Shown here piece by piece: positions 1 through 64,000 of a stretch of 64,000 nt of DNA. This DNA is from a virus (lineage: Duplodnaviria; Heunggongvirae; Uroviricota; Caudoviricetes): IMG/VR virus record IMGVR_UViG_3300037743_000091. One strand, given 5' to 3'. The notes beneath the pieces were generated by a model. It saw nothing but the letters and a program-made list of their open reading frames with translations. It was not told the origin of the DNA and did no database searches. The position numbers and the translations under genes are program-made. Numbering within the stretch: position 1 is the stretch's first letter; each line of letters starts with the position of its first letter.

Positions 1-13
1 CACGACGGGGGTA

Positions 14-1126
14 TTACTTCGGCTGGACGAACGGCGTCGAGCCCTCGGGGACCACATACACAGTCCCCTTCTTGTACGCCTCGATCTGACGAAGGCGGAT
101 CAGCTCTTCTGTCAGGGAGTCGGAAATGATCTCGTTCGCCTCGGCCTCGGCCTCCGCGTTCTTGATCAACTGCTCGTTCTGTACCTGCTTCGCGGCAGCG
201 TCAGCACGGGCAGCCTCCTCCTGCTGCTGCTTCTCCTCGACCTGGGACAGGGACGCCTCCACCTTCTCGGTGAAGTCCACGTCCTTGACCGTCGCCACGG
301 TAACGGCCACGCCGACGTCTTCCAGCACGTCGTTCACTTCTTCGGCGATCCGACCCCCGGCCTCGACGCTACCCGCGCCCCGGAACTCCGTAGTGGTGTA
401 CTCGGAGGGGAGGGAACGAGCGGCCTTCTGAATGGCGGGGTAAATCACCTGACGTGTGAACCGTTCCTGACTGCGGTACTTGCTGTACAGGGTCTTGAGG
501 TCCACCGTCTGGGTGCAGAACTCCGGATCTTCAACAACGCAGAGGTTGTACGTCACGTCGAGGTCGTACCAGACCTGCGCACCCGACTCCGCGCCGGACT
601 TCACCGACGTAGCGATCCGGGCGCCCGTGATCTCTCCCTTCTCGAATGTGGCTTCTGCGTCGTCCGGCTCGGACAGAGAGACATCCCGGGTGAACAGGTC
701 CCACTTGTGAACCCGATCCCAAGGCGCTTTAGTACCGAAGCCCTGCGTCATGTCGTCCTTGATGACCTCGCCACCGATACGGGTAATGATGACACCCTGC
801 CCGGCGCTCTGGGAGTAGATCATGGAGAACCCGGTGAAGAGCAGGGCACCCAGGGTGAAGACCCCCGTAATGACCTGAGCGACGCGCCGCGCGTTTCTCG
901 CGTCCGCCCACTCCTCGTACTTCTTCGAGGGGTTTCCGTAACGGTCCTGGGGGTTCTCCGGCTCCTCTCCCGGCTTGATGGCCCGGGAGATCGCCAGGCC
1001 GATCAAGGCGAGGACCGCCAAGACGATCGCCGTAATGAACATAGGTGTCCCTTCGTTGCTGGTACCTGGTAAGCCACCAGGCCACGGGTCACGAGCAAAG
1101 CTGTTCGTGAACCATGGTCCGGCCAC
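14..1126 (-). CDS. SPFH/band-7 (stomatin/prohibitin/HflC-like) membrane protein. GTG start at 1126 is coupled to the upstream stop; an alternative ATG start at 1042 lies just before the TM helix.
   Basis: N-terminal TM helix (FITAIVLAVLALIGLAI), SPFH-like core and C-terminal Ala/Glu/Gln-rich coiled coil. 370 aa ORF ending near window start. Confidence 0.6.
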   Translation of the reverse strand: MAGPWFTNSFARDPWPGGLPGTSNEGTPMFITAIVLAVLALIGLAISRAIKPGEEPENPQDRYGNPSKKYEEWADARNARRVAQVITGVFTLGALLFTGFSMIYSQSAGQGVIITRIGGEVIKDDMTQGFGTKAPWDRVHKWDLFTRDVSLSEPDDAEATFEKGEITGARIATSVKSGAESGAQVWYDLDVTYNLCVVEDPEFCTQTVDLKTLYSKYRSQERFTRQVIYPAIQKAARSLPSEYTTTEFRGAGSVEAGGRIAEEVNDVLEDVGVAVTVATVKDVDFTEKVEASLSQVEEKQQQEEAARADAAAKQVQNEQLIKNAEAEAEANEIISDSLTEELIRLRQIEAYKKGTVYVVPEGSTPFVQPK

Positions 1127-1473
1127 TAACTCACAGGGTCAGGGTGGCCGACGACAGAGGGGAATTCCGACAGGAACGGAATCCGCCATCCAACTGTCCG
1201 GATCTGGTACGAGTTCCCCGTCTCCAGATCCGAGTAGATATCCGCTGAGTCGAACTGGCCGCGCCACAGGATGTCTCGTACGGCCAGGGTTCCGCACTCC
1301 TGGGTGTAGATGCGCATGTCGCTACCGCTGTTGCCATTCCGTGTACGGTCCTTCTCCGTCACGGTGCAGGTACGCACATCTTCGCTTGCGTAGGCGGAAG
1401 CGACGCTCAGCGCGACGATCCCGACGACAAAGCAGACCGCGATCCCCATAACCCACTTCGGCAAATACTCCAC
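1126..1473 (-). CDS. Small secreted/lipoprotein-like protein
   Basis: GTG start 6 nt after GGAGGG. Signal-peptide-like N-terminus MGIAVCFVVGIVALSVASAYA. Stop overlaps the SPFH start (TAGTG). Confidence 0.5.
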   Translation of the reverse strand: MEYLPKWVMGIAVCFVVGIVALSVASAYASEDVRTCTVTEKDRTRNGNSGSDMRIYTQECGTLAVRDILWRGQFDSADIYSDLETGNSYQIRTVGWRIPFLSEFPSVVGHPDPVS

Positions 1474-1627
1474 GTAATTCCCTCCGGTATTCGTTACTTC
1501 TTGGGGTTGGGCTTCGGCTTGGAAGCTGGATCACCTTTTCTTTTCCCGCATCCGATGTTCCGGCACAGAAGGTAGGACTTGCCTTTTCCAGCCGGAACTC
1601 GGACATAGTTGTGTTTGAGGCACACCA

Positions 1628-1777
1628 TCAGGCGGTAACCTCAATCGGAACCGTGCGAGAGATGATCTCTTCCTGAGTCAGGAGTGCCTGAGCCGAGGTG
1701 ACCAGACCCATGTCTTGCATCTGGTCCACATCGGCGCACGCCTGGTTCGCCTCGGCACGCGAGATGATCATGTTCAT
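1628..1777 (-). CDS. Hypothetical small protein (49 aa)
   Basis: ATG overlaps the stop of the upstream gene (ATGA). Same operon as the two downstream genes. Confidence 0.35.
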   Translation of the reverse strand: MNMIISRAEANQACADVDQMQDMGLVTSAQALLTQEEIISRTVPIEVTA

Positions 1778-1962
1778 GAGCGCATCTTCTCCACTTTCGT
1801 ATCCACCTTGAGACGCATGTACTGCCCGTTGGCGAGGTGGAACGTGATGTTGTCCCCGATCTGTACCACGTGGGTGACCTGCTGCCGACCCCATACCGAC
1901 AGCACGGAATCGCCCTGGTTGACTCGGACAGCCTTCACGCGCTCGTACCCGTGCTCGCCCAT
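1774..1962 (-). CDS. Hypothetical protein (62 aa), first gene after a conserved promoter element
   Basis: ATG at 1962 with GGAGGAAG RBS. Conserved promoter element immediately upstream on the minus strand. Confidence 0.5.
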   Translation of the reverse strand: MGEHGYERVKAVRVNQGDSVLSVWGRQQVTHVVQIGDNITFHLANGQYMRLKVDTKVEKMRS

Positions 1963-1980
1963 GTGCTTCCTCCTTCGTTG

Positions 1981-2024
1981 TGCTGACGTTCGTAACATTA
2001 CCACAGCCCGTGGGAACCGGGCAA
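1981..2024 (-). promoter_or_regulatory. Conserved promoter/operator element (minus orientation): -35 TTGCCC, 18 bp spacer, -10 TAATGT, then TACGAACGTCAGCA
   Basis: Reverse complement of the plus-strand motif family. About 15 nt upstream of RBS+ATG of gene 1774..1962. Confidence 0.55.
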
Positions 2025-2047
2025 CCCGCCCAAGTTGCCGGGCTGAC

Positions 2048-2254
2048 TCAGCACCTGGACGGGGGTGTCTCGTTCTTGCCGACACCCTTCAAGACCTGCT
2101 TCTTCCGGTAGAGCGTCACGTCTTCATACTGACCGCACGCCCGACAAATCTTAATCGGCGCACCGCGCCGCTTTGTGAGATGGGAGTTGATCGGGGTCCC
2201 GTACTGTTTGGTATCACACCCGGGACACGGGTCGAGTTCGTGAATACCAGGCAT
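2048..2254 (-). CDS. Small zinc-ribbon protein (68 aa)
   Basis: ATG 2254 with AAGGAG RBS. CPGC ... CRAC four-Cys motif. Confidence 0.5.
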   Translation of the reverse strand: MPGIHELDPCPGCDTKQYGTPINSHLTKRRGAPIKICRACGQYEDVTLYRKKQVLKGVGKNETPPSRC

Positions 2255-2256
2255 GG

Positions 2257-2577
2257 CTACTCCTTGATCTGACGGACGTACTTGACCGGCCCCCGGTACC
2301 CGTTGGCGTGCAGGGCCGTGACGATTCCTCGGGTCCAGCCCTTCCCGCGCGGAGTCGGGGGACACTCCACAACGTCCCCCTCCTTCACCGGGAACCGACA
2401 ACCGTAGGTGAACTCGTTGGTTGTGCTGTGGCCAAAGTCGGCCAGGTGGGGCAGATCGAGCAGAACGGTAATCCGGTCATCATCCGGCCGCGTGCGTTCG
2501 TCCGCCTCTATGACGTCGAGGGCGCTCACGATCTGCGCGAAGCGCTCCTCGACGTTTTCTTCCATCTGCGTCGGCAT
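2257..2577 (-). CDS. Hypothetical protein (106 aa)
   Basis: ATG lies 1 nt after the sulfotransferase stop (tight coupling). Continuous coding potential. Confidence 0.5.
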   Translation of the reverse strand: MPTQMEENVEERFAQIVSALDVIEADERTRPDDDRITVLLDLPHLADFGHSTTNEFTYGCRFPVKEGDVVECPPTPRGKGWTRGIVTALHANGYRGPVKYVRQIKE

Positions 2578-2578
2578 C

Positions 2579-3193
2579 TTAGGTATATCCAAACCTTTCG
2601 GCTCGTGCTCGAATCAGTGCCCCGTCAGGGTGGTTATCGATGTCCTCCCGGGTTGGCCCGTTGGACCGGAGTGCGGGACTGTTGTGGTTGACCCGAGTAC
2701 CCAAGGCATCCATGACCTTGCGTACTTGTTGAAGTGGTGACGTTGAGTCAGTCAGGAATCCCACGGCGCGCTGAACCGTGAGTGCATCCGCTTCTACATG
2801 GAGGATGTAATCTCCCCGTATTTCCATTGGCTCGTCCCACAGAGCAGCCCAACGGATTGCGCGTCCGAGCCGGTCCGAGGGGATTGTGATGTCCGGGCGA
2901 TGGCGATGCACGAACGCCCCGTGTGGATGATCAAGCTGACCAAGGAACGGGCGTTCTGCTGCTGAACGGGCTACCTCGTAAGGATCGCGCACCATGCGCA
3001 ATACCCGAGTTTCCTTGGGAAGGCTCTCCAGAAAGGGAACGGCGTGCCACGCCGATTCCGGAACCCGCAGGGGCCCCGATGAGACTGGACTGAACTGGTT
3101 CTCGTGGCGGGTGCGGAAGCCCAGGTCCGTCAGGAGCCGGTGAGCCCACGTCGTTCCTGAGCGACCGCACCCAGAGATGAGGAACGGGGTCAC
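2579..3193 (-). CDS. Sulfotransferase-family protein (PAPS-dependent)
   Basis: N-terminal 5-prime-PSB-like P-loop ISGCGRSGTTW. GTG start overlaps the upstream stop (GTGA). 204 aa. Confidence 0.6.
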   Translation of the reverse strand: MTPFLISGCGRSGTTWAHRLLTDLGFRTRHENQFSPVSSGPLRVPESAWHAVPFLESLPKETRVLRMVRDPYEVARSAAERPFLGQLDHPHGAFVHRHRPDITIPSDRLGRAIRWAALWDEPMEIRGDYILHVEADALTVQRAVGFLTDSTSPLQQVRKVMDALGTRVNHNSPALRSNGPTREDIDNHPDGALIRARAERFGYT

Positions 3194-3369
3194 TGCCGCC
3201 GGTCCAGTTCCGCCTGAACCCGGGCGCGCTGCCTGAGCACTTCCGCGCGCTGGGTATCAGTGAGCTTGGTCCCGAGCACCCGGTTCAACTGCTTTCGCCA
3301 CCCGTCGAGAGTGGCGACCGTTGCTGTACTGAGGGTCGCGGTCTTGACCTTGTTGGTAGCGTCGTTCAT
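3190..3369 (-). CDS. Hypothetical small protein (59 aa), not in the ORF track
   Basis: ATGA overlap with the stop of 3366..3917 and GTGA overlap with the sulfotransferase start. Read manually. Confidence 0.4.
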   Translation of the reverse strand: MNDATNKVKTATLSTATVATLDGWRKQLNRVLGTKLTDTQRAEVLRQRARVQAELDRRQ

Positions 3370-3917
3370 CGTTCCTGGGTTCCCTTCATCTTGATCTTCT
3401 GGGCTTCGCCGATGGCCTGGTACACAGCGTCCAGGAGTTCCCGGAGTTCGTAGGTCTCCAGGACGTTTCGATCGGCAGTCTCCGTGCTCCTCATCGCCCG
3501 AATGGCCTCTTCTGGGGTGATCCCAAAGTCCTGGGGGTCCGGGACGAATTCCCGCACGTCTTCCTCACGGACCGCGAGAAGGCTTTCCGGCTGCTGTACG
3601 AAGGGAGCGAAGTAGAAGGTTCCGGTCAGCCCTTCGATCCACGTTCCCTTCACTTGACGCCCCTTAAGGAGGACACTTCCCCGCTCTCCAGGCTCACGTG
3701 CAGGGAGTTCCCGCGTACCCCCGACGAACTTCCAGCCTCCCGAGGTACAAGCAGTCGGGATGCCCCCGCCGGACATCGCGGGGAGTTCGAGGTGCGGTCC
3801 ACCGGAACGACAATCCCGGTGCTTTCCGGTCACCTGAACACCACTCTTGGTGAGAGTGATCGAGTCCCCATCCCGGACCTTCTTCGGGTCTGTAATGGTT
3901 ACCGTTCGTGCAGTCAT
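3366..3917 (-). CDS. Hypothetical protein (183 aa)
   Basis: ATG 3917 with GGAGGA RBS. ATGA overlap with the glycosyltransferase stop. Confidence 0.5.
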   Translation of the reverse strand: MTARTVTITDPKKVRDGDSITLTKSGVQVTGKHRDCRSGGPHLELPAMSGGGIPTACTSGGWKFVGGTRELPAREPGERGSVLLKGRQVKGTWIEGLTGTFYFAPFVQQPESLLAVREEDVREFVPDPQDFGITPEEAIRAMRSTETADRNVLETYELRELLDAVYQAIGEAQKIKMKGTQER

Positions 3918-4996
3918 GAGAGGTTCCTCCTTCGATTCACTGCGCGTTCCCACGCGTTGGCCCATTCTTCGGCTCGTGCCGAAATCGCCAAGGGACGGAC
4001 CTGGTTGATGAGTTCTGTGCGATAGTCGTTTCGGGCCTCACGCAAAGTACGCGTGACATCCACCTGCGCCTTCAAGTTCAGGTACCACTCCCGAGGATCG
4101 CTAGCCATACGCAATCCAGAAGTCTTACTCAACTCCCGGTTGGCGGGTGTCGGGGAGGCTACGACAAGAGCCCCCACGGCTCGGTACTCCAGGGCCTTTA
4201 GTGCGCTCTTGGCCTTGTTGAAGTGGTTGTCCACCAGGGGAACCATCGCTACGTCGGTGCCCTGGAGGGCTTCGTGGTACTCCTGGAGCGGTACCGGCCC
4301 GGACTCCGGTAGGAGTCGATCCTGTGGAATTCCCAGGGCCTCGGCAGCCCATTCATGATGTCCCACGATCTTGACGAACACGTCGGGATCTTCCGAGAGG
4401 ACGCGTTGAAGAGAGTCCCCTACCGCGCTCAGATCTCCGGCGTGACTCGCCTGAACACCGGACCAGCCCACGATCACGGCCCGTTCGTCCTCGGGACCAG
4501 TGTCAGGACTACCCGAAGCGAAAGCAGCGTCCGGGAGCCCGTTGACCAGCTTCTCGACGCGCCCGTGCTTCCCGTACCGCTGAGCCAGGGCATCGGTAGT
4601 AACGGTGACTAGATCAGCCTTCTTACACGCCTCGTCCAGGTGGGACCAGTGATGCGTCTGAGTCTTGTTCCAGTACACCCATGACCCGTTATCCCGTGGA
4701 ATAGCGTGCAGGGCGTCGTCCACGTCCACGACAACCGCAACGCCGTTCTTCTGGAATGCCCTTACCAACTCGACTTGAGTTGGAGAACCGACGCGCTGCA
4801 TCACAACGAGGTCCAATCCCTTCGGGTTGACTCCCCTGATCACAATGCCTCGGCTGCTCCTACCGATCTTGATAGATCCTGGCTTGTACTTCTCCACGGT
4901 CCACTCAGGACGAGCCTCTGCTACCACGACAGACGGCCAGATCAGACGAAAGTGACCGCAGGCCCCGACATCGTCGGGAAGAATCGCGACTCTCAC
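3914..4996 (-). CDS. Putative glycosyltransferase (GT-B-like)
   Basis: N-terminal MRVAILPDDVGACGHF Rossmann-like start typical of GT1/GT4. 360 aa. GTG start overlaps the upstream stop. Confidence 0.45.
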   Translation of the reverse strand: MRVAILPDDVGACGHFRLIWPSVVVAEARPEWTVEKYKPGSIKIGRSSRGIVIRGVNPKGLDLVVMQRVGSPTQVELVRAFQKNGVAVVVDVDDALHAIPRDNGSWVYWNKTQTHHWSHLDEACKKADLVTVTTDALAQRYGKHGRVEKLVNGLPDAAFASGSPDTGPEDERAVIVGWSGVQASHAGDLSAVGDSLQRVLSEDPDVFVKIVGHHEWAAEALGIPQDRLLPESGPVPLQEYHEALQGTDVAMVPLVDNHFNKAKSALKALEYRAVGALVVASPTPANRELSKTSGLRMASDPREWYLNLKAQVDVTRTLREARNDYRTELINQVRPLAISARAEEWANAWERAVNRRRNLS

Positions 4997-5226
4997 GAAC
5001 TCGCCACTCCCACCCAGATTCCGGCCAGGAGGAGAACGAGGCTAACGAAGAACAAAAAGAAACCCAGACTTCCTAGAGTTTCCGTGTTCTTGTTCATCCG
5101 GTTTCTTTCCTGGGCTGTCATTACCTCCCTGGCCCGAGGGTGAGGCCATCTCGCGGCTATTCCTGAAAAAGCACCGAAGATCAGAAATACCCCCGCCGTA
5201 GCCAACAGCCCTTCGTAAACTTCCAA
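4993..5226 (-). CDS. Small membrane protein (2 TM)
   Basis: TTG start 4 nt after AAGGGGG. Two hydrophobic helices. Coupled (GTGA) to the glycosyltransferase. Confidence 0.4.
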   Translation of the reverse strand: MEVYEGLLATAGVFLIFGAFSGIAARWPHPRAREVMTAQERNRMNKNTETLGSLGFFLFFVSLVLLLAGIWVGVASS

Positions 5227-5436
5227 ATCAAAACCCCCTTGAAGTCACGCTCATAAAGATGAGCACGAGTATGTAAGCGATGATCGCGACCACCTCCCAA
5301 CCCACCGGACCGTATCGGGACGGGCGGGAGGGGCGCCGTGTCACAGGAGACTCCAGTTAGTTCCTCGGGTGCCCCGATTCATGAAGCACCCGTAGCACTC
5401 GGCCAGTGTCACGCCTTCGACAGACCGGGCGCGCAG

Positions 5437-5490
5437 CCGCGCCGGTTCGCCGCACCCGCACAGTACTACTGAGTGGAGTGCGCCGAACCA
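5437..5490 (-). terminator. GC-rich hairpin (GGTTCGGCGCAC ... GTGCGGCGAACC) downstream of gene 5514..5882
   Basis: Imperfect inverted repeat in a 288 bp gene-free gap. Confidence 0.3.
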
Positions 5491-5513
5491 CAATGCGGCT
5501 ACATCGGCCTCGT

Positions 5514-5882
5514 TCACGTCGGGGCTCCGACCATCTGGAAGGTCTCCAGGTATCTGTCCGCCATCTGACGAACCCGGGCCGCACGCCCGTAGCTCGGATC
5601 GGTGCGCATCATGAATGCCAGGGATTCGGCAGCCTGGCGCAGGTCGAGAAAGGCGCGCGCCTCACGAATGCGGTCGAAGAACTGTTCCGCGTGACGCTGG
5701 ACTCTCTCGGGTACGAGACCCCAGCCGGGCTGCCACACGGACCGGAAGAACCGGTGCGTCAGGATGTCGCGCTTACCGCGCTCCGGGTTGGTGATGTACA
5801 GAGGGATCGCAGCAGCCCCGATATGGGGCAACTCCGGCCCCAGGATCAGCGGGTTAGCGTCTGCCAAGTCGATAGGACTCAC
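5514..5882 (-). CDS. Hypothetical protein (122 aa)
   Basis: GTG start with GAAGGAG RBS. GTGA overlap with the upstream stop. Confidence 0.5.
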   Translation of the reverse strand: MSPIDLADANPLILGPELPHIGAAAIPLYITNPERGKRDILTHRFFRSVWQPGWGLVPERVQRHAEQFFDRIREARAFLDLRQAAESLAFMMRTDPSYGRAARVRQMADRYLETFQMVGAPT

Positions 5883-6085
5883 GGGGGTACTCCTTCGTTT
5901 GCGTAGTCTTCAATCTTCTGAATCTGATGGGTGAGAAACGTTCCGTTCTTGATAGCCGAAAGCATCGGCTTAAACAAGGAGAGCTGTCTGTTTGTCTCGG
6001 CCCTCTTCACGGCGTTTCGTTCTATGTGCGCCTCCCAGGCTGCTCGGTACATGGGTCCATCGTTCGGACCGGGGGGAGTGCTCAC
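5879..6085 (-). CDS. Hypothetical protein (68 aa)
   Basis: Coupled to the downstream gene. Codon usage consistent with its neighbours. Confidence 0.45.
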   Translation of the reverse strand: MSTPPGPNDGPMYRAAWEAHIERNAVKRAETNRQLSLFKPMLSAIKNGTFLTHQIQKIEDYANEGVPP

Positions 6086-6095
6086 TGTATGTTTC

Positions 6096-6434
6096 TCAGT
6101 CTTCCTCTGGTTCTGCGATCTTTGAATAAATGATGAGGTAAGTGAGAATTGCTGAGGTCAGCGTCTCACCTGACTTCTCCGCGTTCTTCTTCGCGGATTC
6201 CCAGATATCGTCAGGGACGTAAAAGCGGTACATGGTGCTCGTATCCGAGCCCGGCGGCGCCTTCATGATCCCGATGCCTGGTTGAGATACGCGCTTTCCT
6301 CGCCGCCCGTAGGCAAGGAGGAAAGTACGTAGGCTGTTAGGCAGCGTCTCTCCTCGCTTTGTCGCCTGACGCTTGGACGCTTCGAGGATTTCTTTCGGAA
6401 CTCGGATGCTCCGTCCTTCTCCGGTGTGGGCCAT
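6096..6434 (-). CDS. Tandem ribbon-helix-helix (Arc/MetJ/CopG-like) DNA-binding protein
   Basis: Two internal repeats (IRVPKEILEASKRQATKRGETLPNSLRTFLL and YRFYVPDDIWESAKKNAEKSGETLTSAILTYL). ATG 6434 with GGGAGGAG RBS. Confidence 0.5.
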   Translation of the reverse strand: MAHTGEGRSIRVPKEILEASKRQATKRGETLPNSLRTFLLAYGRRGKRVSQPGIGIMKAPPGSDTSTMYRFYVPDDIWESAKKNAEKSGETLTSAILTYLIIYSKIAEPEED

Positions 6435-6473
6435 ACGGCTCCTCCCATGTGATGTTACAAACATACTATCACA

Positions 6474-8516
6474 TCAAGAGACGACGGTGGCAACGTCAGC
6501 GAGGCCCCACCGAGACCCCACGGATGCCTCGACTGCCAGCGGCACGTCCAGACGACACCCGAGACGTTCCAAGAGCTTGTGTGGATTGATCATTCGCTGC
6601 ATGGCCCGACCGATACAGCGCTGCCAATCGTCAATCGGAACCTCCACGACCAGCGAGTCATGCACCGTTCCGACGATCCGTACCCGTGGCACCGGGTTCC
6701 CGAACTGACCTCCGATGTCGGCGGCAGTGAGTTGCATGATGTCGGACGCGAACGACTGAACAGGGGAGTTGATCGCCTGACGTTCAGCCTGAGCGACCAG
6801 GTATTCGTCACCGCCCAGGGCATCCTCCAGGCGCCGCACTCGACCAACTGGGGAAGTCACGAACCCATCGCGACGAACTCGACGGCTCACGGCCATGTGC
6901 CACTGCTCCATACCCTCCCAACGCTCGAAGAAGGCGTTTCGCATCGCTACGGCCTGCTCCAGGGTGAGGAGCACGCCGTACGAGGACTCCGCGTAGTTCA
7001 CGAAACCGAAAGCCTCTTGGCCGTAGAGGAAGCCGAAGTTCGCGGCCTTCGCTTGCTGACGCTCTAGCGCCGTGACTTCTTCCGGAGATTTCCCGGTGAC
7101 TTCGGCTGCCATCAACCGGTGAAGGTCGTCCCCGTGTTGATACGCCTCGATCATCGGGGTACAGCGTGCGATAAACGCAGCAGCTCGAAGCTCAATCTGG
7201 GAATAGTCGATCTCCGCGATGTAGTACCCCGGCGTCGGAATGAACGCGGGTTTGAGAGCCTTCGTCACCTGTTGGAGATTCGGCTCAGAACTGGACAATC
7301 TTCCTGTACTAACCCGACCCACGTTGTACTTAGCGTGGATACGAGATTCCGGGCTGACCAGATCCATCCACGAGCGGAGGAATTCCTGCTGCTTTGATGC
7401 CTGTCGGAGGACGAGGAGCTTTGAGGCAATCTCCCGACCCTCCCGCTCCTGGCGCTTGAGAACCGTCTTGTTCCACTGGGGAATACCCTTCCTTGTCAGC
7501 GCGTCTACCCGGAGGTCTCCCTTCTCCACCGCCTGGGCCGTCCACGCGCGGAACCACTTCGAGGTAGGGGCGAAGGAGGGGTCACCAATTGAATTTTCAA
7601 CTTCATACCGCGCTACGAGGTCCGAGAATTCCTGCTCTTCTTCCTGGCTCAGGGATTCCAGCCGGTCGTGTACCCATTCTTGGTCTAGCCGGAGCCCCTG
7701 GACTTGAACGTTCGTCAGGTTCCGGAGCATGGGCATGACGCACTCGACGGTGAGGTTTCCGAGCCGGATTCCTTGGCTCGCGTCCGGGTCTTCGTCCGGG
7801 TCGAGTCCATCGGCTAGCCATAGGTCTCGTTGCTGTGCGAGGTACAGAATCCACGTCCAGTACGTGTCTCGTGCGGCGTAGAGTCCAAGCTGGATCAGCG
7901 GAGCACGCTCAGCCGCTCCCGGAGACGAGAGGTCGAAGTCGTCCCAGCGCTTCACGTTGAACCGGCGGGGTACGCACTCCTTGAGCTTCGTGCTGCTGTT
8001 CTCGTCCAGCAGGTGCTCCGCGACCATCGTGTCCCACGCCAGGAACGGGCTCAGGTCGATTCCCGTATGCGCCGCGATCCATCGCACGTCGAACGGCCCG
8101 TTATGCGCGATCAGCGGTGCCTCGGTCTCCTGCATCGCAATAGCGAATCGGCGCAGGATTTCGCGCCACTCCCCGAACCAGGGGCCTTTCTTGTGGCTCA
8201 GGGGAATGAGCCACGTGTGTGCGTTCATTTCTCCGCGCCGAGGCACCGTGAGCGATAGTAGGGCGACCCGAGCACCCGGGGCGAACTCGTTAAGCCCTGT
8301 GGTTTCGAGGTCGAAAGACACGTGACTAGCTGATCGGACCGATTCCAACGCGAGGTCGATCGTGTCATCGTCAGCCCAGCTAACGAGGGTGGCGTCAAAG
8401 CCGGGAAGTCCCGCCGCCTTGACTTCCCGCGCGTTATTCAGCAATTCCAGGGGTCGGATCATCCACTTCTCCACGTAGTAGAGGAGGAGGCCCCGAAGGA
8501 CCTCCTCCGCGTTCAC
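6474..8516 (-). CDS. DNA polymerase I (family A) with 3-prime-5-prime exonuclease domain
   Basis: Motif B (RQQAKAANFGFLYGQ) and motif C (VHDSLVVEV). Exo motifs in the N-terminal half. 680 aa. Confidence 0.9.
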   Translation of the reverse strand: MNAEEVLRGLLLYYVEKWMIRPLELLNNAREVKAAGLPGFDATLVSWADDDTIDLALESVRSASHVSFDLETTGLNEFAPGARVALLSLTVPRRGEMNAHTWLIPLSHKKGPWFGEWREILRRFAIAMQETEAPLIAHNGPFDVRWIAAHTGIDLSPFLAWDTMVAEHLLDENSSTKLKECVPRRFNVKRWDDFDLSSPGAAERAPLIQLGLYAARDTYWTWILYLAQQRDLWLADGLDPDEDPDASQGIRLGNLTVECVMPMLRNLTNVQVQGLRLDQEWVHDRLESLSQEEEQEFSDLVARYEVENSIGDPSFAPTSKWFRAWTAQAVEKGDLRVDALTRKGIPQWNKTVLKRQEREGREIASKLLVLRQASKQQEFLRSWMDLVSPESRIHAKYNVGRVSTGRLSSSEPNLQQVTKALKPAFIPTPGYYIAEIDYSQIELRAAAFIARCTPMIEAYQHGDDLHRLMAAEVTGKSPEEVTALERQQAKAANFGFLYGQEAFGFVNYAESSYGVLLTLEQAVAMRNAFFERWEGMEQWHMAVSRRVRRDGFVTSPVGRVRRLEDALGGDEYLVAQAERQAINSPVQSFASDIMQLTAADIGGQFGNPVPRVRIVGTVHDSLVVEVPIDDWQRCIGRAMQRMINPHKLLERLGCRLDVPLAVEASVGSRWGLADVATVVS

Positions 8517-8995
8517 CAGTTCTGATGCCAGTTAATACCCACTCGGCAATCGAGGCAGATACCGTGGCGAGCCCTATTTGTCATGCGCTCACGGAAGAAC
8601 ATGTTCGGGCATGAGCGGCACCGCCCGACCCACTTGTACATCTGCATCCCCTCCTCCTTGGTCACGACGACGGACGCCTCCCCACTCCCGCCCAACTCGC
8701 GGTGCTTGCGCTTCCACACGGAGTCATGCCCGTGCCTGCTCCCACCGACCAGGGCGTGAGCGACCTCATGCGTCATCGTGTCGAAGATCTGTTCCGGGGA
8801 CATGGTGAGCATTGCGCGCTGGCTGTAGGTGATCCGGTAGACGCGCCCGAACCACTCATGGGTACTTCCCAGACGGCGCACACCGGTGTGCCACCCGACG
8901 CTGACGTACTCCTCGCACCCCTGCTCGCGCAGCAACTCCCCCGTACGCTTGAACAGGTTGTCCACGGTAACGGGGGTCATGGTGGCGATCGTCAT
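8513..8995 (-). CDS. SprT-like zinc metallopeptidase
   Basis: HEXXH motif MTHEVAHAL plus C-terminal Cys-rich zinc ribbon. ATG with GGAGGACAC RBS directly after a promoter element. Confidence 0.6.
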   Translation of the reverse strand: MTIATMTPVTVDNLFKRTGELLREQGCEEYVSVGWHTGVRRLGSTHEWFGRVYRITYSQRAMLTMSPEQIFDTMTHEVAHALVGGSRHGHDSVWKRKHRELGGSGEASVVVTKEEGMQMYKWVGRCRSCPNMFFRERMTNRARHGICLDCRVGINWHQNW

Positions 8996-9014
8996 GTGTC
9001 CTCCAGGTTCGTTG

Positions 9015-9056
9015 TGCTGACGTACGTAACATTACCATACCCGAAGAGAGCCGCAA
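9015..9056 (-). promoter_or_regulatory. Conserved promoter/operator element (minus orientation): -35 TTGCGG, 16 bp spacer, -10 TAATGT, then TACGTACGTCAGCACAAC
   Basis: Same element family. 8 nt upstream of the RBS of the SprT-like gene. Confidence 0.55.
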
Positions 9057-9176
9057 TCCCGAGGGTGTGGGACTGCGGCTCTCCACGATGCAACAGAAGC
9101 GAACGAAAGGAGTTCTACGAGACGTGACGAGAGAAGTAACGGCTCACGGAGAGCTTAGCTCTCCCTGCTCCCCCTG

Positions 9177-10829
9177 TCACTTCCCCGCCTGATCTCCCCG
9201 GATGTAGGCGAGCAAGGCGGTCTCGATCGACTCGCGCGTCAGGTGCGCCTTGCGAATCACCTCGTCTACCGATCCGGGGACCTCCACATTCCAGAACGTC
9301 ACGGATGGTCCTTTCTGGCCAAGACGGTTCAACCTGTCCCGCGCCTGCACCACGTCATCGCGTCTTTCGGACAATGAGGTAAATACAGCGTGCGAGGCAG
9401 ACACAAGTTCGTTCACGGCCAACGAGAGGGTTCGCATCTGGGCTACCAGGATGATTCGCTGCTTCTCGTCTGATCCGAACCGCTTACGTAGGGCCTCCCG
9501 TTCCTTCGGTGGCGTGTCACCCGTAATCGTCATGACCTCGCTTTTCGGCTCGTAATAACGAAGTCGATCAGCAAGTGCCGCGACTTCCTGACGGAAGTGC
9601 GCGAATACGACCACTCGTCGCTGCCCGGCAAGGGTGTCCATGACCGTACTCGTTGCGGCGTCCACCTTCGAGGACCCGATGATCCGTGTTACCCCGTTGT
9701 CATCGGGCAGGTAACCGCTCGTGATCTGGCGTAGGCGCATCATCTGGGCGAGGCGGTTCGGTACGGAAGCGAACGTTCCGTCAGACATGACTGTGGCAAG
9801 TTGCCCCTTCATATCGTCATAGGCACGCTGTTCGGCTGGTGACAGATGCACGGGAACCGTGATGTCCATAACCGGTGGTAGGTCGAGTGCGTCAGCCTTT
9901 CGGACCACGATGGAGTTGGCTTCCATGACCTTTTGCATTTCCCCGAGGTTCTTGTACGCGATGACCTGACGACCCTGCCATCCTCCGAATACCCCATACC
10001 GATCCTGGAATGCCCCGAAGGACATGGGTTTACGTCCGCCCGGAAGTCGGGAATCTGGGCTGTAGAACGCCTCAGGTTCGAGGAATCGCCACTGCGCCCA
10101 GACGTCCATAGGTGAGTGAGGCATAACTGTTCCAGTGAGGATCAGACGCCGGGGACACAGCCTGCCGATCCGCGCGGCGGCGCGGGATACGTTCGAGGAG
10201 GCGGACTTGAGCCGGTGGCTCTCGTCCACGATCACTAGGTCAGGCTGAAAAATCTTGATCGCATCAACCACCTTGTCTGTACTCGTGCGTGAGGCCGAGA
10301 CCTGCCTCTTGTGGCTCAGGGAGTCCAACGAGACCACTTCCAGCACTAGTCCGGGGGCTGACTGCCAAGGACCCTCGTAGAAGTCCCCCCAGTGAGCCCT
10401 CCTGGCGCGTGAAGTACTGGAGACCGCCTCACCCGTACGTGTGACCCCCGCCCATGAGATCGCTCGCCGTAGCCCCTCTGACGGGTCGCTGGACGATGCC
10501 CGACGTCCCGCTAGGGCTTCGGCGCGCTGGAGCACGGTTCCCCCCAGCGCTTCGGCCCACACCGCGACCCCGTGGGAGGCGAACCCGGAGGTCTGTCCCA
10601 CCCAGGAATCCAGGGCAACTACGGGTGCGAGGACAAGAACCCGGATCGATCGTTCCGCCTTGAGCGCCAAGAGCGAGGCGTAGTCGATAGCGACAGCCGT
10701 CTTCCCCGTCCCCGGTTCGAGGAGCAGGGCACAGCGCCCTCGTGTCTCGATGATCCTACGTAGAGCTTGCTTCTGGTGTTCGAACCGGACCGGCCCGCGC
10801 GGCCGGTACTGAATCCGCTTTTCTGTCAT
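9177..10829 (-). CDS. SNF2/DEAD-box-like helicase
   Basis: Walker A (PGTGKTAV) and DExH (VIVDESHRLK). 550 aa. Confidence 0.8.
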   Translation of the reverse strand: MTEKRIQYRPRGPVRFEHQKQALRRIIETRGRCALLLEPGTGKTAVAIDYASLLALKAERSIRVLVLAPVVALDSWVGQTSGFASHGVAVWAEALGGTVLQRAEALAGRRASSSDPSEGLRRAISWAGVTRTGEAVSSTSRARRAHWGDFYEGPWQSAPGLVLEVVSLDSLSHKRQVSASRTSTDKVVDAIKIFQPDLVIVDESHRLKSASSNVSRAAARIGRLCPRRLILTGTVMPHSPMDVWAQWRFLEPEAFYSPDSRLPGGRKPMSFGAFQDRYGVFGGWQGRQVIAYKNLGEMQKVMEANSIVVRKADALDLPPVMDITVPVHLSPAEQRAYDDMKGQLATVMSDGTFASVPNRLAQMMRLRQITSGYLPDDNGVTRIIGSSKVDAATSTVMDTLAGQRRVVVFAHFRQEVAALADRLRYYEPKSEVMTITGDTPPKEREALRKRFGSDEKQRIILVAQMRTLSLAVNELVSASHAVFTSLSERRDDVVQARDRLNRLGQKGPSVTFWNVEVPGSVDEVIRKAHLTRESIETALLAYIRGDQAGK

Positions 10830-10861
10830 GTTACATTCCTCCCATCACGCTATGTGTGACT

Positions 10862-10956
10862 TTTGTGAAACCCCAGGTCAGACCGGGTGCGCCGGATCGA
10901 TTATTTGTTTCCAACCACCCGGACCCCCTATAGGTACAGGTGGTTGGAAACAAATA
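10862..10956. repeat. Conserved hairpin element, copy 1: TTGTGAAACCCCAGG ... TTATTTGTTTCCAACCACC, loop containing CCTATAGG, then GGTGGTTGGAAACAAATAA
   Basis: Near-perfect 19 bp inverted repeat. The whole element recurs at 14830..14936, co-oriented with the transcript on each side of the divergent module. Confidence 0.5.
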
Positions 10957-10984
10957 AAAGAATCAGTGTCCGGTTCGACCCGGT

Positions 10985-13282
10985 TTATACCCATGGTGGG
11001 GCGTCGCTCCCGCCCGTGGAGTCCTCCCGGTTGAAGAGCGCCTCTAGAACATCCGATCCGGGTAGGGACTCCGGAGGTGTGTAGTCGGGGTCGAGGGAGA
11101 ACACGTGCGGAGCCCCTCGGGCCTTGAGCACTTCATCTCGTAGCTCTCCGGTGGCAAGCATCCGATCTCGGGCGTCCGTGATCTTGCGACGCCCGACTCC
11201 GGCCTGCCGTCCGGCTTCGCTCTGGATCGCAGCGGCAACCAACTCGTTCGTACGGAGAGGTTCGTCTACCTGGGCCAGAACTTCGCGTACGGCGTCCTCG
11301 GCTGCCGCTTCGGTTCCGGTGTCGATAACAATCGCCCCGTTCGCATCCGTACCGACTGAGGTGTTCACCGTGTCGGCCTTGTCCCCCAAGGTGAGCTTGT
11401 GGGTTAGCTCGTCGTGGATGACCTGGAACTTGTCCAGGTTCGCCGAACGTCCCCGAGCACGGATGTACCGGGCGGCTGTCGGATCGTCCGGGTCATCCGT
11501 GGATAGGTACACGATGTCGTCCGGCCAGTCCTCCAGTGCCGAGGAACCGCGAGCGCGGTTTCCGGACCAGCCGGAGTGTGCGGTCACGATGAGTTCTTTC
11601 ACTCCGGCATCCTCGCGAGACCAGCGAAGTAGTTCGTCCAGCCACTTTCGGGTCTCCCCGGCGGAGTTCTGGTCTTCCCCATCGAACGAGGCCCCGAACG
11701 TGTCCAGGATCAGCACTTCGCACGAACGCTCACGTAGCTTTTCAGCTAGCAACGCACGTCCTCGACGAGAGGCCAGTAGGTTCTTACGCCCGCGTAGGTT
11801 GAAAGGCTTGACTCGACGCATGAGTCCCACATCTCCATCGGAGATTCCAGCGAACCATTCGGCGATTTGTTTCGGCTCCATCTCGAAGTTCAGGAAACCC
11901 ACGGTAGCCTCCGCTTCGATGGGCTTTACGGCTCTGTCACCCATGAGCGGGGAGCCGTCCACGAGGCTTTTCGCTAGGTTGAGTACAAACGTACTCTTAC
12001 CCGTCTTGCGTTGCGCGGTAACCATTAGTACACCTCCTCCCGTCATGATTCCTTCGATACGTTGATCTACGTCTTGGGCATTTTCTAGGGCATCGGCGAA
12101 ATCCTCGAAATCATCGTCGATAATCGCTTTTAGGTCTTCATCGGATACGCCATCTCGATACCTTTCGCGAGCCTCTTCACGCACCCGCATTCGCAAGATT
12201 TCTTGCTCAATCAGGCGTTCAAAGGTCTTGCGGCTCCACCCTCCGACAACCTCGCTATCGGAATCGTTCTCTTCGGAGTCCTCTTCATCCGAGGATGACG
12301 GGGAGGATTCTTTTCCACCGTCCCCGATTTCAGGTGGTGGCAAATAATCGGATTGAGCATCGTCCCCGGTAGGGCGCTCGTACCCGTGATCCTTCTCGAT
12401 CTGGCGCACGAATTCCCGCGCCCGGTTCACGACGTCCTCCCCGACCATCTCGGCCAGCGTTGGCCAACCCTGAACCGGCTTACCGTTCTGGATCTTGCGG
12501 ACGGTGGACTCCACGACCTCGCTCGCGCGGTCCTCGCGGTCGTGGGTGAGGTCGCGAATCGCATCGATGATGGGTTCGACGTACGGGTGCCAGACCGAGG
12601 ACACGCGGCGCTTGTCACCGTATCCCTCGGCCAGGAGCGCTCCCGCCAGGGCTAGGTGTGCATCGTGGCGCGAGCCCTCTCCGGGCCACTCGATCACCAG
12701 CAGGGAGACCAAGGCCATGAGGCCGCATCGCGCGCGGAGTTGATCTCCGGGGATCACGCCAGGCGTGACGTCTTCCCCGCCCCACGGTTGCCCGTCGTCC
12801 CAGACGTATCGTTCCCCGTTCGGGTGAATAGACGCGGGGATGGCCGTTTGGTGCCCATCGCTACGAATCTCGACCAGGACGTCCTTGCCCTTACCGAACC
12901 GGTTCTTGTCCGGGTGCTTCCATACGATGCGCCCCGTGCCGAGGTCCGAGCATTGGTACCACCAGTGCGAGCGAGGAGACCCGACGCGCCCCGAGACGAC
13001 CTCGGTCGTTCCCGCGAGGAAGAAGCGCTCAGCTAGGAGGGTGGCCCGGGGCCAGTCGATATCCACGTCTACGAGGTGCCCTGAGCGTGCCCCGAGGATG
13101 ACCCCGACGTTGCCCGTGTGATCCTCGAAGGTCTCGCGCACCTCGGTCTCATCCGTGTAGGTGAGAGTTCCCCAGTCTCCGGCAGGCTTCTTGCTGCGCT
13201 CCTGGAGGGGTAGAGGCGTGTACCCACGGCGGTAGGCGGTTACGGCGTGCGTCAGGGCTTGGGTTCCGATAGGCTCGCTCAC
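10985..13282 (-). CDS. Bifunctional primase-polymerase (PrimPol N-terminus) fused to a P-loop helicase/ATPase
   Basis: N-terminal Prim-Pol signature (LPLQERSKKPAGDW ... VGVILGARSGHLVDVDID). Central Walker A (RKTGKSTFVLNLA). 765 aa. Confidence 0.8.
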   Translation of the reverse strand: MSEPIGTQALTHAVTAYRRGYTPLPLQERSKKPAGDWGTLTYTDETEVRETFEDHTGNVGVILGARSGHLVDVDIDWPRATLLAERFFLAGTTEVVSGRVGSPRSHWWYQCSDLGTGRIVWKHPDKNRFGKGKDVLVEIRSDGHQTAIPASIHPNGERYVWDDGQPWGGEDVTPGVIPGDQLRARCGLMALVSLLVIEWPGEGSRHDAHLALAGALLAEGYGDKRRVSSVWHPYVEPIIDAIRDLTHDREDRASEVVESTVRKIQNGKPVQGWPTLAEMVGEDVVNRAREFVRQIEKDHGYERPTGDDAQSDYLPPPEIGDGGKESSPSSSDEEDSEENDSDSEVVGGWSRKTFERLIEQEILRMRVREEARERYRDGVSDEDLKAIIDDDFEDFADALENAQDVDQRIEGIMTGGGVLMVTAQRKTGKSTFVLNLAKSLVDGSPLMGDRAVKPIEAEATVGFLNFEMEPKQIAEWFAGISDGDVGLMRRVKPFNLRGRKNLLASRRGRALLAEKLRERSCEVLILDTFGASFDGEDQNSAGETRKWLDELLRWSREDAGVKELIVTAHSGWSGNRARGSSALEDWPDDIVYLSTDDPDDPTAARYIRARGRSANLDKFQVIHDELTHKLTLGDKADTVNTSVGTDANGAIVIDTGTEAAAEDAVREVLAQVDEPLRTNELVAAAIQSEAGRQAGVGRRKITDARDRMLATGELRDEVLKARGAPHVFSLDPDYTPPESLPGSDVLEALFNREDSTGGSDAPPWV

Positions 13283-13419
13283 GCGTCGATGACTCCTTGT
13301 GTGTTGTCGCTAGTCGAGAGGTCTTCGTCAAAAACTCTCTCGACGGGTTCCATCAGGTTGGTACCTGACGAAGGGCCGTTCGGTTCGTCCGGACGGCCCT
13401 TCGTTGTGTCCTGAGTCAT
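13279..13419 (-). CDS. Small acidic protein (46 aa), first gene of the minus-strand operon
   Basis: ATG 13419 with GGGGAGAGAG RBS. GTGA overlap with the primase start. Confidence 0.4.
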   Translation of the reverse strand: MTQDTTKGRPDEPNGPSSGTNLMEPVERVFDEDLSTSDNTQGVIDA

Positions 13420-13439
13420 GCTCTCTCCCCTCGCTCCGT

Positions 13440-13500
13440 ACCGGGTCGATCCGAGCAGGTACATGATACATTGGTACACATCACACCAGGTCACCAGGAC
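13440..13500. promoter_or_regulatory. AT-richer divergent promoter region between the minus and plus operons
   Basis: Local GC drop (GTACATGATACATTGGTACACATCACACC). TG-TATCAT extended -10-like box on the minus strand. Confidence 0.3.
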
Positions 13501-13586
13501 TCCGGGAGGGTCCGGCACCGTGGCGTGACGCAACGCTACCGCACAGGTAGGACACCGTGCGCGGCGACCTCAACCCGGATCGATTT

Positions 13587-13622
13587 GATTTCGAACCAGT
13601 GCCTCGTAGGTGGTTCGAAATC
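13587..13622 (+). repeat. TTTCGAACCA hairpin, copy 1: GATTTCGAACCA, 12 nt loop containing CGTAGG, then TGGTTCGAAATC
   Basis: Perfect 12 bp inverted repeat in the leader of the Cas4-like gene. Related copies at 15223..15276 and 39454..39480. Confidence 0.45.
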
Positions 13623-13641
13623 AGCGATGGAAGGAACTCCT

Positions 13642-14802
13642 ATGGATAAGCAAGCTGCCCCGGCGACCCCCGACGAGGTGCTGTGGATCTCGCCGTCGCG
13701 CCTGAACACGTGGCGCAAGTGCCCCAAGGCGTACGAGTACAGCTACCTACGCGGCCTGACCGTCGCGCAGGCGGGGGCGCAGGTGGACCGCGAGTTGGGT
13801 TCGTGGTGGCACGCGGTGCGTGGTGCCGACTCGATCGCACGAGCACAGCGTCAGGACGATGAGCCCTTGTACGTCCCCCCGACACTCTCCACAGGTGACC
13901 TCGGCCCAGAACTACCCGTGACTCTCCAGACGAACGCCACGGCCGTCCTGGCAGCGTCTGAGAGCTTCTGGCGCACCCTGAGCACGGACGACCGGGACGC
14001 CTGGGTTCAGCGCACCGGGCGGGGGCTTCCGGAGCACCTGGCGGAGATGGACGAGAGATGGCGTGACGTGTGGGACGAAGCTTCGACCGGCGAGAAACTG
14101 CTCGCGGTCGAGTACCCGTTCGCTGTCCGGATCGGGACCACCGGGTACGGCCTGCGTGGTCGCGTGGACGAGATCTACTACGACGCGGAGCGGGATCTGA
14201 CCGTGGTGCGCGATCACAAGTCGAATCGGGACATTCCGCCCAGTGAGTCACTGGAGGACATGCTGGACGCACAGTTGCACCTGTACGCGTGGGCCGTGAG
14301 TCAAGCACTCGTGAAGGTGGACGCCGTGGCCTTCGACCGGGCTCGTTCGAAGCCCGCCGCGACCCCTACCCTCACCAAGTCCGGAAGCCTGTCGAAGTCG
14401 GTCACGGACTACGACGCGCTGGCCTACCTCGCGTTCACGGACGCCCCGGTCCCCTACCCGGGGCTCAAGAAGGACGGGTCCGGCGCGGGTGAGTACACGC
14501 GTGATGAAGACGTACTCGCGAAGCTGCGTACCCCCTCGGAGCGGGACAAGTGGAACCGGCGCACGCTCGATCCCGTGAACCGGCGCATGGTGCGCGGGCA
14601 CATGCGAGAGCTGTTGGCCTCAGCCGTGGACATGCGTCAGGCGCAGGAGCGCTACGCGCGCTCGACGGATGAGGGGATAGGGAACGCTCGCAACCTGTCG
14701 CGGTACTCGTGCAAGGGCTGTGACTTCCTGAGCCTGTGCCTCGACGAGCTGCGTACGGGGCTGATCCTGGAGCCGGACGAGTACGGGCTGCGGGTTCGGT
14801 AG
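13642..14802 (+). CDS. Cas4/RecB-family PD-(D/E)XK exonuclease with Fe-S Cys cluster
   Basis: N-terminal Cys (RKCPKAY), C-terminal C-x2-C-x5-C (YSCKGCDFLSLC) and D ... EIYYD ... DHK nuclease motifs. ATG with GGAAGGAA RBS. Confidence 0.75.
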   Translation: MDKQAAPATPDEVLWISPSRLNTWRKCPKAYEYSYLRGLTVAQAGAQVDRELGSWWHAVRGADSIARAQRQDDEPLYVPPTLSTGDLGPELPVTLQTNATAVLAASESFWRTLSTDDRDAWVQRTGRGLPEHLAEMDERWRDVWDEASTGEKLLAVEYPFAVRIGTTGYGLRGRVDEIYYDAERDLTVVRDHKSNRDIPPSESLEDMLDAQLHLYAWAVSQALVKVDAVAFDRARSKPAATPTLTKSGSLSKSVTDYDALAYLAFTDAPVPYPGLKKDGSGAGEYTRDEDVLAKLRTPSERDKWNRRTLDPVNRRMVRGHMRELLASAVDMRQAQERYARSTDEGIGNARNLSRYSCKGCDFLSLCLDELRTGLILEPDEYGLRVR

Positions 14803-14829
14803 ATCCTGTGAAAATCGGACATATCTCCT

Positions 14830-14936
14830 CCTGATTTTTTATTTCATTCCACCTCCCTCTACCTATAGGGAATCGGGGGTGGTTGGAAACAAATAATCGA
14901 GAATCAGGACCCCGTCTGACCTGGGGTTTCACACAA
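14830..14936. repeat. Conserved hairpin element, copy 2: TTATTTCATTCCACCTCCC, CCTATAGGG loop, GGTGGTTGGAAACAAATAA, then GTCTGACCTGGGGTTTCACA
   Basis: Matches copy 1 in the same orientation relative to transcription, immediately after the Cas4-like gene. Confidence 0.5.
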
Positions 14937-14967
14937 TCTACAAAATCTGTCATGGGAGGAACGTAAC

Positions 14968-15219
14968 ATGCCACTCCGCGTGCGGATCGACTACCCGGGG
15001 AGCACCCGGTATCCGTGGCGTCCTTGGCGGCTCGGCTGGGACCGGTACGGGAGTCGCGCCCTGTTCCTCGGGCTGCCCCGCTTCCGGTGCCTCGCGATCG
15101 TGTACCGCGAGTGCAGGGAGCCGTGTTGTCCATGCGAGTACCTGGAGCCCTACGGCTGCTCGGACTGCTACAACACGGGACACCTACATCTGTACGAACC
15201 GAAGCGGCCCCGGATTTGA
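14968..15219 (+). CDS. Cys-rich small protein (83 aa)
   Basis: ATG with GGGAGGAA RBS. 9 Cys including CCPCEY and CSDCYNTGH. Confidence 0.45.
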   Translation: MPLRVRIDYPGSTRYPWRPWRLGWDRYGSRALFLGLPRFRCLAIVYRECREPCCPCEYLEPYGCSDCYNTGHLHLYEPKRPRI

Positions 15220-15222
15220 TTG

Positions 15223-15276
15223 ATTATTTCGAACCAGTTAGGATGCGCCGTAGGCGCTCCACTGGTTCGAAATAAT
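15223..15276 (+). repeat. TTTCGAACCA hairpin, copy 2: ATTATTTCGAACCAGT, 23 nt loop containing CGTAGG, then ACTGGTTCGAAATAAT
   Basis: Perfect 16 bp inverted repeat directly after the stop of 14968..15219. Confidence 0.45.
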
Positions 15277-15387
15277 AATCAGCGAACCGGAGACCAACTC
15301 ATCTAGCTAGCTCCCCGGTACTCCGCTATACGGGTACCGGGTTAGTTATTCCCCCCGTTTGATATCAGATGGTCTCGGATCTTGTGG

Positions 15388-15409
15388 TAAGGTTACGAAC
15401 GTCAACAAC
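15388..15409 (+). promoter_or_regulatory. Degenerate copy of the promoter core (TAAGGTTACGAACGTCAACAAC)
   Basis: Two substitutions relative to TAATGTTACGAACGTCAGCAC. Upstream of the Sak4-like gene. Confidence 0.3.
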
Positions 15410-15446
15410 ACAGGTCATGGCGACGCCAGACCGGGGAGAGGCAACT

Positions 15447-16283
15447 ATGCAGATTGCTGGGCTTGACATGTTCGACGTCGGGGACGTCGGTGCGGACTAC
15501 GGGAGGTTCCTCCTCCACGGTCCTCAGGGATCGGGCAAGAGCTTCCTGGCCGCGACGATGGCCGAGGTCGGCCCCACGCTGTACGTGGACATGAGGGGTG
15601 AGCGCGGGACGCGGTCGTTCATCGGTACCCCGTACGCGAAGAACATCAAGGTGATCCGACCCAAGTCGATCCAACAGCTTGACTCGCTGTTCTACGCGCT
15701 GGACAAGGGCGATCAGGGGTTCAAGGCGGTGGTTCTGGACTCCCTCACGGCGGTGCAGAAGCTCACCATGCGCTTCCTGCTCGGGCACTCGGAGACGGCG
15801 GTTCGTGAGATCAGCCAAGGGGTTGCCCCGGCCGATCAACGTACCTGGGGCCAGGCGCTCGACATCATGAGCGATGTCCCCACGTTCTGGTACAGCCTCG
15901 CCGACGCGGAGCGTCCCAACCCCATGCACGTCATCCTCACAGCGCAGACCAAGGTCACGGAGGACGAGGTCAATCAGGTCACTTCCCGTGTTCCGGATGT
16001 TCAGCGCGGAGCGCAGTCGATTACGCTAGCCACTCCGGATTACATCCTGTACACAGATACAGAACTCGACTACGACAACCTGAACGATGAGGGTGACCCG
16101 GCTACCCGCCACATCGCCCGATTCGGAAACGATCGGGATTACCGAATCAAGGCACGAGTTCCGGCGCACCTCCACGGGAAGATTCCCCCGGTGCTCGGAC
16201 GCAAGGGACCGATGTCCCTGGTGACCCTGGGGCGCGCCCTCGGCCTGGGTGGTATCCCCGCCAAGCCTGCCGCCAAGAAGTAA
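15447..16283 (+). CDS. RecA-like AAA ATPase (Sak4/AAA_24-like recombination protein)
   Basis: Walker A (HGPQGSGKSF) and Walker B (VVLDSLT). Followed by a DUF669-like gene as in Sak4 modules. ATG with GGGGAGAGG RBS. Confidence 0.7.
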   Translation: MQIAGLDMFDVGDVGADYGRFLLHGPQGSGKSFLAATMAEVGPTLYVDMRGERGTRSFIGTPYAKNIKVIRPKSIQQLDSLFYALDKGDQGFKAVVLDSLTAVQKLTMRFLLGHSETAVREISQGVAPADQRTWGQALDIMSDVPTFWYSLADAERPNPMHVILTAQTKVTEDEVNQVTSRVPDVQRGAQSITLATPDYILYTDTELDYDNLNDEGDPATRHIARFGNDRDYRIKARVPAHLHGKIPPVLGRKGPMSLVTLGRALGLGGIPAKPAAKK

Positions 16284-16312
16284 CCAACAACAGCACAGAG
16301 AAACGAGCATCG

Positions 16313-16918
16313 ATGTACACACTGGATCTCACCGGGTACAAGGAGACGCTGTCTGCAACGGTTCCGGATGGCCGGTACCTCGTGCAGGTGGACGACTACG
16401 AACTCACCAAGACGAAGTCCACCCAAAAGGACATGTTCAACGTCTGGCTCCGGATCGTCGAGGGCGAGTACGCGGGGGAAGTCGTTATCGACCGCCTTAC
16501 CGTGACGGACAAGGCGCTGTTCCGGATCGTCGGGTTCCTCAACGGCCTAGGCATCCCGACTCCGAAGAAGCGCCTGGCCCTCGACCCAAACAAGTGGACG
16601 GGTCGCAAGGTGTGGGTGGACCTGGAGATCGGGGAGCCTTACCGAGGCCGTCCGGGCAAGTCCGAGGTTCGTGGGTACGTGCGCTACGTTCCCGGCGAGG
16701 CGGCTCCTCAAGCCGCGCCGGGTGACGTTCCTGGTACCGTGGAACGTCAGTCCACGCGGGACGAGCTGGACGAGTTCGCTACTGCTCAGGGTGTCGTGAC
16801 GGATACCCCGGCAGAGGCCGATACTCCGGCGACAGCCTCACCTTCGATCGCTGAGGCGGTCGAAGCGAAGGTCTCCGATTCGGAGACGATCAACCTCTCG
16901 GATATCGAGGGGCTGTAA
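16313..16918 (+). CDS. DUF669-like protein (putative ssDNA-binding partner of Sak4)
   Basis: Position after Sak4. Acidic disordered C-terminal tail typical of phage SSB-like proteins. 201 aa. Confidence 0.45.
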   Translation: MYTLDLTGYKETLSATVPDGRYLVQVDDYELTKTKSTQKDMFNVWLRIVEGEYAGEVVIDRLTVTDKALFRIVGFLNGLGIPTPKKRLALDPNKWTGRKVWVDLEIGEPYRGRPGKSEVRGYVRYVPGEAAPQAAPGDVPGTVERQSTRDELDEFATAQGVVTDTPAEADTPATASPSIAEAVEAKVSDSETINLSDIEGL

Positions 16919-17081
16919 CCTAAGACCCCTGGCGGGGAGTAGAGCGCGGTTGTGCTGACACTCAACTCCCTTCGGGTAGCTCCTCCCCGTCAGGTCCAGG
17001 ACCAGCGTCTCACCGTGGCAGGTAACCTGGTCCCCGACGCCCGCCGTGTGTTCTTCCATCCGCGCGGCGGGCGTCGTTCTC

Positions 17082-17153
17082 GCTGGTCTGGCTGATCGGT
17101 TAGGTGCTCGCCTGCAAAGCGAGATCAAGCGGGTTCGAGTCCCGCCACCAGTT
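17082..17153 (+). tRNA. tRNA-Cys(GCA), tentative; D-arm atypical
   Basis: T-arm GCGGG-TTCGAGT-CCCGC. Anticodon arm CTCGC-CTGCAAA-GCGAG. Acceptor 6/7 paired. Confidence 0.4.
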
Positions 17154-17154
17154 C

Positions 17155-17226
17155 GGCCCGTTCGTCCAGCGGTCAGGATTCCGGACCTTCACTCCGGCGA
17201 CAGGGGTTCGACTCCCCTACGGGCTA
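17155..17226 (+). tRNA. tRNA-Glu(TTC), with C at position 33
   Basis: Acceptor GGCCCGT/ACGGGCT. D-arm GTCC..GGAT. Anticodon arm CCGGA-CCTTCAC-TCCGG. T-arm AGGGG-TTCGACT-CCCCT. Confidence 0.5.
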
Positions 17227-17227
17227 C

Positions 17228-17299
17228 GCGGTATTGGTCTAGTGGTTAAGGCACCAGGCTTCCACCCTGGAGACCCGGGTTCGATTCCCGGATACCGCT
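17228..17299 (+). tRNA. tRNA-Gly(TCC)
   Basis: Acceptor GCGGTAT/ATACCGC. Anticodon arm CCAGG-CTTCCAC-CCTGG. T-arm CCGGG-TTCGATT-CCCGG. Confidence 0.75.
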
Positions 17300-17300
17300 C

Positions 17301-17373
17301 GTCGCGTTCGTCTAGTTGGCCAGGACGCCGGTCCCTCACTCCGGAAACACGGGTTCGAATCCCGTACGCGGTA
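17301..17373 (+). tRNA. tRNA-like gene with an atypical, apparently 9-nt anticodon loop; identity unresolved
   Basis: Acceptor GTCGCGT/ACGCGGT. D-arm GTCT..AGGA. T-arm ACGGG-TTCGAAT-CCCGT. Anticodon region GCCGG-TCCCTCACT-CCGG. Confidence 0.4.
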
Positions 17374-17383
17374 CTGTCGAGAA

Positions 17384-17704
17384 ATGGCGCAACCTGAAAC
17401 CCTCCTGGTTAACAAGATCCGGGCCGCAGTCAAGAAGAAGTACCCTGACTCCGTCAGCTTCAAGGTTCACGGAGGCCCCTATCAAACTGGGGGAGTTCCT
17501 GACCTCCTGGTCTTCCTCAACGGCAAGGTGGCCGGATTCGAGGTGAAGAAACAGAAGCTTGGGGAGTCGGAGGAACATGCGCGGGAGCGCGCGACCCTTC
17601 GTCAACGCCTCCGGATTGACGCCTTCCGCAAAGCCGGGTGCCGCGCGGAGGTCGTGCTCTCCGTAGGCGAGGTGCTAACCGTCCTCGCGGACCTGGATAC
17701 GTAA
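17384..17704 (+). CDS. VRR-NUC domain nuclease
   Basis: GVPDLLVF ... GFEVK core of the VRR-NUC (PD-(D/E)XK) fold. 106 aa. Confidence 0.7.
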   Translation: MAQPETLLVNKIRAAVKKKYPDSVSFKVHGGPYQTGGVPDLLVFLNGKVAGFEVKKQKLGESEEHARERATLRQRLRIDAFRKAGCRAEVVLSVGEVLTVLADLDT

Positions 17705-17725
17705 CCATCCTGTTATCTCCCTGGG

Positions 17726-17769
17726 TTGCTAACTCCTGTGACTTCGTGTAATGTTACATATGTCAGCAC
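17726..17769 (+). promoter_or_regulatory. Conserved promoter/operator element: -35 TTGCTA, 17 bp spacer, -10 TAATGT, then TACATATGTCAGCAC
   Basis: Canonical spacing. 25 nt upstream of GGAGG + ATG 17795. Confidence 0.6.
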
Positions 17770-17794
17770 GGAACACCGAACCACGGAGGTCACC

Positions 17795-18046
17795 ATGAAC
17801 AGCACCCGCGAGGAACTGACCCAGGGCGTCAAGTCGTTCAGCGACAAGCTCCTGAACGACCTGCGGAACTCCGCGCACATGGACCGAGCGAACCTGGTCG
17901 AGAACATCACGGGCTACACGATCCCGGAGCGCTCGGAGAAGATCATGCACGTGGACACGATCATCTCCGTGATCGAGGAGGAGCAGGCGCGGCGTAGCGG
18001 ACTCGCTTCTTCGGGGGAGATCCTGGCAGCGTTCGGCGCGAACTGA
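17795..18046 (+). CDS. Hypothetical protein (83 aa)
   Basis: ATG after ACGGAGG RBS. Promoter-proximal. Confidence 0.5.
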   Translation: MNSTREELTQGVKSFSDKLLNDLRNSAHMDRANLVENITGYTIPERSEKIMHVDTIISVIEEEQARRSGLASSGEILAAFGAN

Positions 18047-18131
18047 CTCGCCCGGTGACGGCCCGCTTCTGCGGGACGTTGCCGAGTGGGTTAGCCCGCT
18101 ACGTCAGCACAACTACCGAAAGGAACCCACC

Positions 18132-19202
18132 ATGGTTCACGAAATCACTGACACGGACGCCATGTTTAGCGTCCGCGAAATGCCGTGGCATCGTCTCGGA
18201 ACGGTCCTCACGGACTACCCGACGCGCGAGGAGGCGCAGAAGATCGCCCACGACTGGGAGCCCGTGACGGCCCCGGTGTTCCGCCGCGTGGTCGGCGTCC
18301 ATACCCACGGGAACGAGTGCTACAGCGACTTCGGCTCCGGCGACCTGGAGTGTGAGCAGGCGGAGGGTCCGTTCTCCCGCTTCGAGGAGATCGAGGGACA
18401 GCAGGAGGTCGTCCGCTCGGACAACGGCCACCACATCGGCGTCACGAACGACACCCTCGGGATCGTCACGAACGATGAGATGTACGACATTGCGGAGGCT
18501 GTCCAGGGGCTCAGCGGGGACGTGATGTACGAGACCGGCGGTACCCTTCGCGGAGGCCGTCAGGTGTGGCTCCTCCTGCGCCTCGCGGAGCCCCTGGAGA
18601 TCAAGGGCGATCCTCGCGGCGCGACGATGCAGTACTTCGCCCTCCAGAACAACCACGACGGCGGGGGTTCGTTCCGGGGTCAGGCGATCAACACGAGGAT
18701 CGTGTGCGCGAACACGTCCCGCATGGCCGACATGGACGCCCGCGCCCACGAGACGGAGATCGTCTTCCGGCACACGAAGAACGTGGCGGAGCGCGTCGAG
18801 GAGGCGAAGCAGGCACTGGCCATGTGGCGTACCTCGATCAACGAGTGGCAGCTCTTCAACGAGCACCTGATCTCGTGCAAGATCACGCGGGAGCAGCGGG
18901 AGGAGTTTGTGGAGCGGTTCTTTCCGATACCGCCCACGGGTGTTTCCAAGCGCATGATGACCAACATCGAGAACGACCGGGGGAACCTGCGGGAGATCTT
19001 CGCAGGGGTCACCAGCGAGGGGATCGAGAACACGGCCTACGGCCTGGTTCAGGGTGCAGTGGAGTTCTCCCAGCACTACCGCGCGACCCGGGGCAAGAGT
19101 GACATGGCGCGCAACGAGAACCGTTTCCGCCGGTCCGTCCTGGACAAGGACAAGCTGGTCCGGGGCGCGGCGAAGCTGGCCAAGGAGATCGCCCTCGTGT
19201 GA
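18132..19202 (+). CDS. DUF932 (phage/plasmid-related) protein
   Basis: YFALQNNHDGGGSFRGQAINTRIVCANT block matches the DUF932 R.VC.N signature. 356 aa. GAAAGGAA RBS. Confidence 0.5.
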   Translation: MVHEITDTDAMFSVREMPWHRLGTVLTDYPTREEAQKIAHDWEPVTAPVFRRVVGVHTHGNECYSDFGSGDLECEQAEGPFSRFEEIEGQQEVVRSDNGHHIGVTNDTLGIVTNDEMYDIAEAVQGLSGDVMYETGGTLRGGRQVWLLLRLAEPLEIKGDPRGATMQYFALQNNHDGGGSFRGQAINTRIVCANTSRMADMDARAHETEIVFRHTKNVAERVEEAKQALAMWRTSINEWQLFNEHLISCKITREQREEFVERFFPIPPTGVSKRMMTNIENDRGNLREIFAGVTSEGIENTAYGLVQGAVEFSQHYRATRGKSDMARNENRFRRSVLDKDKLVRGAAKLAKEIALV

Positions 19203-19215
19203 TCCCCTGACCGTA

Positions 19216-19243
19216 GGACGGGCGGCCTTCGGGCCGCCCGTCC
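19216..19243 (+). terminator. I-shaped GC hairpin terminator (GGACGGGCGGCC-TTCG-GGCCGCCCGTCC)
   Basis: Perfect 12 bp stem immediately after the stop of 18132..19202, followed by TTCC. Confidence 0.5.
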
Positions 19244-19269
19244 TTCCGTGCAGTAGAAAGGATGGATAG

Positions 19270-19482
19270 ATGGCGCAGCGTAAGACGACCTTCGAGATGT
19301 GCGATAACCCGGAGTGCGGCAACGAGTACGAGGTCTTCAAGAGCGAACCCCTTCCGGGTTTTGTGATCACACGCGGTAGCTGGGACAACGGCGCGGGTGG
19401 GGGACCGATCCCTCAGACCTACGCGTGCTCCGTGGAATGCTTGCCCGCTGCCGTACTTTGCCGGATCGGGGAGGAGGGATGA
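19270..19482 (+). CDS. Zinc-finger protein (70 aa)
   Basis: CDNPECG ... CSVEC Cys4. AAAGGATGG RBS. Confidence 0.5.
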   Translation: MAQRKTTFEMCDNPECGNEYEVFKSEPLPGFVITRGSWDNGAGGGPIPQTYACSVECLPAAVLCRIGEEG

Positions 19483-19796
19483 GCGAGGAGTACGAGCCTC
19501 ACACTGAGGAGGAAGTACGCCAGAGCGCCGCTGACACACTCCGGCACGCCCGTCTCGATACCAAGGGGATCATCTGGGGTAAGAGGAGCAAGGATGATCG
19601 CCGGTCGGCGTGGCGCACCCTGGAGTCAGCTTCCCTGTCGGCGGCCTCCATGTGTGCCCAGTGGACGGCAGCGGGAGATCCGTTCGCCATGCACCAGGCG
19701 GTCAAGTGGGCTCGTGTGTTCGTCCTCCTGGACGATCGCCGTAAGCGCATGTTCAGGATGCACCGGGATCGTTTATTCGGGAGGTTTCTTAAATGA
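19479..19796 (+). CDS. Hypothetical protein (105 aa)
   Basis: ATGA overlap. GGGAGGAGGG RBS. Confidence 0.5.
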   Translation: MSEEYEPHTEEEVRQSAADTLRHARLDTKGIIWGKRSKDDRRSAWRTLESASLSAASMCAQWTAAGDPFAMHQAVKWARVFVLLDDRRKRMFRMHRDRLFGRFLK

Positions 19797-20167
19797 GGTA
19801 CCTCGGACCTCTTCCGTTCCCTGTGAGGACTCTTGGGGACGTGTGGGATCTTTCGGTACCGATTCCTCCACGCCGCCACCTCCGGACCTTGGGAGATTTC
19901 TGGGACCTGCCGGACGTGGTTATCCGTGTCCTGGAGATGCGGGAGAGGGAACAGGAGGAAGAGGACATGGACGAGGACGACGAGTGGACCGAGGAGGACG
20001 ACGCGGAGGAGGGATGGAGGCAGTACAGGTACGCGAAGAATCAGGTACTCGCTGCTCGGAAGATCCTCGACGACCTCGAACGAGCCCTGGAAGACGCGGT
20101 ACGTCTTCGTGAGTTCCGTCAGGAATTCAGGCGCATTACTAATAGCTCCCACTTCTACCGGGGGTGA
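19793..20167 (+). CDS. Hypothetical acidic protein (124 aa)
   Basis: TAAATG overlap. GGAGG RBS. Glu/Asp-rich central stretch. Confidence 0.45.
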   Translation: MRYLGPLPFPVRTLGDVWDLSVPIPPRRHLRTLGDFWDLPDVVIRVLEMREREQEEEDMDEDDEWTEEDDAEEGWRQYRYAKNQVLAARKILDDLERALEDAVRLREFRQEFRRITNSSHFYRG

Positions 20168-20190
20168 CATAACAGGGTTACAGTGCAGGC

Positions 20191-21099
20191 ATGGCCGAAG
20201 AATCGTTCTACCTGTTGGAACACAAGAATCCACACCTCGATCAGTACGGGGAGGAACGTCGATACGACCAAACACCGTCAGGCACTATCGTCATTCACAC
20301 GGCGGAGAACGTCGCGGATCAACTCGGGGGAGACCTCGGGGCGGAGAACGTAGCGGCCTATGTCGTGAGGCGGACGAACCACGGTTCTTATCACCGGCTC
20401 GTCGATGCTGATTCCATTATTAAGATGGCGCCTTTCGGGTACGAAACGTGGCATTGCCGTAATACCAATCCGTGGTCCATCGGTATTTCCATGGCGGTCA
20501 TGGCTGACGACTGGGATAAGTACTCGGACGATTACGTGATGCGAGTTCTCCGCAATGCGGCTCGTGCGGCAGCGGAAGCAGTTCGGGACCTTAAGAAGTA
20601 TTGGAAGGTCACAGTCCCCCTCGAACACATCACGGGATCTCAGGCGCTTGCCAAGCGCCCGGGATTCACTGGACACGGAGAGACGGACCCGACTCGACGG
20701 CACGACCCCGGCTCCGGGTTCCCGTGGGCTCGTTTCCTGAATCTGGTTCGCGAGGAACTGGGAGACGACCCGATCGAAGCGGAACCGGTCAACAACCCGA
20801 TCACTCCCGCCAAGCCCAAGCCCGCCCCGAAACCGAAGGGAACCGAATACCGCATGAACCGTCTCGACTTGCGTACCGCGCACCGTACAAAGATCTATAA
20901 CGACGATATGAAGAAGTGGCAAGGGCTGCTGCTCGCCCACGGTTACGGTCCGCGCGGTCTCGTGGAGACCACTGGACGGCCGGATGGGATCGGCGGTGCC
21001 TATACGCGGCGTGCGACGCTGGCCTTCCAGAAGAAGGCGGGTATCGAGGAGGACGCCGTGGTCGGCCCTATCACCTGGAAGAAGGCCCTGGAGGGGTAA
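20191..21099 (+). CDS. Endolysin: N-acetylmuramoyl-L-alanine amidase (amidase_2/PGRP-like) with C-terminal peptidoglycan-binding domain
   Basis: IVIHTAE ... GHGETDPTRRHDPGSGFPW amidase_2 motifs. C-terminal PG_binding_1 repeat (WQGLLLAHGY ... DGIGGAYTRRATLAFQKKAGIEEDAVVGPITWKKAL). Confidence 0.75.
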   Translation: MAEESFYLLEHKNPHLDQYGEERRYDQTPSGTIVIHTAENVADQLGGDLGAENVAAYVVRRTNHGSYHRLVDADSIIKMAPFGYETWHCRNTNPWSIGISMAVMADDWDKYSDDYVMRVLRNAARAAAEAVRDLKKYWKVTVPLEHITGSQALAKRPGFTGHGETDPTRRHDPGSGFPWARFLNLVREELGDDPIEAEPVNNPITPAKPKPAPKPKGTEYRMNRLDLRTAHRTKIYNDDMKKWQGLLLAHGYGPRGLVETTGRPDGIGGAYTRRATLAFQKKAGIEEDAVVGPITWKKALEG

Positions 21100-21314
21100 T
21101 GGCGGGACGTAATTCAACGATCCAGGATTCTTACGGAGAATCCCGGAAGAAGTTCGAGGCGTCACTGGAGTTCGGGACTCACGACTTCGTCGGCCAGTTG
21201 GCCTACGCTCGTGACCCTGCCCGTGTTCTGTACGATCGTCAGCAGGCGATGCGTCGCTCTACCATCGAGCGGGGACGTAAGAAAATCCCCATGAGAGGAC
21301 AGAACATTGAGTGA
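21099..21314 (+). CDS. Hypothetical protein (71 aa) within the lysis cassette
   Basis: TAATG overlap with the endolysin stop. GGAGGGG RBS. Confidence 0.4.
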   Translation: MAGRNSTIQDSYGESRKKFEASLEFGTHDFVGQLAYARDPARVLYDRQQAMRRSTIERGRKKIPMRGQNIE

Positions 21315-21585
21315 CTTCGTTCGATCTGCGATCCGTACGGGTGTCCCGTACATCGTCGGTGCCCTGCTCTCTTGGCTCACGGCGCGGGGGATCGATATTC
21401 CTCCGGAGGGTGAGGCGGGGCTGATCGCGTTCTTGACCGCGTTGTTCGGCGCGGTTTACTACTTGACGGTTCGGGCCCTGGAGAGTCGTTGGCCTAAGCT
21501 CGGGGTTCTTCTCGGGTCGGCTACGGCTCCGGAATACCGGGGACCGGACTCCAAGGGGGTTACCTCGAAGGAGACGCAGGACTGA
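21307..21585 (+). CDS. Holin-like membrane protein (TTG start)
   Basis: Two hydrophobic helices (VPYIVGALLSWL; LIAFLTALFGAVYYL). Directly downstream of the endolysin. GAGAGGA RBS. Confidence 0.45.
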   Translation: MSDFVRSAIRTGVPYIVGALLSWLTARGIDIPPEGEAGLIAFLTALFGAVYYLTVRALESRWPKLGVLLGSATAPEYRGPDSKGVTSKETQD

Positions 21586-21652
21586 CCCCGGCGGCTGCCG
21601 GTCCGTTATCCCACTGTTATACGGATCGGTAGTCGCCCTCTCTTGGATGTGG

Positions 21653-21673
21653 TAATGTTACGAACGTCAGCAC
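21653..21673 (+). promoter_or_regulatory. Conserved promoter core (TAATGTTACGAACGTCAGCAC), divergent -35
   Basis: Same -10/+1 block as the family. 30 nt upstream of the HicA-like gene. Confidence 0.5.
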
Positions 21674-21703
21674 AACGTACGGTACGACATCCCGGAGGGC
21701 ACA

Positions 21704-21904
21704 GTGAACAGGGAACTACGAGAACTCCTTGCGGAACTGGATAAGCAGGGGTTCAAGTACAAGGTGACCAAGAAGGGTCACGTCATGATCAAGACGGCCG
21801 ATAATAAGCCGGTGACCACGTTCTCCGGTACCCCGAGCGATATTCGTTCGTGGAAGAACAGTATAAGCCGTTTGAAGCGGGCCGGTTTCGAGGATGAGGG
21901 TTGA
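21704..21904 (+). CDS. hicA: HicA-like toxin (mRNA interferase family)
   Basis: 66 aa. LRELLAELDKQGFKYKVTKKGHVMIKT ... SDIRSWKNSISRLKRAGF follows the HicA/YcfA pattern (helix-GW-KGSH-h-h, then a C-terminal basic helix). GTG start after GGAGGG. Confidence 0.55.
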   Translation: MNRELRELLAELDKQGFKYKVTKKGHVMIKTADNKPVTTFSGTPSDIRSWKNSISRLKRAGFEDEG

Positions 21905-21915
21905 AAGGAATAAAG

Positions 21916-22176
21916 ATGGAAGAGACCCGGGAGCAGTTCAACGTCACCCTTACTCTCAGTGGTGAGTTGAGTGACCGGGAGGTGGGGAGGCTGATTGACG
22001 GTCTGGTGGGCATGTCTCCCGCCATCGCACATGAGGGCGAGATCGTCGTCACCGTGACCGCAATCAATCACTCCGAGGCTCTGGTTAAGGCCGGAATAGA
22101 AGCGAAGAGATTCATGGGGGACATCGTTCAGGCCGTCATCCTCACTACCGAAGAATTCGATAAGGACAACGAGTAG
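21916..22176 (+). CDS. Possible HicB-like antitoxin (UPF0150-like)
   Basis: 86 aa acidic protein immediately downstream of hicA-like gene (toxin-first order). Weak resemblance only. Confidence 0.3.
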   Translation: MEETREQFNVTLTLSGELSDREVGRLIDGLVGMSPAIAHEGEIVVTVTAINHSEALVKAGIEAKRFMGDIVQAVILTTEEFDKDNE

Positions 22177-22198
22177 GTATCGACCGAGGGAGTAACCC

Positions 22199-22534
22199 AT
22201 GATGACCGATCGCAAGAAGACAATGAGGTGGAGTGTGGTGCTCGGCGCATCACTGCTCATCTTTACCGGTGGGTGGTTCACCGGGCACAGCACTGCACGC
22301 GTCGAGAAGGTCGTCATTGAGCCCTCGGAAGCGTGCTTGGCCTCCTCGCAGTACGGGCGCGTTTACGTAGCCCGTGAGCGGCAGGAGAACCTGATCCTCC
22401 TTAATCAGGAAGAGCACAGCGACGAGAAGGTCCGTGAGTTGTTGCAGGCCAACGCGGAACGTAAGCAGAAGGCATCCGTTCTCTGGCGCTCATTCGAGGA
22501 TCAGTGCCAGGTCGATCTCCAGGAGGGGTCATGA
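22199..22534 (+). CDS. Membrane-anchored protein (N-terminal TM)
   Basis: WSVVLGASLLIFTGGWF helix. GGAG RBS. Confidence 0.45.
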   Translation: MMTDRKKTMRWSVVLGASLLIFTGGWFTGHSTARVEKVVIEPSEACLASSQYGRVYVARERQENLILLNQEEHSDEKVRELLQANAERKQKASVLWRSFEDQCQVDLQEGS

Positions 22535-22827
22535 CTCGCGTATTCAGTGATGCCGTCCTCGCAAAGTCTCGTAGTTACCTGGCCAATGGGCACGTTCATC
22601 GTGATGCCGAAGCGGAAAACATGTGGTGGGTTCAGGGTGCGGACCTCATGAACAGTCGCCCGTACCGGGTTCAGGTAGTCATGGATGGGGATCTGATCCT
22701 CACCCGAACCTGTACGTGCGAGCACGGGAAGAACGCGGGAGGGTCGGCCACGTGTTCGCACGTTGCGGCTGCTCTCATTCGTAAACAGCAGATCGACAAA
22801 GAAGGGGGTACAGCAGATGACGAGTAA
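22531..22827 (+). CDS. SWIM zinc-finger protein
   Basis: C-x-C-x11-C-x-H (RTCTCEHGKNAGGSATCSH). GGAGGGG RBS. ATGA overlap. Confidence 0.5.
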   Translation: MTRVFSDAVLAKSRSYLANGHVHRDAEAENMWWVQGADLMNSRPYRVQVVMDGDLILTRTCTCEHGKNAGGSATCSHVAAALIRKQQIDKEGGTADDE

Positions 22828-23029
22828 TAAGGGCGAAGATGAGGAGTTGCTGACTCCGGCGGAAGTGGCTCACCTGTTCCGTGTGGACGTCAAGACGGTT
22901 GCGCGATGGGCGCAGATCGGCAGAATCCCTCGCGATCAGGTGATCATCACCCTGGGCGGGCACCGCCGGTACAAGGCCCGGTTCATCCGGTCTCTGCTGC
23001 TGAGCGAGGGAGAGAATGACGCAGGATGA
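22817..23029 (+). CDS. Helix-turn-helix DNA-binding protein (excisionase/MerR-like HTH_17)
   Basis: LTPAEVAHLFRVDVKTVARWAQIGRIP motif. Confidence 0.55.
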   Translation: MTSNKGEDEELLTPAEVAHLFRVDVKTVARWAQIGRIPRDQVIITLGGHRRYKARFIRSLLLSEGENDAG

Positions 23030-23198
23030 TGTGTTGTTCCTGGTCCTGCTGATTGCGGGTTGCTTGCTCGTGGTCGGGTGCGGGATCGAACTGCTGTTGT
23101 GGATGCTCAGGGTGTCGATGCGCATGGGCGGGGGCGTGTGGCTGTGGGGCGCGACGTGCGTCGGTGCGGTCGTGTTCATGAACCATCTTGCGTGGTAA
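23016..23198 (+). CDS. Small membrane protein (60 aa)
   Basis: GAGGGAGAG RBS. Two hydrophobic segments. Confidence 0.4.
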   Translation: MTQDDVLFLVLLIAGCLLVVGCGIELLLWMLRVSMRMGGGVWLWGATCVGAVVFMNHLAW

Positions 23199-23265
23199 CT
23201 CAGGGCGTTATCTAACCGTGATGGAAGATCAGACGGATTAGGTAGCGCCCTGAGTTGTTGTGATG

Positions 23266-23286
23266 TAGTGTTACGTACGTCAGCAC
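23266..23286 (+). promoter_or_regulatory. Promoter core variant (TAGTGTTACGTACGTCAGCAC)
   Basis: Single substitution in the -10. 24 nt upstream of AAGGAG + ATG 23311. Confidence 0.45.
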
Positions 23287-23310
23287 AACGAATCACCGAA
23301 GGAGTAGATC

Positions 23311-23961
23311 ATGCAGATCTCCAAGATGAACATCGGCACCATGTACCTGGTCAACGAGCGTCGGGACTGGAAGACCTGGGGTTACGACAACAAGGCGTAC
23401 ATCCTCATGAGCCTGGAGCCGTTCGAGGAGCAGAAGCTGCGATGGTCCTCGCGTTACACCTATGCCACCGTGACCATCAACGGGACCAACTACTCTTACG
23501 GCGGTCGGCCGTGGTTGGCGACCACAGTCAGCGGCTCGAAGCTCTACCTGATGCAGCACGTTGACCCGGACACTCGGGAGCCGGTCCTGAACGAGCAGAA
23601 CGGCAAGCCGTTCCTGTCGCTCATCTCGACTCGGAGTGTGCGCGGCGAGTGGGCCGTGGCCAAGGCGGAGCAGGAGGGGGCAGTCAAGGAAAAGCAGGAG
23701 CGCAGTGACCGGGAGCGGGTAGCCTCTCAGAACCGTTGGAACCGCGCCGAGGGTATCGCGATCCGCCTCCGTTCCCTGCTCGGGCTGAACTCGAACGCCT
23801 ACCAGGTGAACACGGCCGATGTCGGACACGGGTACTCCGGGGGAGGTCCGCGCGCCATCAAGATCAGCATGAACGAGGCCGAGAAGCTGGCCGACATGCT
23901 GGGCGAAGCTCACCAGGAGATCGAAGACCTCAAGGCGGAGTTGCGCGACCTTCGCGGCTAA
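23311..23961 (+). CDS. Hypothetical protein (216 aa) with C-terminal coiled coil
   Basis: Promoter-proximal with strong RBS. Followed by a terminator hairpin. Confidence 0.55.
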   Translation: MQISKMNIGTMYLVNERRDWKTWGYDNKAYILMSLEPFEEQKLRWSSRYTYATVTINGTNYSYGGRPWLATTVSGSKLYLMQHVDPDTREPVLNEQNGKPFLSLISTRSVRGEWAVAKAEQEGAVKEKQERSDRERVASQNRWNRAEGIAIRLRSLLGLNSNAYQVNTADVGHGYSGGGPRAIKISMNEAEKLADMLGEAHQEIEDLKAELRDLRG

Positions 23962-23971
23962 CCTGTTCTCT

Positions 23972-24014
23972 CACACTGGGGCGATAACCCGTTTGTGGTT
24001 ATCGCCCCAGTGTG
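23972..24014 (+). terminator. Hairpin terminator (CACACTGGGGCGATAACC-CGTTTGT-GGTTATCGCCCCAGTGTG) overlapping the next promoter
   Basis: Perfect 18 bp stem directly after stop 23961. Its 3-prime arm abuts TAATGT of the next promoter copy. Confidence 0.5.
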
Positions 24015-24015
24015 C

Positions 24016-24036
24016 TAATGTTACGTACGTCAGCAC
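24016..24036 (+). promoter_or_regulatory. Conserved promoter core (TAATGTTACGTACGTCAGCAC)
   Basis: 22 nt upstream of AAAGGAAG + ATG 24059. Confidence 0.5.
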
Positions 24037-24058
24037 CTCACCGAACGAAAGGAAGATC

Positions 24059-24337
24059 ATGGGTCTCTTGAACGGTCTCTTCGGACTCAGCGAGCCGACC
24101 CCGGAAGAGCGGCGCAAGGCGCGGAACGACAAGCGCGAGACGCGCCGGATCGTGGGTGAGCGTGACACGGGCGAGATCGCGGACGCCACGGCGGCCGGTT
24201 CCCTGTCGATCGACGTCGAGCGTGACGGTTCCGGCGTGACGAGCAAGGCATACAACCGGCGCGGGAACTCGTGGCCCGGTCAGCGGATCTCCGAGACCCC
24301 GGCGGAAGAGCCCAAGAAGGGCAGCCTGGGCTGGTGA
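24059..24337 (+). CDS. Hypothetical protein (92 aa)
   Basis: Promoter-proximal. Basic N-terminal region. Confidence 0.5.
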   Translation: MGLLNGLFGLSEPTPEERRKARNDKRETRRIVGERDTGEIADATAAGSLSIDVERDGSGVTSKAYNRRGNSWPGQRISETPAEEPKKGSLGW

Positions 24338-24483
24338 CCGACCCGGACGACAAGCTTCTTGCTGCCCTCTCCGAGAAGGACACGTGCGTTCACTGCACGT
24401 GGGAGGTCACCAACTTCACGGAGTACGTGGAGCACCTGGCCAAGGAGCACCCGGAGCACGGGAATCCCAAGACATACGGCTGA
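24334..24483 (+). CDS. C2H2-type zinc-finger miniprotein (49 aa)
   Basis: C-x2-C-x12-H-x5-H (CVHCTWEVTNFTEYVEHLAKEH). GTGA overlap. Confidence 0.4.
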   Translation: MTDPDDKLLAALSEKDTCVHCTWEVTNFTEYVEHLAKEHPEHGNPKTYG

Positions 24484-24538
24484 ACCACACCGGAGGGGCG
24501 CATATTGCGCCCCTCCGGGCTACATGGAAGAGAGCACG

Positions 24539-25471
24539 ATGAATTCACCTACCTTGGTGATCACCAGGGGTCTGCCCGGAGCGGGAAAGGCCACGTTTGC
24601 CCGGCGCTGGGTGGACGAAGATCTGGAGAAGCGCATACGGGTTAACTACCGTGATCTTTACACGTCGATGTATGGACGGAGTAGGCCCCCTCGGGAACCT
24701 CAGAAGAACAGCGTCCGGAAGGCCCAGCACGCACAAGTTCAGGCGCTCCTGCTGAGTGGCATAAGCGTCGTTGTGGATGACGAGAACCTGGTTCTTCGGG
24801 ACGCTCGTGCTTTTGCTGACCTTGCCCTGCGTACCGGGGCTGAGTTTCAGGTGAGGGACTTTACGGATGTCTCCCTGTCGGAGTGCATTCAGCGTGACGC
24901 CGGGCGCGTGTTTTCGGTAGGGGAGCAGACGATTCGGGACCTGTACCGGCGGTACAAGTTCCCTCTGCCGAAGGTGGAGCCGACACCGCGTCGAGCCGGT
25001 GAGCGCCCGGCGTGGTACAAGCCGCATGACACCTCCGCAATCCCGACCGTCATCGTGGATCTGGACGGCACCCTGGCTCGCAACATCACGAATCGGGAGA
25101 TGTGGGGCCCCAGGTTCGAGGAGCGCGTTTACGAAGACGAGGTGAACCAGTCTGTTCTTCGGTTCATTACTGGATGGCTCATGCAGGGGTATGAACTGAT
25201 CTTCATGTCGGGGCGTGCGGAGATCTCTCGCGCTGAGACGATGCGCTGGCTCTTCGATAAGGCGGGCATCCGTGAGGATGAATACGAGCTGTTCATGCGT
25301 CGAAACGGGGATGGTCGGCACGACTATGAGGTCAAGGCCGACCTGTTCGAGGAGCACGTTCGCCCCTACTACGCGAACGTGGCCCTGGCGATCGACGATC
25401 GGAATCAGGTCGTGGATCTCTGGCGCGGGATTGGCCTGGAGTGCTGGCAGGTTCGCGACGGAGACTTCTAG
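24539..25471 (+). CDS. pnk: Polynucleotide 5-prime-kinase/3-prime-phosphatase (T4 Pnk-like)
   Basis: N-terminal P-loop kinase (TRGLPGAGKATFARRW). C-terminal HAD phosphatase motif I (VIVDLDGTLA). GGAAGAGAG RBS. Confidence 0.7.
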   Translation: MNSPTLVITRGLPGAGKATFARRWVDEDLEKRIRVNYRDLYTSMYGRSRPPREPQKNSVRKAQHAQVQALLLSGISVVVDDENLVLRDARAFADLALRTGAEFQVRDFTDVSLSECIQRDAGRVFSVGEQTIRDLYRRYKFPLPKVEPTPRRAGERPAWYKPHDTSAIPTVIVDLDGTLARNITNREMWGPRFEERVYEDEVNQSVLRFITGWLMQGYELIFMSGRAEISRAETMRWLFDKAGIREDEYELFMRRNGDGRHDYEVKADLFEEHVRPYYANVALAIDDRNQVVDLWRGIGLECWQVRDGDF

Positions 25472-25479
25472 GAGGAGTC

Positions 25480-25884
25480 ATGACGAATGACTGGCGCGTT
25501 GGCTACCGGAAGGCGGTGGCTGACTTCTTGAAGACCCAAGGGCTGTTCGTTACTAAGGACGCATACCGGAGCTACTGGACCGACGAGGACACAGAAGATT
25601 ACGACACCAGTAACACCGTGTACGGATGGGCGGATCATGAGCATACTCAGGGAGTTCCTTGGAGGACTCCTCCGGTTCCCGGGTGCCCCGTCGTGTCAGT
25701 GAGGTTCGAGACGATGAGGGAGCGCAGCCTGTCGCAGTTCACGGACACGTTCCACAGCAACGAGATGCGTGCAGGCGTCGAGGTCCGGGCCTCGTGCGCC
25801 TGTGGTGGGTACACGGATAAGTGGTTGCGCTGGGACGGGGCGGTCTCGGAGATCCTTCCCGAGTTGTTGAAGGGAGGTGAATAA
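25480..25884 (+). CDS. Hypothetical protein (134 aa)
   Basis: GGAGGAG RBS. Cys pair CACGG. Confidence 0.5.
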   Translation: MTNDWRVGYRKAVADFLKTQGLFVTKDAYRSYWTDEDTEDYDTSNTVYGWADHEHTQGVPWRTPPVPGCPVVSVRFETMRERSLSQFTDTFHSNEMRAGVEVRASCACGGYTDKWLRWDGAVSEILPELLKGGE

Positions 25885-25885
25885 C

Positions 25886-26068
25886 GTGGTGGAGCCGAAT
25901 ATCCGGAAGACGAATCAGGAATTCAAAAAGGGGCATTACTGGCTGGCCTGGACGATTCAGGGTCCGGAGGGGCTGATCCGGGGCATGGCTACCTCGGAGG
26001 GCCAGGCCAAGAAGGATGCCGCGAAGGAACTTAAAAGGGCCGTTAAGGCAGCCGAGAAAAGGACCTGA
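25886..26068 (+). CDS. Hypothetical basic protein (60 aa)
   Basis: GTG 9 nt after GGGAGG. Lys-rich C-terminus. Confidence 0.4.
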   Translation: MVEPNIRKTNQEFKKGHYWLAWTIQGPEGLIRGMATSEGQAKKDAAKELKRAVKAAEKRT

Positions 26069-26141
26069 CGCTCTCGCCGATTCAGGAGCTTAGGAGTTCC
26101 TGGGTGGGCGTGTACGCCAGATACCTTAGATGGAGAAGGAA

Positions 26142-26690
26142 ATGATTGAGTTTGAGATCGGGGATCGTGTTCGCCGCGTAGCTCTCATCACCGGAGGCAT
26201 GAAGGTAGGGCACGAGGGGACGGTTATGCATACCCGAAAGGGGGAGGGCGACGGAGCCGACCAGTATGTCATGCTGGACAACTCACCTAATCACTGGTGG
26301 TTGTCGAGCGGCTTCGAGAAGGTCGCTTCCCTCTCCTGGGATGACCTGGAGGTCGGCGGGCGCGCTCGTATCCGCGTGAACGAGACTGGCGAGGAGTTCG
26401 AGGGGGAGATTCTCCCTGACTCCACGACGTACCCGGAGCACAACGGTCCGCGCATCCTGGGGGTGAGTGTCCTGCTGTTCAAGACCTTCCCGGACCGGTG
26501 GACTCTCCTGGAGGTCACAGCACCGGAGCCGAAGTTGCCAACTGCTTTCGGTTCTCTCATCCGGTACGAAGACGATGGGTCGTACTGGATTCTCAACGCG
26601 CGTGACCACTGGTACAGCGACCACGGGCACGACCACTTTTCACCGTTCATGCGCCCCGGCTGGACTCTCGTTCGTGACGGGATCGAGTGA
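26142..26690 (+). CDS. Hypothetical protein (182 aa)
   Basis: GGAGAAGGA RBS. Confidence 0.5.
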   Translation: MIEFEIGDRVRRVALITGGMKVGHEGTVMHTRKGEGDGADQYVMLDNSPNHWWLSSGFEKVASLSWDDLEVGGRARIRVNETGEEFEGEILPDSTTYPEHNGPRILGVSVLLFKTFPDRWTLLEVTAPEPKLPTAFGSLIRYEDDGSYWILNARDHWYSDHGHDHFSPFMRPGWTLVRDGIE

Positions 26691-26896
26691 TGGGCTGGAT
26701 TCACGGTAAAAGCTCGGTTCACCGTTGCCCTCCGCTTCCGGTTCTGTGGTGGCCCCAGACTGGACGCATGGTGACGTGCGCGGAATGCGGCACCAGATAT
26801 GTCGTTCAGGGAAGCCGTTGGGTGTGGCAGGGGGTTCCGCCTAAGCCCTCGAACCGGATAGCCGAGGAGATCGCGGAGGACCGTTATGACGCCTGA
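26687..26896 (+). CDS. Zinc-ribbon protein (69 aa)
   Basis: CPP ... CAECGTRY. GTGA/TGATG overlap. Confidence 0.4.
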   Translation: MMGWIHGKSSVHRCPPLPVLWWPQTGRMVTCAECGTRYVVQGSRWVWQGVPPKPSNRIAEEIAEDRYDA

Positions 26897-27176
26897 ACCC
26901 CGGAGGTACCGCAAGAAGCCTCTGTCTGTGATCGCCATGCAGTGGTCCGAAGAGGCCGTATTTAATGATTTGGTTCTGTTCGCTAACTACCTTATTCGGG
27001 TAGATAGCGCAGGCCCGATTCGCTATTTCGTGTATGACCGGCTGCACGATACCTGGGTCGAATTCAAGCGTGGGGATTGGATCGTCCAGGGGGTGAAGGG
27101 GGAGTTCTATCCGGTTGAAGAAGTTGTCTTCGCAGAAACGTACGAGCAAGTGGGATTCGACCCCGAGGAGTGGTAA
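26886..27176 (+). CDS. Hypothetical protein (96 aa)
   Basis: GGAGGA RBS. Confidence 0.45.
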   Translation: MTPEPRRYRKKPLSVIAMQWSEEAVFNDLVLFANYLIRVDSAGPIRYFVYDRLHDTWVEFKRGDWIVQGVKGEFYPVEEVVFAETYEQVGFDPEEW

Positions 27177-27180
27177 GCGC

Positions 27181-27453
27181 ATGAATGATTCGGAAAATCT
27201 GGTAACCCGTCCGATGCGTCGAGCACTGGACTTCCTGTATCCCCGGCCGGACGGTAGCGAGTATGAGGGCTGGGAGGTTACCAACGTGCGAGAAGTACTG
27301 CGTGCTGCACTCGCAGAGGAGCGGGACTTTCTGATAGCTCGCCTGCACTCGGAGGAGTGTCCGTACGATTCCATGATTTGTGAGTGTGACATGGACTGGT
27401 ATAGCTCACACGTGGACACCGTAATCACGCACATCCTCGGGAGTTCGGAGTGA
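27181..27453 (+). CDS. Hypothetical protein (90 aa)
   Basis: GAGGAG RBS. Cys cluster CPYDSMICECD. Confidence 0.45.
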   Translation: MNDSENLVTRPMRRALDFLYPRPDGSEYEGWEVTNVREVLRAALAEERDFLIARLHSEECPYDSMICECDMDWYSSHVDTVITHILGSSE

Positions 27454-27725
27454 GACTCAAGCTCGACCACAGGCCGACTCTTTTCATGCGTTCCCCGCTG
27501 TGCGGGACGTGCTGGGTCGATCTGGAGTACGACGCAGATGGTATGACGTGCCCGAACTGCGGTACCTACTGGGATCATGAGGACGCCGAGGACGGGGCTG
27601 AGGGGAAACTTCCAGAGGACTGGGACGACCTCCCCGGGCTTCCGATCGACGAAGACCAGGCGCGCACGATCGCACTGGAGCAGGAGCGGGAGACGTTCGC
27701 CGCGTGGAAGAGGCGTCGGGAATGA
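27450..27725 (+). CDS. Zinc-ribbon protein (91 aa)
   Basis: CGTC ... CPNCG. GTG after GGGAG. Acidic C-terminus. Confidence 0.45.
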   Translation: MRLKLDHRPTLFMRSPLCGTCWVDLEYDADGMTCPNCGTYWDHEDAEDGAEGKLPEDWDDLPGLPIDEDQARTIALEQERETFAAWKRRRE

Positions 27726-27730
27726 TGTGC

Positions 27731-27750
27731 TAATGTTACGTACGTCAGCA
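27731..27750 (+). promoter_or_regulatory. Conserved promoter core (TAATGTTACGTACGTCAGCAC) directly after a stop codon
   Basis: 22 nt upstream of GAAGGGG + ATG 27773. Confidence 0.5.
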
Positions 27751-27772
27751 CGTCCGATCGGAAGGGGTCAAG

Positions 27773-27952
27773 ATGAACAGCAGGAGATGGGTCACTGCCG
27801 GAGTCGGCCTCGCGCTGGGATACGTAGTCGTGTCCTGCGCGTTCGCCGGGCTCTGGTGGCCGCTGGGCGCCCTGGTTGCCCTGTGGGTTGCCGCGTTCGC
27901 CTGGACGAACACGAGCACGCGGGCAGTCTGGAGGCGTAACACAGGTGACTAA
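27773..27952 (+). CDS. Small membrane protein (59 aa), not in the ORF track
   Basis: Read manually: MNSRRWVTAGVGLALGYVVVSCAFAGLWWPLGALVALWVAAFAW ... Two TM helices. Promoter + RBS. Confidence 0.45.
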   Translation: MNSRRWVTAGVGLALGYVVVSCAFAGLWWPLGALVALWVAAFAWTNTSTRAVWRRNTGD

Positions 27953-27959
27953 GGGACCG

Positions 27960-28109
27960 ATGCTGCGCGGGGAATGTCCCGCGTGTGGAAGGTTCATGCC
28001 TCTCCGGAAAAACGGGAAGCTGATCATGCATTTGCCCCGGGAACTGATCAACACACCATCCGCTCCGCGTTACCAGTGCCCGGGATCGTCGAAGCCACCG
28101 AAGAAGTGA
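27960..28109 (+). CDS. Zinc-ribbon miniprotein (49 aa)
   Basis: CPACGRF ... CPGSS. AAGGGA RBS. Confidence 0.4.
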   Translation: MLRGECPACGRFMPLRKNGKLIMHLPRELINTPSAPRYQCPGSSKPPKK

Positions 28110-28148
28110 AGAGGTAGACGCCTCATTACAGGTGGGGCGTCTACCTAA

Positions 28149-28373
28149 ATGGATGAAGTTCACGAATGGAACAGGAGGGGTCCGGTGACTAGCTGGCTCC
28201 GTGGCTTCTGGTGTTGGCTTACTTCGCATGACTGGGTGGAGGTCTCCTCACCGGTGAGAGGGGGGACTCACCTGCACGTCGTGGGTGGGTGCGGTAGGTG
28301 CGGCCTTCGTCGAGAAGACACGGTGACCAACGAGGAATGGATACACGGATATCCACGAAGGGAGTGGGGATGA
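28149..28373 (+). CDS. Hypothetical protein (74 aa)
   Basis: ORF with Trp-rich N-terminus and CGRCG. Confidence 0.4.
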   Translation: MDEVHEWNRRGPVTSWLRGFWCWLTSHDWVEVSSPVRGGTHLHVVGGCGRCGLRREDTVTNEEWIHGYPRREWG

Positions 28374-28753
28374 GTAGCTTCGGCGAGGACGTGACTGACG
28401 CCATGGCGGAGGAGATGGCCCGGAAGTACTGGGGTAAGCACTGGTCTGACCTTCCCGAACCTCAGCGTGAGCCCGAGAAGAGGCGCATGGCGTCCTTCCT
28501 CCGGTTCGCTGCCCCGATGCTCGAACAGTGGGCTACGGAACTCCTGGAGAGGGAGCGCACGGGTCACACGGCGACTGCCCAGGAGCGCGACGGGTGGAAG
28601 CACCGCGCCGAAGTGGCGGAGGAAGCCCTGGCGGAGGTACAGGCCCTCGTGAATGACGGTGTACGCCATCTCCGGGGAACGACGATGGAGGGGGACATGG
28701 TGGCCGACTTCATTCCCGTGACCTCCTTGAAGAGGGCATTGGTGGCGCGATGA
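28370..28753 (+). CDS. Hypothetical protein (127 aa)
   Basis: GAAGGGAGTGGGG RBS. ATGA overlap. Confidence 0.5.
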   Translation: MSSFGEDVTDAMAEEMARKYWGKHWSDLPEPQREPEKRRMASFLRFAAPMLEQWATELLERERTGHTATAQERDGWKHRAEVAEEALAEVQALVNDGVRHLRGTTMEGDMVADFIPVTSLKRALVAR

Positions 28754-29025
28754 GCGGGTATCTGGACGACCCCACGGCCGTAGCGAAGGAGGCCCTTCGC
28801 GAGTTCGTGGGAGACGGTGAGGGTGCCGACGAGTGGGTACTCATGGCGCATGACGCTCAGGTGCGGGCGCAGGCGTTCGAAGAGGCCGCAGAGGCGTTTG
28901 ACCTCGATGTCGCCTCGGTTGCGTTCACTGCATCGGACGGTTACCAGAGTGTTGGGGTCTACACCAACGAGGAGGCGAAAGTCATCGTGAAGGCTTGGCT
29001 GAGGGAGAGGAAGGGGCCCGGGTGA
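28750..29025 (+). CDS. Hypothetical acidic protein (91 aa)
   Basis: ATGA overlap. Confidence 0.5.
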   Translation: MSGYLDDPTAVAKEALREFVGDGEGADEWVLMAHDAQVRAQAFEEAAEAFDLDVASVAFTASDGYQSVGVYTNEEAKVIVKAWLRERKGPG

Positions 29026-29312
29026 AGACTTGCACCTATCGCATTCCCTTCGGGGCCGCGTACTTCACGTGCGGGGGAGATCACACGACGGAACAGCACA
29101 ACGCCCACGTCAATGCCGCATACGTAGACGGCCTGCGGTTCGCCGCTGACATCGTGCATAAGGAGGCGCGTTGGCAGATGGAGCGGTCCATGCGGAGTAT
29201 GCAGAGGGTCGGGAAGGCGTTGGCCCTGGGTATCTCAGAGCGCATGACCGTGACGGAGAACGCCATCCGGGCTGTGATCGAGACCGTGAGTCCGAGGAAG
29301 GATGACACGTGA
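29022..29312 (+). CDS. Hypothetical protein (96 aa)
   Basis: GTGA overlap. GGAGAGGAAGGGG RBS. Confidence 0.45.
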   Translation: MKTCTYRIPFGAAYFTCGGDHTTEQHNAHVNAAYVDGLRFAADIVHKEARWQMERSMRSMQRVGKALALGISERMTVTENAIRAVIETVSPRKDDT

Positions 29313-29704
29313 GTGAGGTAGGCAAGACTCCGGTTGAGCAGGCGGGGCGGGCCGTAGCTGCTCACGCCCTGGAGACCTGGGGACTCGGCGTCCCTGTGTA
29401 TCTCTGTAAGGACGACGAGAACAATCCTCGTGGGGATTGGGACCACCCCACGACTGCCGCGCATGAAGTGGCTCAGGCAGCCGTCCTGGCCGCTGTCTCC
29501 GACCTGGAAGGCTTGGCACGGGTGTTGCTGGAGCACGCGGCAGAGATCTGGTCTTTGGGTGATGTCGAGTGTTCGTGCCGAAAGTTTGAGTCTCGAATTG
29601 ACTGGGAGTACGGGGAGACCTCAGCTCATCGTAGCCGGAACCTCGACGCCCACAGGGAGCACGTAGCCCGGGAGATCTTCTATTACCTGACAGGTAGGAG
29701 CTGA
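29309..29704 (+). CDS. Hypothetical protein (131 aa)
   Basis: GTG after GAAGGATGA. Confidence 0.5.
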   Translation: MSEVGKTPVEQAGRAVAAHALETWGLGVPVYLCKDDENNPRGDWDHPTTAAHEVAQAAVLAAVSDLEGLARVLLEHAAEIWSLGDVECSCRKFESRIDWEYGETSAHRSRNLDAHREHVAREIFYYLTGRS

Positions 29705-29723
29705 AATTAATCCTCAAGAGGCG

Positions 29724-29882
29724 ATGCACCAGGTAGCAGATGAACTTGCACGCCTTCGTGAAATGGCCGATGGGTTCCGCGCTCAAATGATAGAGAACGG
29801 GTGGAGTAAGGAGTTCTCTCAGGAAGTCTCGGCTCATCTCCTCAAGGAAATGATTTTGAAATCATTTGACAGAGGGAAATGA
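29724..29882 (+). CDS. Small protein (52 aa) in a locally AT-richer segment, not in the ORF track
   Basis: Read manually: MHQVADELARLREMADGFRAQMIENGWSKEFSQEVSAHLLKEMILKSFDRGK. AAGAGG RBS. Confidence 0.35.
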   Translation: MHQVADELARLREMADGFRAQMIENGWSKEFSQEVSAHLLKEMILKSFDRGK

Positions 29883-29896
29883 AGGGAGGAGTGGCT

Positions 29897-30079
29897 ATGA
29901 ATAGCGACGCAGATACGGAATACGCAAGGGCCCTTCAAGCGTGGATTTCAGCTAATAAGCGATTGTCCGATGCGCGTAAGCGACAGGCTGCACGGAACTT
30001 GCGTGCGTTGGCCGCTTTCACTGAGTCCGTGGCAGGCGCAATCGAAGGAGTCGATAATGCAGAGCTTTCTCCACGCTGA
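29897..30079 (+). CDS. Hypothetical protein (60 aa)
   Basis: GAAGGGAGGAG RBS. Alternative ATG 29879 overlaps the upstream stop. Confidence 0.4.
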   Translation: MNSDADTEYARALQAWISANKRLSDARKRQAARNLRALAAFTESVAGAIEGVDNAELSPR

Positions 30080-30479
30080 GGCGTCGGTGCGTAAGTTCGG
30101 TGGATCAGTGGCCGACTACCTTCCCATTCATGAGTTCATCGACGAGAGCAAGAAGTGGGTCGGGGACGTACGGCATCGGGCTATGCGTCATCACACGGCA
30201 GGTCCGTGGATGGCGCAGGAGAAGTTCGGGGTCGCGATCGAGATTCACAACGAGGACGGAACGCCGATCCTCAACAAGCACGGCAGACCCAAGCGGGTAA
30301 TCGTGCGGGACATCGCAGAGAACCACATCGTGGAAGACCTCGGTTGGATTCCCTCTCCGGCGGATTGGCTCTCCTGCATGGAGTGCAAAACGTGGATGGG
30401 CGGGAAGAGAAATAAGGTCATGAGCCGGGCGGGCGTTGCCCGGAAGTTCGCGGAATCGCAGAAGGAGAACAACGCATGA
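30057..30479 (+). CDS. Hypothetical protein (140 aa)
   Basis: AAGGAG RBS. Confidence 0.5.
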   Translation: MQSFLHAEASVRKFGGSVADYLPIHEFIDESKKWVGDVRHRAMRHHTAGPWMAQEKFGVAIEIHNEDGTPILNKHGRPKRVIVRDIAENHIVEDLGWIPSPADWLSCMECKTWMGGKRNKVMSRAGVARKFAESQKENNA

Positions 30480-30976
30480 ACGAGCAGCGCAGCATCTCGG
30501 GTCGTCCGATCACGGGAAACGTCGAGCACTACACGAGCCCTCGCGGTCCCCAGGGAACGGCTGAGGAGTTCCTGGCGGAGGTGGATCAAGCCTTCGCCAC
30601 GGTTCCCGGTCTCCTGCGGATTCGGTGGCACCAGTACACGCCGTACTTCAACGACGGAGAGCCCTGTGTCTTCGAGATCCACGGCGTCTACTTCGAGCTT
30701 GAGTGGACTACGGGCGACGAGTACGGGGACTACGAGGATGGCTTCGTGGATGAGTGGGACCTCTACACCCGGGACTATTCGCAACCCGGTAAGAGCCAAC
30801 CCGTGTACAAGGTGGACGGACGCGACACGGAGGCCGAGTACACGGCGGTCAAGGCAGCAATGACGGGCCTGGCCTCTGGTCGGTACCACGACGTGGTGCA
30901 GGAGGCGTTCGGCGACCCGGCGAAGGTGACAGCCTCTCGTGACGGTTTCGACGTGGAGTTCTACGAGCACGACTAA
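30476..30976 (+). CDS. Hypothetical protein (166 aa)
   Basis: ATGA overlap. Confidence 0.5.
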   Translation: MNEQRSISGRPITGNVEHYTSPRGPQGTAEEFLAEVDQAFATVPGLLRIRWHQYTPYFNDGEPCVFEIHGVYFELEWTTGDEYGDYEDGFVDEWDLYTRDYSQPGKSQPVYKVDGRDTEAEYTAVKAAMTGLASGRYHDVVQEAFGDPAKVTASRDGFDVEFYEHD

Positions 30977-30991
30977 GGGAGGAGGTGCCCC

Positions 30992-31567
30992 GTGATGTGG
31001 AAACAGGTACTCGTGTGCGTGGTTTTCGCCGTGACCGTTCCGTCTCCGGAACCGTCATCCGTACCCACGGAAACACCGGTTCCTGAGCCGAGCGTGACAT
31101 CTCCGGCACCCGTGACACCTAGCGTGACCCCTGATCCGGACCCCACACCGACTCTCACGGAGGTACCCGAACCTAGCCCGACAGCACCCAGTTCTCCTCC
31201 GGTTCCGGAACCCGTGCCTCGTGTGACGCCAACCACGGAACCGACTTCGGACCCGTCGCCTACAGGGCGGGTATCCGAGTCTCCGAACCCGGCCCCCTCG
31301 GAACCCGTGACGGTAGGGAGGAAACCTTCGGCATCTCCCGAGCCCACTGTTACAGGGGGCTCACCGACGAAGGTCGAGGAAGTGTGTTCCTCCCCTTCCC
31401 CGGAGTGCTTTACAGGATCAGAGATTACTTCGGGTTACTCCGAGTTCGTGGGGGAAGTCCTGGAATTCCTTCTGGGAGTTACGTTGGCCGGGGGCCTCGT
31501 ATGGCTTTGGTACCGGAAAAACCGTACGGCTGTATACAACTGGCTCCGTGAACCTAAGCACTCATAA
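30992..31567 (+). CDS. Pro/Thr/Ser/Glu-rich membrane-anchored protein (signal peptide + C-terminal TM)
   Basis: N-terminal hydrophobic leader. About 130 aa low-complexity PEPS/PTPT repeats. C-terminal TM (LEFLLGVTLAGGLVWLWY) followed by RKNR. GGAGGAGG RBS. Confidence 0.5.
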   Translation: MMWKQVLVCVVFAVTVPSPEPSSVPTETPVPEPSVTSPAPVTPSVTPDPDPTPTLTEVPEPSPTAPSSPPVPEPVPRVTPTTEPTSDPSPTGRVSESPNPAPSEPVTVGRKPSASPEPTVTGGSPTKVEEVCSSPSPECFTGSEITSGYSEFVGEVLEFLLGVTLAGGLVWLWYRKNRTAVYNWLREPKHS

Positions 31568-31576
31568 GGAGGGTGA

Positions 31577-32485
31577 ATGAATCAGGAGCGTAAGAATGTC
31601 TCTATCGGGGACGAGGAGATCGCTCGACGGAACGAGATCCTTCGTACAAGAGCGGGCTCCGAAGTATTCGGAATGGCCCTTCCTGGTACAAGCGATCAGG
31701 ACGAGATGGGTGTCTACGTCGAGACGCAGGAACAGCTTCTTGGGCTGGCCCCGTCCTCGGAGCACTACACCTTCCGTACTCAGCCGGAAGGTATGCGCTC
31801 AGGGCCGGGAGATACTGATCTGACCCTGTACTCGTTGCGTAAGTACATGCGCCTCGCGTGTGCCGGGAATCCTACGGTCCTGACGCCGTTGTTCGTGGAG
31901 CCCCAGCACGTCCTTTCTGGGACGGTGGTCGGGGGTGCTCTGCGGAACCTCGCGCCGTTCATCGTTTCCCGGCGGGCTGGGTGGCGGTTTCTCGGGTACC
32001 TGGAGAGTCAGCGTGAGCGCATGGTCGGCGGCGGTCGGCAGAGCCGAGTCCCCAAGCGTCCGGAGTTGATCGAGAAGCACGGGTATGACACCAAGTACGC
32101 CAGTCACGCCTTGCGTCTCGGACTCCAGGGAATCCAGTTGGTGTCCAGAGGCTACCTGCCGCTGCCCATGGATGAAGAGTTCTTGGAAACGTGCATGGAG
32201 GTTAAGCGCGGGGAGGTGGATTTCACCGAAGCATTGAGACGCGTGGATGTAGCACGTGAACGACTGCGGGAATGCATAGAAAACGGCACATCCCCTCTCC
32301 CGCCACAACCCAACATGCAGTACATCAATGCGTGGATGGTTCAGGCACATAAGGAGCATTGGCGGGTCGAAAGAATGGCTCGGTACATGAAGGCAGACTC
32401 CACATATCAGTCAATCCTCTTTCGTGAAGCCGCTGCGACGACTCGACTAGACCGGGACGAAACATTCAGTCTCGGTCCCCAGTAA
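31577..32485 (+). CDS. Pol-beta-superfamily nucleotidyltransferase
   Basis: GS-x9-D-x-D signature (RAGSEVFGMALPGTSDQDEMGVYVE). 302 aa. Confidence 0.55.
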   Translation: MNQERKNVSIGDEEIARRNEILRTRAGSEVFGMALPGTSDQDEMGVYVETQEQLLGLAPSSEHYTFRTQPEGMRSGPGDTDLTLYSLRKYMRLACAGNPTVLTPLFVEPQHVLSGTVVGGALRNLAPFIVSRRAGWRFLGYLESQRERMVGGGRQSRVPKRPELIEKHGYDTKYASHALRLGLQGIQLVSRGYLPLPMDEEFLETCMEVKRGEVDFTEALRRVDVARERLRECIENGTSPLPPQPNMQYINAWMVQAHKEHWRVERMARYMKADSTYQSILFREAAATTRLDRDETFSLGPQ

Positions 32486-32499
32486 TCAAGGAGAACAAG

Positions 32500-32988
32500 A
32501 TGGAAGAGATCAAGATCGGAGACCGGGTCGCGGCTGCCGTGAAGCACCGCAACTCCTCCGCTCTGCGTAAGGGCACTGTGGAGAAGATCCATCCGAGGAC
32601 CCAGGCAAGCCCCCTCCGGTTCACGATCCGGGAGGATAACGGCCTCTGTACGGTCGTTGCGGCTTCACGAACGGTCGCTATCGAGCGCGATCGTCACCAC
32701 ACGATGGATGAGCTGTACTACTACAGGGGGTTGTACAACGCGTACGCAACGCAGGCGTGGCTGGCCTCTGGCTTCGAGGTCGTGAAGTCGTGGCTGCACG
32801 ATGACGGGACGATGTTCGACAACATGTTCATCGTGACCGCCCATCTCTTCACGGGACAGGTGTCCAACCACTACCTGTCGGACCTGTGGGACCTGTTCGA
32901 CGTACCGGAGGTTGAGAAGGCACCGCCGTGGGATGGGCACGACCCGAAGATCGCGGCACGGCGACTCCGGGATGGACTGAACCGGTGA
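32500..32988 (+). CDS. Hypothetical protein (162 aa)
   Basis: CAAGGAG RBS. Confidence 0.5.
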   Translation: MEEIKIGDRVAAAVKHRNSSALRKGTVEKIHPRTQASPLRFTIREDNGLCTVVAASRTVAIERDRHHTMDELYYYRGLYNAYATQAWLASGFEVVKSWLHDDGTMFDNMFIVTAHLFTGQVSNHYLSDLWDLFDVPEVEKAPPWDGHDPKIAARRLRDGLNR

Positions 32989-33185
32989 GCGTGGCTCAGC
33001 CTGTAGGGCCGTGCGCCGCTGATGGGTGCGGCGCACGGTTCGAGCCGGGCGATTACTGGGTTTATCACTCCAGGTTGAATGCCTACGTGCATTCGATCTG
33101 CTCAACTACTCGGACCGTTAAGGGCGAGGACATTCAGGGACACACAATTACCTGCGGACAGATTCCTGAGGAGAACGAAGAATGA
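32985..33185 (+). CDS. Cys/His-rich small protein (66 aa)
   Basis: GTGA overlap. CAADGCGARF ... HSIC. Confidence 0.4.
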   Translation: MSVAQPVGPCAADGCGARFEPGDYWVYHSRLNAYVHSICSTTRTVKGEDIQGHTITCGQIPEENEE

Positions 33186-34798
33186 GAACGTGGAAGAACC
33201 TGTCGAACGCGGCTGAACCGCGTGAGGGGGATCGCGTCACCCTTGAGCAGGGGGATAGGCTCGCCCGATTCGTCGTGGACCACATCGATCCGAACGGGTT
33301 TCTGTGGGACGGTCAGGATGAGATGCAGAGCGCGGCGTATGAAGTGCTTCCCCGACTCCCTATGGAGAAGGACGGATTCCTGATCGTTCACGACCCTTAC
33401 GCCTGGGGCGTGATGCAGATTGAGCGCCTGGAGTCTGAGGTGAAGCCTGGCACGATCGGGGTCGCGACCGTGCGAGGTGTCAAGAACGTGCGGGTAGTGC
33501 GCACATATCATGACACGGTGCCCTGGTTTAGTCCGTCCTCGCGTATTGAAAAGAGCCGGTGGTATGCCGAGGAATCGGTTACCGATTTCGTCCCCGACGA
33601 CGCCGAGGCGCTGCGGCGGGAGGTCGGTCTCCTGACCCACAAGCTGGACAAGTTGCAGCAGGCGCACGACATCATCGCGAAGGATCGTGACGCGCACCTC
33701 CAGGCCGTGGCGCGTGTGGCCGAGGAGAGGAACGAGGCCCGGCGCGAGGCCAAGCGGCTCGGCAAGGCGTTCGACGACCTGACCGAGCAGTGGCGTGCCC
33801 AGAACGCCGCGATCAACGACGCCGGGCAGTACCTGATCCCGGTCGATCGGGCGAGTGAAGGTCTCGCAGGCGATGCCCGGGCGCTGCGGGCTGAGGTCGA
33901 GCGCCTGACCGCCGTGCTGGCGGAAAAGGAGCAGGCGCTCGACGGCGTCTATGGCCGCCTGGACCGGATGCAGCAACGCGCCGAACAGGCAGAGGCCGAG
34001 ACCGAGCGCGTGGGCCGCCGTTACGCGGAGCAGGCGCAGAAGTTCGAGAGCCTCGACGCGCTCGTCAACGGTCAGCAGATCAAGATCCAGACCCTGGAGA
34101 ACATCCGCGACGCTCTCCGCGAGGAAATCAAGGCTCTGCGCGCCACCCGCACGCTGCCGACGCGGGAGCGGCGGGAGCAGGTGGTGGACCTGCTGATCGC
34201 GTTCAGCAACGACCGCGCGGACGAGTGGGACACGGCGGACAAGATCATTGCCCTCTTCGAGCAGGACGGCGCGTCCTCGGGGGACCTTCTCCCCGTAGTA
34301 GAGAATCTGGTCCGAGAGTGTCAGCAGAAGAACGCCGACTGCGAGCGTTACGCACAGGCTCTTTCCGAGGCGGAAAGAGAGCGCAACGTGCTCCGCCGTG
34401 AGCGTGACGAGATGCGTCAGGAGCGGGACTCAGCGGAGCGGGCTGCCAACGCGGCCGAGGCCCGTACCCGTATCGCTGAGCGAGAGGTTGACCGCCTCCG
34501 CAAGAAGGTTCTTCCCAAGGATCTGACCGCGTGCGCGTGTCACACTCACGCACAGGACGCCGGAGCTGGATTCACGGAGTACACCGTGGAGTACGAGCCC
34601 GCGTGTCCGATTCACTCGACGCATGTCTACAACCCGCGCACGGGCCAGTGGAGAAGCCTGCCCGATCAGGTGGCCCTTGCCAAGGCCATCGGAGACGGTC
34701 AGCGTGAGGTTCCCGGTAGCGGTACTTTCTTGAAGGAGATCAAGCCGGAGTACGCCGCGAACCGTGTTATTCACCTGCTTAAGATGTGGGGCCTCTGA
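33182..34798 (+). CDS. Large coiled-coil protein with C-terminal Cys/His cluster
   Basis: 538 aa. About 300 aa of heptad-like Ala/Glu/Arg/Leu-rich sequence, then CACHTH ... PACPIHSTH. ATGA overlap. GAGGAGAACGAAGA RBS. Confidence 0.55.
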   Translation: MRTWKNLSNAAEPREGDRVTLEQGDRLARFVVDHIDPNGFLWDGQDEMQSAAYEVLPRLPMEKDGFLIVHDPYAWGVMQIERLESEVKPGTIGVATVRGVKNVRVVRTYHDTVPWFSPSSRIEKSRWYAEESVTDFVPDDAEALRREVGLLTHKLDKLQQAHDIIAKDRDAHLQAVARVAEERNEARREAKRLGKAFDDLTEQWRAQNAAINDAGQYLIPVDRASEGLAGDARALRAEVERLTAVLAEKEQALDGVYGRLDRMQQRAEQAEAETERVGRRYAEQAQKFESLDALVNGQQIKIQTLENIRDALREEIKALRATRTLPTRERREQVVDLLIAFSNDRADEWDTADKIIALFEQDGASSGDLLPVVENLVRECQQKNADCERYAQALSEAERERNVLRRERDEMRQERDSAERAANAAEARTRIAEREVDRLRKKVLPKDLTACACHTHAQDAGAGFTEYTVEYEPACPIHSTHVYNPRTGQWRSLPDQVALAKAIGDGQREVPGSGTFLKEIKPEYAANRVIHLLKMWGL

Positions 34799-35049
34799 TG
34801 GACCAGGATAAGAACCTGGTCGGGTACAACGTCGAATACCGTTATGAAGACCTGGTATTTACACGAACTGAGACCAGGGAGTATCACGTAGGGTTCGTGA
34901 TCTATATTTCGAACCTGGACAAGTGGCGCGCCAAGTTTCGGGATGACCCTCATGAAGCGCCATCAACGGTGTTCGACTCCGTGGACGAGGCTCGCTCTTA
35001 CCTGATTCAGCGATACGAACAGACGGTATTCGGAAAGAAGGTTGAGTAA
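34798..35049 (+). CDS. Hypothetical protein (83 aa)
   Basis: TGATG overlap. Confidence 0.45.
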   Translation: MDQDKNLVGYNVEYRYEDLVFTRTETREYHVGFVIYISNLDKWRAKFRDDPHEAPSTVFDSVDEARSYLIQRYEQTVFGKKVE

Positions 35050-35262
35050 ATGGAACAGGACCACTACCTGATGCGCTACTTCGACACGTCGAGGCGCACT
35101 CAGAACACGAACATCCGGGACGTAGCACGCAAGTTCGAGGAACTGGTCGCGTTCCTGAACGACTTCCTGCCGGAGGGCTCAGAAAAGTCCTTCGCCATGC
35201 GACAAGTTCTCCTCGCCAAGGACGCCGGGTGCCGCTCCGCTCTCGATCTCCCGGAGGGATGA
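35050..35262 (+). CDS. Hypothetical protein (70 aa)
   Basis: AAGAAGG RBS. Confidence 0.45.
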   Translation: MEQDHYLMRYFDTSRRTQNTNIRDVARKFEELVAFLNDFLPEGSEKSFAMRQVLLAKDAGCRSALDLPEG

Positions 35263-35420
35263 CCATGGGGCTGTTCGATAAGAAGCCTGTTCCTGAGTCC
35301 GACGATCCTGAGCGACCCCCGAAGGGTCCGGCTAGCGTGAGCCGCAAAAGGGAGGATCAGGACAAGGAGACCCCGGAGGTTCGGATCACTACGACGTACG
35401 AAATCTGGGGTACCCGATGA
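35259..35420 (+). CDS. Hypothetical protein (53 aa)
   Basis: ATGA overlap. CCGGAGGG RBS. Confidence 0.35.
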   Translation: MTMGLFDKKPVPESDDPERPPKGPASVSRKREDQDKETPEVRITTTYEIWGTR

Positions 35421-35435
35421 TGAGGGAGAAGTGAC

Positions 35436-35657
35436 ATGTGTGGTGACTGCTTCAACGGAGGACAGTGTGCCCAGTGTCGGAGTGATTCCGACACGGTCGT
35501 CACGACGCGGGAGGCCCTGGGTGGTGCGCTCAGGGACGCGGTGTCGTATATGGACTACGACCTCTACAAGTCCCTGGAAACCCCGGAAAACGGCGAAGAG
35601 GGAATGACGTTCGCTGAGGTGCTGGACCGCTTCGTGAAGAACCTGGAGGATCAGTGA
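35436..35657 (+). CDS. Cys-rich small protein (73 aa)
   Basis: MCGDCFNGGQCAQC. GGGAGAAG RBS. Confidence 0.4.
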   Translation: MCGDCFNGGQCAQCRSDSDTVVTTREALGGALRDAVSYMDYDLYKSLETPENGEEGMTFAEVLDRFVKNLEDQ

Positions 35658-36265
35658 TCCCGGAGGGTATGGAGCCCGAGGGCCGGTACACGAAAAAGCG
35701 CAAGGATTGCCCGTACCCGGAACGCCTGCACTCTCCGGATCAGGACTCCACGGAGTACGAGGTCAGTAGATGGATCGCTGCTACGGTCGGAATGCTCCGT
35801 CCGGATCTCGTGGTGGAGACCGGAACGGCCTTCGGGCAGACGGCCGAACTCATTGGGGAGATGCTGGGGGAGACCCCGCATGGCTTGTTGATGACGTTCG
35901 AGACCGATCCGGCGCGCGTGAAGATCGCACGGGAGCGCGTTATGGAGATGCGCGTTGAGGTTCACCAGGAGTCGAGCCTGGACGGTCTGCGTGCGTTGGC
36001 GCACCTCGTAGAGATCGGGCAGCGCCCGAAGGTGGGGTTCGCCTGGCTGGACTCCCTGTTCGAGCTTCGAGCGAAGGAGCTGCGTATCGTGACCCCGATG
36101 CTTTCGCCGGGAGCCTTCGTGGGGATTCACGACTGCGGGGAACCCGGACACACGAAATACAACCCGTTTTCCCGGCAGATCGCGACGGAGGCCGAACGCC
36201 TCAAGTACAACCGGATCAGTGCCCCGACGCCACGTGGTGTGACGCTGCTCCAGAAGAGATGGTGA
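35654..36265 (+). CDS. Class I SAM-dependent methyltransferase
   Basis: Motif I VVETGTAFGQTA. GTGA overlap. 203 aa. Confidence 0.6.
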   Translation: MIPEGMEPEGRYTKKRKDCPYPERLHSPDQDSTEYEVSRWIAATVGMLRPDLVVETGTAFGQTAELIGEMLGETPHGLLMTFETDPARVKIARERVMEMRVEVHQESSLDGLRALAHLVEIGQRPKVGFAWLDSLFELRAKELRIVTPMLSPGAFVGIHDCGEPGHTKYNPFSRQIATEAERLKYNRISAPTPRGVTLLQKRW

Positions 36266-36274
36266 TTACATTAA

Positions 36275-36781
36275 ATGCCCCCACCGGCTCCAGAGTGGGA
36301 GAGGTTCTGGCCCAAGGTAAACCTTCTAGCTAAGGATGGTTGCTGGGAATGGGTAGCCGGGAAGTCTGGCAGTGGATACGGACGATTTAACGCCGGAAGC
36401 ACTACTACTGGAAATAACCGATCTGTCCAGGCGCATAGAAGATCATATGAGTGGTTCGTTGGAGATATCCCGAATGGACTTGACTTAGATCACTTGTGCC
36501 GTAATCGAGCGTGTGTTAATCCTGATCATCTTGAACCGGTTACCCGGTCCGAGAATGTCCGAAGAGGACTCGTCCCAGGCTTGTTGCGGGAAGTTCAGAG
36601 ACGTAACTCTCAGGCAATTACACATTGCCCACAAGGACATGAGTACAACAAAGACAACTGTCGGGTAGGCGCAGCCGGAGCAAGGCACTGTAGGAAGTGC
36701 CAGGCGCAGCGGGCGAGAGAACATAGGAAGACGAAGAAGTACAAGGACTGGTACACCGCATGGAAGGGGCGTAAAGGATGA
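36275..36781 (+). CDS. HNH endonuclease (HNH_3/homing-type) in a low-GC segment
   Basis: DGCWEW ... GYGR ... AHR ... DHLCRNRACVNPDHLEPVT ... EN. Local GC clearly lower than flanks. Confidence 0.7.
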   Translation: MPPPAPEWERFWPKVNLLAKDGCWEWVAGKSGSGYGRFNAGSTTTGNNRSVQAHRRSYEWFVGDIPNGLDLDHLCRNRACVNPDHLEPVTRSENVRRGLVPGLLREVQRRNSQAITHCPQGHEYNKDNCRVGAAGARHCRKCQAQRAREHRKTKKYKDWYTAWKGRKG

Positions 36782-37422
36782 AATGTAGCGTAATTATTCC
36801 CACTATTCGTGGAAGGGAAAAGCTACTGGATCGGGCGCTGTCCTCAGTGAAGGCTCAGGACTTTACCGATTTTGAAGTCCTCGTAGAAATGGATGACCGA
36901 GGGGACGGTCCTGCGGTAGTTCGTAATCGGGCAGCAAACAGGGCTACCGGGGACTTTCTGGCGCTACTCGATGATGACGACGAGTTCAAGCCGGGACACC
37001 TAACCAAGTGCATTCGTCACGCCGAGGAGACCGGGGCGGACATCGTGTACCCCTGGTTCGATCTCATGCGCGGGAAAGTCCTCCGCAACGACACAAAGGT
37101 TCTCCTCCAACAGGACGGGAACGGGGGGAAGGTGGACGCCTTCGAGAAGCCGTTTAGTGTCAATGCCCTGCGCAAGAACAACTACATCCCTGTCACGACC
37201 GTGATCCGTACCGACAAGTTCTTGGAGGTGGGCGGGTTTCCGACCCCGGGGACCGACGCGTGGCCTCACAAGGACTGTGAGGACTGGGGGCTGTGGCTGC
37301 GCATGGTTGAGGACGGAGCCACGTTCTCGCACCTGCCAGAGCGGACGTGGACCTGGTGGTGGCACGGGCGGAACACCTCGGGACGTCCTGACAACGCCCG
37401 TAAGATCTACGGCCAGGCGTGA
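36778..37422 (+). CDS. Family 2 glycosyltransferase (GT-A fold)
   Basis: CSVIIPTIRGRE ... DFEVLVEMDD ... DFLALLDDDDEF (DXD motif). 214 aa. Confidence 0.7.
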   Translation: MKCSVIIPTIRGREKLLDRALSSVKAQDFTDFEVLVEMDDRGDGPAVVRNRAANRATGDFLALLDDDDEFKPGHLTKCIRHAEETGADIVYPWFDLMRGKVLRNDTKVLLQQDGNGGKVDAFEKPFSVNALRKNNYIPVTTVIRTDKFLEVGGFPTPGTDAWPHKDCEDWGLWLRMVEDGATFSHLPERTWTWWWHGRNTSGRPDNARKIYGQA

Positions 37423-37427
37423 ACTCT

Positions 37428-37457
37428 GGGCCCGACTCCCCTTGTGGGAGTCGGGCC
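37428..37457 (+). terminator. Hairpin terminator (GGGCCCGACTCCC-CTTGT-GGGAGTCGGGCC)
   Basis: 12-13 bp stem immediately after stop 37422. Adjacent to the next promoter copy. Confidence 0.5.
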
Positions 37458-37471
37458 TCGTCCACATGTGG

Positions 37472-37491
37472 TAATGTTACGAACGTCAGCA
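37472..37491 (+). promoter_or_regulatory. Conserved promoter core (TAATGTTACGAACGTCAGCAC)
   Basis: 23 nt upstream of GGGAGGAGGGG + ATG 37515. Confidence 0.5.
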
Positions 37492-37514
37492 CGTCCACAG
37501 AGGGAGGAGGGGAC

Positions 37515-37835
37515 ATGGAGGAAGAGAAAGAGACCGTGGACCTCATGGAACTGAGGTACATGCGAGAACTTCCGGGAGTCCTGGCGGGCTCCCTGGTATC
37601 CGTGGTTATTGGGCTCATCCTGGCTGTCTGGGCTGGCCTCGTCTACCGGATCACGGACGGCAGGTGGGATGACCTGCTGCTCGGCCTGCTCGGTATGGCC
37701 ATGGCGTCATTCGGAGCCAAGACCTTCGGAAGTAACCTCGGTAGCTCGGTGCGTGAACTCAGTGCATGGCTGGGTGTCATCCACACGAACACGCGCTCGA
37801 AGAAGGACCCGGAGGACTTTCCCCATGAGGGCTAA
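37515..37835 (+). CDS. Membrane protein (106 aa, 2 TM)
   Basis: Hydrophobic helices LAGSLVSVVIGLILAVWAGLV and LLLGLLGMAMASFGA. Confidence 0.5.
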   Translation: MEEEKETVDLMELRYMRELPGVLAGSLVSVVIGLILAVWAGLVYRITDGRWDDLLLGLLGMAMASFGAKTFGSNLGSSVRELSAWLGVIHTNTRSKKDPEDFPHEG

Positions 37836-38001
37836 CTGGGGTATCCGCCCGGAGCCGGACCCCAAGGACGGGACCTGCGGCAAGCCGCTCAAGCGAGCAC
37901 GCTTCGTAGGCCGCCCGGTGGAGAAGCCCACCGATGTGGCCCAGGGCTCCTATGAGCAGGAGTACTGCCCCAAGCCTCGCGGTCATTGGGGTGAGTGCTA
38001 G
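37825..38001 (+). CDS. Small Cys-containing protein (58 aa)
   Basis: ATG overlapping the upstream stop region. CGKP ... CPKP. Confidence 0.35.
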   Translation: MRANWGIRPEPDPKDGTCGKPLKRARFVGRPVEKPTDVAQGSYEQEYCPKPRGHWGEC

Positions 38002-38025
38002 CGCTACTAGTCATGGGGAGAGGTC

Positions 38026-38325
38026 ATGACGTCGAACTTGGACGATGACGCGACAGTCACGGCGCTCAATGCGCGGTTGGCTCGTGTCACGGCCAGGCAT
38101 GAGGAAGCCATCGTCATTCGGAACAGGTTGGCTCGGTTTACCGAAGGACGAATCTGGACGGATCGCTACCCGGGCCAGGATGTCTACTACGTGACGATGG
38201 ATCAGCGAGCGGCGGCCGACCTGGCGCGGCTCCTTACGGAGAAGCAGAAGAAAACGGCCCGAGAGGCGTTCAAGACCGTTCTCTTCGCTATCACCCGGAA
38301 TTATCACAGACCGAAAGAAAGATGA
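38026..38325 (+). CDS. Hypothetical protein (99 aa)
   Basis: GGGGAGAGG RBS. Confidence 0.45.
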   Translation: MTSNLDDDATVTALNARLARVTARHEEAIVIRNRLARFTEGRIWTDRYPGQDVYYVTMDQRAAADLARLLTEKQKKTAREAFKTVLFAITRNYHRPKER

Positions 38326-38335
38326 CGTGATCAGT

Positions 38336-39241
38336 ATGTCAGACAGCACTGAGCAGTACGCATGGAAGAACGTCAGCCCGGTTCTCTACACGGACGGGGT
38401 GGACATCTTCGCGGCGGACATGACGCCGGAGGTCGCTTCGGAACTCCTCGGGCACAACCCCAAGAACCGCACGATCTCGGCGAAGAACACCGGGCGCATC
38501 ATGCGTCAGGTCGAGAAGGGCGAGTGGAAGTTTAACGGGGACGCTATCCGTATCACTGCGGACGGAAAGCTCATCGACGGGCAGCACCGGGCCCTGGCCT
38601 GTATCAACGCGAACACGTCGATTCGGGTTCTCGTGGTGCATGGGGTTCCGGCCGAGGTTCAGGACACCATTGACACGGGACGCCCCCGCACCCTGGCCGA
38701 CATCCTCGCCATCCGTGGGTACACGAACACCAACGCTCTGTCCGTGGTCCTGCGGGGGATCTACACGCGGGAGAACGCTGCACTGGAGCGCTGCTTCGAG
38801 ATGGCCGGGCCCGTGGCCCGTCTCCGGTGGACGAACGCGGAACTCCTGGCCTTCCTGAACAAGAACGAGGAGCGCGTTCTCGATTTGGTCAAGGTCTCCA
38901 CCTCCCGTTCGGACAAGATCCCGTACATGCCCCGGAGTGTCACGGCCGTCCTGACCGAGGAGTTCGAGGACGCCTCGTACATGGACGCTGACGAGTTCTG
39001 GCACCGGCTCACGACCGGAATCGCTGACAGCGCGGATGAGGCGTGTTTTGTCCTTCGTAGGACGCTCCAGCGTGAGGCCGACAAGCACGACCGCGAGGGC
39101 CGCTCGAACGTGTGGGTGGCTGCCCTGACGATCAAGGCATGGAACGCCTACCTCCAGGGCAGGCCGGTCAATCACCTCCGCATGATCCGTGGTGGAAGCC
39201 AGCCCGAGGCATTCCCCAGCGTCCTGACTCGGGCGGAATAA
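38336..39241 (+). CDS. ParB-like nuclease domain protein
   Basis: ParB N-terminal box (GHNPKNRTISAKNTGRI ... ITADGKLIDGQHRALACI). 302 aa. Confidence 0.65.
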   Translation: MSDSTEQYAWKNVSPVLYTDGVDIFAADMTPEVASELLGHNPKNRTISAKNTGRIMRQVEKGEWKFNGDAIRITADGKLIDGQHRALACINANTSIRVLVVHGVPAEVQDTIDTGRPRTLADILAIRGYTNTNALSVVLRGIYTRENAALERCFEMAGPVARLRWTNAELLAFLNKNEERVLDLVKVSTSRSDKIPYMPRSVTAVLTEEFEDASYMDADEFWHRLTTGIADSADEACFVLRRTLQREADKHDREGRSNVWVAALTIKAWNAYLQGRPVNHLRMIRGGSQPEAFPSVLTRAE

Positions 39242-39261
39242 ATCCGCGTCGAGATTTGTTA

Positions 39262-39364
39262 GCCGCTAGGCGGTGCGCGGAGCGCGGCGGCGATTTGCGG
39301 CGGAGCGACCCCTAGGGAGCGGAAGACGTAAATCGCCAGAGTGCGCCGGGTGACGCCTAGCGGC
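39262..39364. repeat. Roughly 100 bp nested imperfect palindrome centred on CCCTAGGG
   Basis: Outer arms GCCGCTAGGCGG / CGCCTAGCGGC. Inner arms GGCGATTTGC / GTAAATCGCC. Non-coding, immediately after the ParB-like gene. Confidence 0.4.
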
Positions 39365-39453
39365 TGCGAACCGGGAGGTCTCTCCCAAAATAGGGCTATA
39401 GCAGTAGATGTAACCCCGCGTTCAGCCCAAACTTTCCGCACGGTTTACCGTCG

Positions 39454-39480
39454 TTATTTCTAACCGCTGGTTTGAAATAA
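39454..39480 (+). repeat. TTTCGAACCA-family hairpin, copy 3 (TTATTTCTAACC-GCT-GGTTTGAAATAA)
   Basis: Imperfect inverted repeat related to 13587 and 15223 copies. AT-rich surroundings. Confidence 0.3.
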
Positions 39481-39529
39481 TTAACGCGGAATATTCCTTT
39501 ACCAACACTTGAAAGAGGTTCAGACCACG

Positions 39530-39661
39530 ATGCGCGACTCCTCCACGATCAAACTGGGTAGCGTGACCCGGAAGTGCCGCACCTGGGGATGTGACGAGTT
39601 CGCTCTCAACGAGAAGGACAAGTGCGCTGACTGCTATCTGAACCGGGAAGACAACAGATGA
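39530..39661 (+). CDS. Zinc-ribbon miniprotein (43 aa), not in the ORF track
   Basis: Read manually: MRDSSTIKLGSVTRKCRTWGCDEFALNEKDKCADCYLNREDNR. AAAGAGG RBS. ATGA overlap with the next gene. Confidence 0.35.
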   Translation: MRDSSTIKLGSVTRKCRTWGCDEFALNEKDKCADCYLNREDNR

Positions 39662-39921
39662 GCGATGACGTGAAGTTCCGGAACGTTACTGTGGACGACA
39701 AGGGGCGTTGCACCCTCGGGAAGGGGGCGGCGGGCCTGTACCGGGCCACGATCCACCCTGAGGGGCGGATCGTCCTGGAACCGGCGAAGGTGTACACGGA
39801 GGCGGAGGTGGCCGTCCTGCGGAACCCGGAGGTGTCCGAAGCCCTGGAACGCGGGTTCTCGGACACTCCTCCCGGGATGCTCCGCGATCCGCAGACACCG
39901 ACCCTCGAAGGTATCGACTGA
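39658..39921 (+). CDS. AbrB/SpoVT/MazE-like swapped-hairpin DNA-binding protein
   Basis: N-terminal KFRNVTVDDKGRCTLGK motif. 87 aa. Confidence 0.45.
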   Translation: MSDDVKFRNVTVDDKGRCTLGKGAAGLYRATIHPEGRIVLEPAKVYTEAEVAVLRNPEVSEALERGFSDTPPGMLRDPQTPTLEGID

Positions 39922-40044
39922 CCTCGTGTCGGTCACCGGTGCTACGGTGCTGACAGGAGCCCTCGGGTTCCAGGAGAGGCGCAACCCGCCATCGCGAAAC
40001 TCAACAGGTTTCCGGTGGCGGGTTGTTGTCGTCCCGGCCCGGTG

Positions 40045-40088
40045 TTGCTAAGTCCCCTGGATTCGTGTAATGTTACGAACGTCAGCAC
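40045..40088 (+). promoter_or_regulatory. Conserved promoter/operator element: -35 TTGCTA, 17 bp spacer, -10 TAATGT, then TACGAACGTCAGCAC
   Basis: Canonical copy. 28 nt upstream of GAAGGAG + ATG 40117. Confidence 0.6.
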
Positions 40089-40116
40089 AACAGAGCACGA
40101 TCCGAAGGAGCACACC

Positions 40117-40890
40117 ATGACCCGCACGAAGCGCCCGGCCGATTACAACGTCAAGAACATTTGGGAGGACTGCGGCAAGTGCGGCGGTTCTGGTTCGGTG
40201 GACTGGGGTATCGATGTTGCCGGTTCGGTGACGCTGGTGAAGCAGGGGAAGGTCGTCGGCCACCGAACGGTCGAGAAGGTGTGCTTCACCTGCCACGGAG
40301 CGCGCGGCAAGAGGGTCTCTCAGGGGCAGCTTGACCGGCGCGAGTACAACCGTAAGCTCCGGGAGCGTAAGGCGGCCGAGAAGGCAGCCGCCAAGGCCGC
40401 TGAGGTTGCCGCGAAGGAGGCCGCGAAGCTCTCGGAGTTCGAGGAGTGGAAGACCGACAACGCGGACGTGGTGACGTTCCTGGAGGGACTGACCTTCGTG
40501 GGTGAGCCGGGAACGTTCCTGTTCGACATGGTGGACACCTACAGGTACAACCGGGCGCTCTCGGAGCGGCAGACGGAGGCTGTGCGTCGGATCGCGGTTC
40601 AGCGGGCCGAGGAGCGCAAGAACTCCTCCCCGGTGATCGAGGGTCGTATCGTCATCACGGGCACGGTAATCCGGGTCAAGGAGCAGTTCAACTACTACGG
40701 CAGCGTGATCAAGATGCTGGTCAAGGACGACCGGGGATTCCGCGTGTGGGGCACGATGCCCAAGGCCATCATGGGCGAACAGTGCGAGGGAAAGAACGTC
40801 ACCTTCACGGCGAAGGTGACCGCCAAGGAGGGCGACGAGACCTTCGGCTTCTACAGCCGCCCGACCAAGGCTTCGCTGGTCGAGGCGTGA
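40117..40890 (+). CDS. Hypothetical protein with N-terminal zinc ribbon and central coiled coil (257 aa)
   Basis: CGKCGGSG ... CFTCHGARG. Ala/Lys/Glu-rich helix. Promoter and terminator flank it. Confidence 0.55.
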   Translation: MTRTKRPADYNVKNIWEDCGKCGGSGSVDWGIDVAGSVTLVKQGKVVGHRTVEKVCFTCHGARGKRVSQGQLDRREYNRKLRERKAAEKAAAKAAEVAAKEAAKLSEFEEWKTDNADVVTFLEGLTFVGEPGTFLFDMVDTYRYNRALSERQTEAVRRIAVQRAEERKNSSPVIEGRIVITGTVIRVKEQFNYYGSVIKMLVKDDRGFRVWGTMPKAIMGEQCEGKNVTFTAKVTAKEGDETFGFYSRPTKASLVEA

Positions 40891-40896
40891 TCATCC

Positions 40897-40920
40897 GGGA
40901 GGGGCCTTGCGGCCCCTCCC
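40897..40920 (+). terminator. Hairpin terminator (GGGAGGGGCC-TTGC-GGCCCCTCCC)
   Basis: Perfect 10 bp GC stem 7 nt after the stop, followed by TCTACTT. Confidence 0.5.
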
Positions 40921-40939
40921 TCTACTTGAGGAGAAGCGA

Positions 40940-41329
40940 ATGAACCTGATCTGCAAGCTCTTCGGACACAAGTGGGGTCCGGTCTACTCCGGTAATACCG
41001 CTATTCACCAGGTTCCGCATCGGTATGACTGCGTGCGGTGTGGAGCGTTTGGGTCGAATGTGTTCATCGTGCGCCGGGGGTCTGTTGAGGATGCCTACGA
41101 GCGGGAGGACCCGCCGTCTGGTGATCCGATGACGTGGATTGAGCACCTTCGCGGAATTCCCTGGTGGGAAGCCGGTATTCCGCCCCGTAACCATCAGTGC
41201 TGGGCTCAGACTCGTGGATTTATCAGACTGAATCTCACGCAGCGTTGCGCGTGCGGGGCCATTCGGATGCCTCGGCATCACCTGGACAGTGTGGGTTGGA
41301 GTAACCGCAATTCCCGTACCGACAGCTAA
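40940..41329 (+). CDS. Hypothetical Cys/His-containing protein (129 aa)
   Basis: GAGGAGAAG RBS. N-terminal LICKLFGHKW then CVRCG. Confidence 0.5.
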   Translation: MNLICKLFGHKWGPVYSGNTAIHQVPHRYDCVRCGAFGSNVFIVRRGSVEDAYEREDPPSGDPMTWIEHLRGIPWWEAGIPPRNHQCWAQTRGFIRLNLTQRCACGAIRMPRHHLDSVGWSNRNSRTDS

Positions 41330-41347
41330 GAGCCGAGGGAGAACACC

Positions 41348-41596
41348 GTGAAGCTCAAGAGGGGCATGAAGGTGCGCGTCACCGAGGCGTACAAAGTGAG
41401 AACCGGAAACCCCTTCTCCGGGGGTTTCCGGGCGGAGGCCGGGATGGTGGGCGTCATTGAGCACGTGTCGGAGGATTACGGAGACCCCGATTTCGAGGTG
41501 ACCGACTACCCGTACGCCGTGGAGTTTCCTGGCGGAGATTACGAGATCTTCGCACCTGACGAGATCGAAGCCGTGAACGACAGCGAGGAGAAGTAG
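41348..41596 (+). CDS. Hypothetical acidic protein (82 aa)
   Basis: GTG after GAGGGAG. Confidence 0.45.
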   Translation: MKLKRGMKVRVTEAYKVRTGNPFSGGFRAEAGMVGVIEHVSEDYGDPDFEVTDYPYAVEFPGGDYEIFAPDEIEAVNDSEEK

Positions 41597-41599
41597 GAC

Positions 41600-41941
41600 A
41601 TGGATAAGGAGCAGTACGAGCAGTACACGGAGTGGGTGAGCAAACTGGAGGAGCCCGTGAAGTTCATCTTCGCGAAAGACTTCATCAAGCCCGCCGGAAC
41701 TCTGCTGATGCACGGGTACACGAGCGCCCGGGAGGACATGAAGGTCTGGTTTGATCCGGACCTCGGACTGGGACTCCAGATGAACCAGGGAGCATTCGAC
41801 TGGCGTATCTCGTGGCCCACAGATCGGCTCTACCCGAGCAAGCGCGCCTACCCGGAACGCACCGACCTGACGTTCGCCATGCTCATGGCGGAGCGGCACG
41901 AGTACCCGATCAGATTCACGAACCCCACCGATTGGGAGTAA
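41600..41941 (+). CDS. Hypothetical protein (113 aa)
   Basis: GAGGAGAAG RBS. Confidence 0.5.
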   Translation: MDKEQYEQYTEWVSKLEEPVKFIFAKDFIKPAGTLLMHGYTSAREDMKVWFDPDLGLGLQMNQGAFDWRISWPTDRLYPSKRAYPERTDLTFAMLMAERHEYPIRFTNPTDWE

Positions 41942-41959
41942 GTCTCTTATCCCCCTGGG

Positions 41960-42004
41960 TTGTTGGACTGGCCCGACATGGTGTAATGTTACGTACGTCA
42001 GCAC
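41960..42004 (+). promoter_or_regulatory. Conserved promoter/operator element: -35 TTGTTG, 18 bp spacer, -10 TAATGT, then TACGTACGTCAGCAC
   Basis: 19 nt upstream of CAGGAGG + ATG 42024. Confidence 0.6.
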
Positions 42005-42023
42005 AACAACCCAGGAGGTCACC

Positions 42024-42695
42024 ATGAACGGCAAGCAGGAGCGGGACGCTCAGATGGACATCCTCGCGATGGGCTCGCGTTGCACCCGATGCGGTGTCTT
42101 CGCGGACGAGAAGTGCCAGACCCCCAAGGGCCGCGAGACCTACCCGCACAAGGCCCGAATCGACCGGGCCGTGAAGCAGTACATCGCGGCCCGAGACGCG
42201 AAGACGGTTGCCGAGGCCCCGAAGGAGCAGCCCACGGTGACCAAGTACGAGGTCGAGTGCCAGGAGGACTGCAACGACGGCACGATGCACGAGGCCACCT
42301 ACAGCCACGACACGTACGGCAAGAAGGTGTACGTCGCCGTGTGCAACGGGTACGAGGACACGTACACGGAGGACGTGGTGTGGCCCGTCGAGGTACCCGA
42401 GGAGACGGCAGAGGCACTGGGTCTCGATCTGCGTCAGGTTCCCGAAGTGCAGGACGCGAAGACCGAACTGGTGACCATCAAGCTCCCGGACGGCTCCGAG
42501 CAGTCCCGGCGAATCGAGGTGAGCGACTTCACGGGCGTGGGGGAGTTCCTGTCCGAGGTGGTTGGGACCAGCTATCGGAGCCTCAATCAGGAGTACGCCG
42601 GGCGCAAGGATGACGGTACTCGGAAGTGGCTCCTGCGCGACCACCGGGGCGACACTCACGCCACGATCTACAAGAAGAGGGGAATCCAGGAATGA
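42024..42695 (+). CDS. Hypothetical protein with N-terminal zinc ribbon (223 aa)
   Basis: CTRCGVF ... EKCQTP. Promoter-proximal. Confidence 0.55.
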   Translation: MNGKQERDAQMDILAMGSRCTRCGVFADEKCQTPKGRETYPHKARIDRAVKQYIAARDAKTVAEAPKEQPTVTKYEVECQEDCNDGTMHEATYSHDTYGKKVYVAVCNGYEDTYTEDVVWPVEVPEETAEALGLDLRQVPEVQDAKTELVTIKLPDGSEQSRRIEVSDFTGVGEFLSEVVGTSYRSLNQEYAGRKDDGTRKWLLRDHRGDTHATIYKKRGIQE

Positions 42696-42868
42696 GCGGG
42701 TATTCCAATCTGGATACGGAAACGCTGCGCAAGATTCAGCGGATCGCGGCTCAGGCCTTCGTTCTGTTCGACGAGGAGGACCGGACCGAGGCCGCCGAGA
42801 ATGCCAAGGAGGTCTTCCAGGACATCAACGAAGAATTGGCCTCCCGGAAGGGTGCAGACGATGACTGA
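42692..42868 (+). CDS. Hypothetical acidic protein (58 aa)
   Basis: ATGA overlap. Confidence 0.4.
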   Translation: MSGYSNLDTETLRKIQRIAAQAFVLFDEEDRTEAAENAKEVFQDINEELASRKGADDD

Positions 42869-42966
42869 GGGCAAGCATCTCAGACGTCACTCCAAGGATT
42901 GCGGGTGCTCAAAATGCCTCGAAGAGGTTCGCCTGGAGGCCGAGGAGACCGCGAGGGAAGGGCGTC

Positions 42967-43203
42967 GTGGTTCGTAAAGGAGCGCGGTACATCCACTCGA
43001 CCCCGGAGGACATCGAACGACGTCGTAGACGTGTACGGGGCATGGCGAAGGCCGGACTGGTGGATCACGAGATAGCAGGGGAATTGGGTGTCTCGGAACG
43101 CACGATCCTCCGGGATCGCAAGGCGGCGAACATCCCGACCGGATATGACCCGTTCATGCGGATGCCTCGCCTCAAGAGCAAAGACGGGCGCCGGGCCAGT
43201 TGA
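42967..43203 (+). CDS. Small HTH DNA-binding protein (sigma-region-4/LuxR-like helix)
   Basis: GLVDHEIAGELGVSERTILRDRKAAN. A 38 aa Zn-binding ORF (42865..42981) overlaps its start. Confidence 0.45.
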   Translation: MVRKGARYIHSTPEDIERRRRRVRGMAKAGLVDHEIAGELGVSERTILRDRKAANIPTGYDPFMRMPRLKSKDGRRAS

Positions 43204-43232
43204 GCCGGTGACGTCCTTACCGAATAGAAGGA

Positions 43233-43712
43233 ATGATGAAACAGCTCGAATACAAGTACGCGGGCCCGGACCCGATCGGGGACACGCGAACCTGGGAGAC
43301 TCGGCGGGATACGCCGGACGCTCCGGCGAACTGGAGTGGAGTCCTGGTCGGTCGCCGTATCGTCCAGATCGCCAAGGCGCGGAAGCACCTCGTGAGCCTT
43401 GTGCTTGACGACGGGACCAGTCTGGACCTGGAGCCGGTCCGGGCGTGCTGTGTGGATTACGAGGTGAGCGAGATCGCTACCGAGCCGTTCGACGGCGTGA
43501 TCATGCGTGTCTTGACCATGGTCAACGACAAGGACGGCCTGGAGTCCAACACGAGGGATAACCCCCGTATCTTCCGTCTGTTCGTGTATGGCCAGGACGG
43601 GACTCAGGCGCAGATTGCGCGCTTCGATGGCTCGGACGGTACGGGGTACTACGGCACGGGCTTCAACGTCACGGTACGCCGTGTGGTTCAGGGGCAGGGG
43701 AAGAGCGCATGA
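43233..43712 (+). CDS. Hypothetical protein (159 aa)
   Basis: AGAAGGAA RBS. Confidence 0.5.
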   Translation: MMKQLEYKYAGPDPIGDTRTWETRRDTPDAPANWSGVLVGRRIVQIAKARKHLVSLVLDDGTSLDLEPVRACCVDYEVSEIATEPFDGVIMRVLTMVNDKDGLESNTRDNPRIFRLFVYGQDGTQAQIARFDGSDGTGYYGTGFNVTVRRVVQGQGKSA

Positions 43713-44149
43713 GCGACGTAGGTTCCCCGCTGGCTGAGCTGGACGCACTCGCTCCGTACCTGTGCATCGCTGTGGAGGGTAAGGAGACCCGTGACGGCCG
43801 TCTTCTCCTTCCTGGGGTCGTTAACTGGCAGTACGGGCACTCTCTGCCCCTCCGCGTTCTCCCTGTGGGTTCCCCGCCGGAACACGGGCACGCGGGTGCG
43901 CGGCTCGTGGGGAGCGTCGTGGTCAGCCGCACGCACAGCTTCGGGGCTGTCAGTGACGTCATGGCTTACCTGTACCTCAAGCCGGAGGATATGCCGGAAG
44001 GTCAGATCGCCCTCGGGATCGACCTGGACGAACTCGGCTTCGTGATGCGTGAGGGAACCCTGACCGTGACCCACGCCCGGCTGCGCGCCGTGACGATCCT
44101 GCCGGGAAGCGCGGGAGTGTGGCCCGAAGTGGTTTACGACCGGATCTGA
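43709..44149 (+). CDS. Hypothetical protein (146 aa)
   Basis: ATGA overlap. Confidence 0.5.
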   Translation: MSDVGSPLAELDALAPYLCIAVEGKETRDGRLLLPGVVNWQYGHSLPLRVLPVGSPPEHGHAGARLVGSVVVSRTHSFGAVSDVMAYLYLKPEDMPEGQIALGIDLDELGFVMREGTLTVTHARLRAVTILPGSAGVWPEVVYDRI

Positions 44150-44167
44150 TTTGACGAGGAGAAGAGC

Positions 44168-44581
44168 ATGACAACCAAGGAAACGGTTATCGACGCTGAG
44201 AGCGTCGCGAAGTTGTTCGGTGAGTGCGTTGCCAAGCGCGGGCGTGACTACACGCACCCGAGGACGCGATGCGTTTACTTCGAGTACGACGGCACTCCCT
44301 CGTGCGCTGTGGGATGGATGCTGAACCGGGTGGAAGTCACAGCCCAGACGTTCGAGGACATGGGTTCGATCCCGGGCAAGTACCAGATCGGCGGGGGTGT
44401 GGTGGACCCGAACGATGCCCGCTTCGAACTTCTGTGGGAGCACCTGGAGATGCACACGCAGCTCCGGTTCACCGAACACGCCGTTCAGACCATCGCCCTC
44501 ATTCAGTCTGAACAGGACGGTATGACGCCCTACGGGGAGATCCTGGACATGGTGAAGGATGAGCGGGAGGACGCCTCATGA
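44168..44581 (+). CDS. Hypothetical protein (137 aa)
   Basis: GAGGAGAAGAG RBS. Confidence 0.5.
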   Translation: MTTKETVIDAESVAKLFGECVAKRGRDYTHPRTRCVYFEYDGTPSCAVGWMLNRVEVTAQTFEDMGSIPGKYQIGGGVVDPNDARFELLWEHLEMHTQLRFTEHAVQTIALIQSEQDGMTPYGEILDMVKDEREDAS

Positions 44582-44802
44582 AGGGTGTCACGAGCTACGA
44601 GGACATCCCGCTCCACCTTCACGGTAAGGAGTGGGTCCGCGTCTACGTGAGCCCTGAGGGAGCTATCTGCCTTGAACCGGTGTCTCGTACGCCGATTGGC
44701 ACCACTCAGCGGGGCGATTACATGCCGCTGCACCCGGATAAGGCCGAGGAATTGATTAAGGCACTCAAGCGTGCATTGCGTCGCTCGAAACGGGGGAACT
44801 GA
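44578..44802 (+). CDS. Hypothetical protein (74 aa)
   Basis: ATGA overlap. Confidence 0.45.
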   Translation: MKGVTSYEDIPLHLHGKEWVRVYVSPEGAICLEPVSRTPIGTTQRGDYMPLHPDKAEELIKALKRALRRSKRGN

Positions 44803-44969
44803 TGGAAACGAAATGCCGACCCTGTAAGGGTTACGGCTTGGTGGGTCGGAACTACGCAACCAAAGGAGGAAATACCGCTATCTCTCCTGATAAGTGCAAG
44901 GCGTGCAAGGGGACGGGGTTAGTGGAATTCCCGGGAAGTAGTAACAACACAGGAAAGGAGAAGAAGTAA
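44802..44969 (+). CDS. DnaJ-type zinc-finger miniprotein (55 aa), not in the ORF track
   Basis: Read manually: two CxxCxGxG repeats (CRPCKGYG, CKACKGTG). TGATG and TAATG overlaps with neighbours. Confidence 0.45.
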   Translation: METKCRPCKGYGLVGRNYATKGGNTAISPDKCKACKGTGLVEFPGSSNNTGKEKK

Positions 44970-45223
44970 TGCTAGTCGATCTGGAGGAGATGGACAACTA
45001 TGTCGGTAGTCAGCCCACACCGAGTCCTCAGCACCTTGAGGACGGGTGCATGGAGTGCCGTTCGCTCGTGGCGCTCAGAACCCTCGTGGAGTTCGCCCAG
45101 GGGGTCGAGAGGCTGACTCAGGAAGCGTTCAAGGAGGCCCAGGAGTACAAGTCCCCCGAGGAGGACGCCACGGTGGACGCCGCAGATCTGCGGTCGATCC
45201 TGCGGGTCCTGACAGGAGGCTGA
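44969..45223 (+). CDS. Hypothetical protein (84 aa)
   Basis: Coupled start. Cys pair CMEC. Confidence 0.45.
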   Translation: MLVDLEEMDNYVGSQPTPSPQHLEDGCMECRSLVALRTLVEFAQGVERLTQEAFKEAQEYKSPEEDATVDAADLRSILRVLTGG

Positions 45224-45226
45224 GAC

Positions 45227-45436
45227 GTGGCCACAGTCGCACATGGGCGGCTCGGGAGTATCCACACGGAATCAGATATCTGTGCCCATACGGGGCGCAC
45301 TCTGGCTATCGCGCTGGACGAGGCGGCCCAGTGTGCGGGGGTTCCTATGACGGTCCTCGAACGCACGAACATGGTGTCAAATCTGAAAGGCGGCAACGCG
45401 GCCCCGTTCAAGGGGATTGGCTTCGCCGCCAAGTGA
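45227..45436 (+). CDS. Hypothetical protein (69 aa)
   Basis: GTG after AGGAGG. Confidence 0.4.
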   Translation: MATVAHGRLGSIHTESDICAHTGRTLAIALDEAAQCAGVPMTVLERTNMVSNLKGGNAAPFKGIGFAAK

Positions 45437-45526
45437 TCTGACGCGCTCCATACCCTCACGGCCGGTAAGTCGTGGGGATTGGAGTACGGCGGACCTGACC
45501 GTACGAACACAAGGAGATGAGTACCG

Positions 45527-45934
45527 ATGATCCAGATGTCTCAGCGTGGCCTTGATCTGCTGACCGCTGCCCTGGAGTCCGGAGAGTACGAGCAGGGACG
45601 CGGGAGGCTGCACTACCTGGAGGACGGCAAGGAGAAGTTCTGCTGCCTCGGCGTTCTCTGCCGGGTAGCTCTCAAGGATGGCGCGGAGGTGTCCGAGGAG
45701 TCCGCGCCCTACGGTGCAGTGGAGATCTACAAGTACGACACCCGGTCCACGATGCCTCCCCGGTCCGTCCTGGACCACTTCCAGATCACGGAGGGGGCGT
45801 CCGACGAAGAGGCACGGGCGAATGACGTCTTCGAGCTTCTGACGCTGGTCGCCTGGAACGACACCACCGAGTCCGATCACAAGAACTTCGTCGAGATCGC
45901 GCAGGAACTCCGTGCGCGCGTCGTGGTCGTCTGA
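45527..45934 (+). CDS. CCLGVLC-motif protein, paralog A (135 aa)
   Basis: AAGGAGATG RBS. Shares SQRGLDL-TAALESGEY, CCLGVLC and WND ... HK.F.EIA.ELR with the next gene. Confidence 0.5.
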   Translation: MIQMSQRGLDLLTAALESGEYEQGRGRLHYLEDGKEKFCCLGVLCRVALKDGAEVSEESAPYGAVEIYKYDTRSTMPPRSVLDHFQITEGASDEEARANDVFELLTLVAWNDTTESDHKNFVEIAQELRARVVVV

Positions 45935-46014
45935 CACGCTCCATACCCTCATGGCTCACGTCATGGGGGTTGGAGTGTGGCAGATCGGCTGCTACCTCAC
46001 CGATGGAGGAAAAA

Positions 46015-46457
46015 TGGGAATCAGGATGTCCAAGCGCGGTCTGGACCTGTGGACCGAGGCGCTGGAGAGTGGTAAGTACCCCCAGGGTGAAGGGTGGCTG
46101 TGCCAGATCAGCGGGGAGGACGAGGGGAAGGCCGAGTGGTGCTGTCTTGGCGTTCTCTGTGACGTCGCGATCAAGGACGGTCTCCAGCTCGAACAGGAGA
46201 CTGGGCGGTGTCACGATGAGTGTGGCGACGACGCTCATTCTCCGGTGGTCAAGTTCGCCGGATACGACGCGACCTTGCCTCCCGAAGTTCGCGACCACTT
46301 CGACTTCGAGCAGGTCGTAGAAGGTTTCGGTGGGGCACACGAGTACATCAGCATCCACAAGCTGATCAAGTGGAACGACTCCAGCCTCTCCCACGAGCAC
46401 AAGACCTTCCCGGAGATCGCCGCGAAGCTCCGCGAATTCGTGGAAGTCATCGACTGA
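46015..46457 (+). CDS. CCLGVLC-motif protein, paralog B (147 aa)
   Basis: GGAGGAAAA RBS. Tandem duplicate of 45527..45934, including the conserved leader GACRCGCTCCATACCCTCA. Confidence 0.5.
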
Positions 46458-46513
46458 CCCACGCCGGACTCAAGTACGCGTCCCCCACCAATAAGAAAGG
46501 AAAAATCCCACCC

Positions 46514-46630
46514 GTGGAATGCATCGGCTGGCTCCTGGTCATCTTCTGCGCCTACGTTCTCGCGCAGGATGACATTTCCGCATTTCTTGCCCGTAGGCGA
46601 GCTGACAAGAATCGCCGTCGCAACTCCTGA
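46514..46630 (+). CDS. Possible TM micropeptide (38 aa)
   Basis: GTG 8 nt after AAGAAAGGAAAAA. VECIGWLLVIFCAYVLA helix. Confidence 0.3.
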   Translation: MECIGWLLVIFCAYVLAQDDISAFLARRRADKNRRRNS

Positions 46631-46647
46631 AAGGACCGGCAGCACGC

Positions 46648-46794
46648 ATGGATTCACTCCTGGAAACTCTGGGCCTCATCGCTATGATTCTGGCCGCTCC
46701 CGTCGCCATTCTTCTGCTCCACCACGGAGGTGACCTGCTCGACGCGATCGCTACCCGTATCCGGGGGAACAGGAAGGACAACTCCGATGACTAA
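46648..46794 (+). CDS. Small membrane protein (48 aa), not in the ORF track
   Basis: Read manually: MDSLLETLGLIAMILAAPVAILLLHHGG ... Confidence 0.35.
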   Translation: MDSLLETLGLIAMILAAPVAILLLHHGGDLLDAIATRIRGNRKDNSDD

Positions 46795-47065
46795 GTGGGA
46801 CCCGGCGCTCACCCCTGCACAGCGGGCCAAGCTCGATCAGCACGTCACCTACCTGCGCGAGATCGGCCAGGAAGAAGCCAAGAAACGGGCTCAGAGCGCT
46901 CTGGACGATCTCGCACGCAGCGATGATCTCGGGGCTCTCGTGGGCTGGCTTGTAGCCATCGAAGAGGCGTTCCACGCCCCGGCTACCTGGTCGTGGGAGG
47001 ACGAGGGAGGCCACTGGCACGCCACCGTGACTCTCGAACGTCTCACCCCCGACTCAAGTACGTGA
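46787..47065 (+). CDS. Hypothetical protein (92 aa)
   Basis: ATG overlapping the upstream gene end. Confidence 0.45.
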   Translation: MTKWDPALTPAQRAKLDQHVTYLREIGQEEAKKRAQSALDDLARSDDLGALVGWLVAIEEAFHAPATWSWEDEGGHWHATVTLERLTPDSST

Positions 47066-47075
47066 AGGAGATCGG

Positions 47076-47306
47076 ATGATCTCAGATCGAAGCGAACTCA
47101 GTAAGGGGCGGGCGTGGTCGGCGGCGCTCCTGGCCTCCCTTGGATCAGCTTTCGGATGCTTCGAACTGGCTCAGGTGGAGGCACAGGAGTCCAGCTCCTT
47201 CCCGACCGCCTGGGCGATCATGACAGTGGTCTGGGCCCTGTCCGCCATCGCGTCATCCCTGAACGCCGGAGCGGCTTTCCGCGCTCATATCAAGAGCAAG
47301 CGCTGA
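47076..47306 (+). CDS. Membrane protein (76 aa)
   Basis: GAAGGAG RBS. Two hydrophobic helices. Confidence 0.45.
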   Translation: MISDRSELSKGRAWSAALLASLGSAFGCFELAQVEAQESSSFPTAWAIMTVVWALSAIASSLNAGAAFRAHIKSKR

Positions 47307-47308
47307 CT

Positions 47309-47512
47309 CACGTGCATCACGACCCCCAGGGTATCGAGACGGCTATCGCCAAGGCCCTGTTTCACGACCGCACGCATCCGTTACCGGAATTTCAGGAATG
47401 CGCGTGCGTGTGCCCGGAGTGTTTCACCACGCAGGAGACCGAGAGTAGAACGGACTGCATCTGTCCGGAATGTCCGTGCCATGAGTACGACGTTCCTCTC
47501 CATCCCACCTGA
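47309..47512 (+). CDS. Possible Cys-rich miniprotein (GTG start uncertain)
   Basis: CACVCPEC ... CICPECPCHEY. Confidence 0.3.
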   Translation, partial: HVHHDPQGIETAIAKALFHDRTHPLPEFQECACVCPECFTTQETESRTDCICPECPCHEYDVPLHPT

Positions 47513-47639
47513 CAATCCCTGATACATACGTACCACGCGATACCCCGTCACGCATCACGCGTCGGCGGGGTATTCGTGTACTCCCATCTGCCCCTGTACC
47601 CTCACCGTAGGACCCATCGGAACGTGTTACATAGGAGAC

Positions 47640-48068
47640 ATGAATATGGAGGGTCAGGAAGTAGTTCCAGAGGGAATGTCCCAAGATGGGCGGTGTACGG
47701 CGACCAGCAGAAAGACCGGTGATCGGTGCGGCGCGATGGCTATTGCGGGGGGCCGCGTATGCCGTTATCACGGGGGAGGAGCGCCCCAGATCAAGCGTAA
47801 GGCGCAGCTCCGACTTCTTGAATTGATCGAACCCGCGATTGCCACACTGGCGCGGGAAATGGCTACGGCGGAAAAGTCGGCCGACCGGCAACGCGCGGCG
47901 AACTCGATCCTCGACCGCGCGGGTATGCCCCGTACCCAGGTGGTGGACGCGGGTGTGGCGAAGGATCTGCTCATGGCCCGTATTACGTCGATGCGTAAGC
48001 GGGGCCTCGCCTCGAACCTGTCCGAGGACCACAAGGTCATTGAGCAGAAGAGCGGGGATGACGAATGA
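47640..48068 (+). CDS. Zinc-ribbon DNA-binding protein; possible small terminase subunit
   Basis: RCTATSRKTGDRCGAMAIAGGRVCRYHGGGAPQ motif plus helical basic C-terminal half. 142 aa, size and position compatible with TerS. Confidence 0.4.
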   Translation: MNMEGQEVVPEGMSQDGRCTATSRKTGDRCGAMAIAGGRVCRYHGGGAPQIKRKAQLRLLELIEPAIATLAREMATAEKSADRQRAANSILDRAGMPRTQVVDAGVAKDLLMARITSMRKRGLASNLSEDHKVIEQKSGDDE

Positions 48069-48220
48069 GTACAGCATTCATTGCCTGGTGTGACCTGTGT
48101 GAGGAAACCGGCCCGACGTTGAAGCGCAAGGCGGGTGGAGCCGTCCTCGAAGATCAGGACGAGTGGACTCGTTGGCTGATTGACCACGAGTACCACGGAT
48201 TGGAGTTGAGGCACGAGTGA
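48065..48220 (+). CDS. Small Cys-containing protein (51 aa), not in the ORF track
   Basis: ATGA and GTGA overlaps with both neighbours. WCDLCEE. Confidence 0.35.
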   Translation: MSTAFIAWCDLCEETGPTLKRKAGGAVLEDQDEWTRWLIDHEYHGLELRHE

Positions 48221-48693
48221 CGCCTACGCGAATCAAGACTCAAGCATCAGTTCAGGTATCCGAGCTATGGAAGTGTGGGTGCCCCACTCTCCCGGGTGCT
48301 CCGGTGGCGGCCTTCGAAGCGGAAATGGACCTGACGCTCCGGGGGAACCTGAGCCCAGATGCAACCCAGTTCATTAACTACTCAGTTGACTGCACGCTCG
48401 ACGGTCAGCAAGCACGGGATCTCTTGCCTCCGTACGCGGCAGTAGAAGCGTGGATTCCGGGACTCGCCTCGATTACTTGTGAAGGGTACGAGGACGAGGA
48501 CGAGGGCCCCACTAAGTACGGGTATCTACTGTTGCCCCGAGTTGATCACGGGGCGCTGACGTTCGACGGGAACAAGTGCAAGCACCTCGTCTCGCGGCTC
48601 TCCCCGGTCCCGTGGAATACCCACCTGTTCATGACGATGACCCCGTATGAATGGGAGACTCCGGATCTGAACTTTGATTATTCTCGGAGTTGA
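48217..48693 (+). CDS. Hypothetical protein (158 aa)
   Basis: GTGA overlap. Confidence 0.45.
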   Translation: MTPTRIKTQASVQVSELWKCGCPTLPGAPVAAFEAEMDLTLRGNLSPDATQFINYSVDCTLDGQQARDLLPPYAAVEAWIPGLASITCEGYEDEDEGPTKYGYLLLPRVDHGALTFDGNKCKHLVSRLSPVPWNTHLFMTMTPYEWETPDLNFDYSRS

Positions 48694-48842
48694 GATCGAC
48701 CCGACTCAATACTTCGACCATTCTCCTAGGCTCATGTGGCTCACGGAGGATCAGTATTGGACCTGGGTTTGCATGGTCTGCGAATCCGCGTGGCCTTGGT
48801 TCTGTGTAGAAATGCCCGAATACGAAGGAGAAGATTACGACG

Positions 48843-49235
48843 ATGACGAGTAAGGCGATTGTGACGCACGGTCAGGCATCCGGGGAGGGGCCGGGAATGC
48901 TGATCGTTCAGACCGGCGTTCGCGCAGATCGGGTCACCCTGGAGTCCTACGACGGTGACACCTCGAAGGTTCACCTGAATCATGGGGCTGTCCTGGACCT
49001 GATCCTGGCGCTTACCGGCGCTCTCGCGTACCGACCAACTCAGGTGGTCGATATCGCGGCCCCGGAGGGTTACGAGGTCGAGGAAGTGTCCGAGGCCAAG
49101 ACGGAGGCGACCGACCTTCTGCACCGTGAGGAAGGGGCCGACTACCTCACCCTCGGGAACGATATCGTCGAGAGCCTTATCGCCATGGGATGGCGTCCCA
49201 CGTTTTCCGAGGAAGGAAACAAGAATGACAAGTGA
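48843..49235 (+). CDS. Hypothetical acidic protein (130 aa)
   Basis: GAAGGAGAAG RBS. Confidence 0.45.
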   Translation: MTSKAIVTHGQASGEGPGMLIVQTGVRADRVTLESYDGDTSKVHLNHGAVLDLILALTGALAYRPTQVVDIAAPEGYEVEEVSEAKTEATDLLHREEGADYLTLGNDIVESLIAMGWRPTFSEEGNKNDK

Positions 49236-49881
49236 GACCCCTGCCCCGCGCCGGACTGAATACGTGCGCCTCGCTGAACTCAAGGTGAATCCCCGGAATC
49301 CCAAGAGTCACAACCTGGAGGAGATCGACGCCTCCGTAAAGCGGTTCGGGACCATCGACCCCATCGTCCGGGACGACCGAACCGGGTACATCATCTCTGG
49401 GCACGGGCGGCGCGAGACGTTGACCCAGATGTTCAAGCGAGGAGAAGATGCGCCGGACGGGGTGCTCGTGAACGAGTCCGGGGAGTGGATGGTCCCGGTA
49501 GGCGTGGGCTGGGCGAGCCGAACGGATGCCGAAGCCACGGCAGCTCTTATCGCCCTGAACAGGACGACGGAACTGGGAGGCTGGGTGGATGACTCGCTTC
49601 TTGATGCCCTGGATTCGCTCGACGACTACTCGGGTGTGGGTTTCACGGAAGAAGACATTGAGGCGCTTCGCGTACTCACTGATCGCGTCAACGAGGATGG
49701 CGGGGAGCGCGACCTGGACGCACTCGCTGAGGAATACGGAGCCGACGACGAGGAGAACCAAGCCAACGACGCCCTTCGCAAGGTGACGCTGAATCTCCCG
49801 CGCGTTCTGGCCGAGCAAGTGGAGGAGGCGTTGGCCGACCAGGACCACGCGGAGGTAGTGGCCCAGTGGCTCCGCCCGTAA
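49229..49881 (+). CDS. ParB-like nuclease-domain protein adjacent to DpdA (DpdB-like candidate)
   Basis: ParB N-terminal box (LKVNPRNPKSHNLEEIDASVKRFGTIDPIVRDDRTGYIISGHGRRETL). Acidic C-terminus. Immediately upstream of the TGT-like gene. Confidence 0.55.
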
Positions 49882-49920
49882 GTGATGGAGGACCCCGTCA
49901 AGTCACAGCGTTAGGAAGAC

Positions 49921-51192
49921 ATGACTCACAAGCGACCCTCTCTCTCCCCAGAGGATCGACGCCCAGATGGCCCGAGACAGGTGGTCGCCGTGAGTAAGTC
50001 GAGTAACGCGGACCCGAAGGTGTTCGCCTCGCCCCTGAACACTCCGAATGACGTCGTGACGCTCGACGAGCCCACGGACATCCTGTGCAGCTACCACTAC
50101 TTCTCGGACGTGGATATGGCGCAGGTTCACGGTTGGGGGACGCGCATCATCGGGGACTCCGGGGCGTTCTCGGCGGAGACCTCCGGCAAGCCGATCGATC
50201 GTGAAAAGTTTCACGAGTGGGCAGCTAAGTGGGGTGACTCCCTGTGGTGGGTAGCGTCTCTCGACGTGATCGGAGACGCCTCAGCAACTCGCCGGAATTG
50301 GGAAGCTGCCCAAGCAGACGGCCTGAACCTCGTACCGTCGATCCACTACGGCGCGACAGTTAGCGACCTGGATTGGTACGTGGAGCAGGGCGTGGACTTC
50401 CTGGGCCTCGGGGGAATGGTCGCGTACTCCTCGGAGAAGGCGCGCCTGATGCGCTGGCTTATTCCCCTCTTCCGGCACGTTCGTGATCACGCCCCGCACG
50501 TCCGGTTCCATGGCTGGGGGATCAGTCACCCTGAGTTGCTGGACAAGCTGCCCTTCTACTCCACGGACTCCTCCGGGTTCTCCTCTGCATTCAGGTTCGC
50601 TACCTTGCGTCTGTGGGACGTGGACAAGGCACGCTTCTACACGGTGGACCTGGACGGGAAGGAACCGGCGAAGTACGCCCGACTTCTGCGTGAGCACTAC
50701 GGGATTCACTGGAAGAAGATCGCCGTATCTACTCCGGAAGTGCGCCGCGATCTCGGGCGCGTTGCCGTGAAGGCCGTTCAGCATTATGGACGGTGGCTTC
50801 GTTCTCGTCAGCAGGTGACGGCTCCACAGTCGCTCGTGGATCGGCCGGGCGCTCCGCGCCCGGCCGTCGTAATGGCGTTCCCTGGAACTGCGCAGAATCT
50901 AGCTGTGCAGCCTCCCGACGAGGGTCCGTGGCAGGTGAGAAGTGCTATGGGTAGATCTAACTCTCAGGCTGTCCACCCAGAGGGAACGGGTAGTTTGCCA
51001 CGTTCTGGAGAAGATGGGCCCATGCAAGTTGCTGCCGTGGGTCGAGATACCAAGGTCTCTTTTGTGATCGACGGACCCCGAAAAGAAGGCCCTCACGCGG
51101 TAACCGCATTTGGTGTGGGGCAAGATGCAAAGGTGCTCATTCCTCCTCCGGATGAACACTGGCCGAAAACTAACTCAGGAGAAAATCAATGA
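49921..51192 (+). CDS. dpdA: tRNA-guanine-transglycosylase-like DNA 7-deazaguanine transferase (DpdA-like)
   Basis: 423 aa TGT-fold candidate (ILCSYHYF, GDSGAFS, DFLGLGGM). Directly followed by queC/queD/queE/folE. Confidence 0.55.
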   Translation: MTHKRPSLSPEDRRPDGPRQVVAVSKSSNADPKVFASPLNTPNDVVTLDEPTDILCSYHYFSDVDMAQVHGWGTRIIGDSGAFSAETSGKPIDREKFHEWAAKWGDSLWWVASLDVIGDASATRRNWEAAQADGLNLVPSIHYGATVSDLDWYVEQGVDFLGLGGMVAYSSEKARLMRWLIPLFRHVRDHAPHVRFHGWGISHPELLDKLPFYSTDSSGFSSAFRFATLRLWDVDKARFYTVDLDGKEPAKYARLLREHYGIHWKKIAVSTPEVRRDLGRVAVKAVQHYGRWLRSRQQVTAPQSLVDRPGAPRPAVVMAFPGTAQNLAVQPPDEGPWQVRSAMGRSNSQAVHPEGTGSLPRSGEDGPMQVAAVGRDTKVSFVIDGPRKEGPHAVTAFGVGQDAKVLIPPPDEHWPKTNSGENQ

Positions 51193-51878
51193 CCAATCAC
51201 CTCGTTGTTCTGTCCGGCGGAATGGACTCGACCGTTGCTCTCGCTACGGCGTTGCGGGATATGGAATTGGGGGACACCGTTCAGGCGGTTTCCTTCTCGT
51301 ACGGCCAGCGGCACAAGAAGGAATTGGCTGCCGCTCGGGCGGTGGTGGATTACTACACAGGCATTCCGTACCGCGTGATCTCGCTCGACGGGCTCATGTC
51401 CGGATCTGCGCTTCTGTACGAAAGCAACGTTCCGCAGGGGCACTACGCGGAAGAGAACATGAAGGCCACTGTGGTTCAGGGCCGTAACCTCTTGTTCGCC
51501 TCGGCTGCTGTTGCCGCGACCGGCTCTGACGGGGACGCGAAGGTGTGGCTGGGCGTTCACGCAGGTGATCACCCGATCTACCCGGACTGCCGACCGGAGT
51601 TCTGGAACCGTCTCCGGGGGCTGGTGTTCGACGCCTACGGGGTCACCCTGTACACGCCGTTCCTCGGCATTTCCAAGGCTGACGTCGCTAAGCGAGGAGC
51701 CGCGCTGAACGCCCCTCTCGGGCTCACCTGGTCGTGCTACGAGGGTGGCGAGATCCACTGCGGTAAGTGCGGGACGTGCGTCGAGCGCGCCGAGGCGTTC
51801 CACCTCGCCGGAGTTCCTGACCCGACGCCGTACGCGGATGCCGACTTCTGGCGGGAGGCTGTGAAGATCGTTGTCTGA
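51189..51878 (+). CDS. queC: 7-cyano-7-deazaguanine synthase
   Basis: PP-loop VVLSGGMDST. Zn-binding CYEGGEIHCGKCGTC at the C-terminus. ATGA overlap with dpdA-like stop. Confidence 0.85.
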   Translation: MTNHLVVLSGGMDSTVALATALRDMELGDTVQAVSFSYGQRHKKELAAARAVVDYYTGIPYRVISLDGLMSGSALLYESNVPQGHYAEENMKATVVQGRNLLFASAAVAATGSDGDAKVWLGVHAGDHPIYPDCRPEFWNRLRGLVFDAYGVTLYTPFLGISKADVAKRGAALNAPLGLTWSCYEGGEIHCGKCGTCVERAEAFHLAGVPDPTPYADADFWREAVKIVV

Positions 51879-52278
51879 TCCGACGATCGTCATAGGGTGC
51901 GGTGCCGCGAAGCTGGACCACGCGGCACCCGCCCGTGACCTGTACATCGGACAGCAATTCCGTATGGCGCGTCGAGTCGTTGAATATCGAGGATATGACT
52001 GGCTCATTCTGTCTGGGAGACATGGGCTTCTATATCCCGAGGAAATAATTCGCCCTTATGACTACTTCCTGGGTGATTCAGTTCCTCGAAGGAAACTACT
52101 AACGAGGCTACTTACTCTCCAACGGAGTAAATGGCCTAAGGGCCAGATTGAATCCTGGTGTGCTCGCAGGTATACCCAAGCCATGAAAGAAGCCCGAATG
52201 CCCGTGGTGTCTGCGCCCCTTGACGGATTGGGAGTCGGGGAGTGTTACACATGGCTCTACGAAAGGATGTTTGTATGA
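51871..52278 (+). CDS. Hypothetical protein within the queuosine-precursor cluster (TTG start uncertain)
   Basis: 135 aa. N-terminal IVIGCGAAK strand-like segment. Coupled to queD (ATGA). Confidence 0.4.
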   Translation: MSDPTIVIGCGAAKLDHAAPARDLYIGQQFRMARRVVEYRGYDWLILSGRHGLLYPEEIIRPYDYFLGDSVPRRKLLTRLLTLQRSKWPKGQIESWCARRYTQAMKEARMPVVSAPLDGLGVGECYTWLYERMFV

Positions 52279-52730
52279 CGCGCTCAGTCACCGTGAGGCA
52301 CAACTTCGAGACCGGGCATCGCCTCCCTCACCTGGAGGGCAAGTGCCAGTCCCTCCACGGGCATTCGTGGTGGGTAGAGGTCACGGTTCAGGCCCCGGGT
52401 GATCCGGGGATCGTGGTCGAGTTCGGCCCGTTCAAGAAGGCGATCCGCTCGTGGATCGATGACCACCTTGACCACGGGCTCATGCTCGGGCTGAACGATC
52501 CCCTACTTAAGACGCTCGCCGCGCACGGGAAGGTGTTCGCGTTCAGTGAGCATTACGGCGGCTGGCCGACCGTGGAGAACGTCGCCGGACTCCTGGCGGA
52601 GATCTCTCAGGACGCTCTCCGAACGTTCACCCGTGCGCATGATGCGCGTGTGGAGCGCGTGCGGGTGAGTGAGACCTCAGTGAACGCCGCTGAGTGGATC
52701 AACGACGCACCAAAGACGTGGGAGCGCTAA
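52275..52730 (+). CDS. queD: 6-carboxy-5,6,7,8-tetrahydropterin synthase
   Basis: HNFETGHRL ... CQSLHGHSW (Cys-x3-His-Gly-His). Confidence 0.85.
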   Translation: MTRSVTVRHNFETGHRLPHLEGKCQSLHGHSWWVEVTVQAPGDPGIVVEFGPFKKAIRSWIDDHLDHGLMLGLNDPLLKTLAAHGKVFAFSEHYGGWPTVENVAGLLAEISQDALRTFTRAHDARVERVRVSETSVNAAEWINDAPKTWER

Positions 52731-53401
52731 TGCATCTGAATATTTCAGAACATTTCTCCGGAACCATTCAAGGGGAGGGACGCTACGCCGGGCACCTTGC
52801 GTCCTTCCTGCGCGTGGCCGGATGCAACCTGACGTGCTCGTGGTGCGACAGTGCGTACACCTGGGATTGGGGCAAGTACGACCACGCCCAGGAAGTGCGG
52901 CAGATGGAGATCGAGGAGGTCTCCGACGTCGTGCGCCGGATGAAGGGGCGCATTGTCGTTACGGGAGGCGAGCCTCTTCTCCAGTCCGCAGGTCTCGGGT
53001 ACGTACTGAGCCGGTTTGCTGATACGCGTCTGTTCGATCTGGAGACGAACGGAACGCGACCTCTCGGGGCCACGCTGGGAATGTGGGCGTCAATCACGTG
53101 TTCACCGAAGGTCATTCCATCGGCCGATCAGGGAAACCTCGCCCGGCGCATTCACGCGGACATGATCAACTACGCGGACTTCAAGTTCGTGATCCGGGAC
53201 GGTGCCGACCTCGACGCTACGGACGCGTTTATCGAGGAACATGGGATTTCGCCCTCTCGGGTATGGCTCATGCCCGAGGGAACGAACGCTCAGACCATTA
53301 CCGACCGAACTCCGGCCGTGGCGAATGCCGCTGTGGACCGGGGTATGAACTTCTCCTCACGGCTGCACGTGTACGCCTGGGGCGACGAGAGGGGGCACTG
53401 A
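52730..53401 (+). CDS. queE: 7-carboxy-7-deazaguanine synthase (radical SAM)
   Basis: CNLTCSWCDS radical-SAM cysteine triad. TAATG overlap. Confidence 0.85.
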   Translation: MHLNISEHFSGTIQGEGRYAGHLASFLRVAGCNLTCSWCDSAYTWDWGKYDHAQEVRQMEIEEVSDVVRRMKGRIVVTGGEPLLQSAGLGYVLSRFADTRLFDLETNGTRPLGATLGMWASITCSPKVIPSADQGNLARRIHADMINYADFKFVIRDGADLDATDAFIEEHGISPSRVWLMPEGTNAQTITDRTPAVANAAVDRGMNFSSRLHVYAWGDERGH

Positions 53402-53949
53402 TGTCCGTCAATCAATACGCCGTAGCCCAGGCGGTACGGGATCTTCTGCACGCAGTAGGGATCGATCCGGACGACTCCCCGCACACCTCGGATACCCCGA
53501 ATCGGGTAGCGCGTTTCTGGGCAGAATTCATGGACTACGACCCGGGGACCGTGGCTACGACCTTCCCCGTGGAGCAGGTAGACCAAATGGTGGTCGTCTC
53601 CGGGATCGATACGTGGAGCATGTGCGCTCACCACCTCCTGCCATTCTCAGCACGGGTCACCATCGGGTATATCGCAGATGACCAGGTACTCGGGCTGTCC
53701 AAGTTCGCGCGCATCGCGCACGCGGAAGCGCACCAACCCAATACGCAGGAGGGGCTGGTCGCCAGGATCGCTGACACGGTTACCGAGGTGACGGGGACGA
53801 AGGACGTTGCGGTCAAGGCCACGGGAATGCACCTGTGCATGGCTATGCGCGGGATCAAGACCCCGGCGGAAATGACCACCTCGGTAACTCGTGGAGCATT
53901 CCGGGATCAGCCGGAAACTCGGGCCGAATGGCTTTCTCTGACACGATGA
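53401..53949 (+). CDS. folE: GTP cyclohydrolase I
   Basis: SMCAHHLLPF (CEHH-type zinc motif) and ... GLSKFARI ...; TGATG overlap with queE. Confidence 0.8.
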   Translation: MSVNQYAVAQAVRDLLHAVGIDPDDSPHTSDTPNRVARFWAEFMDYDPGTVATTFPVEQVDQMVVVSGIDTWSMCAHHLLPFSARVTIGYIADDQVLGLSKFARIAHAEAHQPNTQEGLVARIADTVTEVTGTKDVAVKATGMHLCMAMRGIKTPAEMTTSVTRGAFRDQPETRAEWLSLTR

Positions 53950-53953
53950 GTCC

Positions 53954-55564
53954 GTGATGGACGAATACACCGATGCGGAACTTGCCGAACTGGTAGCGGG
54001 GCTGAGTCCGGAAGAGATCGAAGAGCTGATCGATGATCTTCCGGACCCAGCCGCGCGCGCCTTGCTGAATATCCTTCCGGCATCGCGGGAAGACCTCCCG
54101 GCAACGGCCTTGGCGCAGGCACTCGAACTCGACGACGGATACCGCGTCCGCGCGCACCTGGAGTACCTGTCCGACCGCCTCGCCAAGGCCGTTGAGGACG
54201 TGGAGAACGGCGAGAGCCGAAACCTCGTAATCTCCATGCCTCCGCGTATGGGGAAGTCCACCCTGGCGTCTCAGTACCTCCAGGTGTGGCTCTTGCGTCA
54301 ACATCCGGAGTGGAAGATCGGTATGGTCTCCCACGACTCCTCCTTGGCCGTCACCTGGGGTCGTGCGGTGCGCCGGTTCGCTGAGAACAGGCCGGAACTA
54401 GGTATCCGAATCGCGCCGGACGCCGGGGCCGCGCAGGAGTGGGAAACCAAGGAACACGGTGGCATCCTTGCGCGCTCCGTAGGTGGGTCGATTACCGGGC
54501 GTGGGTTCAAGGTGCTCCTGATCGACGATCCGGTCAAGGACTTCGTGACGGCCCACTCCGAGGTCTTCCGAAAAAATCTGTGGGACTGGTGGCTGTCCAC
54601 GGCATTGACCCGCCTCGAACCCCCGTCGTTGACGATCGTGATCGGTACGCGCTGGCACGAGGATGATTTCATTGGGCGTCTTCTGTCGGACGACTACGAG
54701 GGCGACCCGAACGAGTGGGAAGTCATTTCCTTCCCCGCGCTGGCCGATGAGGAATCCGATGTCCTAGGGCGTGAACTCGACGAACCCCTGATCTCTCCCC
54801 TGATCGAGGAGACCCCGGAAGAAGCGGTTCAGCGCTGGGAGAAGATTCAAAAGGACGTCGGCTCTTACACGTGGTCCGCTCTTTATCAGCAAAAGCCCTC
54901 AGCACCTAAGGGGGCAATCTTCAATGTGGGTTGGTGGCGTTACTGGACCACGAACCCGAAGAAGGTTTCCGATGACGGTCGAGTGGTGTTGTTCGATCCG
55001 GACGACCACGCCGGTACCTGGGTGGAATCTTGGGACTGCGCGTTCAAGGACACCAAGGCGTCTGACTACGTGGTGGGTCAACGGTGGGTACGTCGAGAGG
55101 CGCAGATCTTCCTAGCTCAACAGGTGCGGGGACGCTGGTCGTTCACCAAGACCCTCCCCCAGATGGAAGCGTTCTCCGCGCCGTGGGTGGTCGCGCGATT
55201 GGTCGAGGACAAGGCGAACGGCACGGCGATTCTGGACACCATGCGCCGGAGGTTGACGGGCCTTATCCCGATTAATCCTCGGGAGAGCAAGGAGGCACGC
55301 GCTCGTGCTATCTCTCCCCTCGTCGAGGCGGGTAACGTCTACATTCCCCACCCGAGCGAACCAGGCTGTGAATGGGTCACGGACCTGATCAATGAGACGA
55401 GGAACTTTCCCACAGGTGCGCACGATGACCAGGTGGACGCACTCAGTCAGGCATTGTTCCGTCTGCGCCTCGTCGAAGTCACCCGTAAGACGCGATCTCC
55501 AAACGCCATGGGTCAACGTGTTCCTCAACGGGCTACGAGTGGATCACTACGCCGGACTCGGTGA
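53954..55564 (+). CDS. Terminase large subunit
   Basis: Walker A-like PPRMGKST, Walker B LLIDDPVKD, C-terminal RNaseH-like nuclease region. 536 aa. Confidence 0.85.
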   Translation: MMDEYTDAELAELVAGLSPEEIEELIDDLPDPAARALLNILPASREDLPATALAQALELDDGYRVRAHLEYLSDRLAKAVEDVENGESRNLVISMPPRMGKSTLASQYLQVWLLRQHPEWKIGMVSHDSSLAVTWGRAVRRFAENRPELGIRIAPDAGAAQEWETKEHGGILARSVGGSITGRGFKVLLIDDPVKDFVTAHSEVFRKNLWDWWLSTALTRLEPPSLTIVIGTRWHEDDFIGRLLSDDYEGDPNEWEVISFPALADEESDVLGRELDEPLISPLIEETPEEAVQRWEKIQKDVGSYTWSALYQQKPSAPKGAIFNVGWWRYWTTNPKKVSDDGRVVLFDPDDHAGTWVESWDCAFKDTKASDYVVGQRWVRREAQIFLAQQVRGRWSFTKTLPQMEAFSAPWVVARLVEDKANGTAILDTMRRRLTGLIPINPRESKEARARAISPLVEAGNVYIPHPSEPGCEWVTDLINETRNFPTGAHDDQVDALSQALFRLRLVEVTRKTRSPNAMGQRVPQRATSGSLRRTR

Positions 55565-55585
55565 GGGCGTGACACTATCAACCCT

Positions 55586-55987
55586 ATGACCTTGGAAACC
55601 ATCTTCTGGATTGCCGCAGATATGGCCCTGCTACTCGGAGGGTCGTTGCGCCTGGTTCGGCTCGCCATCATGGATGACCTCGGCAGACGTGCCCTCCTTC
55701 CCCTGGAGGAGCGTCTTCGAGACAGGTTGCCCGAGGAACGTCAGTGGATCGCGGACGGATTCACGTGCCCGTTCTGTATTGGGTTCTGGATCGGGGCGGT
55801 GTTGCTCGGTACGTATTGGTTCGCAGGTTACGTTTCCCCGGAATGGATGATGGTCCCGTGGCGTCTGATCATGGGTTCGCTGGCCCTGAATTACGTGGTG
55901 GGACACCTGGTCGCGACTCTTGACATCTACGATGGGGACGAGGAAGAAGAATTAGTTGTTATCGATAATGACGAGGAGCCGCGTTGA
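55586..55987 (+). CDS. Membrane protein (CPFCIGFW motif)
   Basis: Three hydrophobic helices. Sits between terminase and portal. Confidence 0.5.
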   Translation: MTLETIFWIAADMALLLGGSLRLVRLAIMDDLGRRALLPLEERLRDRLPEERQWIADGFTCPFCIGFWIGAVLLGTYWFAGYVSPEWMMVPWRLIMGSLALNYVVGHLVATLDIYDGDEEEELVVIDNDEEPR

Positions 55988-57645
55988 TGGTCACCAAGAC
56001 TCCCACTCGAACTACGAAGGGTCTCGTACCGACCGCTGACCCGGAGGCTCGTCGCCTTGCGCGCAAGGCGCTGGTCGCCGCTTCGGCGCGCTTGCGTACC
56101 ACGCGACTCAACCGGCGTGAACTCATTGCCGCCTACGGCAGTGACGAGTGGCAATCCGAGGCGTGGGATGTCTACGACCTGGTAGGGGAGATGCGCTACC
56201 TGGCCGACACGTTGGCTGCCCGGGAGTCACAGGCTCGCCTGTATATCGGGCGCGTCACGGAACAGGACGAGTTCGGAGAACCTGTTCCGATTGATGAAGA
56301 CGATCCGGCGAATGTTCTTGACCTTCTCGGGTCGGAATCCGAGATCCAAGAAATGTTGGAGATCTACGGGGTAAACCAGTTCGTCACGGGTGACGGATGG
56401 ATGGTCGGAGTGCCGAAGCATTTCCTGGACCCGACCGCCGAAGCTCCTATCGCGGAACCGGAGATGTTCCTGGATCCGATCGGGTTGGAGCCTCTGGCGG
56501 AACCCTCGATCGAAGACCTCAAGTGGCGTTTCCTGTCCGTGGACGAGATCTCCTTCACCGATGGCGGGATCGCTTTGGAGTGGGAGTGCGAAGCGGCTCA
56601 CGGCGGAACAATTCACGTGGATAAGGAGCAGGTGTATGCCTTCCGCGTGTGGCACCCGCATCCGCGCCGTCAGCGCGAGGCCAACAGTCCGGTTCGCGCG
56701 GCCCTCCCCGTCCTTCGGGAACTCGTGGGCCTGACCATGCACGTTTCCGCGCAGATCGACTCTCGTCTTGCTGGCGCTGGAATCCTCTTCCTGCTCCAGA
56801 ACGCCGCTTCTGACGTTGCCGGACCGAACGGTGAAGATATGCCGTTTGATGAGGCGCTAGTAGACGCGATGGTCACTCCGATCAAGGACCGCGCCGCAGC
56901 CGGGGCTGTGGCTCCGCTGGTGTCGATCATTCCGGATGACGGGACCGATCGGGCGGCCTCTGACTACGTCCACCTCCAGACCTTTTCCCAGGTGCTTGAC
57001 CCCGAGGCGCGGAACCTACGCCGGGAGTCGATCGAACGGGCAGCATGGCAACTCGACGCCCCGCCGGAACTCCTTCTTGGTACCGGCGGCATGAATCACT
57101 GGGGCGCGTGGCTGGTCAAGGAAGACACGATTACCACGCACGTGAACCCGCCGGTCGAGCGGTTTGTTAACGCCCTGACTCAGCAATTCCTGTGGCCTGT
57201 CTTGGAAGCTCAGGGCAAGACTCCGGAAGAGGCTCGTGAATTCGTCGTGTGGTACTCCACGCGTCACCTCGTTACCCGACCGAACCGGACGGCTGACGCT
57301 CTGGACGTGTTCAAGGAAGGGCAGATCGATGGCGCGGCTCTGCGTCGTGAGTCTGGGTTCAACGAGTCGGACGCCCCGGATGACGGTGATAATGACGCGG
57401 CCGTGGACATGGTGTTGGCCCTCGTGTCGGGTTCACCGCAACTCGCAGTGAATCCCGGCTTGCCCGAACTCCTTCGGCAGATCCGTGAAATTCTCGACGG
57501 TCAAGAAGGTCCCGAACCCGAGACTGAACCCATCTCCGAACCGGAACCGGTGCAGGTCGAAGAGGGACCGGAAGATGAAAGTGAGAACAACGACATTCCC
57601 GAAACTATCGACCAGGAGACTGCCATGCCCGGAGCTGACGCGTGA
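55987..57645 (+). CDS. Portal protein
   Basis: 553 aa, position after TerL, acidic C-terminal tail. TGATG overlap. Confidence 0.8.
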   Translation: MVTKTPTRTTKGLVPTADPEARRLARKALVAASARLRTTRLNRRELIAAYGSDEWQSEAWDVYDLVGEMRYLADTLAARESQARLYIGRVTEQDEFGEPVPIDEDDPANVLDLLGSESEIQEMLEIYGVNQFVTGDGWMVGVPKHFLDPTAEAPIAEPEMFLDPIGLEPLAEPSIEDLKWRFLSVDEISFTDGGIALEWECEAAHGGTIHVDKEQVYAFRVWHPHPRRQREANSPVRAALPVLRELVGLTMHVSAQIDSRLAGAGILFLLQNAASDVAGPNGEDMPFDEALVDAMVTPIKDRAAAGAVAPLVSIIPDDGTDRAASDYVHLQTFSQVLDPEARNLRRESIERAAWQLDAPPELLLGTGGMNHWGAWLVKEDTITTHVNPPVERFVNALTQQFLWPVLEAQGKTPEEAREFVVWYSTRHLVTRPNRTADALDVFKEGQIDGAALRRESGFNESDAPDDGDNDAAVDMVLALVSGSPQLAVNPGLPELLRQIREILDGQEGPEPETEPISEPEPVQVEEGPEDESENNDIPETIDQETAMPGADA

Positions 57646-58091
57646 CCCCCACGGTACCCACCACCTCGGTTTCCACGTGTCCCGCGTGCGGGGCGTGGTC
57701 TCTTCCCGCTCTCGCTGAGCGCTCCGCGCTGCTGGCGGTGTGTGATGTGCTGGTGACCAAGGCACTGGAGGTTACGGGGAAGCGACTCGTAAGAGTCACG
57801 CGTTCTCGTCATGCTCAGCTTGCCGGGCGTCCGTGGCATATGGCGCATACGGTGTGGCGCGCGGACGCGAATCTCATCGACAAGGCCCTTTCCGGGGCTT
57901 GGGATGTACTGCCCGCCATGCTCGGGAATCACCGTACCGAAGCCCTCGGATTGTCACCGGAACAGGTGACGAAGACTCTGGACGAGTACGTGCGAGCATT
58001 GATTCAGTACCGTACTGCGCACGACTTGCGATCCTTGCGCGCGTGGTTGGTATCTCGGTTGAATCTGACCTTTCCTGGAGATCCGGAGTAA
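57642..58091 (+). CDS. Hypothetical protein (149 aa)
   Basis: GTGA overlap with the portal stop. CPACG near the N-terminus. Confidence 0.45.
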   Translation: MTPTVPTTSVSTCPACGAWSLPALAERSALLAVCDVLVTKALEVTGKRLVRVTRSRHAQLAGRPWHMAHTVWRADANLIDKALSGAWDVLPAMLGNHRTEALGLSPEQVTKTLDEYVRALIQYRTAHDLRSLRAWLVSRLNLTFPGDPE

Positions 58092-58094
58092 CCC

Positions 58095-59060
58095 GTGACC
58101 CTTAAGAATCCCACCCAGGATGAATCCCTCGAAATGATGGACGACATCGAGGAAACCATCATTGGACCGGCAGTAAATCGGGCAGTTCGTACCGTACTGA
58201 CGACGTTGGTTGACTCAGCAATCGCTGCTCTTCGTGCAGCTCCCTCACCGGAGTCAATTGTTGCGGCTGCTGAACCCTGGCCTCTTACTGCTGCCCAAGT
58301 CGCGGGATGGTGGGAAGACGAGGTCTCGATGGAAGTCCGATCCGCCATCGAGGAAGCATGGAGGTCCGCTTACGTCGGGCGGTCCACTGCTCCCCCGTCA
58401 TCGATCGCGCTGGACGCCCTCGTACTGTTCGTCACCCAGGTTATTGATCGTCTGGTACACGGACTTACTCCCCCCCTGCCTGATAACGCGATGGATCTTG
58501 TACGGGTATCGATCGTCTCCGGTACGGCTCTTGGATGGAGTACGAATCAAGTGGCCGAAGACATCGCTGCTCGGTTGGATTGGGATGTCCCAGATCGTTA
58601 CTGGCAACGCCAGCACCAGGAAGCTACTGAGCAACTGGACGCCCTACTGGATACGTACGGTCCCCCGGGAACTCCCGCTCGTGAGGCTGCTCGCACTGGG
58701 GGAGACCCCACCGTGACAGCCTGGCAGAATCAACGCGCGTCAGCACGAATCGAACTGGACCGTACTGAGTCGTTCTGGCGAATGCGTGCGACGCGGATTG
58801 CCCGTACGGAGTCCACCTCCGCGTACAACTCAGGTGCGCTAGCGGCTCTGGCGGACGAGGGGGTAACGAATAAGCGTTGGGTGGCCACCCGGGACTCTCG
58901 CACTCGCCCTACACACATCCGTGCTGACGGGCAGGTGCGTCCCCTGGTCGAGCCCTTCGACGTAGGAGGTCGCTCTCTCCAGATACCCGGCGACCCGTCC
59001 GGACCAGCTAGAGAAATAATCAACTGCCGATGCACAATGATCGCTGACGATGTCGATTGA
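58095..59060 (+). CDS. MuF-like minor capsid/head morphogenesis protein
   Basis: C-terminal VRPLVEPFDVGG ... INCRCTM signature. 321 aa. GTG after GGAG. Confidence 0.75.
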   Translation: MTLKNPTQDESLEMMDDIEETIIGPAVNRAVRTVLTTLVDSAIAALRAAPSPESIVAAAEPWPLTAAQVAGWWEDEVSMEVRSAIEEAWRSAYVGRSTAPPSSIALDALVLFVTQVIDRLVHGLTPPLPDNAMDLVRVSIVSGTALGWSTNQVAEDIAARLDWDVPDRYWQRQHQEATEQLDALLDTYGPPGTPAREAARTGGDPTVTAWQNQRASARIELDRTESFWRMRATRIARTESTSAYNSGALAALADEGVTNKRWVATRDSRTRPTHIRADGQVRPLVEPFDVGGRSLQIPGDPSGPAREIINCRCTMIADDVD

Positions 59061-59173
59061 TGAAGTCGCTGCGATACCCCGTGAAAAACTCAAACACAGC
59101 AACTACACTCAGGTACGCACCGATCACCTCGGGCACCCGGCCCCGCCCCGAGTCACTGCGGGACGGGGCTTTA

Positions 59174-59246
59174 TTCCTCGGTAGCTCAACAGGTAGAGCA
59201 CTGCCCTGTTAAGGCATTGGTTGTAGGTTCGAGTCCTGCTCGGGGA
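59174..59246 (+). tRNA. tRNA-Asn(GTT)
   Basis: Acceptor TCCTCGG/TCGGGGA. D-arm GCTC..GAGC. Anticodon loop CTGTTAA. T-arm GTAGG-TTCGAGT-CCTGC. Confidence 0.75.
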
Positions 59247-59249
59247 GCT

Positions 59250-59336
59250 TGGTAAGGCCAGCCGATGGGCGGCGGCAACTGTCTTGAAAACAGTCTGCGG
59301 GTGATACCGCGTGTGGGTTCGACTCCCACCCTTACC
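59250..59336 (+). tRNA. tRNA-Ser(TGA) with long variable arm
   Basis: Acceptor GGTAAGG/CCTTACC. Anticodon arm ACTGT-CTTGAAA-ACAGT. 19 nt variable arm. T-arm GTGGG-TTCGACT-CCCAC. Confidence 0.7.
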
Positions 59337-59340
59337 GCTC

Positions 59341-59421
59341 TGCTGTTCACGCGACTGGTGTCGCACGCGGACTGTAAATCCGTTGCCCTTGGGCGTGCCA
59401 GGTTCGATCCCTGGGAGCAGC
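59341..59421 (+). tRNA. tRNA-Tyr(GTA) with long variable arm
   Basis: Acceptor GCTGTTC/GAGCAGC. D-arm GCGA..TCGC. Anticodon loop CTGTAAA. T-arm CCAGG-TTCGATC-CCTGG. Confidence 0.7.
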
Positions 59422-59425
59422 ACCG

Positions 59426-59500
59426 AGCACCTATGGGGAAGTCAGGAGTTCCCGTCTCCCTGTCAAGGAGAAGATCGCCGGTTCAAATCCGGTTAGGTGC
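59426..59500 (+). tRNA. tRNA-Asp(GTC)
   Basis: Acceptor GCACCTA/TAGGTGC. Anticodon arm TCTCC-CTGTCAA-GGAGA. T-arm GCCGG-TTCAAAT-CCGGT. Confidence 0.7.
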
Positions 59501-59508
59501 GCTTTTCA

Positions 59509-59580
59509 TTCCGCATTCGTCCAACGGGCAGGACCCCGGATTTTGGTTCCGGAAATCTAGGTTCGAATCCTAGATGCGGA
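59509..59580 (+). tRNA. tRNA-Gln(TTG)
   Basis: Acceptor TCCGCAT/ATGCGGA. D-arm GTCC..GGAC. Anticodon arm CCGGA-TTTTGGT-TCCGG. T-arm CTAGG-TTCGAAT-CCTAG. Confidence 0.75.
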
Positions 59581-59667
59581 ACTGTTATTGCCCATTTCGG
59601 TTACCCTGGCCCTAGTTGTGATACGTGGCTGGCGATCGGGCCGCACGGGACCTCCAAGGAGGAAACC

Positions 59668-61608
59668 GTGACGATCAAGATTCGGAACGTGAAGCAAGCC
59701 GCTGCCCTTGTGGCCAGCGGATCGGATGAATGCCCGCCGTGTGCGCTGGCCGAAGAGTACGACCGGAACGCACTCGTTGCCGCTGGTCTGGCCGACATGG
59801 AGAAGGACGGGCGAACCCTCGCTCAGTGGTCGGGGCCTATCGGATACGAGAACCGCCGTACCGGTGACGGGCGGATGATCGAAGGTGGCGCGCTCGTATG
59901 GGACACTCCGATCCCGCTCATGTGGGCCCCGGAGAACATGGGCGCTCACCAGGGCGCCCAGGTGGTTGGGCGTATTACGGAGATCACCCGGGACGGGGAG
60001 GCCCTGATCGCGAGCGGGGACTTCGACCTCGGTTCCGAGGTAGGGCGTGAGGCATATCGCCACGTGGCCGAGGGGCTGACGCCGGGTGTGTCGATGGACC
60101 TGGACGAAATCTCTTTCGAAATCCGTATCGATGGGGAGCGCTACGACGAAGCGCGTCGCGAGGCCCAAGAGATGGAGGCCGCATGGGAAAACGGCGAGGA
60201 CATGCCGGAACCCCCGGAGCCGGATAGGGATTCAGAGGGTAACGTCGTCGTGCTCAAGATGAGCGTGGACGACGAAATGATGGTTACCACTTCGGCCCGT
60301 ATTCGCGGTGCGACGATGGTTTCTGTTCCGGCATTCCGGGAAGCGCTGATCACGCTGGAGGAAGAGGCGGCCGAAGGGGGAAGCCTTCTTTCTCTGGTCG
60401 CTTCCGTTACCGGAGCGACTGACCTTCCTGTAGCTCCGCGAGAGCACCAGTGGGAGGGGCAGGCCGCGCTGGATCGCGTGTTCGACTTCTACACGGACGA
60501 CGAGGGGAACGTGGATGTTCAGGGCGTCTCTCGTGCGTTCCTGTGGCGGGACAACGATGCGGACTCCACTCTTCGCGGTTCGTACTCCCTCGGATTCGCG
60601 GACATCATCGATGGCGTCCTGCGCATCATTCCGCGCGGGGTTGCGGCGACCGCCGGAGGCCGGGGCGTAGACGCTACCGACATTCCCGAGGACGCCAAGC
60701 GTCGTCTTCGTACACGGGTCTGTGCGCTCTACGATCGAGTTCGTCGGGAGTTCGATACCTGGCCCGCGTGCCCGTTCGATCAGGGCAGCAACGCCGGAGG
60801 TACTACGGCGCTCACTGCTAGCGCTTCGGTGAAGGAACGCGAACTGGCCGCACCCGCTCTCCCGCCGCGTGCCTGGTTCGGCAAGCCGGACCTCCCGGAT
60901 GTGACGCCTCTGACGATCTCGAACACTGGTCGGGTATTCGGACACATTGCCTCGTGGGGTACCTGTCACACGAGCTATCCGGGACGCTGCGTTACGCCTC
61001 CGGAATCGGTCAGCAACTACGCGTACTTCCACACGGGAGCCCTCCTTCTGGAGGACGGGGACGAGATCGCTGTCGGTCACCTGACCGTCGATACCGGTCA
61101 CGCGAATCCGGACATGCGTGCGACTGCCGCATTGGAGCACTACGACAACACGGGAACAACCGTGGCGTACGTGCGTGCCGGGGAGGATGGGTTCGGCATC
61201 TGGGTTTCGGGAACGCTCAACCCGACCGCCACGGAAGAGCAGGTCCGGACGTTGCGAGCTTCGCCGATGTCGGGTGACTGGCGTCGGATCGCGCATAACC
61301 TCGAACTCGTGGGCGTCCTCGGAGTCAACGTCCCCGGATTCCCGATCCCGCGTACACAAGCCGTGGTTGCCTCGGGTGCGATGCAGTCTCTCGTGGCCGC
61401 TGGCATGATCCCGCCGCGCGAGGTGATCCGTCCCGGTCTTCCGGGCGCTCTTTCGATGGACGATCTGCGTTACCTCAAGCACCTGGCGAACGCGGAACGC
61501 GATCGGCAGAAGCGTGAGGCCCCGGCGTCAGAGGACAAGCTGGAGCAGGCCGCCGCGTGGGCGAAGCGGGTCGAGGTACTGGCCTTTGCTAACGCCCTGT
61601 CCAAGTAA
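59668..61608 (+). CDS. Capsid maturation (prohead) protease of the HK97/S78 family fused to a large C-terminal domain
   Basis: GTG after AAGGAGGAAAC. N-terminal block IPLMWAPENMGAHQGAQVVGRI ... GDFDLGSEVGREAYRHVAEGLTPGVSMDL resembles the S78 protease. 646 aa. Position after MuF. Confidence 0.5.
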   Translation: MTIKIRNVKQAAALVASGSDECPPCALAEEYDRNALVAAGLADMEKDGRTLAQWSGPIGYENRRTGDGRMIEGGALVWDTPIPLMWAPENMGAHQGAQVVGRITEITRDGEALIASGDFDLGSEVGREAYRHVAEGLTPGVSMDLDEISFEIRIDGERYDEARREAQEMEAAWENGEDMPEPPEPDRDSEGNVVVLKMSVDDEMMVTTSARIRGATMVSVPAFREALITLEEEAAEGGSLLSLVASVTGATDLPVAPREHQWEGQAALDRVFDFYTDDEGNVDVQGVSRAFLWRDNDADSTLRGSYSLGFADIIDGVLRIIPRGVAATAGGRGVDATDIPEDAKRRLRTRVCALYDRVRREFDTWPACPFDQGSNAGGTTALTASASVKERELAAPALPPRAWFGKPDLPDVTPLTISNTGRVFGHIASWGTCHTSYPGRCVTPPESVSNYAYFHTGALLLEDGDEIAVGHLTVDTGHANPDMRATAALEHYDNTGTTVAYVRAGEDGFGIWVSGTLNPTATEEQVRTLRASPMSGDWRRIAHNLELVGVLGVNVPGFPIPRTQAVVASGAMQSLVAAGMIPPREVIRPGLPGALSMDDLRYLKHLANAERDRQKREAPASEDKLEQAAAWAKRVEVLAFANALSK

Positions 61609-61645
61609 CCTGAGAAGTACCGGTCACTCTCCAGGAGGAAATCAC

Positions 61646-61801
61646 ATGTGCGCATGTAACAGGAAGTCCAAGCCGCTCCAGGCCCGTCAGACCTCGACGG
61701 CCCAGGCTGGCGCTACTGCGAACCCGGCTCGTGTCCAGGTTCAGAAGGCCCGACCGACGTCTCAGCCCCGAGGAGCAAGCCCCGCCCCGCTCAAGAGCTG
61801 A
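61646..61801 (+). CDS. Small basic protein (51 aa)
   Basis: CAGGAGGAAATCAC RBS. Confidence 0.35.
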   Translation: MCACNRKSKPLQARQTSTAQAGATANPARVQVQKARPTSQPRGASPAPLKS

Positions 61802-61892
61802 TTTGTCCGGTTTATGCCCGTCTTCCCTGTATGGGTAGGCGGGCATCGCCGTGTTCGTTACACAATCTTCACAAATTAGTTAGTCCCCTGGG

Positions 61893-61936
61893 TTGCTAAC
61901 TGGGTGGTCTCCGTGTAATGTTACGTATGTCAGCAC
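61893..61936 (+). promoter_or_regulatory. Conserved promoter/operator element: -35 TTGCTA, 17 bp spacer, -10 TAATGT, then TACGTATGTCAGCAC
   Basis: 26 nt upstream of CCGGAGGA + ATG 61963. Confidence 0.6.
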
Positions 61937-61962
61937 AGAGGAACACAAACCCGGAGGACAGC

Positions 61963-62343
61963 ATGAACGTCACCACCAACGGCACCACGGTTCACAACGG
62001 ATGGATCGGTTTCGGTGAGTCCGGTGTCTACTGCGGATCTTCCAAGCGGTCTAACTACAGGATCACGCAGTACCGTGCCACGAACGCTCCGGTCAACTGC
62101 AAGCGCTGCCTGGGGATCCGCGAAGAGCGCCCCGCCGCTCCAGTCGTCGAGAAGACCATCACGACCATCGCCGCGACTGACCTTACCGAGGGCATGATGG
62201 TCATGGTCAAGGGAAACGCTCGCCGGGTCGTCGCGATCAGCAACCACATCAACGGTGAGGCACTGCTCGTCCGGGTTCGCATCGGGGCTCAGACCAAGAG
62301 GTTCCCGGTTCGCAAGAGCGCGAACGTCAAGGTTCAGAACTGA
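61963..62343 (+). CDS. Hypothetical protein (126 aa), own promoter and terminator
   Basis: CGSS ... CKRC pair. Bracketed by a promoter copy and a GC hairpin. Confidence 0.55.
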   Translation: MNVTTNGTTVHNGWIGFGESGVYCGSSKRSNYRITQYRATNAPVNCKRCLGIREERPAAPVVEKTITTIAATDLTEGMMVMVKGNARRVVAISNHINGEALLVRVRIGAQTKRFPVRKSANVKVQN

Positions 62344-62346
62344 GAC

Positions 62347-62375
62347 GGAGGGGCGCGGCCTCCGGGCCGCCCTCC
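62347..62375 (+). terminator. Hairpin terminator (GGAGGGGCGCGGCC-TCC-GGGCCGCCCTCC) followed by TTCTTCC
   Basis: GC stem 4 nt after stop. T-rich tail. Confidence 0.55.
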
Positions 62376-62407
62376 TTCTTCCGTTACAAACTCGTGATCT
62401 CCCCAGG

Positions 62408-62451
62408 TTGCTAAGTCCCCTGGACTACTGTAATGTTACGTATGTCAGCAC
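62408..62451 (+). promoter_or_regulatory. Conserved promoter/operator element: -35 TTGCTA, 17 bp spacer, -10 TAATGT, then TACGTATGTCAGCAC
   Basis: 28 nt upstream of GAAGGAG + ATG 62480. Confidence 0.6.
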
Positions 62452-62479
62452 AACAGAGGTACTACCGAAGGAGCTTCCG

Positions 62480-62965
62480 ATGAACGCCACTCTGATCGCG
62501 AACCGCCGTCCGGGCCGAACGGCCACCATGATCCACATCGAGGGCGTTGGGTGCGCCGCACTGGCGCAGGCGAAGTACACCCGGACCCTCGGGGACGAGC
62601 GCGAGCTGAGCGAGGCCCTTCGGAACGCCATCGCCCTCGCGACCGCGTTCAAGCAGATGAGCGTGTGCCGCAAGTGCCGCGCGACGGCGCGCCAGATCCT
62701 CGCGGTTGCCGCTAAGCGTGCGGCTTCTCAGCCGGTCGTTCAGGTTGAGGTGAAGACGGTCCCCCTCGTGATCGAGATGGCGAACACGGTCCGGTATGCA
62801 TCGGTTCACCACAAGGGTTGCCGCTCCATGAAGGACCCCATGGATCTCGGACGTGCTGTCTCTGCCACGGAGGTCCCGGGGCTGATCATGGAGGTCACGG
62901 GATGGGATGAGTACACCATGGACGACGTGACCTTCTGCCCGTGCGCGAAGACCCGACTCCAGTAG
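62480..62965 (+). CDS. Hypothetical protein (161 aa), own promoter and terminator
   Basis: Cys-containing (CRKCRATARQ, CPCAK). Promoter-proximal. Confidence 0.55.
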   Translation: MNATLIANRRPGRTATMIHIEGVGCAALAQAKYTRTLGDERELSEALRNAIALATAFKQMSVCRKCRATARQILAVAAKRAASQPVVQVEVKTVPLVIEMANTVRYASVHHKGCRSMKDPMDLGRAVSATEVPGLIMEVTGWDEYTMDDVTFCPCAKTRLQ

Positions 62966-62972
62966 TCGAATG

Positions 62973-62998
62973 AGAGCGGCCCCTTGGGGCCGCTCTCA
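62973..62998 (+). terminator. Hairpin terminator (GAGAGCGGCCCC-TTG-GGGCCGCTCTC)
   Basis: Perfect 11-12 bp stem 8 nt after the stop. Confidence 0.55.
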
Positions 62999-63035
62999 CC
63001 GGAGTTCCGTTCGAGCATGGAGAGGAGGGGAAGAC

Positions 63036-63194
63036 ATGAGCAACTACAGCAAGGGAACCGTGATCCAGGTGGCCCCGAAGGGTGGCGGTCCGTTCGTCGA
63101 GCACGGGGTTAGCAAGGACAACGGCAAGTCCGTCCTGACAACAACGGGCGAGGTGATCATCAAGAACGCCGTTCTGATGCAGGAAAAGAAGTGA
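63036..63194 (+). CDS. Small protein (52 aa)
   Basis: GAGGAGGGGAAG RBS. Confidence 0.4.
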   Translation: MSNYSKGTVIQVAPKGGGPFVEHGVSKDNGKSVLTTTGEVIIKNAVLMQEKK

Positions 63195-63253
63195 GCACCG
63201 GGGGAGGCCCGGAATCGGGTCTCCCCTCCCACTACCCGGAATTGGAGAAAGCA

Positions 63254-63523
63254 ATGAGCATGACCCACGCAGGAATGCGGCACGCGACGAAGACCCGGTC
63301 CCTCAAGGAGGGTGAGCAGGTGTTCACCCTGGCGTACTACTACGGCACCGCACACATTGAGACGGTCGAGATCGTCGCGCATACCCGCTCTGCCGTTGCG
63401 CGCCAGTACGCCAGGCGTAACCGCATGTACCTGGGGCGCAAGCGGATGACGGGACGGGGATGCTGGTTCAAGGTGACCGAGCGTAAGACGGGGCTCCCTG
63501 GTGGTTGGGTCTGGGTCTCGTGA
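63254..63523 (+). CDS. Hypothetical basic protein (89 aa)
   Basis: GGAGAAAG RBS. Arg/Lys-rich C-terminal half. Confidence 0.45.
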   Translation: MSMTHAGMRHATKTRSLKEGEQVFTLAYYYGTAHIETVEIVAHTRSAVARQYARRNRMYLGRKRMTGRGCWFKVTERKTGLPGGWVWVS

Positions 63524-63547
63524 CCCAAAATTAATTGATCCCCTGGG

Positions 63548-63591
63548 TTGCAGCCTGGCCCCGGATAGGGTAATGTTACGTATGTCAGCAC
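63548..63591 (+). promoter_or_regulatory. Conserved promoter/operator element: -35 TTGCAG, 17 bp spacer, -10 TAATGT, then TACGTATGTCAGCAC
   Basis: 27 nt upstream of CCGGAGGAA + ATG 63619. Confidence 0.6.
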
Positions 63592-63618
63592 AACAGGAAC
63601 GAACATCCCGGAGGAATC

Positions 63619-64000
63619 ATGGCTATCAAGGTCAACGGCACCGTTACCCTCGGCCCGAAGACGGCCCGCGTGACCTTTCGCGTGACGGAGATCAGCAGCC
63701 CGCGTCCGATCCCGGGAGGTACGGAATCCCACCAGTTCGTCACCCTCGTTGACGTGCAGGACAGGACTACGTGGCGAGTCACGGTCAAGGAGAACGCCGC
63801 GCGTATCAACTGGAACGTTCGCCGGTTCCGGGTCATGACCGAGGCCGACCACATGCGCGAGATCCGCGAGGAGCAGGCGCGTGTGGCGCAGGAGTTCCCC
63901 TACCTCACCCGAGTCCGCGTGAACGGGCGCCTCGGAGTCGTGCAGGGGGCGTCCAAGTGGATCGACCGCCTGAACGTGAGGTACGAGGATGGCGGGGAGG
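63619..64000 (+). CDS. Hypothetical protein, 3-prime-truncated by the window end
   Basis: Promoter + RBS. ORF continues to the last base. Confidence 0.5.
   Translation, partial: MAIKVNGTVTLGPKTARVTFRVTEISSPRPIPGGTESHQFVTLVDVQDRTTWRVTVKENAARINWNVRRFRVMTEADHMREIREEQARVAQEFPYLTRVRVNGRLGVVQGASKWIDRLNVRYEDGGE

Follow-up and report, generated by a model that had tools for sequence, protein, structure and literature searches.

A phage locus with Pnkp, RlaP and tRNA genes may be a cut-down, ligase-less form of the tRNA-repair module

The phage region described here encodes a T4-type Pnkp, a Pol-beta nucleotidyltransferase and two clusters of four and five tRNA genes, and an earlier note that had observed this combination was right about it. 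We think it fairly likely that the region is a reduced form of the tRNA-repair module known from phages, in which a ligase-less allele would heal and extend RNA 3' ends. Related actinophages have the complete module, an RNA ligase and a kinase-active Pnkp to which RlaP and tRNA genes are often added. Lacking a ligase and carrying mutations in the kinase active site, the module here falls short of the complete cut-and-reseal repair of tRNAs known from T4. It is probably limited to cleaning and extending RNA 3' ends, and the question of who ligates probably has the answer that nobody does. The ligase-less, kinase-degraded form would be a variant of an already known RNA-repair module. The material comprised about 76.8 kb of the phage, namely a 64,000-nt stretch of DNA (the window) and 12.8 kb of extensions from loci that match the window at 99.6-100% identity; the genome is incomplete, with tail genes and perhaps 10-20 kb missing, and the rightward walks stalled.

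Pnkp combines a conserved phosphatase with a degraded kinase-like domain

24539..25471, + strand: Pnkp ORF, 310 aa (Pfam AAA_33 5e-14 and HAD_PNKP 8.6e-39)
24539..24988, + strand: P-loop kinase-like domain at the N terminus (aa 1-150), active site degraded (alignments, motif census)
25040..25471, + strand: C-terminal HAD (DxDxT) 3'-phosphatase domain, aa 168-310 (Pfam HAD_PNKP 8.6e-39)

The earlier note had described this gene as a T4-Pnk-like bifunctional kinase/3'-phosphatase. The family assignment and the phosphatase part stand, and the kinase part probably does not. The protein has the two-domain architecture of an N-terminal AAA_33-type P-loop and a C-terminal HAD_PNKP domain, and over its whole length it can be aligned with T4 Pnk (1LTQ, 5e-27) and Capnocytophaga Pnkp1 (4XRP, 4e-30). 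The phosphatase of T4 Pnkp, with the catalytic residues Asp165, Asp167, Ser211, Lys258 and Asp278, converts RNA>p into RNA-OH (PMC3592404). The catalytic Asp of the DxDGT motif, whose loss would have spoken against the earlier note, is present on alignment (D174, D176, G177 and T178 form the motif). D174, D176, T178, S224, K266, D286 and D287 are invariant among 29 aligned sequences, the phosphatase residues are identical to those of T4, and a motif census found DxDGT and DDR kept in 120 of 120 Pnkp homologs.

The kinase-like domain presents a different picture. The essential residues of the T4 kinase are Lys15, Ser16, Asp35, Arg38, Asp85 and Arg126, with Glu57 positioning Arg38 (PMC2831316). 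At these six positions the window protein has K, A, R, Y, D and R in the alignments, and a K at the Glu57 position. It therefore lacks the essential set of a T4-type kinase through the substitutions Ser16 to Ala, Asp35 to Arg and Arg38 to Tyr, accompanied by Glu57 to Lys (T4 numbering). Its Walker A motif reads GAGKAT, and NYRDLY stands where NRDDLR is canonical. A profile built from canonical sequences alone gave the same register for the kinase site, and Asp35 is replaced under both alignment methods. Canonical kinase motifs occur in 116 of the 120 homologs, leaving four that deviate, and the three closest relatives of the window Pnkp (P0002-P0004) have also lost the P-loop lysine (T4 Lys15). 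On these residues, the window Pnkp is probably not bifunctional and would have lost its kinase activity.

The kinase-like domain has nevertheless remained under selection. Within the dead clade this domain has an omega of 0.17, against 0.61 on the transition branch, and the corresponding values for the phosphatase domain are 0.14 and 0.20. With purifying selection acting on it, the kinase-like domain probably has a task other than phosphorylation, for instance in assembly or RNA binding. Some kinase activity, residual or altered, could persist because Lys17, Asp85 and the Arg126 equivalent survive and because a one-residue register shift would bring back Asp35, though not Arg38. Mammalian PNKP functions without a counterpart of Arg38.

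The RNA ligase is missing from its slot beside Pnkp

24016..24030, + strand: core of a promoter-like element, one of 14 copies, heading the Pnkp-containing transcription unit
24059..24334, + strand: small ORF, homolog of a 96-aa gene of the relative L200 (tblastn, 60% identity, E = 4e-28)
24346..24483, + strand: small ORF, homolog of a 52-aa gene of L200 (tblastn, 40% identity, E = 8e-10)
24484..24538, no strand: empty slot for the ligase, an intergenic stretch of 55 bp (synteny with L200 and L205)

The earlier note found no RNA ligase evident, and this was upheld for the window and the 12.8 kb of extensions: Pfam, PHROGs, tblastn and profile HMMs detected no ligase of the Rnl1, Rnl2 (PF09414) or RtcB type in these ~76.8 kb of an incomplete genome. 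The ligases of five relatives retrieved no ligase in the window by tblastn. Two ligase profile HMMs, run in six frames over the window and L006, L012 and L022, gave a best E of 0.077, when the positive controls reached 1e-60 to 1e-220.

Synteny points to the position from which the ligase is missing. In the metagenomic relative L200 (Logan SRR26081735_229944; Rnl1 - Pnkp ... RlaP ... NUDIX ... WDGH) and in L205, a T4 Rnl1-type ligase gene (PF09511) occupies the slot and overlaps the Pnkp start. The window has only 55 bp there, with no ligase remnant in any frame by tblastn or profile HMMs. L200 shares with the window the gene order that runs from AAA_24 via DUF669, the tRNAs, DUF932 and the amidase up to the pair of small ORFs before Pnkp, the 52-aa gene immediately preceding Rnl1 in L200. 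Its RlaP, 3 kb downstream of Pnkp, and its WDGH protein are 67% and 77% identical to those of the window. L200 differs in having the 368-aa ligase and an intact Pnkp with a canonical kinase (GSGKTT, NRDDLR). Another relative, L203, has the configuration of the window, with a dead kinase, RlaP and no ligase. The flanks of L200 and L203 are ~90% identical, and the two differ by exactly the Rnl1 + Pnkp cassette. The degraded-kinase allele is a ligase-less alternative to the Rnl1 + intact-Pnkp cassette at one locus.

A ligase lies within 5 kb of Pnkp in all six kinase-intact homologs examined, and none of three kinase-degraded homologs has one at the slot upstream of Pnkp; the three genomes with a degraded kinase belong to a single clade, so this correlation rests on one evolutionary event. 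In L199, another relative, the kinase is dead, but a minimal PF09414 ligase of 226 aa is encoded 8 kb downstream. The matching position in the window is also without a ligase.

T4 carries PseT/Pnkp and Rnl1 together with Rnl2, the RlaP-family NrdC.11 and eight tRNAs. The window phage resembles it in its Pnkp architecture, its phage-encoded tRNAs and the catalytic residues that its RlaP shares with NrdC.11, but lacks Rnl1 and Rnl2 and has the four kinase substitutions. Mycobacteriophages Omega and Cjw1 (clusters J, E and L) have an actinophage Pnkp of the same family together with tRNA genes, and a biochemical characterisation of their Pnkps was published by Zhu, Yin and Shuman in 2004, as cited in PMC3706429. 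Unlike in the window phage, Pnk is always found with an RNA ligase there, and this co-occurrence is strict in mycobacteriophages (PMC3706429). Gordonia phage Bantam has the same family set within one early block (RlaP gp99 - gp100 - RNA ligase gp101 ... Pnk gp113 ... DUF6915 gp127 - phrog_9564 gp128), but with a PF09414 ligase near RlaP and a canonical kinase.

T4-style healing and sealing, which the earlier note had considered, is probably not operating, given the substituted kinase residues and a ligase-less allele that is an alternative to the Rnl1 + intact-Pnkp cassette. For the full process, the Pnkp kinase would have to work, RlaP would restore trimmed nucleotides, and a ligase from the host or from the unsequenced part would seal the tRNAs. 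We consider this unlikely. The retained P-loop Lys, Asp85 and Arg126 equivalent and the purifying selection on the kinase domain are in its favour, and a ligase could lie in the missing part of the genome, the L199 ligase showing that a location far from Pnkp is possible. In jumbo phages, moreover, RlaP follows the same distribution as ligases (PMC7824862). Against it stand the substitution of Ser16, Arg38 and Glu57, the replacement of Asp35 by both alignment methods, the missing P-loop Lys of the sister proteins, and the absence of a ligase from the syntenic slot, the L199-type position and the rest of the 76.8 kb. A host RtcB, for its part, would depend on the 3'-phosphate that the Pnkp phosphatase removes (PMC3592404).

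The nucleotidyltransferase belongs to the RlaP family

31577..32485, + strand: RlaP-family Pol-beta nucleotidyltransferase, 302 aa (Pfam RlaP PF10127)

The second enzyme, reported in the earlier note as a GS-x9-DxD nucleotidyltransferase, is a Pol-beta RlaP protein whose motif spacing is instead GS-x11-DxD. It matches PF10127 at 4e-24 (86.1 bits, Pfam gathering cutoff 23) and phrog_388 'nucleotidyltransferase' at 2.4e-55 (PHROGs), and a search for a sequence match with a solved structure found none. The Pol-beta motif (hGS, DxD and third Asp) and the residues of the helical domain are present: G27, S28, D40, D42, D81, K173, H177, R180 and Q184 are invariant in seven sequences including T4 NrdC.11. 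Judged by this alignment, the catalytic residues are intact. Omega for RlaP is 0.07 between L200 and L203. A deletion has left its scar in the final ~35 aa (from ~32378), which match a small ORF in L203.

The alternative that the earlier note itself had set against its reading, an MNT-antitoxin or aminoglycoside nucleotidyltransferase, was rejected. RlaP was the sole Pfam match at E <= 0.01 with no NTP_transf_2, and Pfam and PHROGs revealed neither a HEPN nor a toxin gene nearby. T4 carries the same RlaP family. Pnkp and RlaP are both families tied to RNA repair, as the earlier note had it.

RlaP stands for 'RNA ligase-associating Pol-beta'. PfRlaP and PaRlaP, from Pseudomonas RtcB-RlaP-RtcA operons, add 1-2 NMP to RNA 3'-OH ends with little NTP specificity, are inactive on 3'-phosphate RNA and prefer a cleaved-tRNA mimic (PMC12776372). 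They share the Pfam family with the window protein but are cellular, lie beside a 3'-phosphate ligase and fall in another sequence cluster. An RNA ligase accompanies RlaP in Bantam and L200 and is absent beside it in the window, L203 and Gordonia phage DirtyBoi.

Possible coupling of the phosphatase to RlaP

27731..27745, + strand: core of the next promoter-like element, heading the RlaP-containing unit
30057..30479, + strand: DUF6915 gene (Pfam PF21866 3.3e-36; 59% identity to Bantam gp127)
30476..30976, + strand: phrog_9564 gene of unknown function (PHROGs 4e-30; 42% identity to Bantam gp128)
32500..32988, + strand: WDGH-domain protein gene (Pfam PF25311 5.8e-31)

Following the preferred reading of a cut-down module, the Pnkp phosphatase would first turn 2',3'-cyclic-phosphate or 3'-phosphate ends, left on RNA by metal-independent host RNases, into 3'-OH ends, to which RlaP, if intact as predicted, would then add one or two nucleotides. 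As no 5'-phosphate is made, classical ligation would not follow; RNA 3' ends would be healed and extended, and broken anticodon loops would stay unsealed. The analysis itself shows the families, the substituted residues, 76.8 kb without a ligase, the cassette swap and the pattern of selection; that kinase activity has been lost, that phosphatase and RlaP are coupled, and which RNA is the target are the parts of this scheme that we infer.

A more far-reaching version, which we hold to be doubtful, is that the degraded-kinase Pnkp and RlaP constitute a stable, ligase-independent pathway of RNA 3'-end repair, with the kinase domain repurposed as a non-catalytic module for RNA binding or assembly. 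The phosphatase might clear 2',3'-cyclic phosphates or 3'-phosphates left by host RNases, for instance at the tRNA acceptor end, and the lost nucleotides might then be rebuilt by RlaP or a host CCA enzyme. The former kinase domain would have passed through a burst of change (omega 0.61) into renewed constraint (omega 0.17). If true, phages would have a second mode of RNA repair that works without ligation, swapped as an alternative cassette to Rnl1 + Pnkp.

It is likewise improbable, in our view, that there is no toolkit at all but three unlinked elements, with Pnkp cleaning DNA or nucleotide 3'-phosphates, RlaP acting alone on some RNA, and the tRNAs serving codon supply or evasion of host tRNases. 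The gene arrangement is in its favour. Pnkp and RlaP lie 6 kb apart in different promoter units; the promoter-like element (14 matches versus 0.05 expected) consists of a -35-like GGGTTGC and a conserved TAATGT region, with an SD and ATG downstream, and has no copy between 27731..27745 and 37472. L199 has Pnkp with no RlaP within 10 kb, and DirtyBoi has RlaP without Pnkp, ligase or annotated tRNA; as each is found without the other, the coupling is not obligate. RlaP must act alone in small temperate phages, and phages carry members of the two families very often (754 and 2442 records). WDGH adjoins RlaP in the window only because intervening small genes were deleted, and this adjacency is thus an artefact: the two are set apart in L200 and L203, and L199 has WDGH without RlaP. 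However, Pnkp and RlaP recur jointly in the window, L200, L203 and Bantam, the product of the phosphatase is exactly the substrate that RlaP requires, and RNA end healing is the established role of the Pnkp family. The DUF6915 gene keeps its place downstream of Pnkp both in Bantam and in the relatives, with the phrog_9564 gene as its conserved partner.

Nine tRNA genes in two clusters

17082..17374, + strand: tRNA cluster 1, Cys-GCA, Glu-TTC, Gly-TCC and Glu-CTC (ARAGORN)
59175..59582, + strand: tRNA cluster 2, Asn-GTT, Ser-TGA, Tyr-GTA, Asp-GTC and Gln-TTG (ARAGORN)

ARAGORN found exactly nine tRNA genes in the window, in agreement with the four and five of the earlier note, which had named only the second set. 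On sequence inspection, none of the nine genes in either cluster encodes CCA. Hosts whose tRNA genes lack CCA already possess a CCA-adding enzyme. That the transferase matures the phage tRNAs by CCA addition, an activity raised in the earlier note, is very improbable despite the missing CCA and the direct abutment of the first four genes, since Pfam and NCBIfam gave no match to a class I/II CCA or poly(A) polymerase head domain and Pfam only RlaP, characterised RlaPs add just one or two nucleotides with little NTP preference, and DirtyBoi has RlaP but no annotated tRNA. The nine phage tRNAs are most likely replacement tRNAs, and the earlier suggestion that they replace cleaved host tRNAs is plausible. 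The genes of cluster 1 abut without a spacer and those of cluster 2 are separated by 2-7 nt (sequence inspection), and variants of cluster 1 are conserved in L199 and L200.

Pnkp combines a canonical phosphatase with a substituted kinase domain

The 310-aa ORF at 24539-25471 (+), Pnkp, contains a P-loop AAA_33 domain followed by a HAD_PNKP domain and can be aligned over its full length with T4 Pnk and Capnocytophaga Pnkp1. The earlier note regarded it as a T4-like bifunctional kinase/3'-phosphatase; the two-domain architecture and the phosphatase are borne out, but the kinase half of the assignment is probably wrong, because essential residues are substituted. The phosphatase half, with residue roles established in T4 (PMC3592404), shows no variation among 29 aligned homologs in the DxDGT motif (nucleophile and acid), the Ser and Lys residues or the DDR motif; the catalytic Asp, whose absence would have spoken against the assignment, is thus present. 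The T4 kinase activity requires Lys15, Ser16, Asp35, Arg38, Asp85 and Arg126, and Glu57 positions Arg38 (PMC2831316). The kinase motifs of the window Pnkp and of its three closest relatives (P0002-P0004, 67-69% identity) are compared below.

Kinase motifs of Pnkp and its closest relatives
Walker A: T4, GK[S/T]T; window, GAGKAT (Ser16 to Ala); P0002-P0004, GCGARE (Lys15 also lost)
Acceptor site: T4, NRDDLR; window, NYRDLY (Arg at Asp35, Tyr at Arg38); P0002-P0004, SYRRMA
Glu57 position: window, Lys; P0002, Gly; P0003-P0004, Glu

The register of the kinase motifs was unchanged with a canonical-only profile, and shifting it by one residue would rescue Asp35 but not Arg38. Among the best 120 Pnkp homologs from a search of 5.8 billion proteins, only four (the window Pnkp and P0002-P0004) deviate in the kinase motifs, and the phosphatase motifs are intact in every one of the 120. 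Within this kinase-degraded clade, dN/dS is 0.17 for the N-terminal domain and 0.14 for the phosphatase; across the branch parting degraded from intact kinases it is 0.61 versus 0.20. The N-terminal domain is not decaying; it changed in a burst and then came under constraint again. The label "polynucleotide kinase" is probably wrong, and a misleading annotation, for the kinase half of such genes.

An RlaP-family nucleotidyltransferase

The 302-aa ORF at 31577-32485 (+) is indeed a Pol-beta nucleotidyltransferase, as had been claimed. RlaP (PF10127) is the one Pfam family it matches (86 bits; threshold, 23); it is not an MNT-type or aminoglycoside-type enzyme, and neither Pfam nor NCBIfam gave a match to a CCA-adding enzyme, an activity the earlier note had considered. 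T4 NrdC.11 belongs to the RlaP family (PMC12776372; PMC7824862). According to a December 2025 preprint, two Pseudomonas RlaPs attach one or two NMPs at RNA 3'-OH ends, are inactive on DNA and on 3'-phosphorylated RNA, and prefer a cleaved-tRNA mimic as substrate (PMC12776372); RlaP is proposed to refill nucleotides lost to nucleases such as RloC, ahead of ligation (PMC12776372; PMC7824862). The window RlaP retains the GS, DxD and third-Asp catalytic residues together with helical-domain residues common to T4 NrdC.11, and purifying selection acts on it. Of the annotated phage records, 754 contain a homolog, predominantly those of actinophages. A PDB sequence search returned no match at E <= 0.1, and a single-sequence scan of IMG/VR gave only relatives of <=35% identity, which was uninformative. 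RlaP is also found by itself, for example in Gordonia phage DirtyBoi, whose complete 43.8-kb genome encodes an RlaP of 41% identity and lacks any annotation of a ligase, Pnk or tRNA.

The C-terminal ~35 aa of RlaP (32378-32485) match a small ORF lying ~1.6 kb downstream of RlaP in the related locus L203 (L203 16154-16222; 61% over 23 aa, E = 1e-6). This match marks the tail, and likewise the adjacency of the WDGH gene, as the scar of a ~1.6 kb deletion that joined two reading frames and placed the WDGH gene beside RlaP. We accordingly rejected a functional RlaP-WDGH pair; a literature search for "WDGH" found nothing relevant.

Extent of the phage genome and search for an RNA ligase

The window (61% G+C) has replication genes on the minus strand up to ~13.5 kb, followed by a long plus-strand block of small genes, 7-deazaguanine synthesis genes, terminase, portal and capsid. 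No close match was found among 50,697 annotated phages, and megablast of 9 kb of the window against annotated phages gave no match. Contigs 99.6-100% identical to the window are present in several public metagenomes; with these and an overlapping IMG/VR contig (100% identity), the phage sequence extends to ~76.8 kb. The genome is still incomplete, because tail genes are missing from it. A rightward walk with a tape-measure-like gene met only distant relatives in IMG/VR and metagenome contigs, and coverage ends ~11 kb past the window. To the left, a walk with the Band-7 protein drew no match from IMG/VR, and an exact-protein look-up gained 1.8 kb and no more. Contigs of two independent samples stop at the window start or <=1.8 kb to its left (window 1; 11474-13237 of the extension locus L022), which may be a physical genome end. 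The nearest homologs of the phage's proteins come from actinophages and Promicromonosporaceae genomes, which makes a host among the Actinomycetota probable; a scan of genome contigs for the host found no relative.

In agreement with the earlier note, no RNA ligase was found in the window and its extensions. Pfam, run on the predicted proteome and supplemented by precomputed listings for the left and right ends, PHROGs, and tblastn with five ligases of relatives as queries were all negative. Two ligase profile HMMs, which recovered the relatives' ligases at 1e-60 to 1e-220, were applied to every six-frame ORF of the window and extensions and gave a best E-value of 0.077, antisense inside the terminase gene. 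Candidates for the K-x-[DN]-G ligase motif were discarded as nuclease, terminase and structural ORFs. The only large protein without a Pfam match (49921-51192) is a queuine tRNA-ribosyltransferase/DpdA-like enzyme.

Alternative cassettes at one locus

The related locus L200 (Logan contig SRR26081735_229944) is collinear with the window between the AAA_24 gene and the two small ORFs that precede Pnkp. Its kinase is intact; a 368-aa T4 Rnl1-type ligase has its stop overlapping the Pnkp start, and RlaP lies 3 kb downstream. In the window, homologs of both small ORFs are kept, the gap to Pnkp is 55 bp, and no ligase remnant was found between them. L203 has the window's configuration, with a degraded kinase, RlaP and no ligase within 10 kb. 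The nucleotide sequences of L200 and L203 are ~90% identical as far as the small ORF, and identity returns to that level just past the Pnkp stop; between these flanks, neither the ligase nor the 5' part of Pnkp has a counterpart, and the remaining Pnkp is 69% identical. Given such flanks around a differing middle, "ligase with intact kinase" and "no ligase with degraded kinase" are alternative cassettes of one locus.

A ligase lies within 5 kb in all six kinase-intact homologs whose neighbourhood was read (Zaria, Circinus, Bantam, L200, L204 and L205), in agreement with the strict co-occurrence of Pnk and RNA ligase in mycobacteriophage clusters E, J and L (PMC3706429). The correlation between ligase and kinase rests on one evolutionary event, because the three kinase-degraded genomes form one clade. 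Gordonia phage Bantam carries a full module of RlaP, a small ORF and a PF09414 ligase, then Pnk, then DUF6915 and phrog_9564, the latter pair being upstream of RlaP in the window. In L199, a locus with a degraded kinase and no RlaP nearby, a PF09414 ligase is encoded 8 kb downstream (18791-19471); this minimal 226-aa RNA ligase-like protein (phrog_548, motif KLDGTN) is without the additional domains found in actinophage ligases of 430-460 aa. Such a gene is absent at the syntenic position in the window.

A model of 3'-end healing and extension

ARAGORN called nine tRNA genes, in agreement with the two clusters of four and five proposed earlier.

tRNA gene clusters
17082-17374: Cys, Glu-TTC, Gly-TCC, Glu-CTC
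59175-59582: Asn, Ser, Tyr, Asp, Gln

The genes are tightly packed (spacers of 0-7 nt), and none of the nine encodes CCA. The second cluster lies among the head-morphogenesis genes, flanked by a Mu-F-like gene and a capsid/protease gene, an unusual site for tRNA genes.

An Rnl-type ligase needs a 5'-phosphate, and a kinase is the only source of it. The substrate of RtcB is a 3'-phosphate, which the phosphatase would remove (PMC3592404). With a kinase predicted to be impaired and no ligase, resealing of broken anticodon loops by the phage is unlikely. The phosphatase would instead convert RNA>p or 3'-P ends to 3'-OH ends, the only substrate that RlaP accepts (PMC12776372) and which it would then extend. 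Because the product of one enzyme fits the substrate of the other, we consider 3'-end healing and extension, with the phage tRNAs as replacements (cf. PMC10264068), to be the best explanation, and hold it with moderate confidence. A full heal-and-seal pathway with an unseen or host-encoded ligase is doubtful: the missing tail genes of the incomplete genome leave room for it, but the impaired kinase and the lack of a ligase in the available sequence argue against it. We likewise find it unlikely that the genes are functionally unlinked, as might be read from the 6 kb between Pnkp and RlaP, their consecutive transcription units and the solitary RlaP of DirtyBoi. Maturation of tRNA CCA ends by the transferase is highly improbable given that it matches no CCA-adding enzyme.

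Pnkp, RNA ligase and RlaP belong to the phage response to host tRNA-cutting defences, as textbook or newly described components, and usually occur together in phages. The finding is real, and its component parts are already known and common; the novelty within this known system is the ligase-less cassette with a kinase predicted to be degraded, alternating with a complete one. In this natural allele the ligase is lost and the kinase site mutated, and the phosphatase, the kinase-like fold and RlaP are all under purifying selection. It offers a direct test for a ligation-independent role of RlaP and the 3'-phosphatase, and it supplies predicted natural kinase-null variants for structure-function studies.

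Promoter-like elements and other loci

A promoter-like element occurs in 14 copies in the window, against 0.05 expected by chance.

Copies of the promoter-like element
Minus strand: 1986(-), 9020(-)
Others: 15388, 17749, 21653, 23266, 24016, 27731, 37472, 40068, 41984, 61916, 62431, 63571

It consists of a -35-like GGGTTGC, ~17 nt and TG-n-TAATGTTACGTAYGTCAGCAC, with SD and ATG 20-35 nt further downstream. On both arms, all 14 copies point the same way as the genes, and the Pnkp and RlaP units are each headed by one. Conservation well beyond the -10 region hints at either a conserved leader or a site for a phage-specific regulator. A scan for sigma-70 promoters and terminators gave matches fewer than, or no more than, those in shuffled sequence.

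At the far left end, 14-1126 (-) encodes a Band-7/SPFH-domain membrane protein. Band-7 proteins are reportedly tied to some RNA-repair neighbourhoods (Burroughs and Aravind); in the window, no linkage of this gene to the RNA-repair genes is evident. Immediately upstream of terminase, a 7-deazaguanine (preQ0-type) cluster (49921-53950) encodes a TGT/DpdA-like transglycosylase (phrog_7068, 4.5e-74; no Pfam match), QueC, QueD and QueE; its GTP cyclohydrolase I was called in an identical Logan contig. The cluster probably serves DNA modification. The nearby second tRNA cluster includes three of the four queuosine-family tRNAs (Asn, Tyr and Asp). An HNH_3 endonuclease gene of atypical composition (~36276-36782), overlooked by GC3-based gene calling, is inserted between genes for a CmcI-like methyltransferase and a family-2 glycosyltransferase; a presence/absence polymorphism of it was rejected, as the related contigs are 99.98-100% identical to the window. 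A lysin A-like gene (20191-21099; Amidase_2 and PG_binding_1) is embedded midway in the small-gene block, remote from the structural genes, and is placed alike in L199, L200 and L203. The adjoining paralogous genes at 45527-45934 and 45912-46457, both phrog_18067 (unknown function), look like a tandem duplication.

Follow-up and report, generated by a model that had tools for sequence, protein, structure and literature searches.

Does a phage tRNA gene whose anticodon stem appears to enclose nine unpaired bases encode an enlarged anticodon loop, or is it something more ordinary? The question is raised by the last gene of a four-tRNA array in phage DNA. A preliminary description took its anticodon arm for an expanded loop and proposed that the product might be a frameshift- or stop-suppressor tRNA, a tRNA with a processed insert, or a pseudo-tRNA. 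Here, we ask which tRNA the gene encodes, where the two additional loop bases come from, what is unusual in the loop itself, and what function the gene most probably serves.

A tRNA-Glu(CUC) gene at the end of a phage tRNA array

The window, by which we mean the whole stretch of 64,000 nucleotides that was analysed, is phage DNA. It encodes PolA, an SNF2 helicase, a primase-helicase, a PD-(D/E)XK nuclease, and AAA_24 and DUF669 proteins, together with an endolysin, the terminase large subunit, a portal protein and a head morphogenesis protein, and its relatives are IMG/VR viral contigs. The best matches of the PolA protein are Microbacterium phages, at 45% identity. Megablast of the array plus 25 kb of the window found no match among INPHARED phages, and distant blastn returned only generic tRNA-Glu/tRNA-Gly similarity (78–83%). 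No reliable host could be read from tRNA similarity; the best-matching cellular tRNAs (84–85% identical) are from unrelated phyla. The array and its surroundings are organized as follows.

16919..17081, plus strand: conserved structured leader (three hairpins), flanked by the DUF669 gene and the tRNA array
17082..17153, plus strand: tRNA-Cys(GCA), first gene of the array, normal loop (U33), 43.2 bits (ARAGORN, Rfam RF00005)
17155..17226, plus strand: tRNA-Glu(UUC), second gene, paralog of tRNA-Glu(CUC) (ARAGORN, Rfam RF00005)
17228..17299, plus strand: tRNA-Gly(UCC), third gene, normal loop (U33), 68.7 bits (ARAGORN, Rfam RF00005)
17301..17373, plus strand: tRNA-Glu(CUC), fourth and last gene, 73 nt (ARAGORN, Rfam RF00005, 51.5 bits)
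17328..17344, plus strand: anticodon arm of tRNA-Glu(CUC), 17 nt as 5+7+5 (sequence, Infernal alignment)

The four genes follow one another at a period of exactly 73 nt, a single C separating each from the next and none encoding CCA, and a 106-aa endonuclease-like ORF starts 10 nt downstream of tRNA-Glu(CUC). A second array, of five tRNAs, is called by ARAGORN at 59175–59582. The leader is conserved by BLASTN, and RNAalifold on five related phages supports 53 pairs, 7 of them with compensatory changes; it matched no Rfam family. The last of its hairpins is a G+C-rich stem of 15 bp that stops about 6 nt short of tRNA-Cys and may serve the array as a terminator, or else in processing or regulation. 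Scans around the array detected no sigma-70 promoter-like site and, for terminators, a single minus-strand match within chance expectation.

That positions 17301–17373 hold a real tRNA gene, as the preliminary description had recognized, is established far beyond chance. Rfam RF00005 matches it over its full length (model positions 1–71 of 71) with 51.5 bits against a gathering threshold of 29 (E=3.7e-8 over the 64-kb window), and ARAGORN calls tRNA-Glu(CUC) at 17301–17374. Divided into its structural elements, the transcript reads GUCGCGU UC GUCU AGUUGGCCA GGAC G CCGGU CCCUCAC UCCGG AAAC ACGGG UUCGAAU CCCGU ACGCGGU A, a cloverleaf with stems of 7, 4, 5 and 5 bp and a 7-nt anticodon loop in which every pair is standard except 31–39. 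U8, A14, G18-G19, A21, G53-U54-U55-C56, A58 and C61 are all intact, and U33 alone is replaced, by a C at 17334.

The assignment to glutamate draws on several parts of the molecule. The anticodon and its 3' neighbor, C34 U35 C36 A37 (17335–17338), are the Glu-type YUC anticodon plus A37, and the D stem GUCU/GGAC and 4-nt variable loop AAAC form an augmented D helix (U11-A24, U13·G22, A46, no residue 47). These last four features are identity elements for the E. coli GluRS. For comparison, we aligned 43 tRNA-Glu, comprising the 2 in the window, 15 from phages with C33, 12 cellular and 14 from other phages, and the augmented-D-helix columns are conserved in 38–42 of the 43. The acceptor, D and T arms had been described as canonical, which is nearly right, the exception being that the acceptor stem opens with two wobbles, G1·U72 and U2·G71, both kept in the ortholog on contig L450 (below). 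The E. coli identity pairs G1-C72 and U2-A71 are thus absent, but G1·U72 occurs in 17 of the 43 tRNA-Glu, cellular ones included, and the E. coli 1–72 rule is therefore not general. Judged on its sequence, the gene qualifies as tRNA-Glu(CUC) in every respect but U33, with the E. coli 1–72 and 2–71 pairs also differing.

Placed beside bacterial-type tRNA-Glu(CUC) (RF00005, class I), the phage gene is alike in cloverleaf, 73-nt length, U11-A24, U13·G22 and the 4-nt variable loop; it shares the loop C32-N-C34-U35-C36-A37-C38, and G1·U72 with A73 is found in many cellular tRNA-Glu as well. Cellular tRNA-Glu(CUC) genes of metagenome-assembled genomes and Corynebacterium are 84–85% identical to it, and the positions at which it differs from them are concentrated in the anticodon arm (C31U, U33C and G39U), with a further C2U in the acceptor stem. 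Unlike the phage gene, none of the sampled cellular tRNAs has C33 or an unpaired 31–39.

The anticodon arm and its closing mismatch

The arm at 17328–17344 reads CCGG-U-CCCUCAC-U-CCGG. The preliminary description, CCGG on either side of 9 nt, is correct as to the letters and as to the thermodynamic fold, in which U31 and U39 are unpaired and a 4-bp stem closes a 9-nt loop, but the term expanded does not hold, as the arm is 17 nt long and both tRNA-specific tools (ARAGORN and RF00005/Infernal) assign it a 7-nt loop. Its stem (17328–17332 with 17340–17344) consists of four G-C/C-G pairs and U31 (17332) opposite U39 (17340), and its loop (17333–17339) of C32 C33 C34 U35 C36 A37 C38, with CUC at 17335–17337. 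In the Infernal alignment 31–39 is the sole non-standard pair of the molecule, and the arm aligns without gaps to those of the 42 other tRNA-Glu.

Across these 43 tRNA-Glu the 31–39 pair is C-G in 22, A-U in 14, G-C in 4 and U-A in 1, and it is unpaired in 2, namely the U·U of the window and one C·A. Because positions 31 and 39 covary in this way, they are a stem pair in tRNA-Glu. Overall, 97.8% of the cells of the canonical cloverleaf are paired in the alignment, versus 72% in shuffles and 31.5–55.6% when the partners are slid by 1–3 columns. Nothing has been inserted: U31 and U39, which look like additional loop bases, make up the fifth pair of the stem, here a U·U mismatch. An intron or processed insert, one of the options raised earlier, is excluded by the 73-nt length and the ungapped alignment to both the RF00005 model and the 42 homologs.

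Orthologs were less easily reached. Exact-pattern scans of IMG/VR for the anticodon arm, with a 26-mer and with the 17-mer CCGGTCCCTCACTCCGG, found no match, and relatives of the AAA_24 protein (66 loci in IMG/VR and 77 in JGI/ENA metagenomes, at ≤75% identity) carry nothing but Asn-Cys or Cys at the syntenic site, and no Glu tRNA. We instead looked up exact copies of the protein encoded by the small ORF directly downstream of tRNA-Glu(CUC), and then its homologs. An identical protein is encoded on 7 contigs. Two assemblies from different samples, L448 and L449, show 1 and 0 differences from the window over 6.3 kb and carry all four tRNA genes of the array, the last of them with U·U at 31–39; since these assemblies are independent the mismatch is not a sequencing error.

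One independent ortholog was found, on the 76-kb contig L450, where a homolog of the downstream ORF (89% identical) follows the genes Glu(UUC)-Gly(UCC)-Glu(CUC). This tRNA-Glu(CUC) (L450:2918-2990, GTCGCGTTCGTCTAGTTGGTCAGGACGCCGGACCCTCACTCCGGAAACGCGGGTTCGAGTCCCGTACGCGGTA) is identical to that of the window at 69 of 73 positions (94.5%), compared with 77–85% DNA identity for three flanking protein genes. Its arm, CCGGA/CCCUCAC/UCCGG, has a paired A31-U39 and a 7-nt loop that keeps C33. Two of the four differences fall on loop bases, a third is the change A49-U65 to G·U in the T stem and the fourth is A31/U31; RF00005 scores the L450 gene at 55.7 bits against 51.5 for the window gene. Covariation at 31–39 and the L450 ortholog thus both support the alternative fold with a normal 7-nt loop that the preliminary description had set against its own reading. 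On this comparison, the apparent 9-nt loop is a single-substitution mismatch in one lineage and not an architecture.

These results bear directly on the idea that a true 9-membered loop might recode, reading a four-base codon (+1), a stop or some other triplet, for instance by a U-turn at U31 that would let CCC read GGG. Engineered 8- and 9-membered anticodon loops can cause +1 frameshifting, the nearest-neighbor fold of the gene does give nine unpaired bases, and GGG is a common codon in the window. Yet the literature on enlarged-loop tRNAs concerns inserted nucleotides: frameshift suppressors (SufB2, sufD-type 8-nt loops; yeast mitochondrial tRNA-Thr1) carry an additional nucleotide and an arm of at least 18 nt, whereas here the arm is 17 nt, the mismatch is an A-U pair in the ortholog, and the likeness is limited to having more than 7 unpaired bases. 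The ortholog has the same loop sequence within a normal 5-bp stem, which speaks against the suggested frameshift suppressor, and only position 33 of the loop departs from the Glu consensus CNYUCAC (6 of 7 positions agree), as in the neighboring tRNA-Glu(UUC). A stop suppressor fares no better, as the anticodon CUC is complementary to no stop codon. Moreover, the D-arm and variable-loop features are Glu-type, not Gly-type, and a non-systematic survey of the ORFs noticed no split or interrupted genes that would need suppression. We consider recoding very improbable, and the sequence comparison indicates that tRNA-Glu(CUC) is not an enlarged-loop suppressor.

C33 in the window, in sister phages and in other phage tRNAs

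The real deviation of tRNA-Glu(CUC) is C33, at a position where U33 is near-universal. The preliminary description had pointed to C33 in the neighboring tRNA-Glu(UUC), which we confirm (17187), but had overlooked the C33 of tRNA-Glu(CUC) itself. Among the 9 tRNAs of the window, both Glu isoacceptors and no others have this base.

Cellular genes were sampled from a genomes collection with the pattern AGGANNCCGGNCYYTCACNCCGG, in which positions 31, 33, 34 and 39 are free or two-valued. The first 120 cellular loci listed contained 124 matches, all with U33 and C31-G39, and ARAGORN on the same loci called 178 distinct tRNAs, every one (178/178) with U33 and a paired 31–39. In IMG/VR the same pattern gave C33 in 3 of 49 matches, compared with 0 of 124 in the cellular loci (Fisher p=0.022). 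A C33-specific pattern recovered at least 7 phage tRNA-Glu among the 120 IMG/VR matches listed (six distinct genes on seven contigs), and a stem-independent C33 pattern identified 17 contigs, mostly of 100–480 kb, tRNA-rich and with G+C of 30 to 63%. ARAGORN called a C33 tRNA-Glu in 16 of these 17 loci, with anticodon UUC in about three quarters and CUC in the others. Altogether, a tRNA-Glu with C33 recurs on about 20 phage contigs that are unrelated and, for the most part, large. Several of these phages have a U33 tRNA-Glu as well.

Other phage tRNAs share the feature, among them Val, Met, Thr and Pro. In viral loci chosen regardless of position 33, C33 occurs in 9 of 231 tRNAs and a 31–39 mismatch in 4 of 231, and loci picked for a C33 tRNA-Glu show higher rates of both in other isotypes, all of these phage C33 samples being small and partly selected by pattern. 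C33 and loop-closing mismatches are part of the known looseness of phage tRNAs, and neither occurs in the sampled cellular tRNAs. A literature search on C33 in phage tRNAs returned nothing specific.

The two Glu genes of the window are closely related in the arm. That of tRNA-Glu(UUC), CCGGA/CCUUCAC/UCCGG, has an A31-U39 pair and differs from the arm of tRNA-Glu(CUC) at positions 31 and 34 alone, and the L450 form of the CUC arm differs from it at position 34 only. The bodies of the two tRNAs are 75% identical, with compensatory differences. Within the clade the Glu(CUC) gene occurs in the window lineage and L450 only; three sister phages (L451, L455 and L456) do without it, and it is therefore dispensable within the clade. 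The simplest history suggested by these sequences is that tRNA-Glu(CUC) is a phage-borne paralog of tRNA-Glu(UUC) that would have inherited C33 and shifted its anticodon.

Sister phages also differ in the loop of tRNA-Glu(UUC), which is CCUUCAC (C33) in the window, L451 and L455 and UUUUCGC in L450 and L456; L450 has two further compensatory changes in the stem (28–42 and 29–41). The variation is centered on loop positions 32, 33 and 37, while the anticodon is fixed and the acceptor and T arms are nearly unchanged.

A C at position 33 has precedents outside phages. Eukaryotic cytoplasmic initiator tRNAs have C33, and these initiators and engineered U33C variants show that a tRNA with C33 can function on the ribosome; C33 therefore need not inactivate a tRNA. 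The phage gene differs from both, being an elongator without initiator features.

Probable GAG decoding, and possible decay or nuclease evasion

From its sequence, the gene is probably a phage elongator tRNA-Glu that decodes GAG, its 9-nt appearance arising from a change of A31 to U and its C33 being tolerated, possibly favored. Ordinary decoding of GAG is the most likely function, judging from the anticodon and the codons of the phage itself. In a set of 71 ORFs that approximates the gene content and accounts for 76% of the window, no codon is used more often than GAG (52.2 per 1000; 838 GAG, compared with 371 GAA). In the mechanism we propose, the four-tRNA array would be transcribed as one precursor, host RNase P would cut the 5' end of each tRNA, and host enzymes would trim the 3' ends and add CCA, a step proposed because no CCA is encoded in the array. 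The product would then be charged by the host GluRS and read GAG. The lineage-specific A31 to U turns the loop-closing A31-U39 into U·U, with the functional loop remaining at 7 nt and the stem expected to be held closed by the four remaining G-C pairs, and C33 would be tolerated, or possibly favored through altering a position that host anticodon nucleases recognize.

The combination of G1·U72, U2·G71, U31·U39 and C33 in one molecule could instead mark a recently duplicated, decaying pseudo-tRNA that no longer contributes to translation. Its 51.5 bits lie below the scores of Glu-UUC and Gly, only tRNA-Cys (43.2) scoring lower in the array, the gene is missing from L451, L455 and L456, and its thermodynamic fold is no better than that of shuffled sequences (z=0.26, a value that is uninformative in this G+C-rich context). 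The pattern of change, however, is not that of decay. The tRNA is better conserved between the window and L450 than its flanking protein genes are (94.5% identity against 77–85% at the DNA level), which speaks against the pseudo-tRNA proposed earlier, and, bar A31U, the differences sit in loops or keep pairing, as in A49-U65 to G·U. In addition, neither the D and T arms nor any other invariant residue is damaged, the array keeps its exact phasing of 73 nt, and the codon served is the most used one. We therefore regard decay as improbable.

Evasion of anticodon nucleases by a phage tRNA, raised in the preliminary description, is a legitimate idea. Compatible with GAG decoding, and supplying a reason for C33, is the proposal that C33, and perhaps the weak 31–39 pair, is adaptive, so that the phage's Glu tRNAs would withstand a host nuclease cutting or recognizing the anticodon loop of the host's tRNA-Glu; PrrC/RloC-like, VapC-like and U-specific HEPN/Cas13-type enzymes are examples. 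The Glu-rich phage proteome could then still be translated when host tRNA-Glu is depleted. We hold this proposal to be possible, though not probable, on the sequence patterns that follow. C33 is confined to the two Glu isoacceptors among the window's 9 tRNAs, it is retained in the orthologs of L450 (CUC) and of L451 and L455 (UUC), and it recurs in tRNA-Glu of diverse phages across the G+C range given above, compared with 0 of 124 cellular tRNA-Glu matching the same pattern, a sample that may not include those of the host. The flipping of positions 32, 33 and 37 between sister phages, with anticodon and body kept, points the same way. Phage tRNAs have been proposed to carry anticodon-loop changes that escape host tRNases (PMC10264068; van den Berg et al. 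2023, eLife), and that proposal fits the recurrence, the phage restriction and the loop-focused variation.

The phage tRNAs of that study resemble the present case in being borne on arrays and in departing from the cellular consensus at loop positions outside the anticodon. Its supplement flags Glu(UUC) and Glu(CUC) of C1 mycobacteriophages with 'mutations', presumably in reference to their loops UUUUCAC and CUCUCAA, and in the clade of the window, too, the loop varies between sister phages. The positions treated in PMC10264068, however, are known cleavage sites of known nucleases (VapC, PrrC and colicin), and U33C is not mentioned there. By analogy, tRNA-Glu(CUC) may belong with these phage tRNAs with altered anticodon loops.

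Several observations weigh against an adaptive C33. The base is not required, as the tRNA-Glu(UUC) of L450 and L456 uses U33 and several phages carry a U33 tRNA-Glu beside one with C33. Nor is it specific to glutamate, being found in Val, Met, Thr, Pro and other phage tRNAs, and C33 and 31–39 mismatches at a few percent over many phage isotypes, in samples that are small and partly pattern-selected, fit relaxed constraint equally well. The yeast gamma-toxin, the one tRNA-Glu nuclease that has been studied well, is insensitive to U33C and cuts a U33C tRNA-Glu stem-loop normally (PMC2275089). A search of the literature on bacterial anticodon nucleases acting on tRNA-Glu found nothing specific. 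We know of no bacterial nuclease specific for tRNA-Glu, nor of one directed at it for which U33 is a determinant. The rest of the probability goes to C33 being simply tolerated under relaxed constraint or drift on phage tRNAs.

On a bolder version, which we consider doubtful, U33C would have been selected repeatedly in phage tRNA-Glu, and perhaps also in Val, Met and other phage tRNAs, as a countermeasure to an uncharacterized bacterial defense nuclease dependent on U33 or on a U-rich loop in tRNA-Glu. The alternating CCUUCAC and UUUUCGC alleles and the loose 31–39 pair would then be traces of an ongoing arms race.

For this phage, the main value of the result lies in setting aside a false lead (an expanded loop, recoding or a suppressor), and as a tRNA the gene is ordinary. 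It is a documented case of a 31–39 U·U mismatch that mimics an enlarged loop. A modest by-product is the distribution of C33, absent from the 178 sampled cellular tRNAs and recurrent in phage tRNAs, including the tRNA-Glu of many unrelated large phages; the recurrence of U33C in phage tRNA-Glu is a secondary value of the analysis, along with a small clade of sister phages in which the loop of tRNA-Glu(UUC) exists as either of two non-consensus alleles. An adaptive C33, if that is what it is, would point to an undescribed host nuclease directed at tRNA-Glu, and if U33C is indeed a countermeasure, position 33 would mark a new class of tRNA-targeting immunity against tRNA-Glu.

Anticodon-loop alleles and the spread of C33

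The tRNA-Glu(UUC) gene of the first tRNA array has orthologs in four sister phages (L450, L451, L455 and L456):

Window, 17155-17226: tRNA-Glu(UUC)
L450, 2774-2844: tRNA-Glu(UUC)
L451, 1866-1937: tRNA-Glu(UUC)
L455, 1866-1937: tRNA-Glu(UUC)
L456, 5701-5772: tRNA-Glu(UUC)

The anticodon itself and the acceptor and T arms of these genes are conserved, and their anticodon loops fall into two alleles, both of them non-consensus: CCUUCAC in the window, L451 and L455, and UUUUCGC (U32, U33, G37) in L450 and L456, with L450 additionally carrying two compensatory stem changes. We found that C33, a cytosine in place of the near-universal U33 just 5' of the anticodon, is not confined to tRNA-Glu. On tRNA-rich phage contigs it also occurs in Val, Met, Thr, Pro, Leu, His, Arg and Ile tRNAs (examples from IMG/VR loci L090, L132, L146, L148, L159, L165 and L434-L447). 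It accounts for roughly 4% of tRNAs in phage loci picked regardless of position 33 and for 9-15% in those having a C33 tRNA-Glu; none of 178 sampled cellular tRNAs carried it.

Organization of the first array and its flanks

All four genes of this array (17082-17374) are phased at exactly 73 nt, with starts at 17082, 17155, 17228 and 17301. Each discriminator base is followed by a single C, and CCA is not encoded. The array is flanked by two further features:

16919-17081, + strand: structured intergenic element separating the array from the DUF669 gene
17384-17704, + strand: 106-aa ORF (phrog_93, E=3.5e-14)

RNAalifold analysis of five related phages revealed that the upstream element is conserved and highly structured, forming three hairpins with 53 pairs, seven of which show compensatory changes. 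The 15-bp stem of the third hairpin ends shortly before tRNA-Cys, and the first hairpin is also found in more distant relatives (L001, L003 and L193-195). An Rfam search with the element returned no match. Candidate roles for it are terminator, processing signal and regulatory leader of the array. The downstream ORF begins 10 nt after the last tRNA, and every close relative keeps it adjacent to the array. Its predicted product is endonuclease- or Holliday-junction-resolvase-like by its sequence, and a Pfam search with it gave no match.

Across the window, L001-L003, L193-L196 and L450-L456, the tRNA set downstream of DUF669 differs: Asn-Cys, Cys alone, Cys-Glu-Gly, Glu-Gly-Glu or Cys-Glu-Gly-Glu. 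Such variation at the same site indicates that tRNA genes are gained and lost as modules at one hotspot.

A second array and a 7-deazaguanine module

59175-59582, + strand: second tRNA array (Asn, Ser, Tyr, Asp, Gln), within 58095-61608

The ORFs flanking this array match the N-terminal (profile 4-287) and C-terminal (330-781) parts of one family, phrog_859. The array may therefore be nested within, or have divided, a gene whose product in other phages is one head or portal-associated protein. The start listed for the downstream ORF overlaps tRNA-Asp and tRNA-Gln and so is probably wrong.

Two class II tRNAs, Ser(UGA) and Tyr(GUA) (59250-59422, + strand), were called by ARAGORN and are absent from the Rfam gathering-threshold list. 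This absence is a reporting artefact: clan competition places both under tRNA-Sec, at 46.7 and 42.1 bits against a threshold of 47. The pair are not selenocysteine tRNAs.

Of the four queuosine-family tRNAs, this array contains three (Asn, Tyr and Asp), and the phage also encodes a four-gene 7-deazaguanine (preQ0) module (49921-53401, + strand):

49921-51192, + strand: queuine tRNA-ribosyltransferase/DpdA-like protein (PHROG only)
51189-51878, + strand: QueC
52242-52730, + strand: QueD/PTPS
52694-53401, + strand: radical-SAM QueE-like protein

The presence of this module suggests that the phage DNA is modified.
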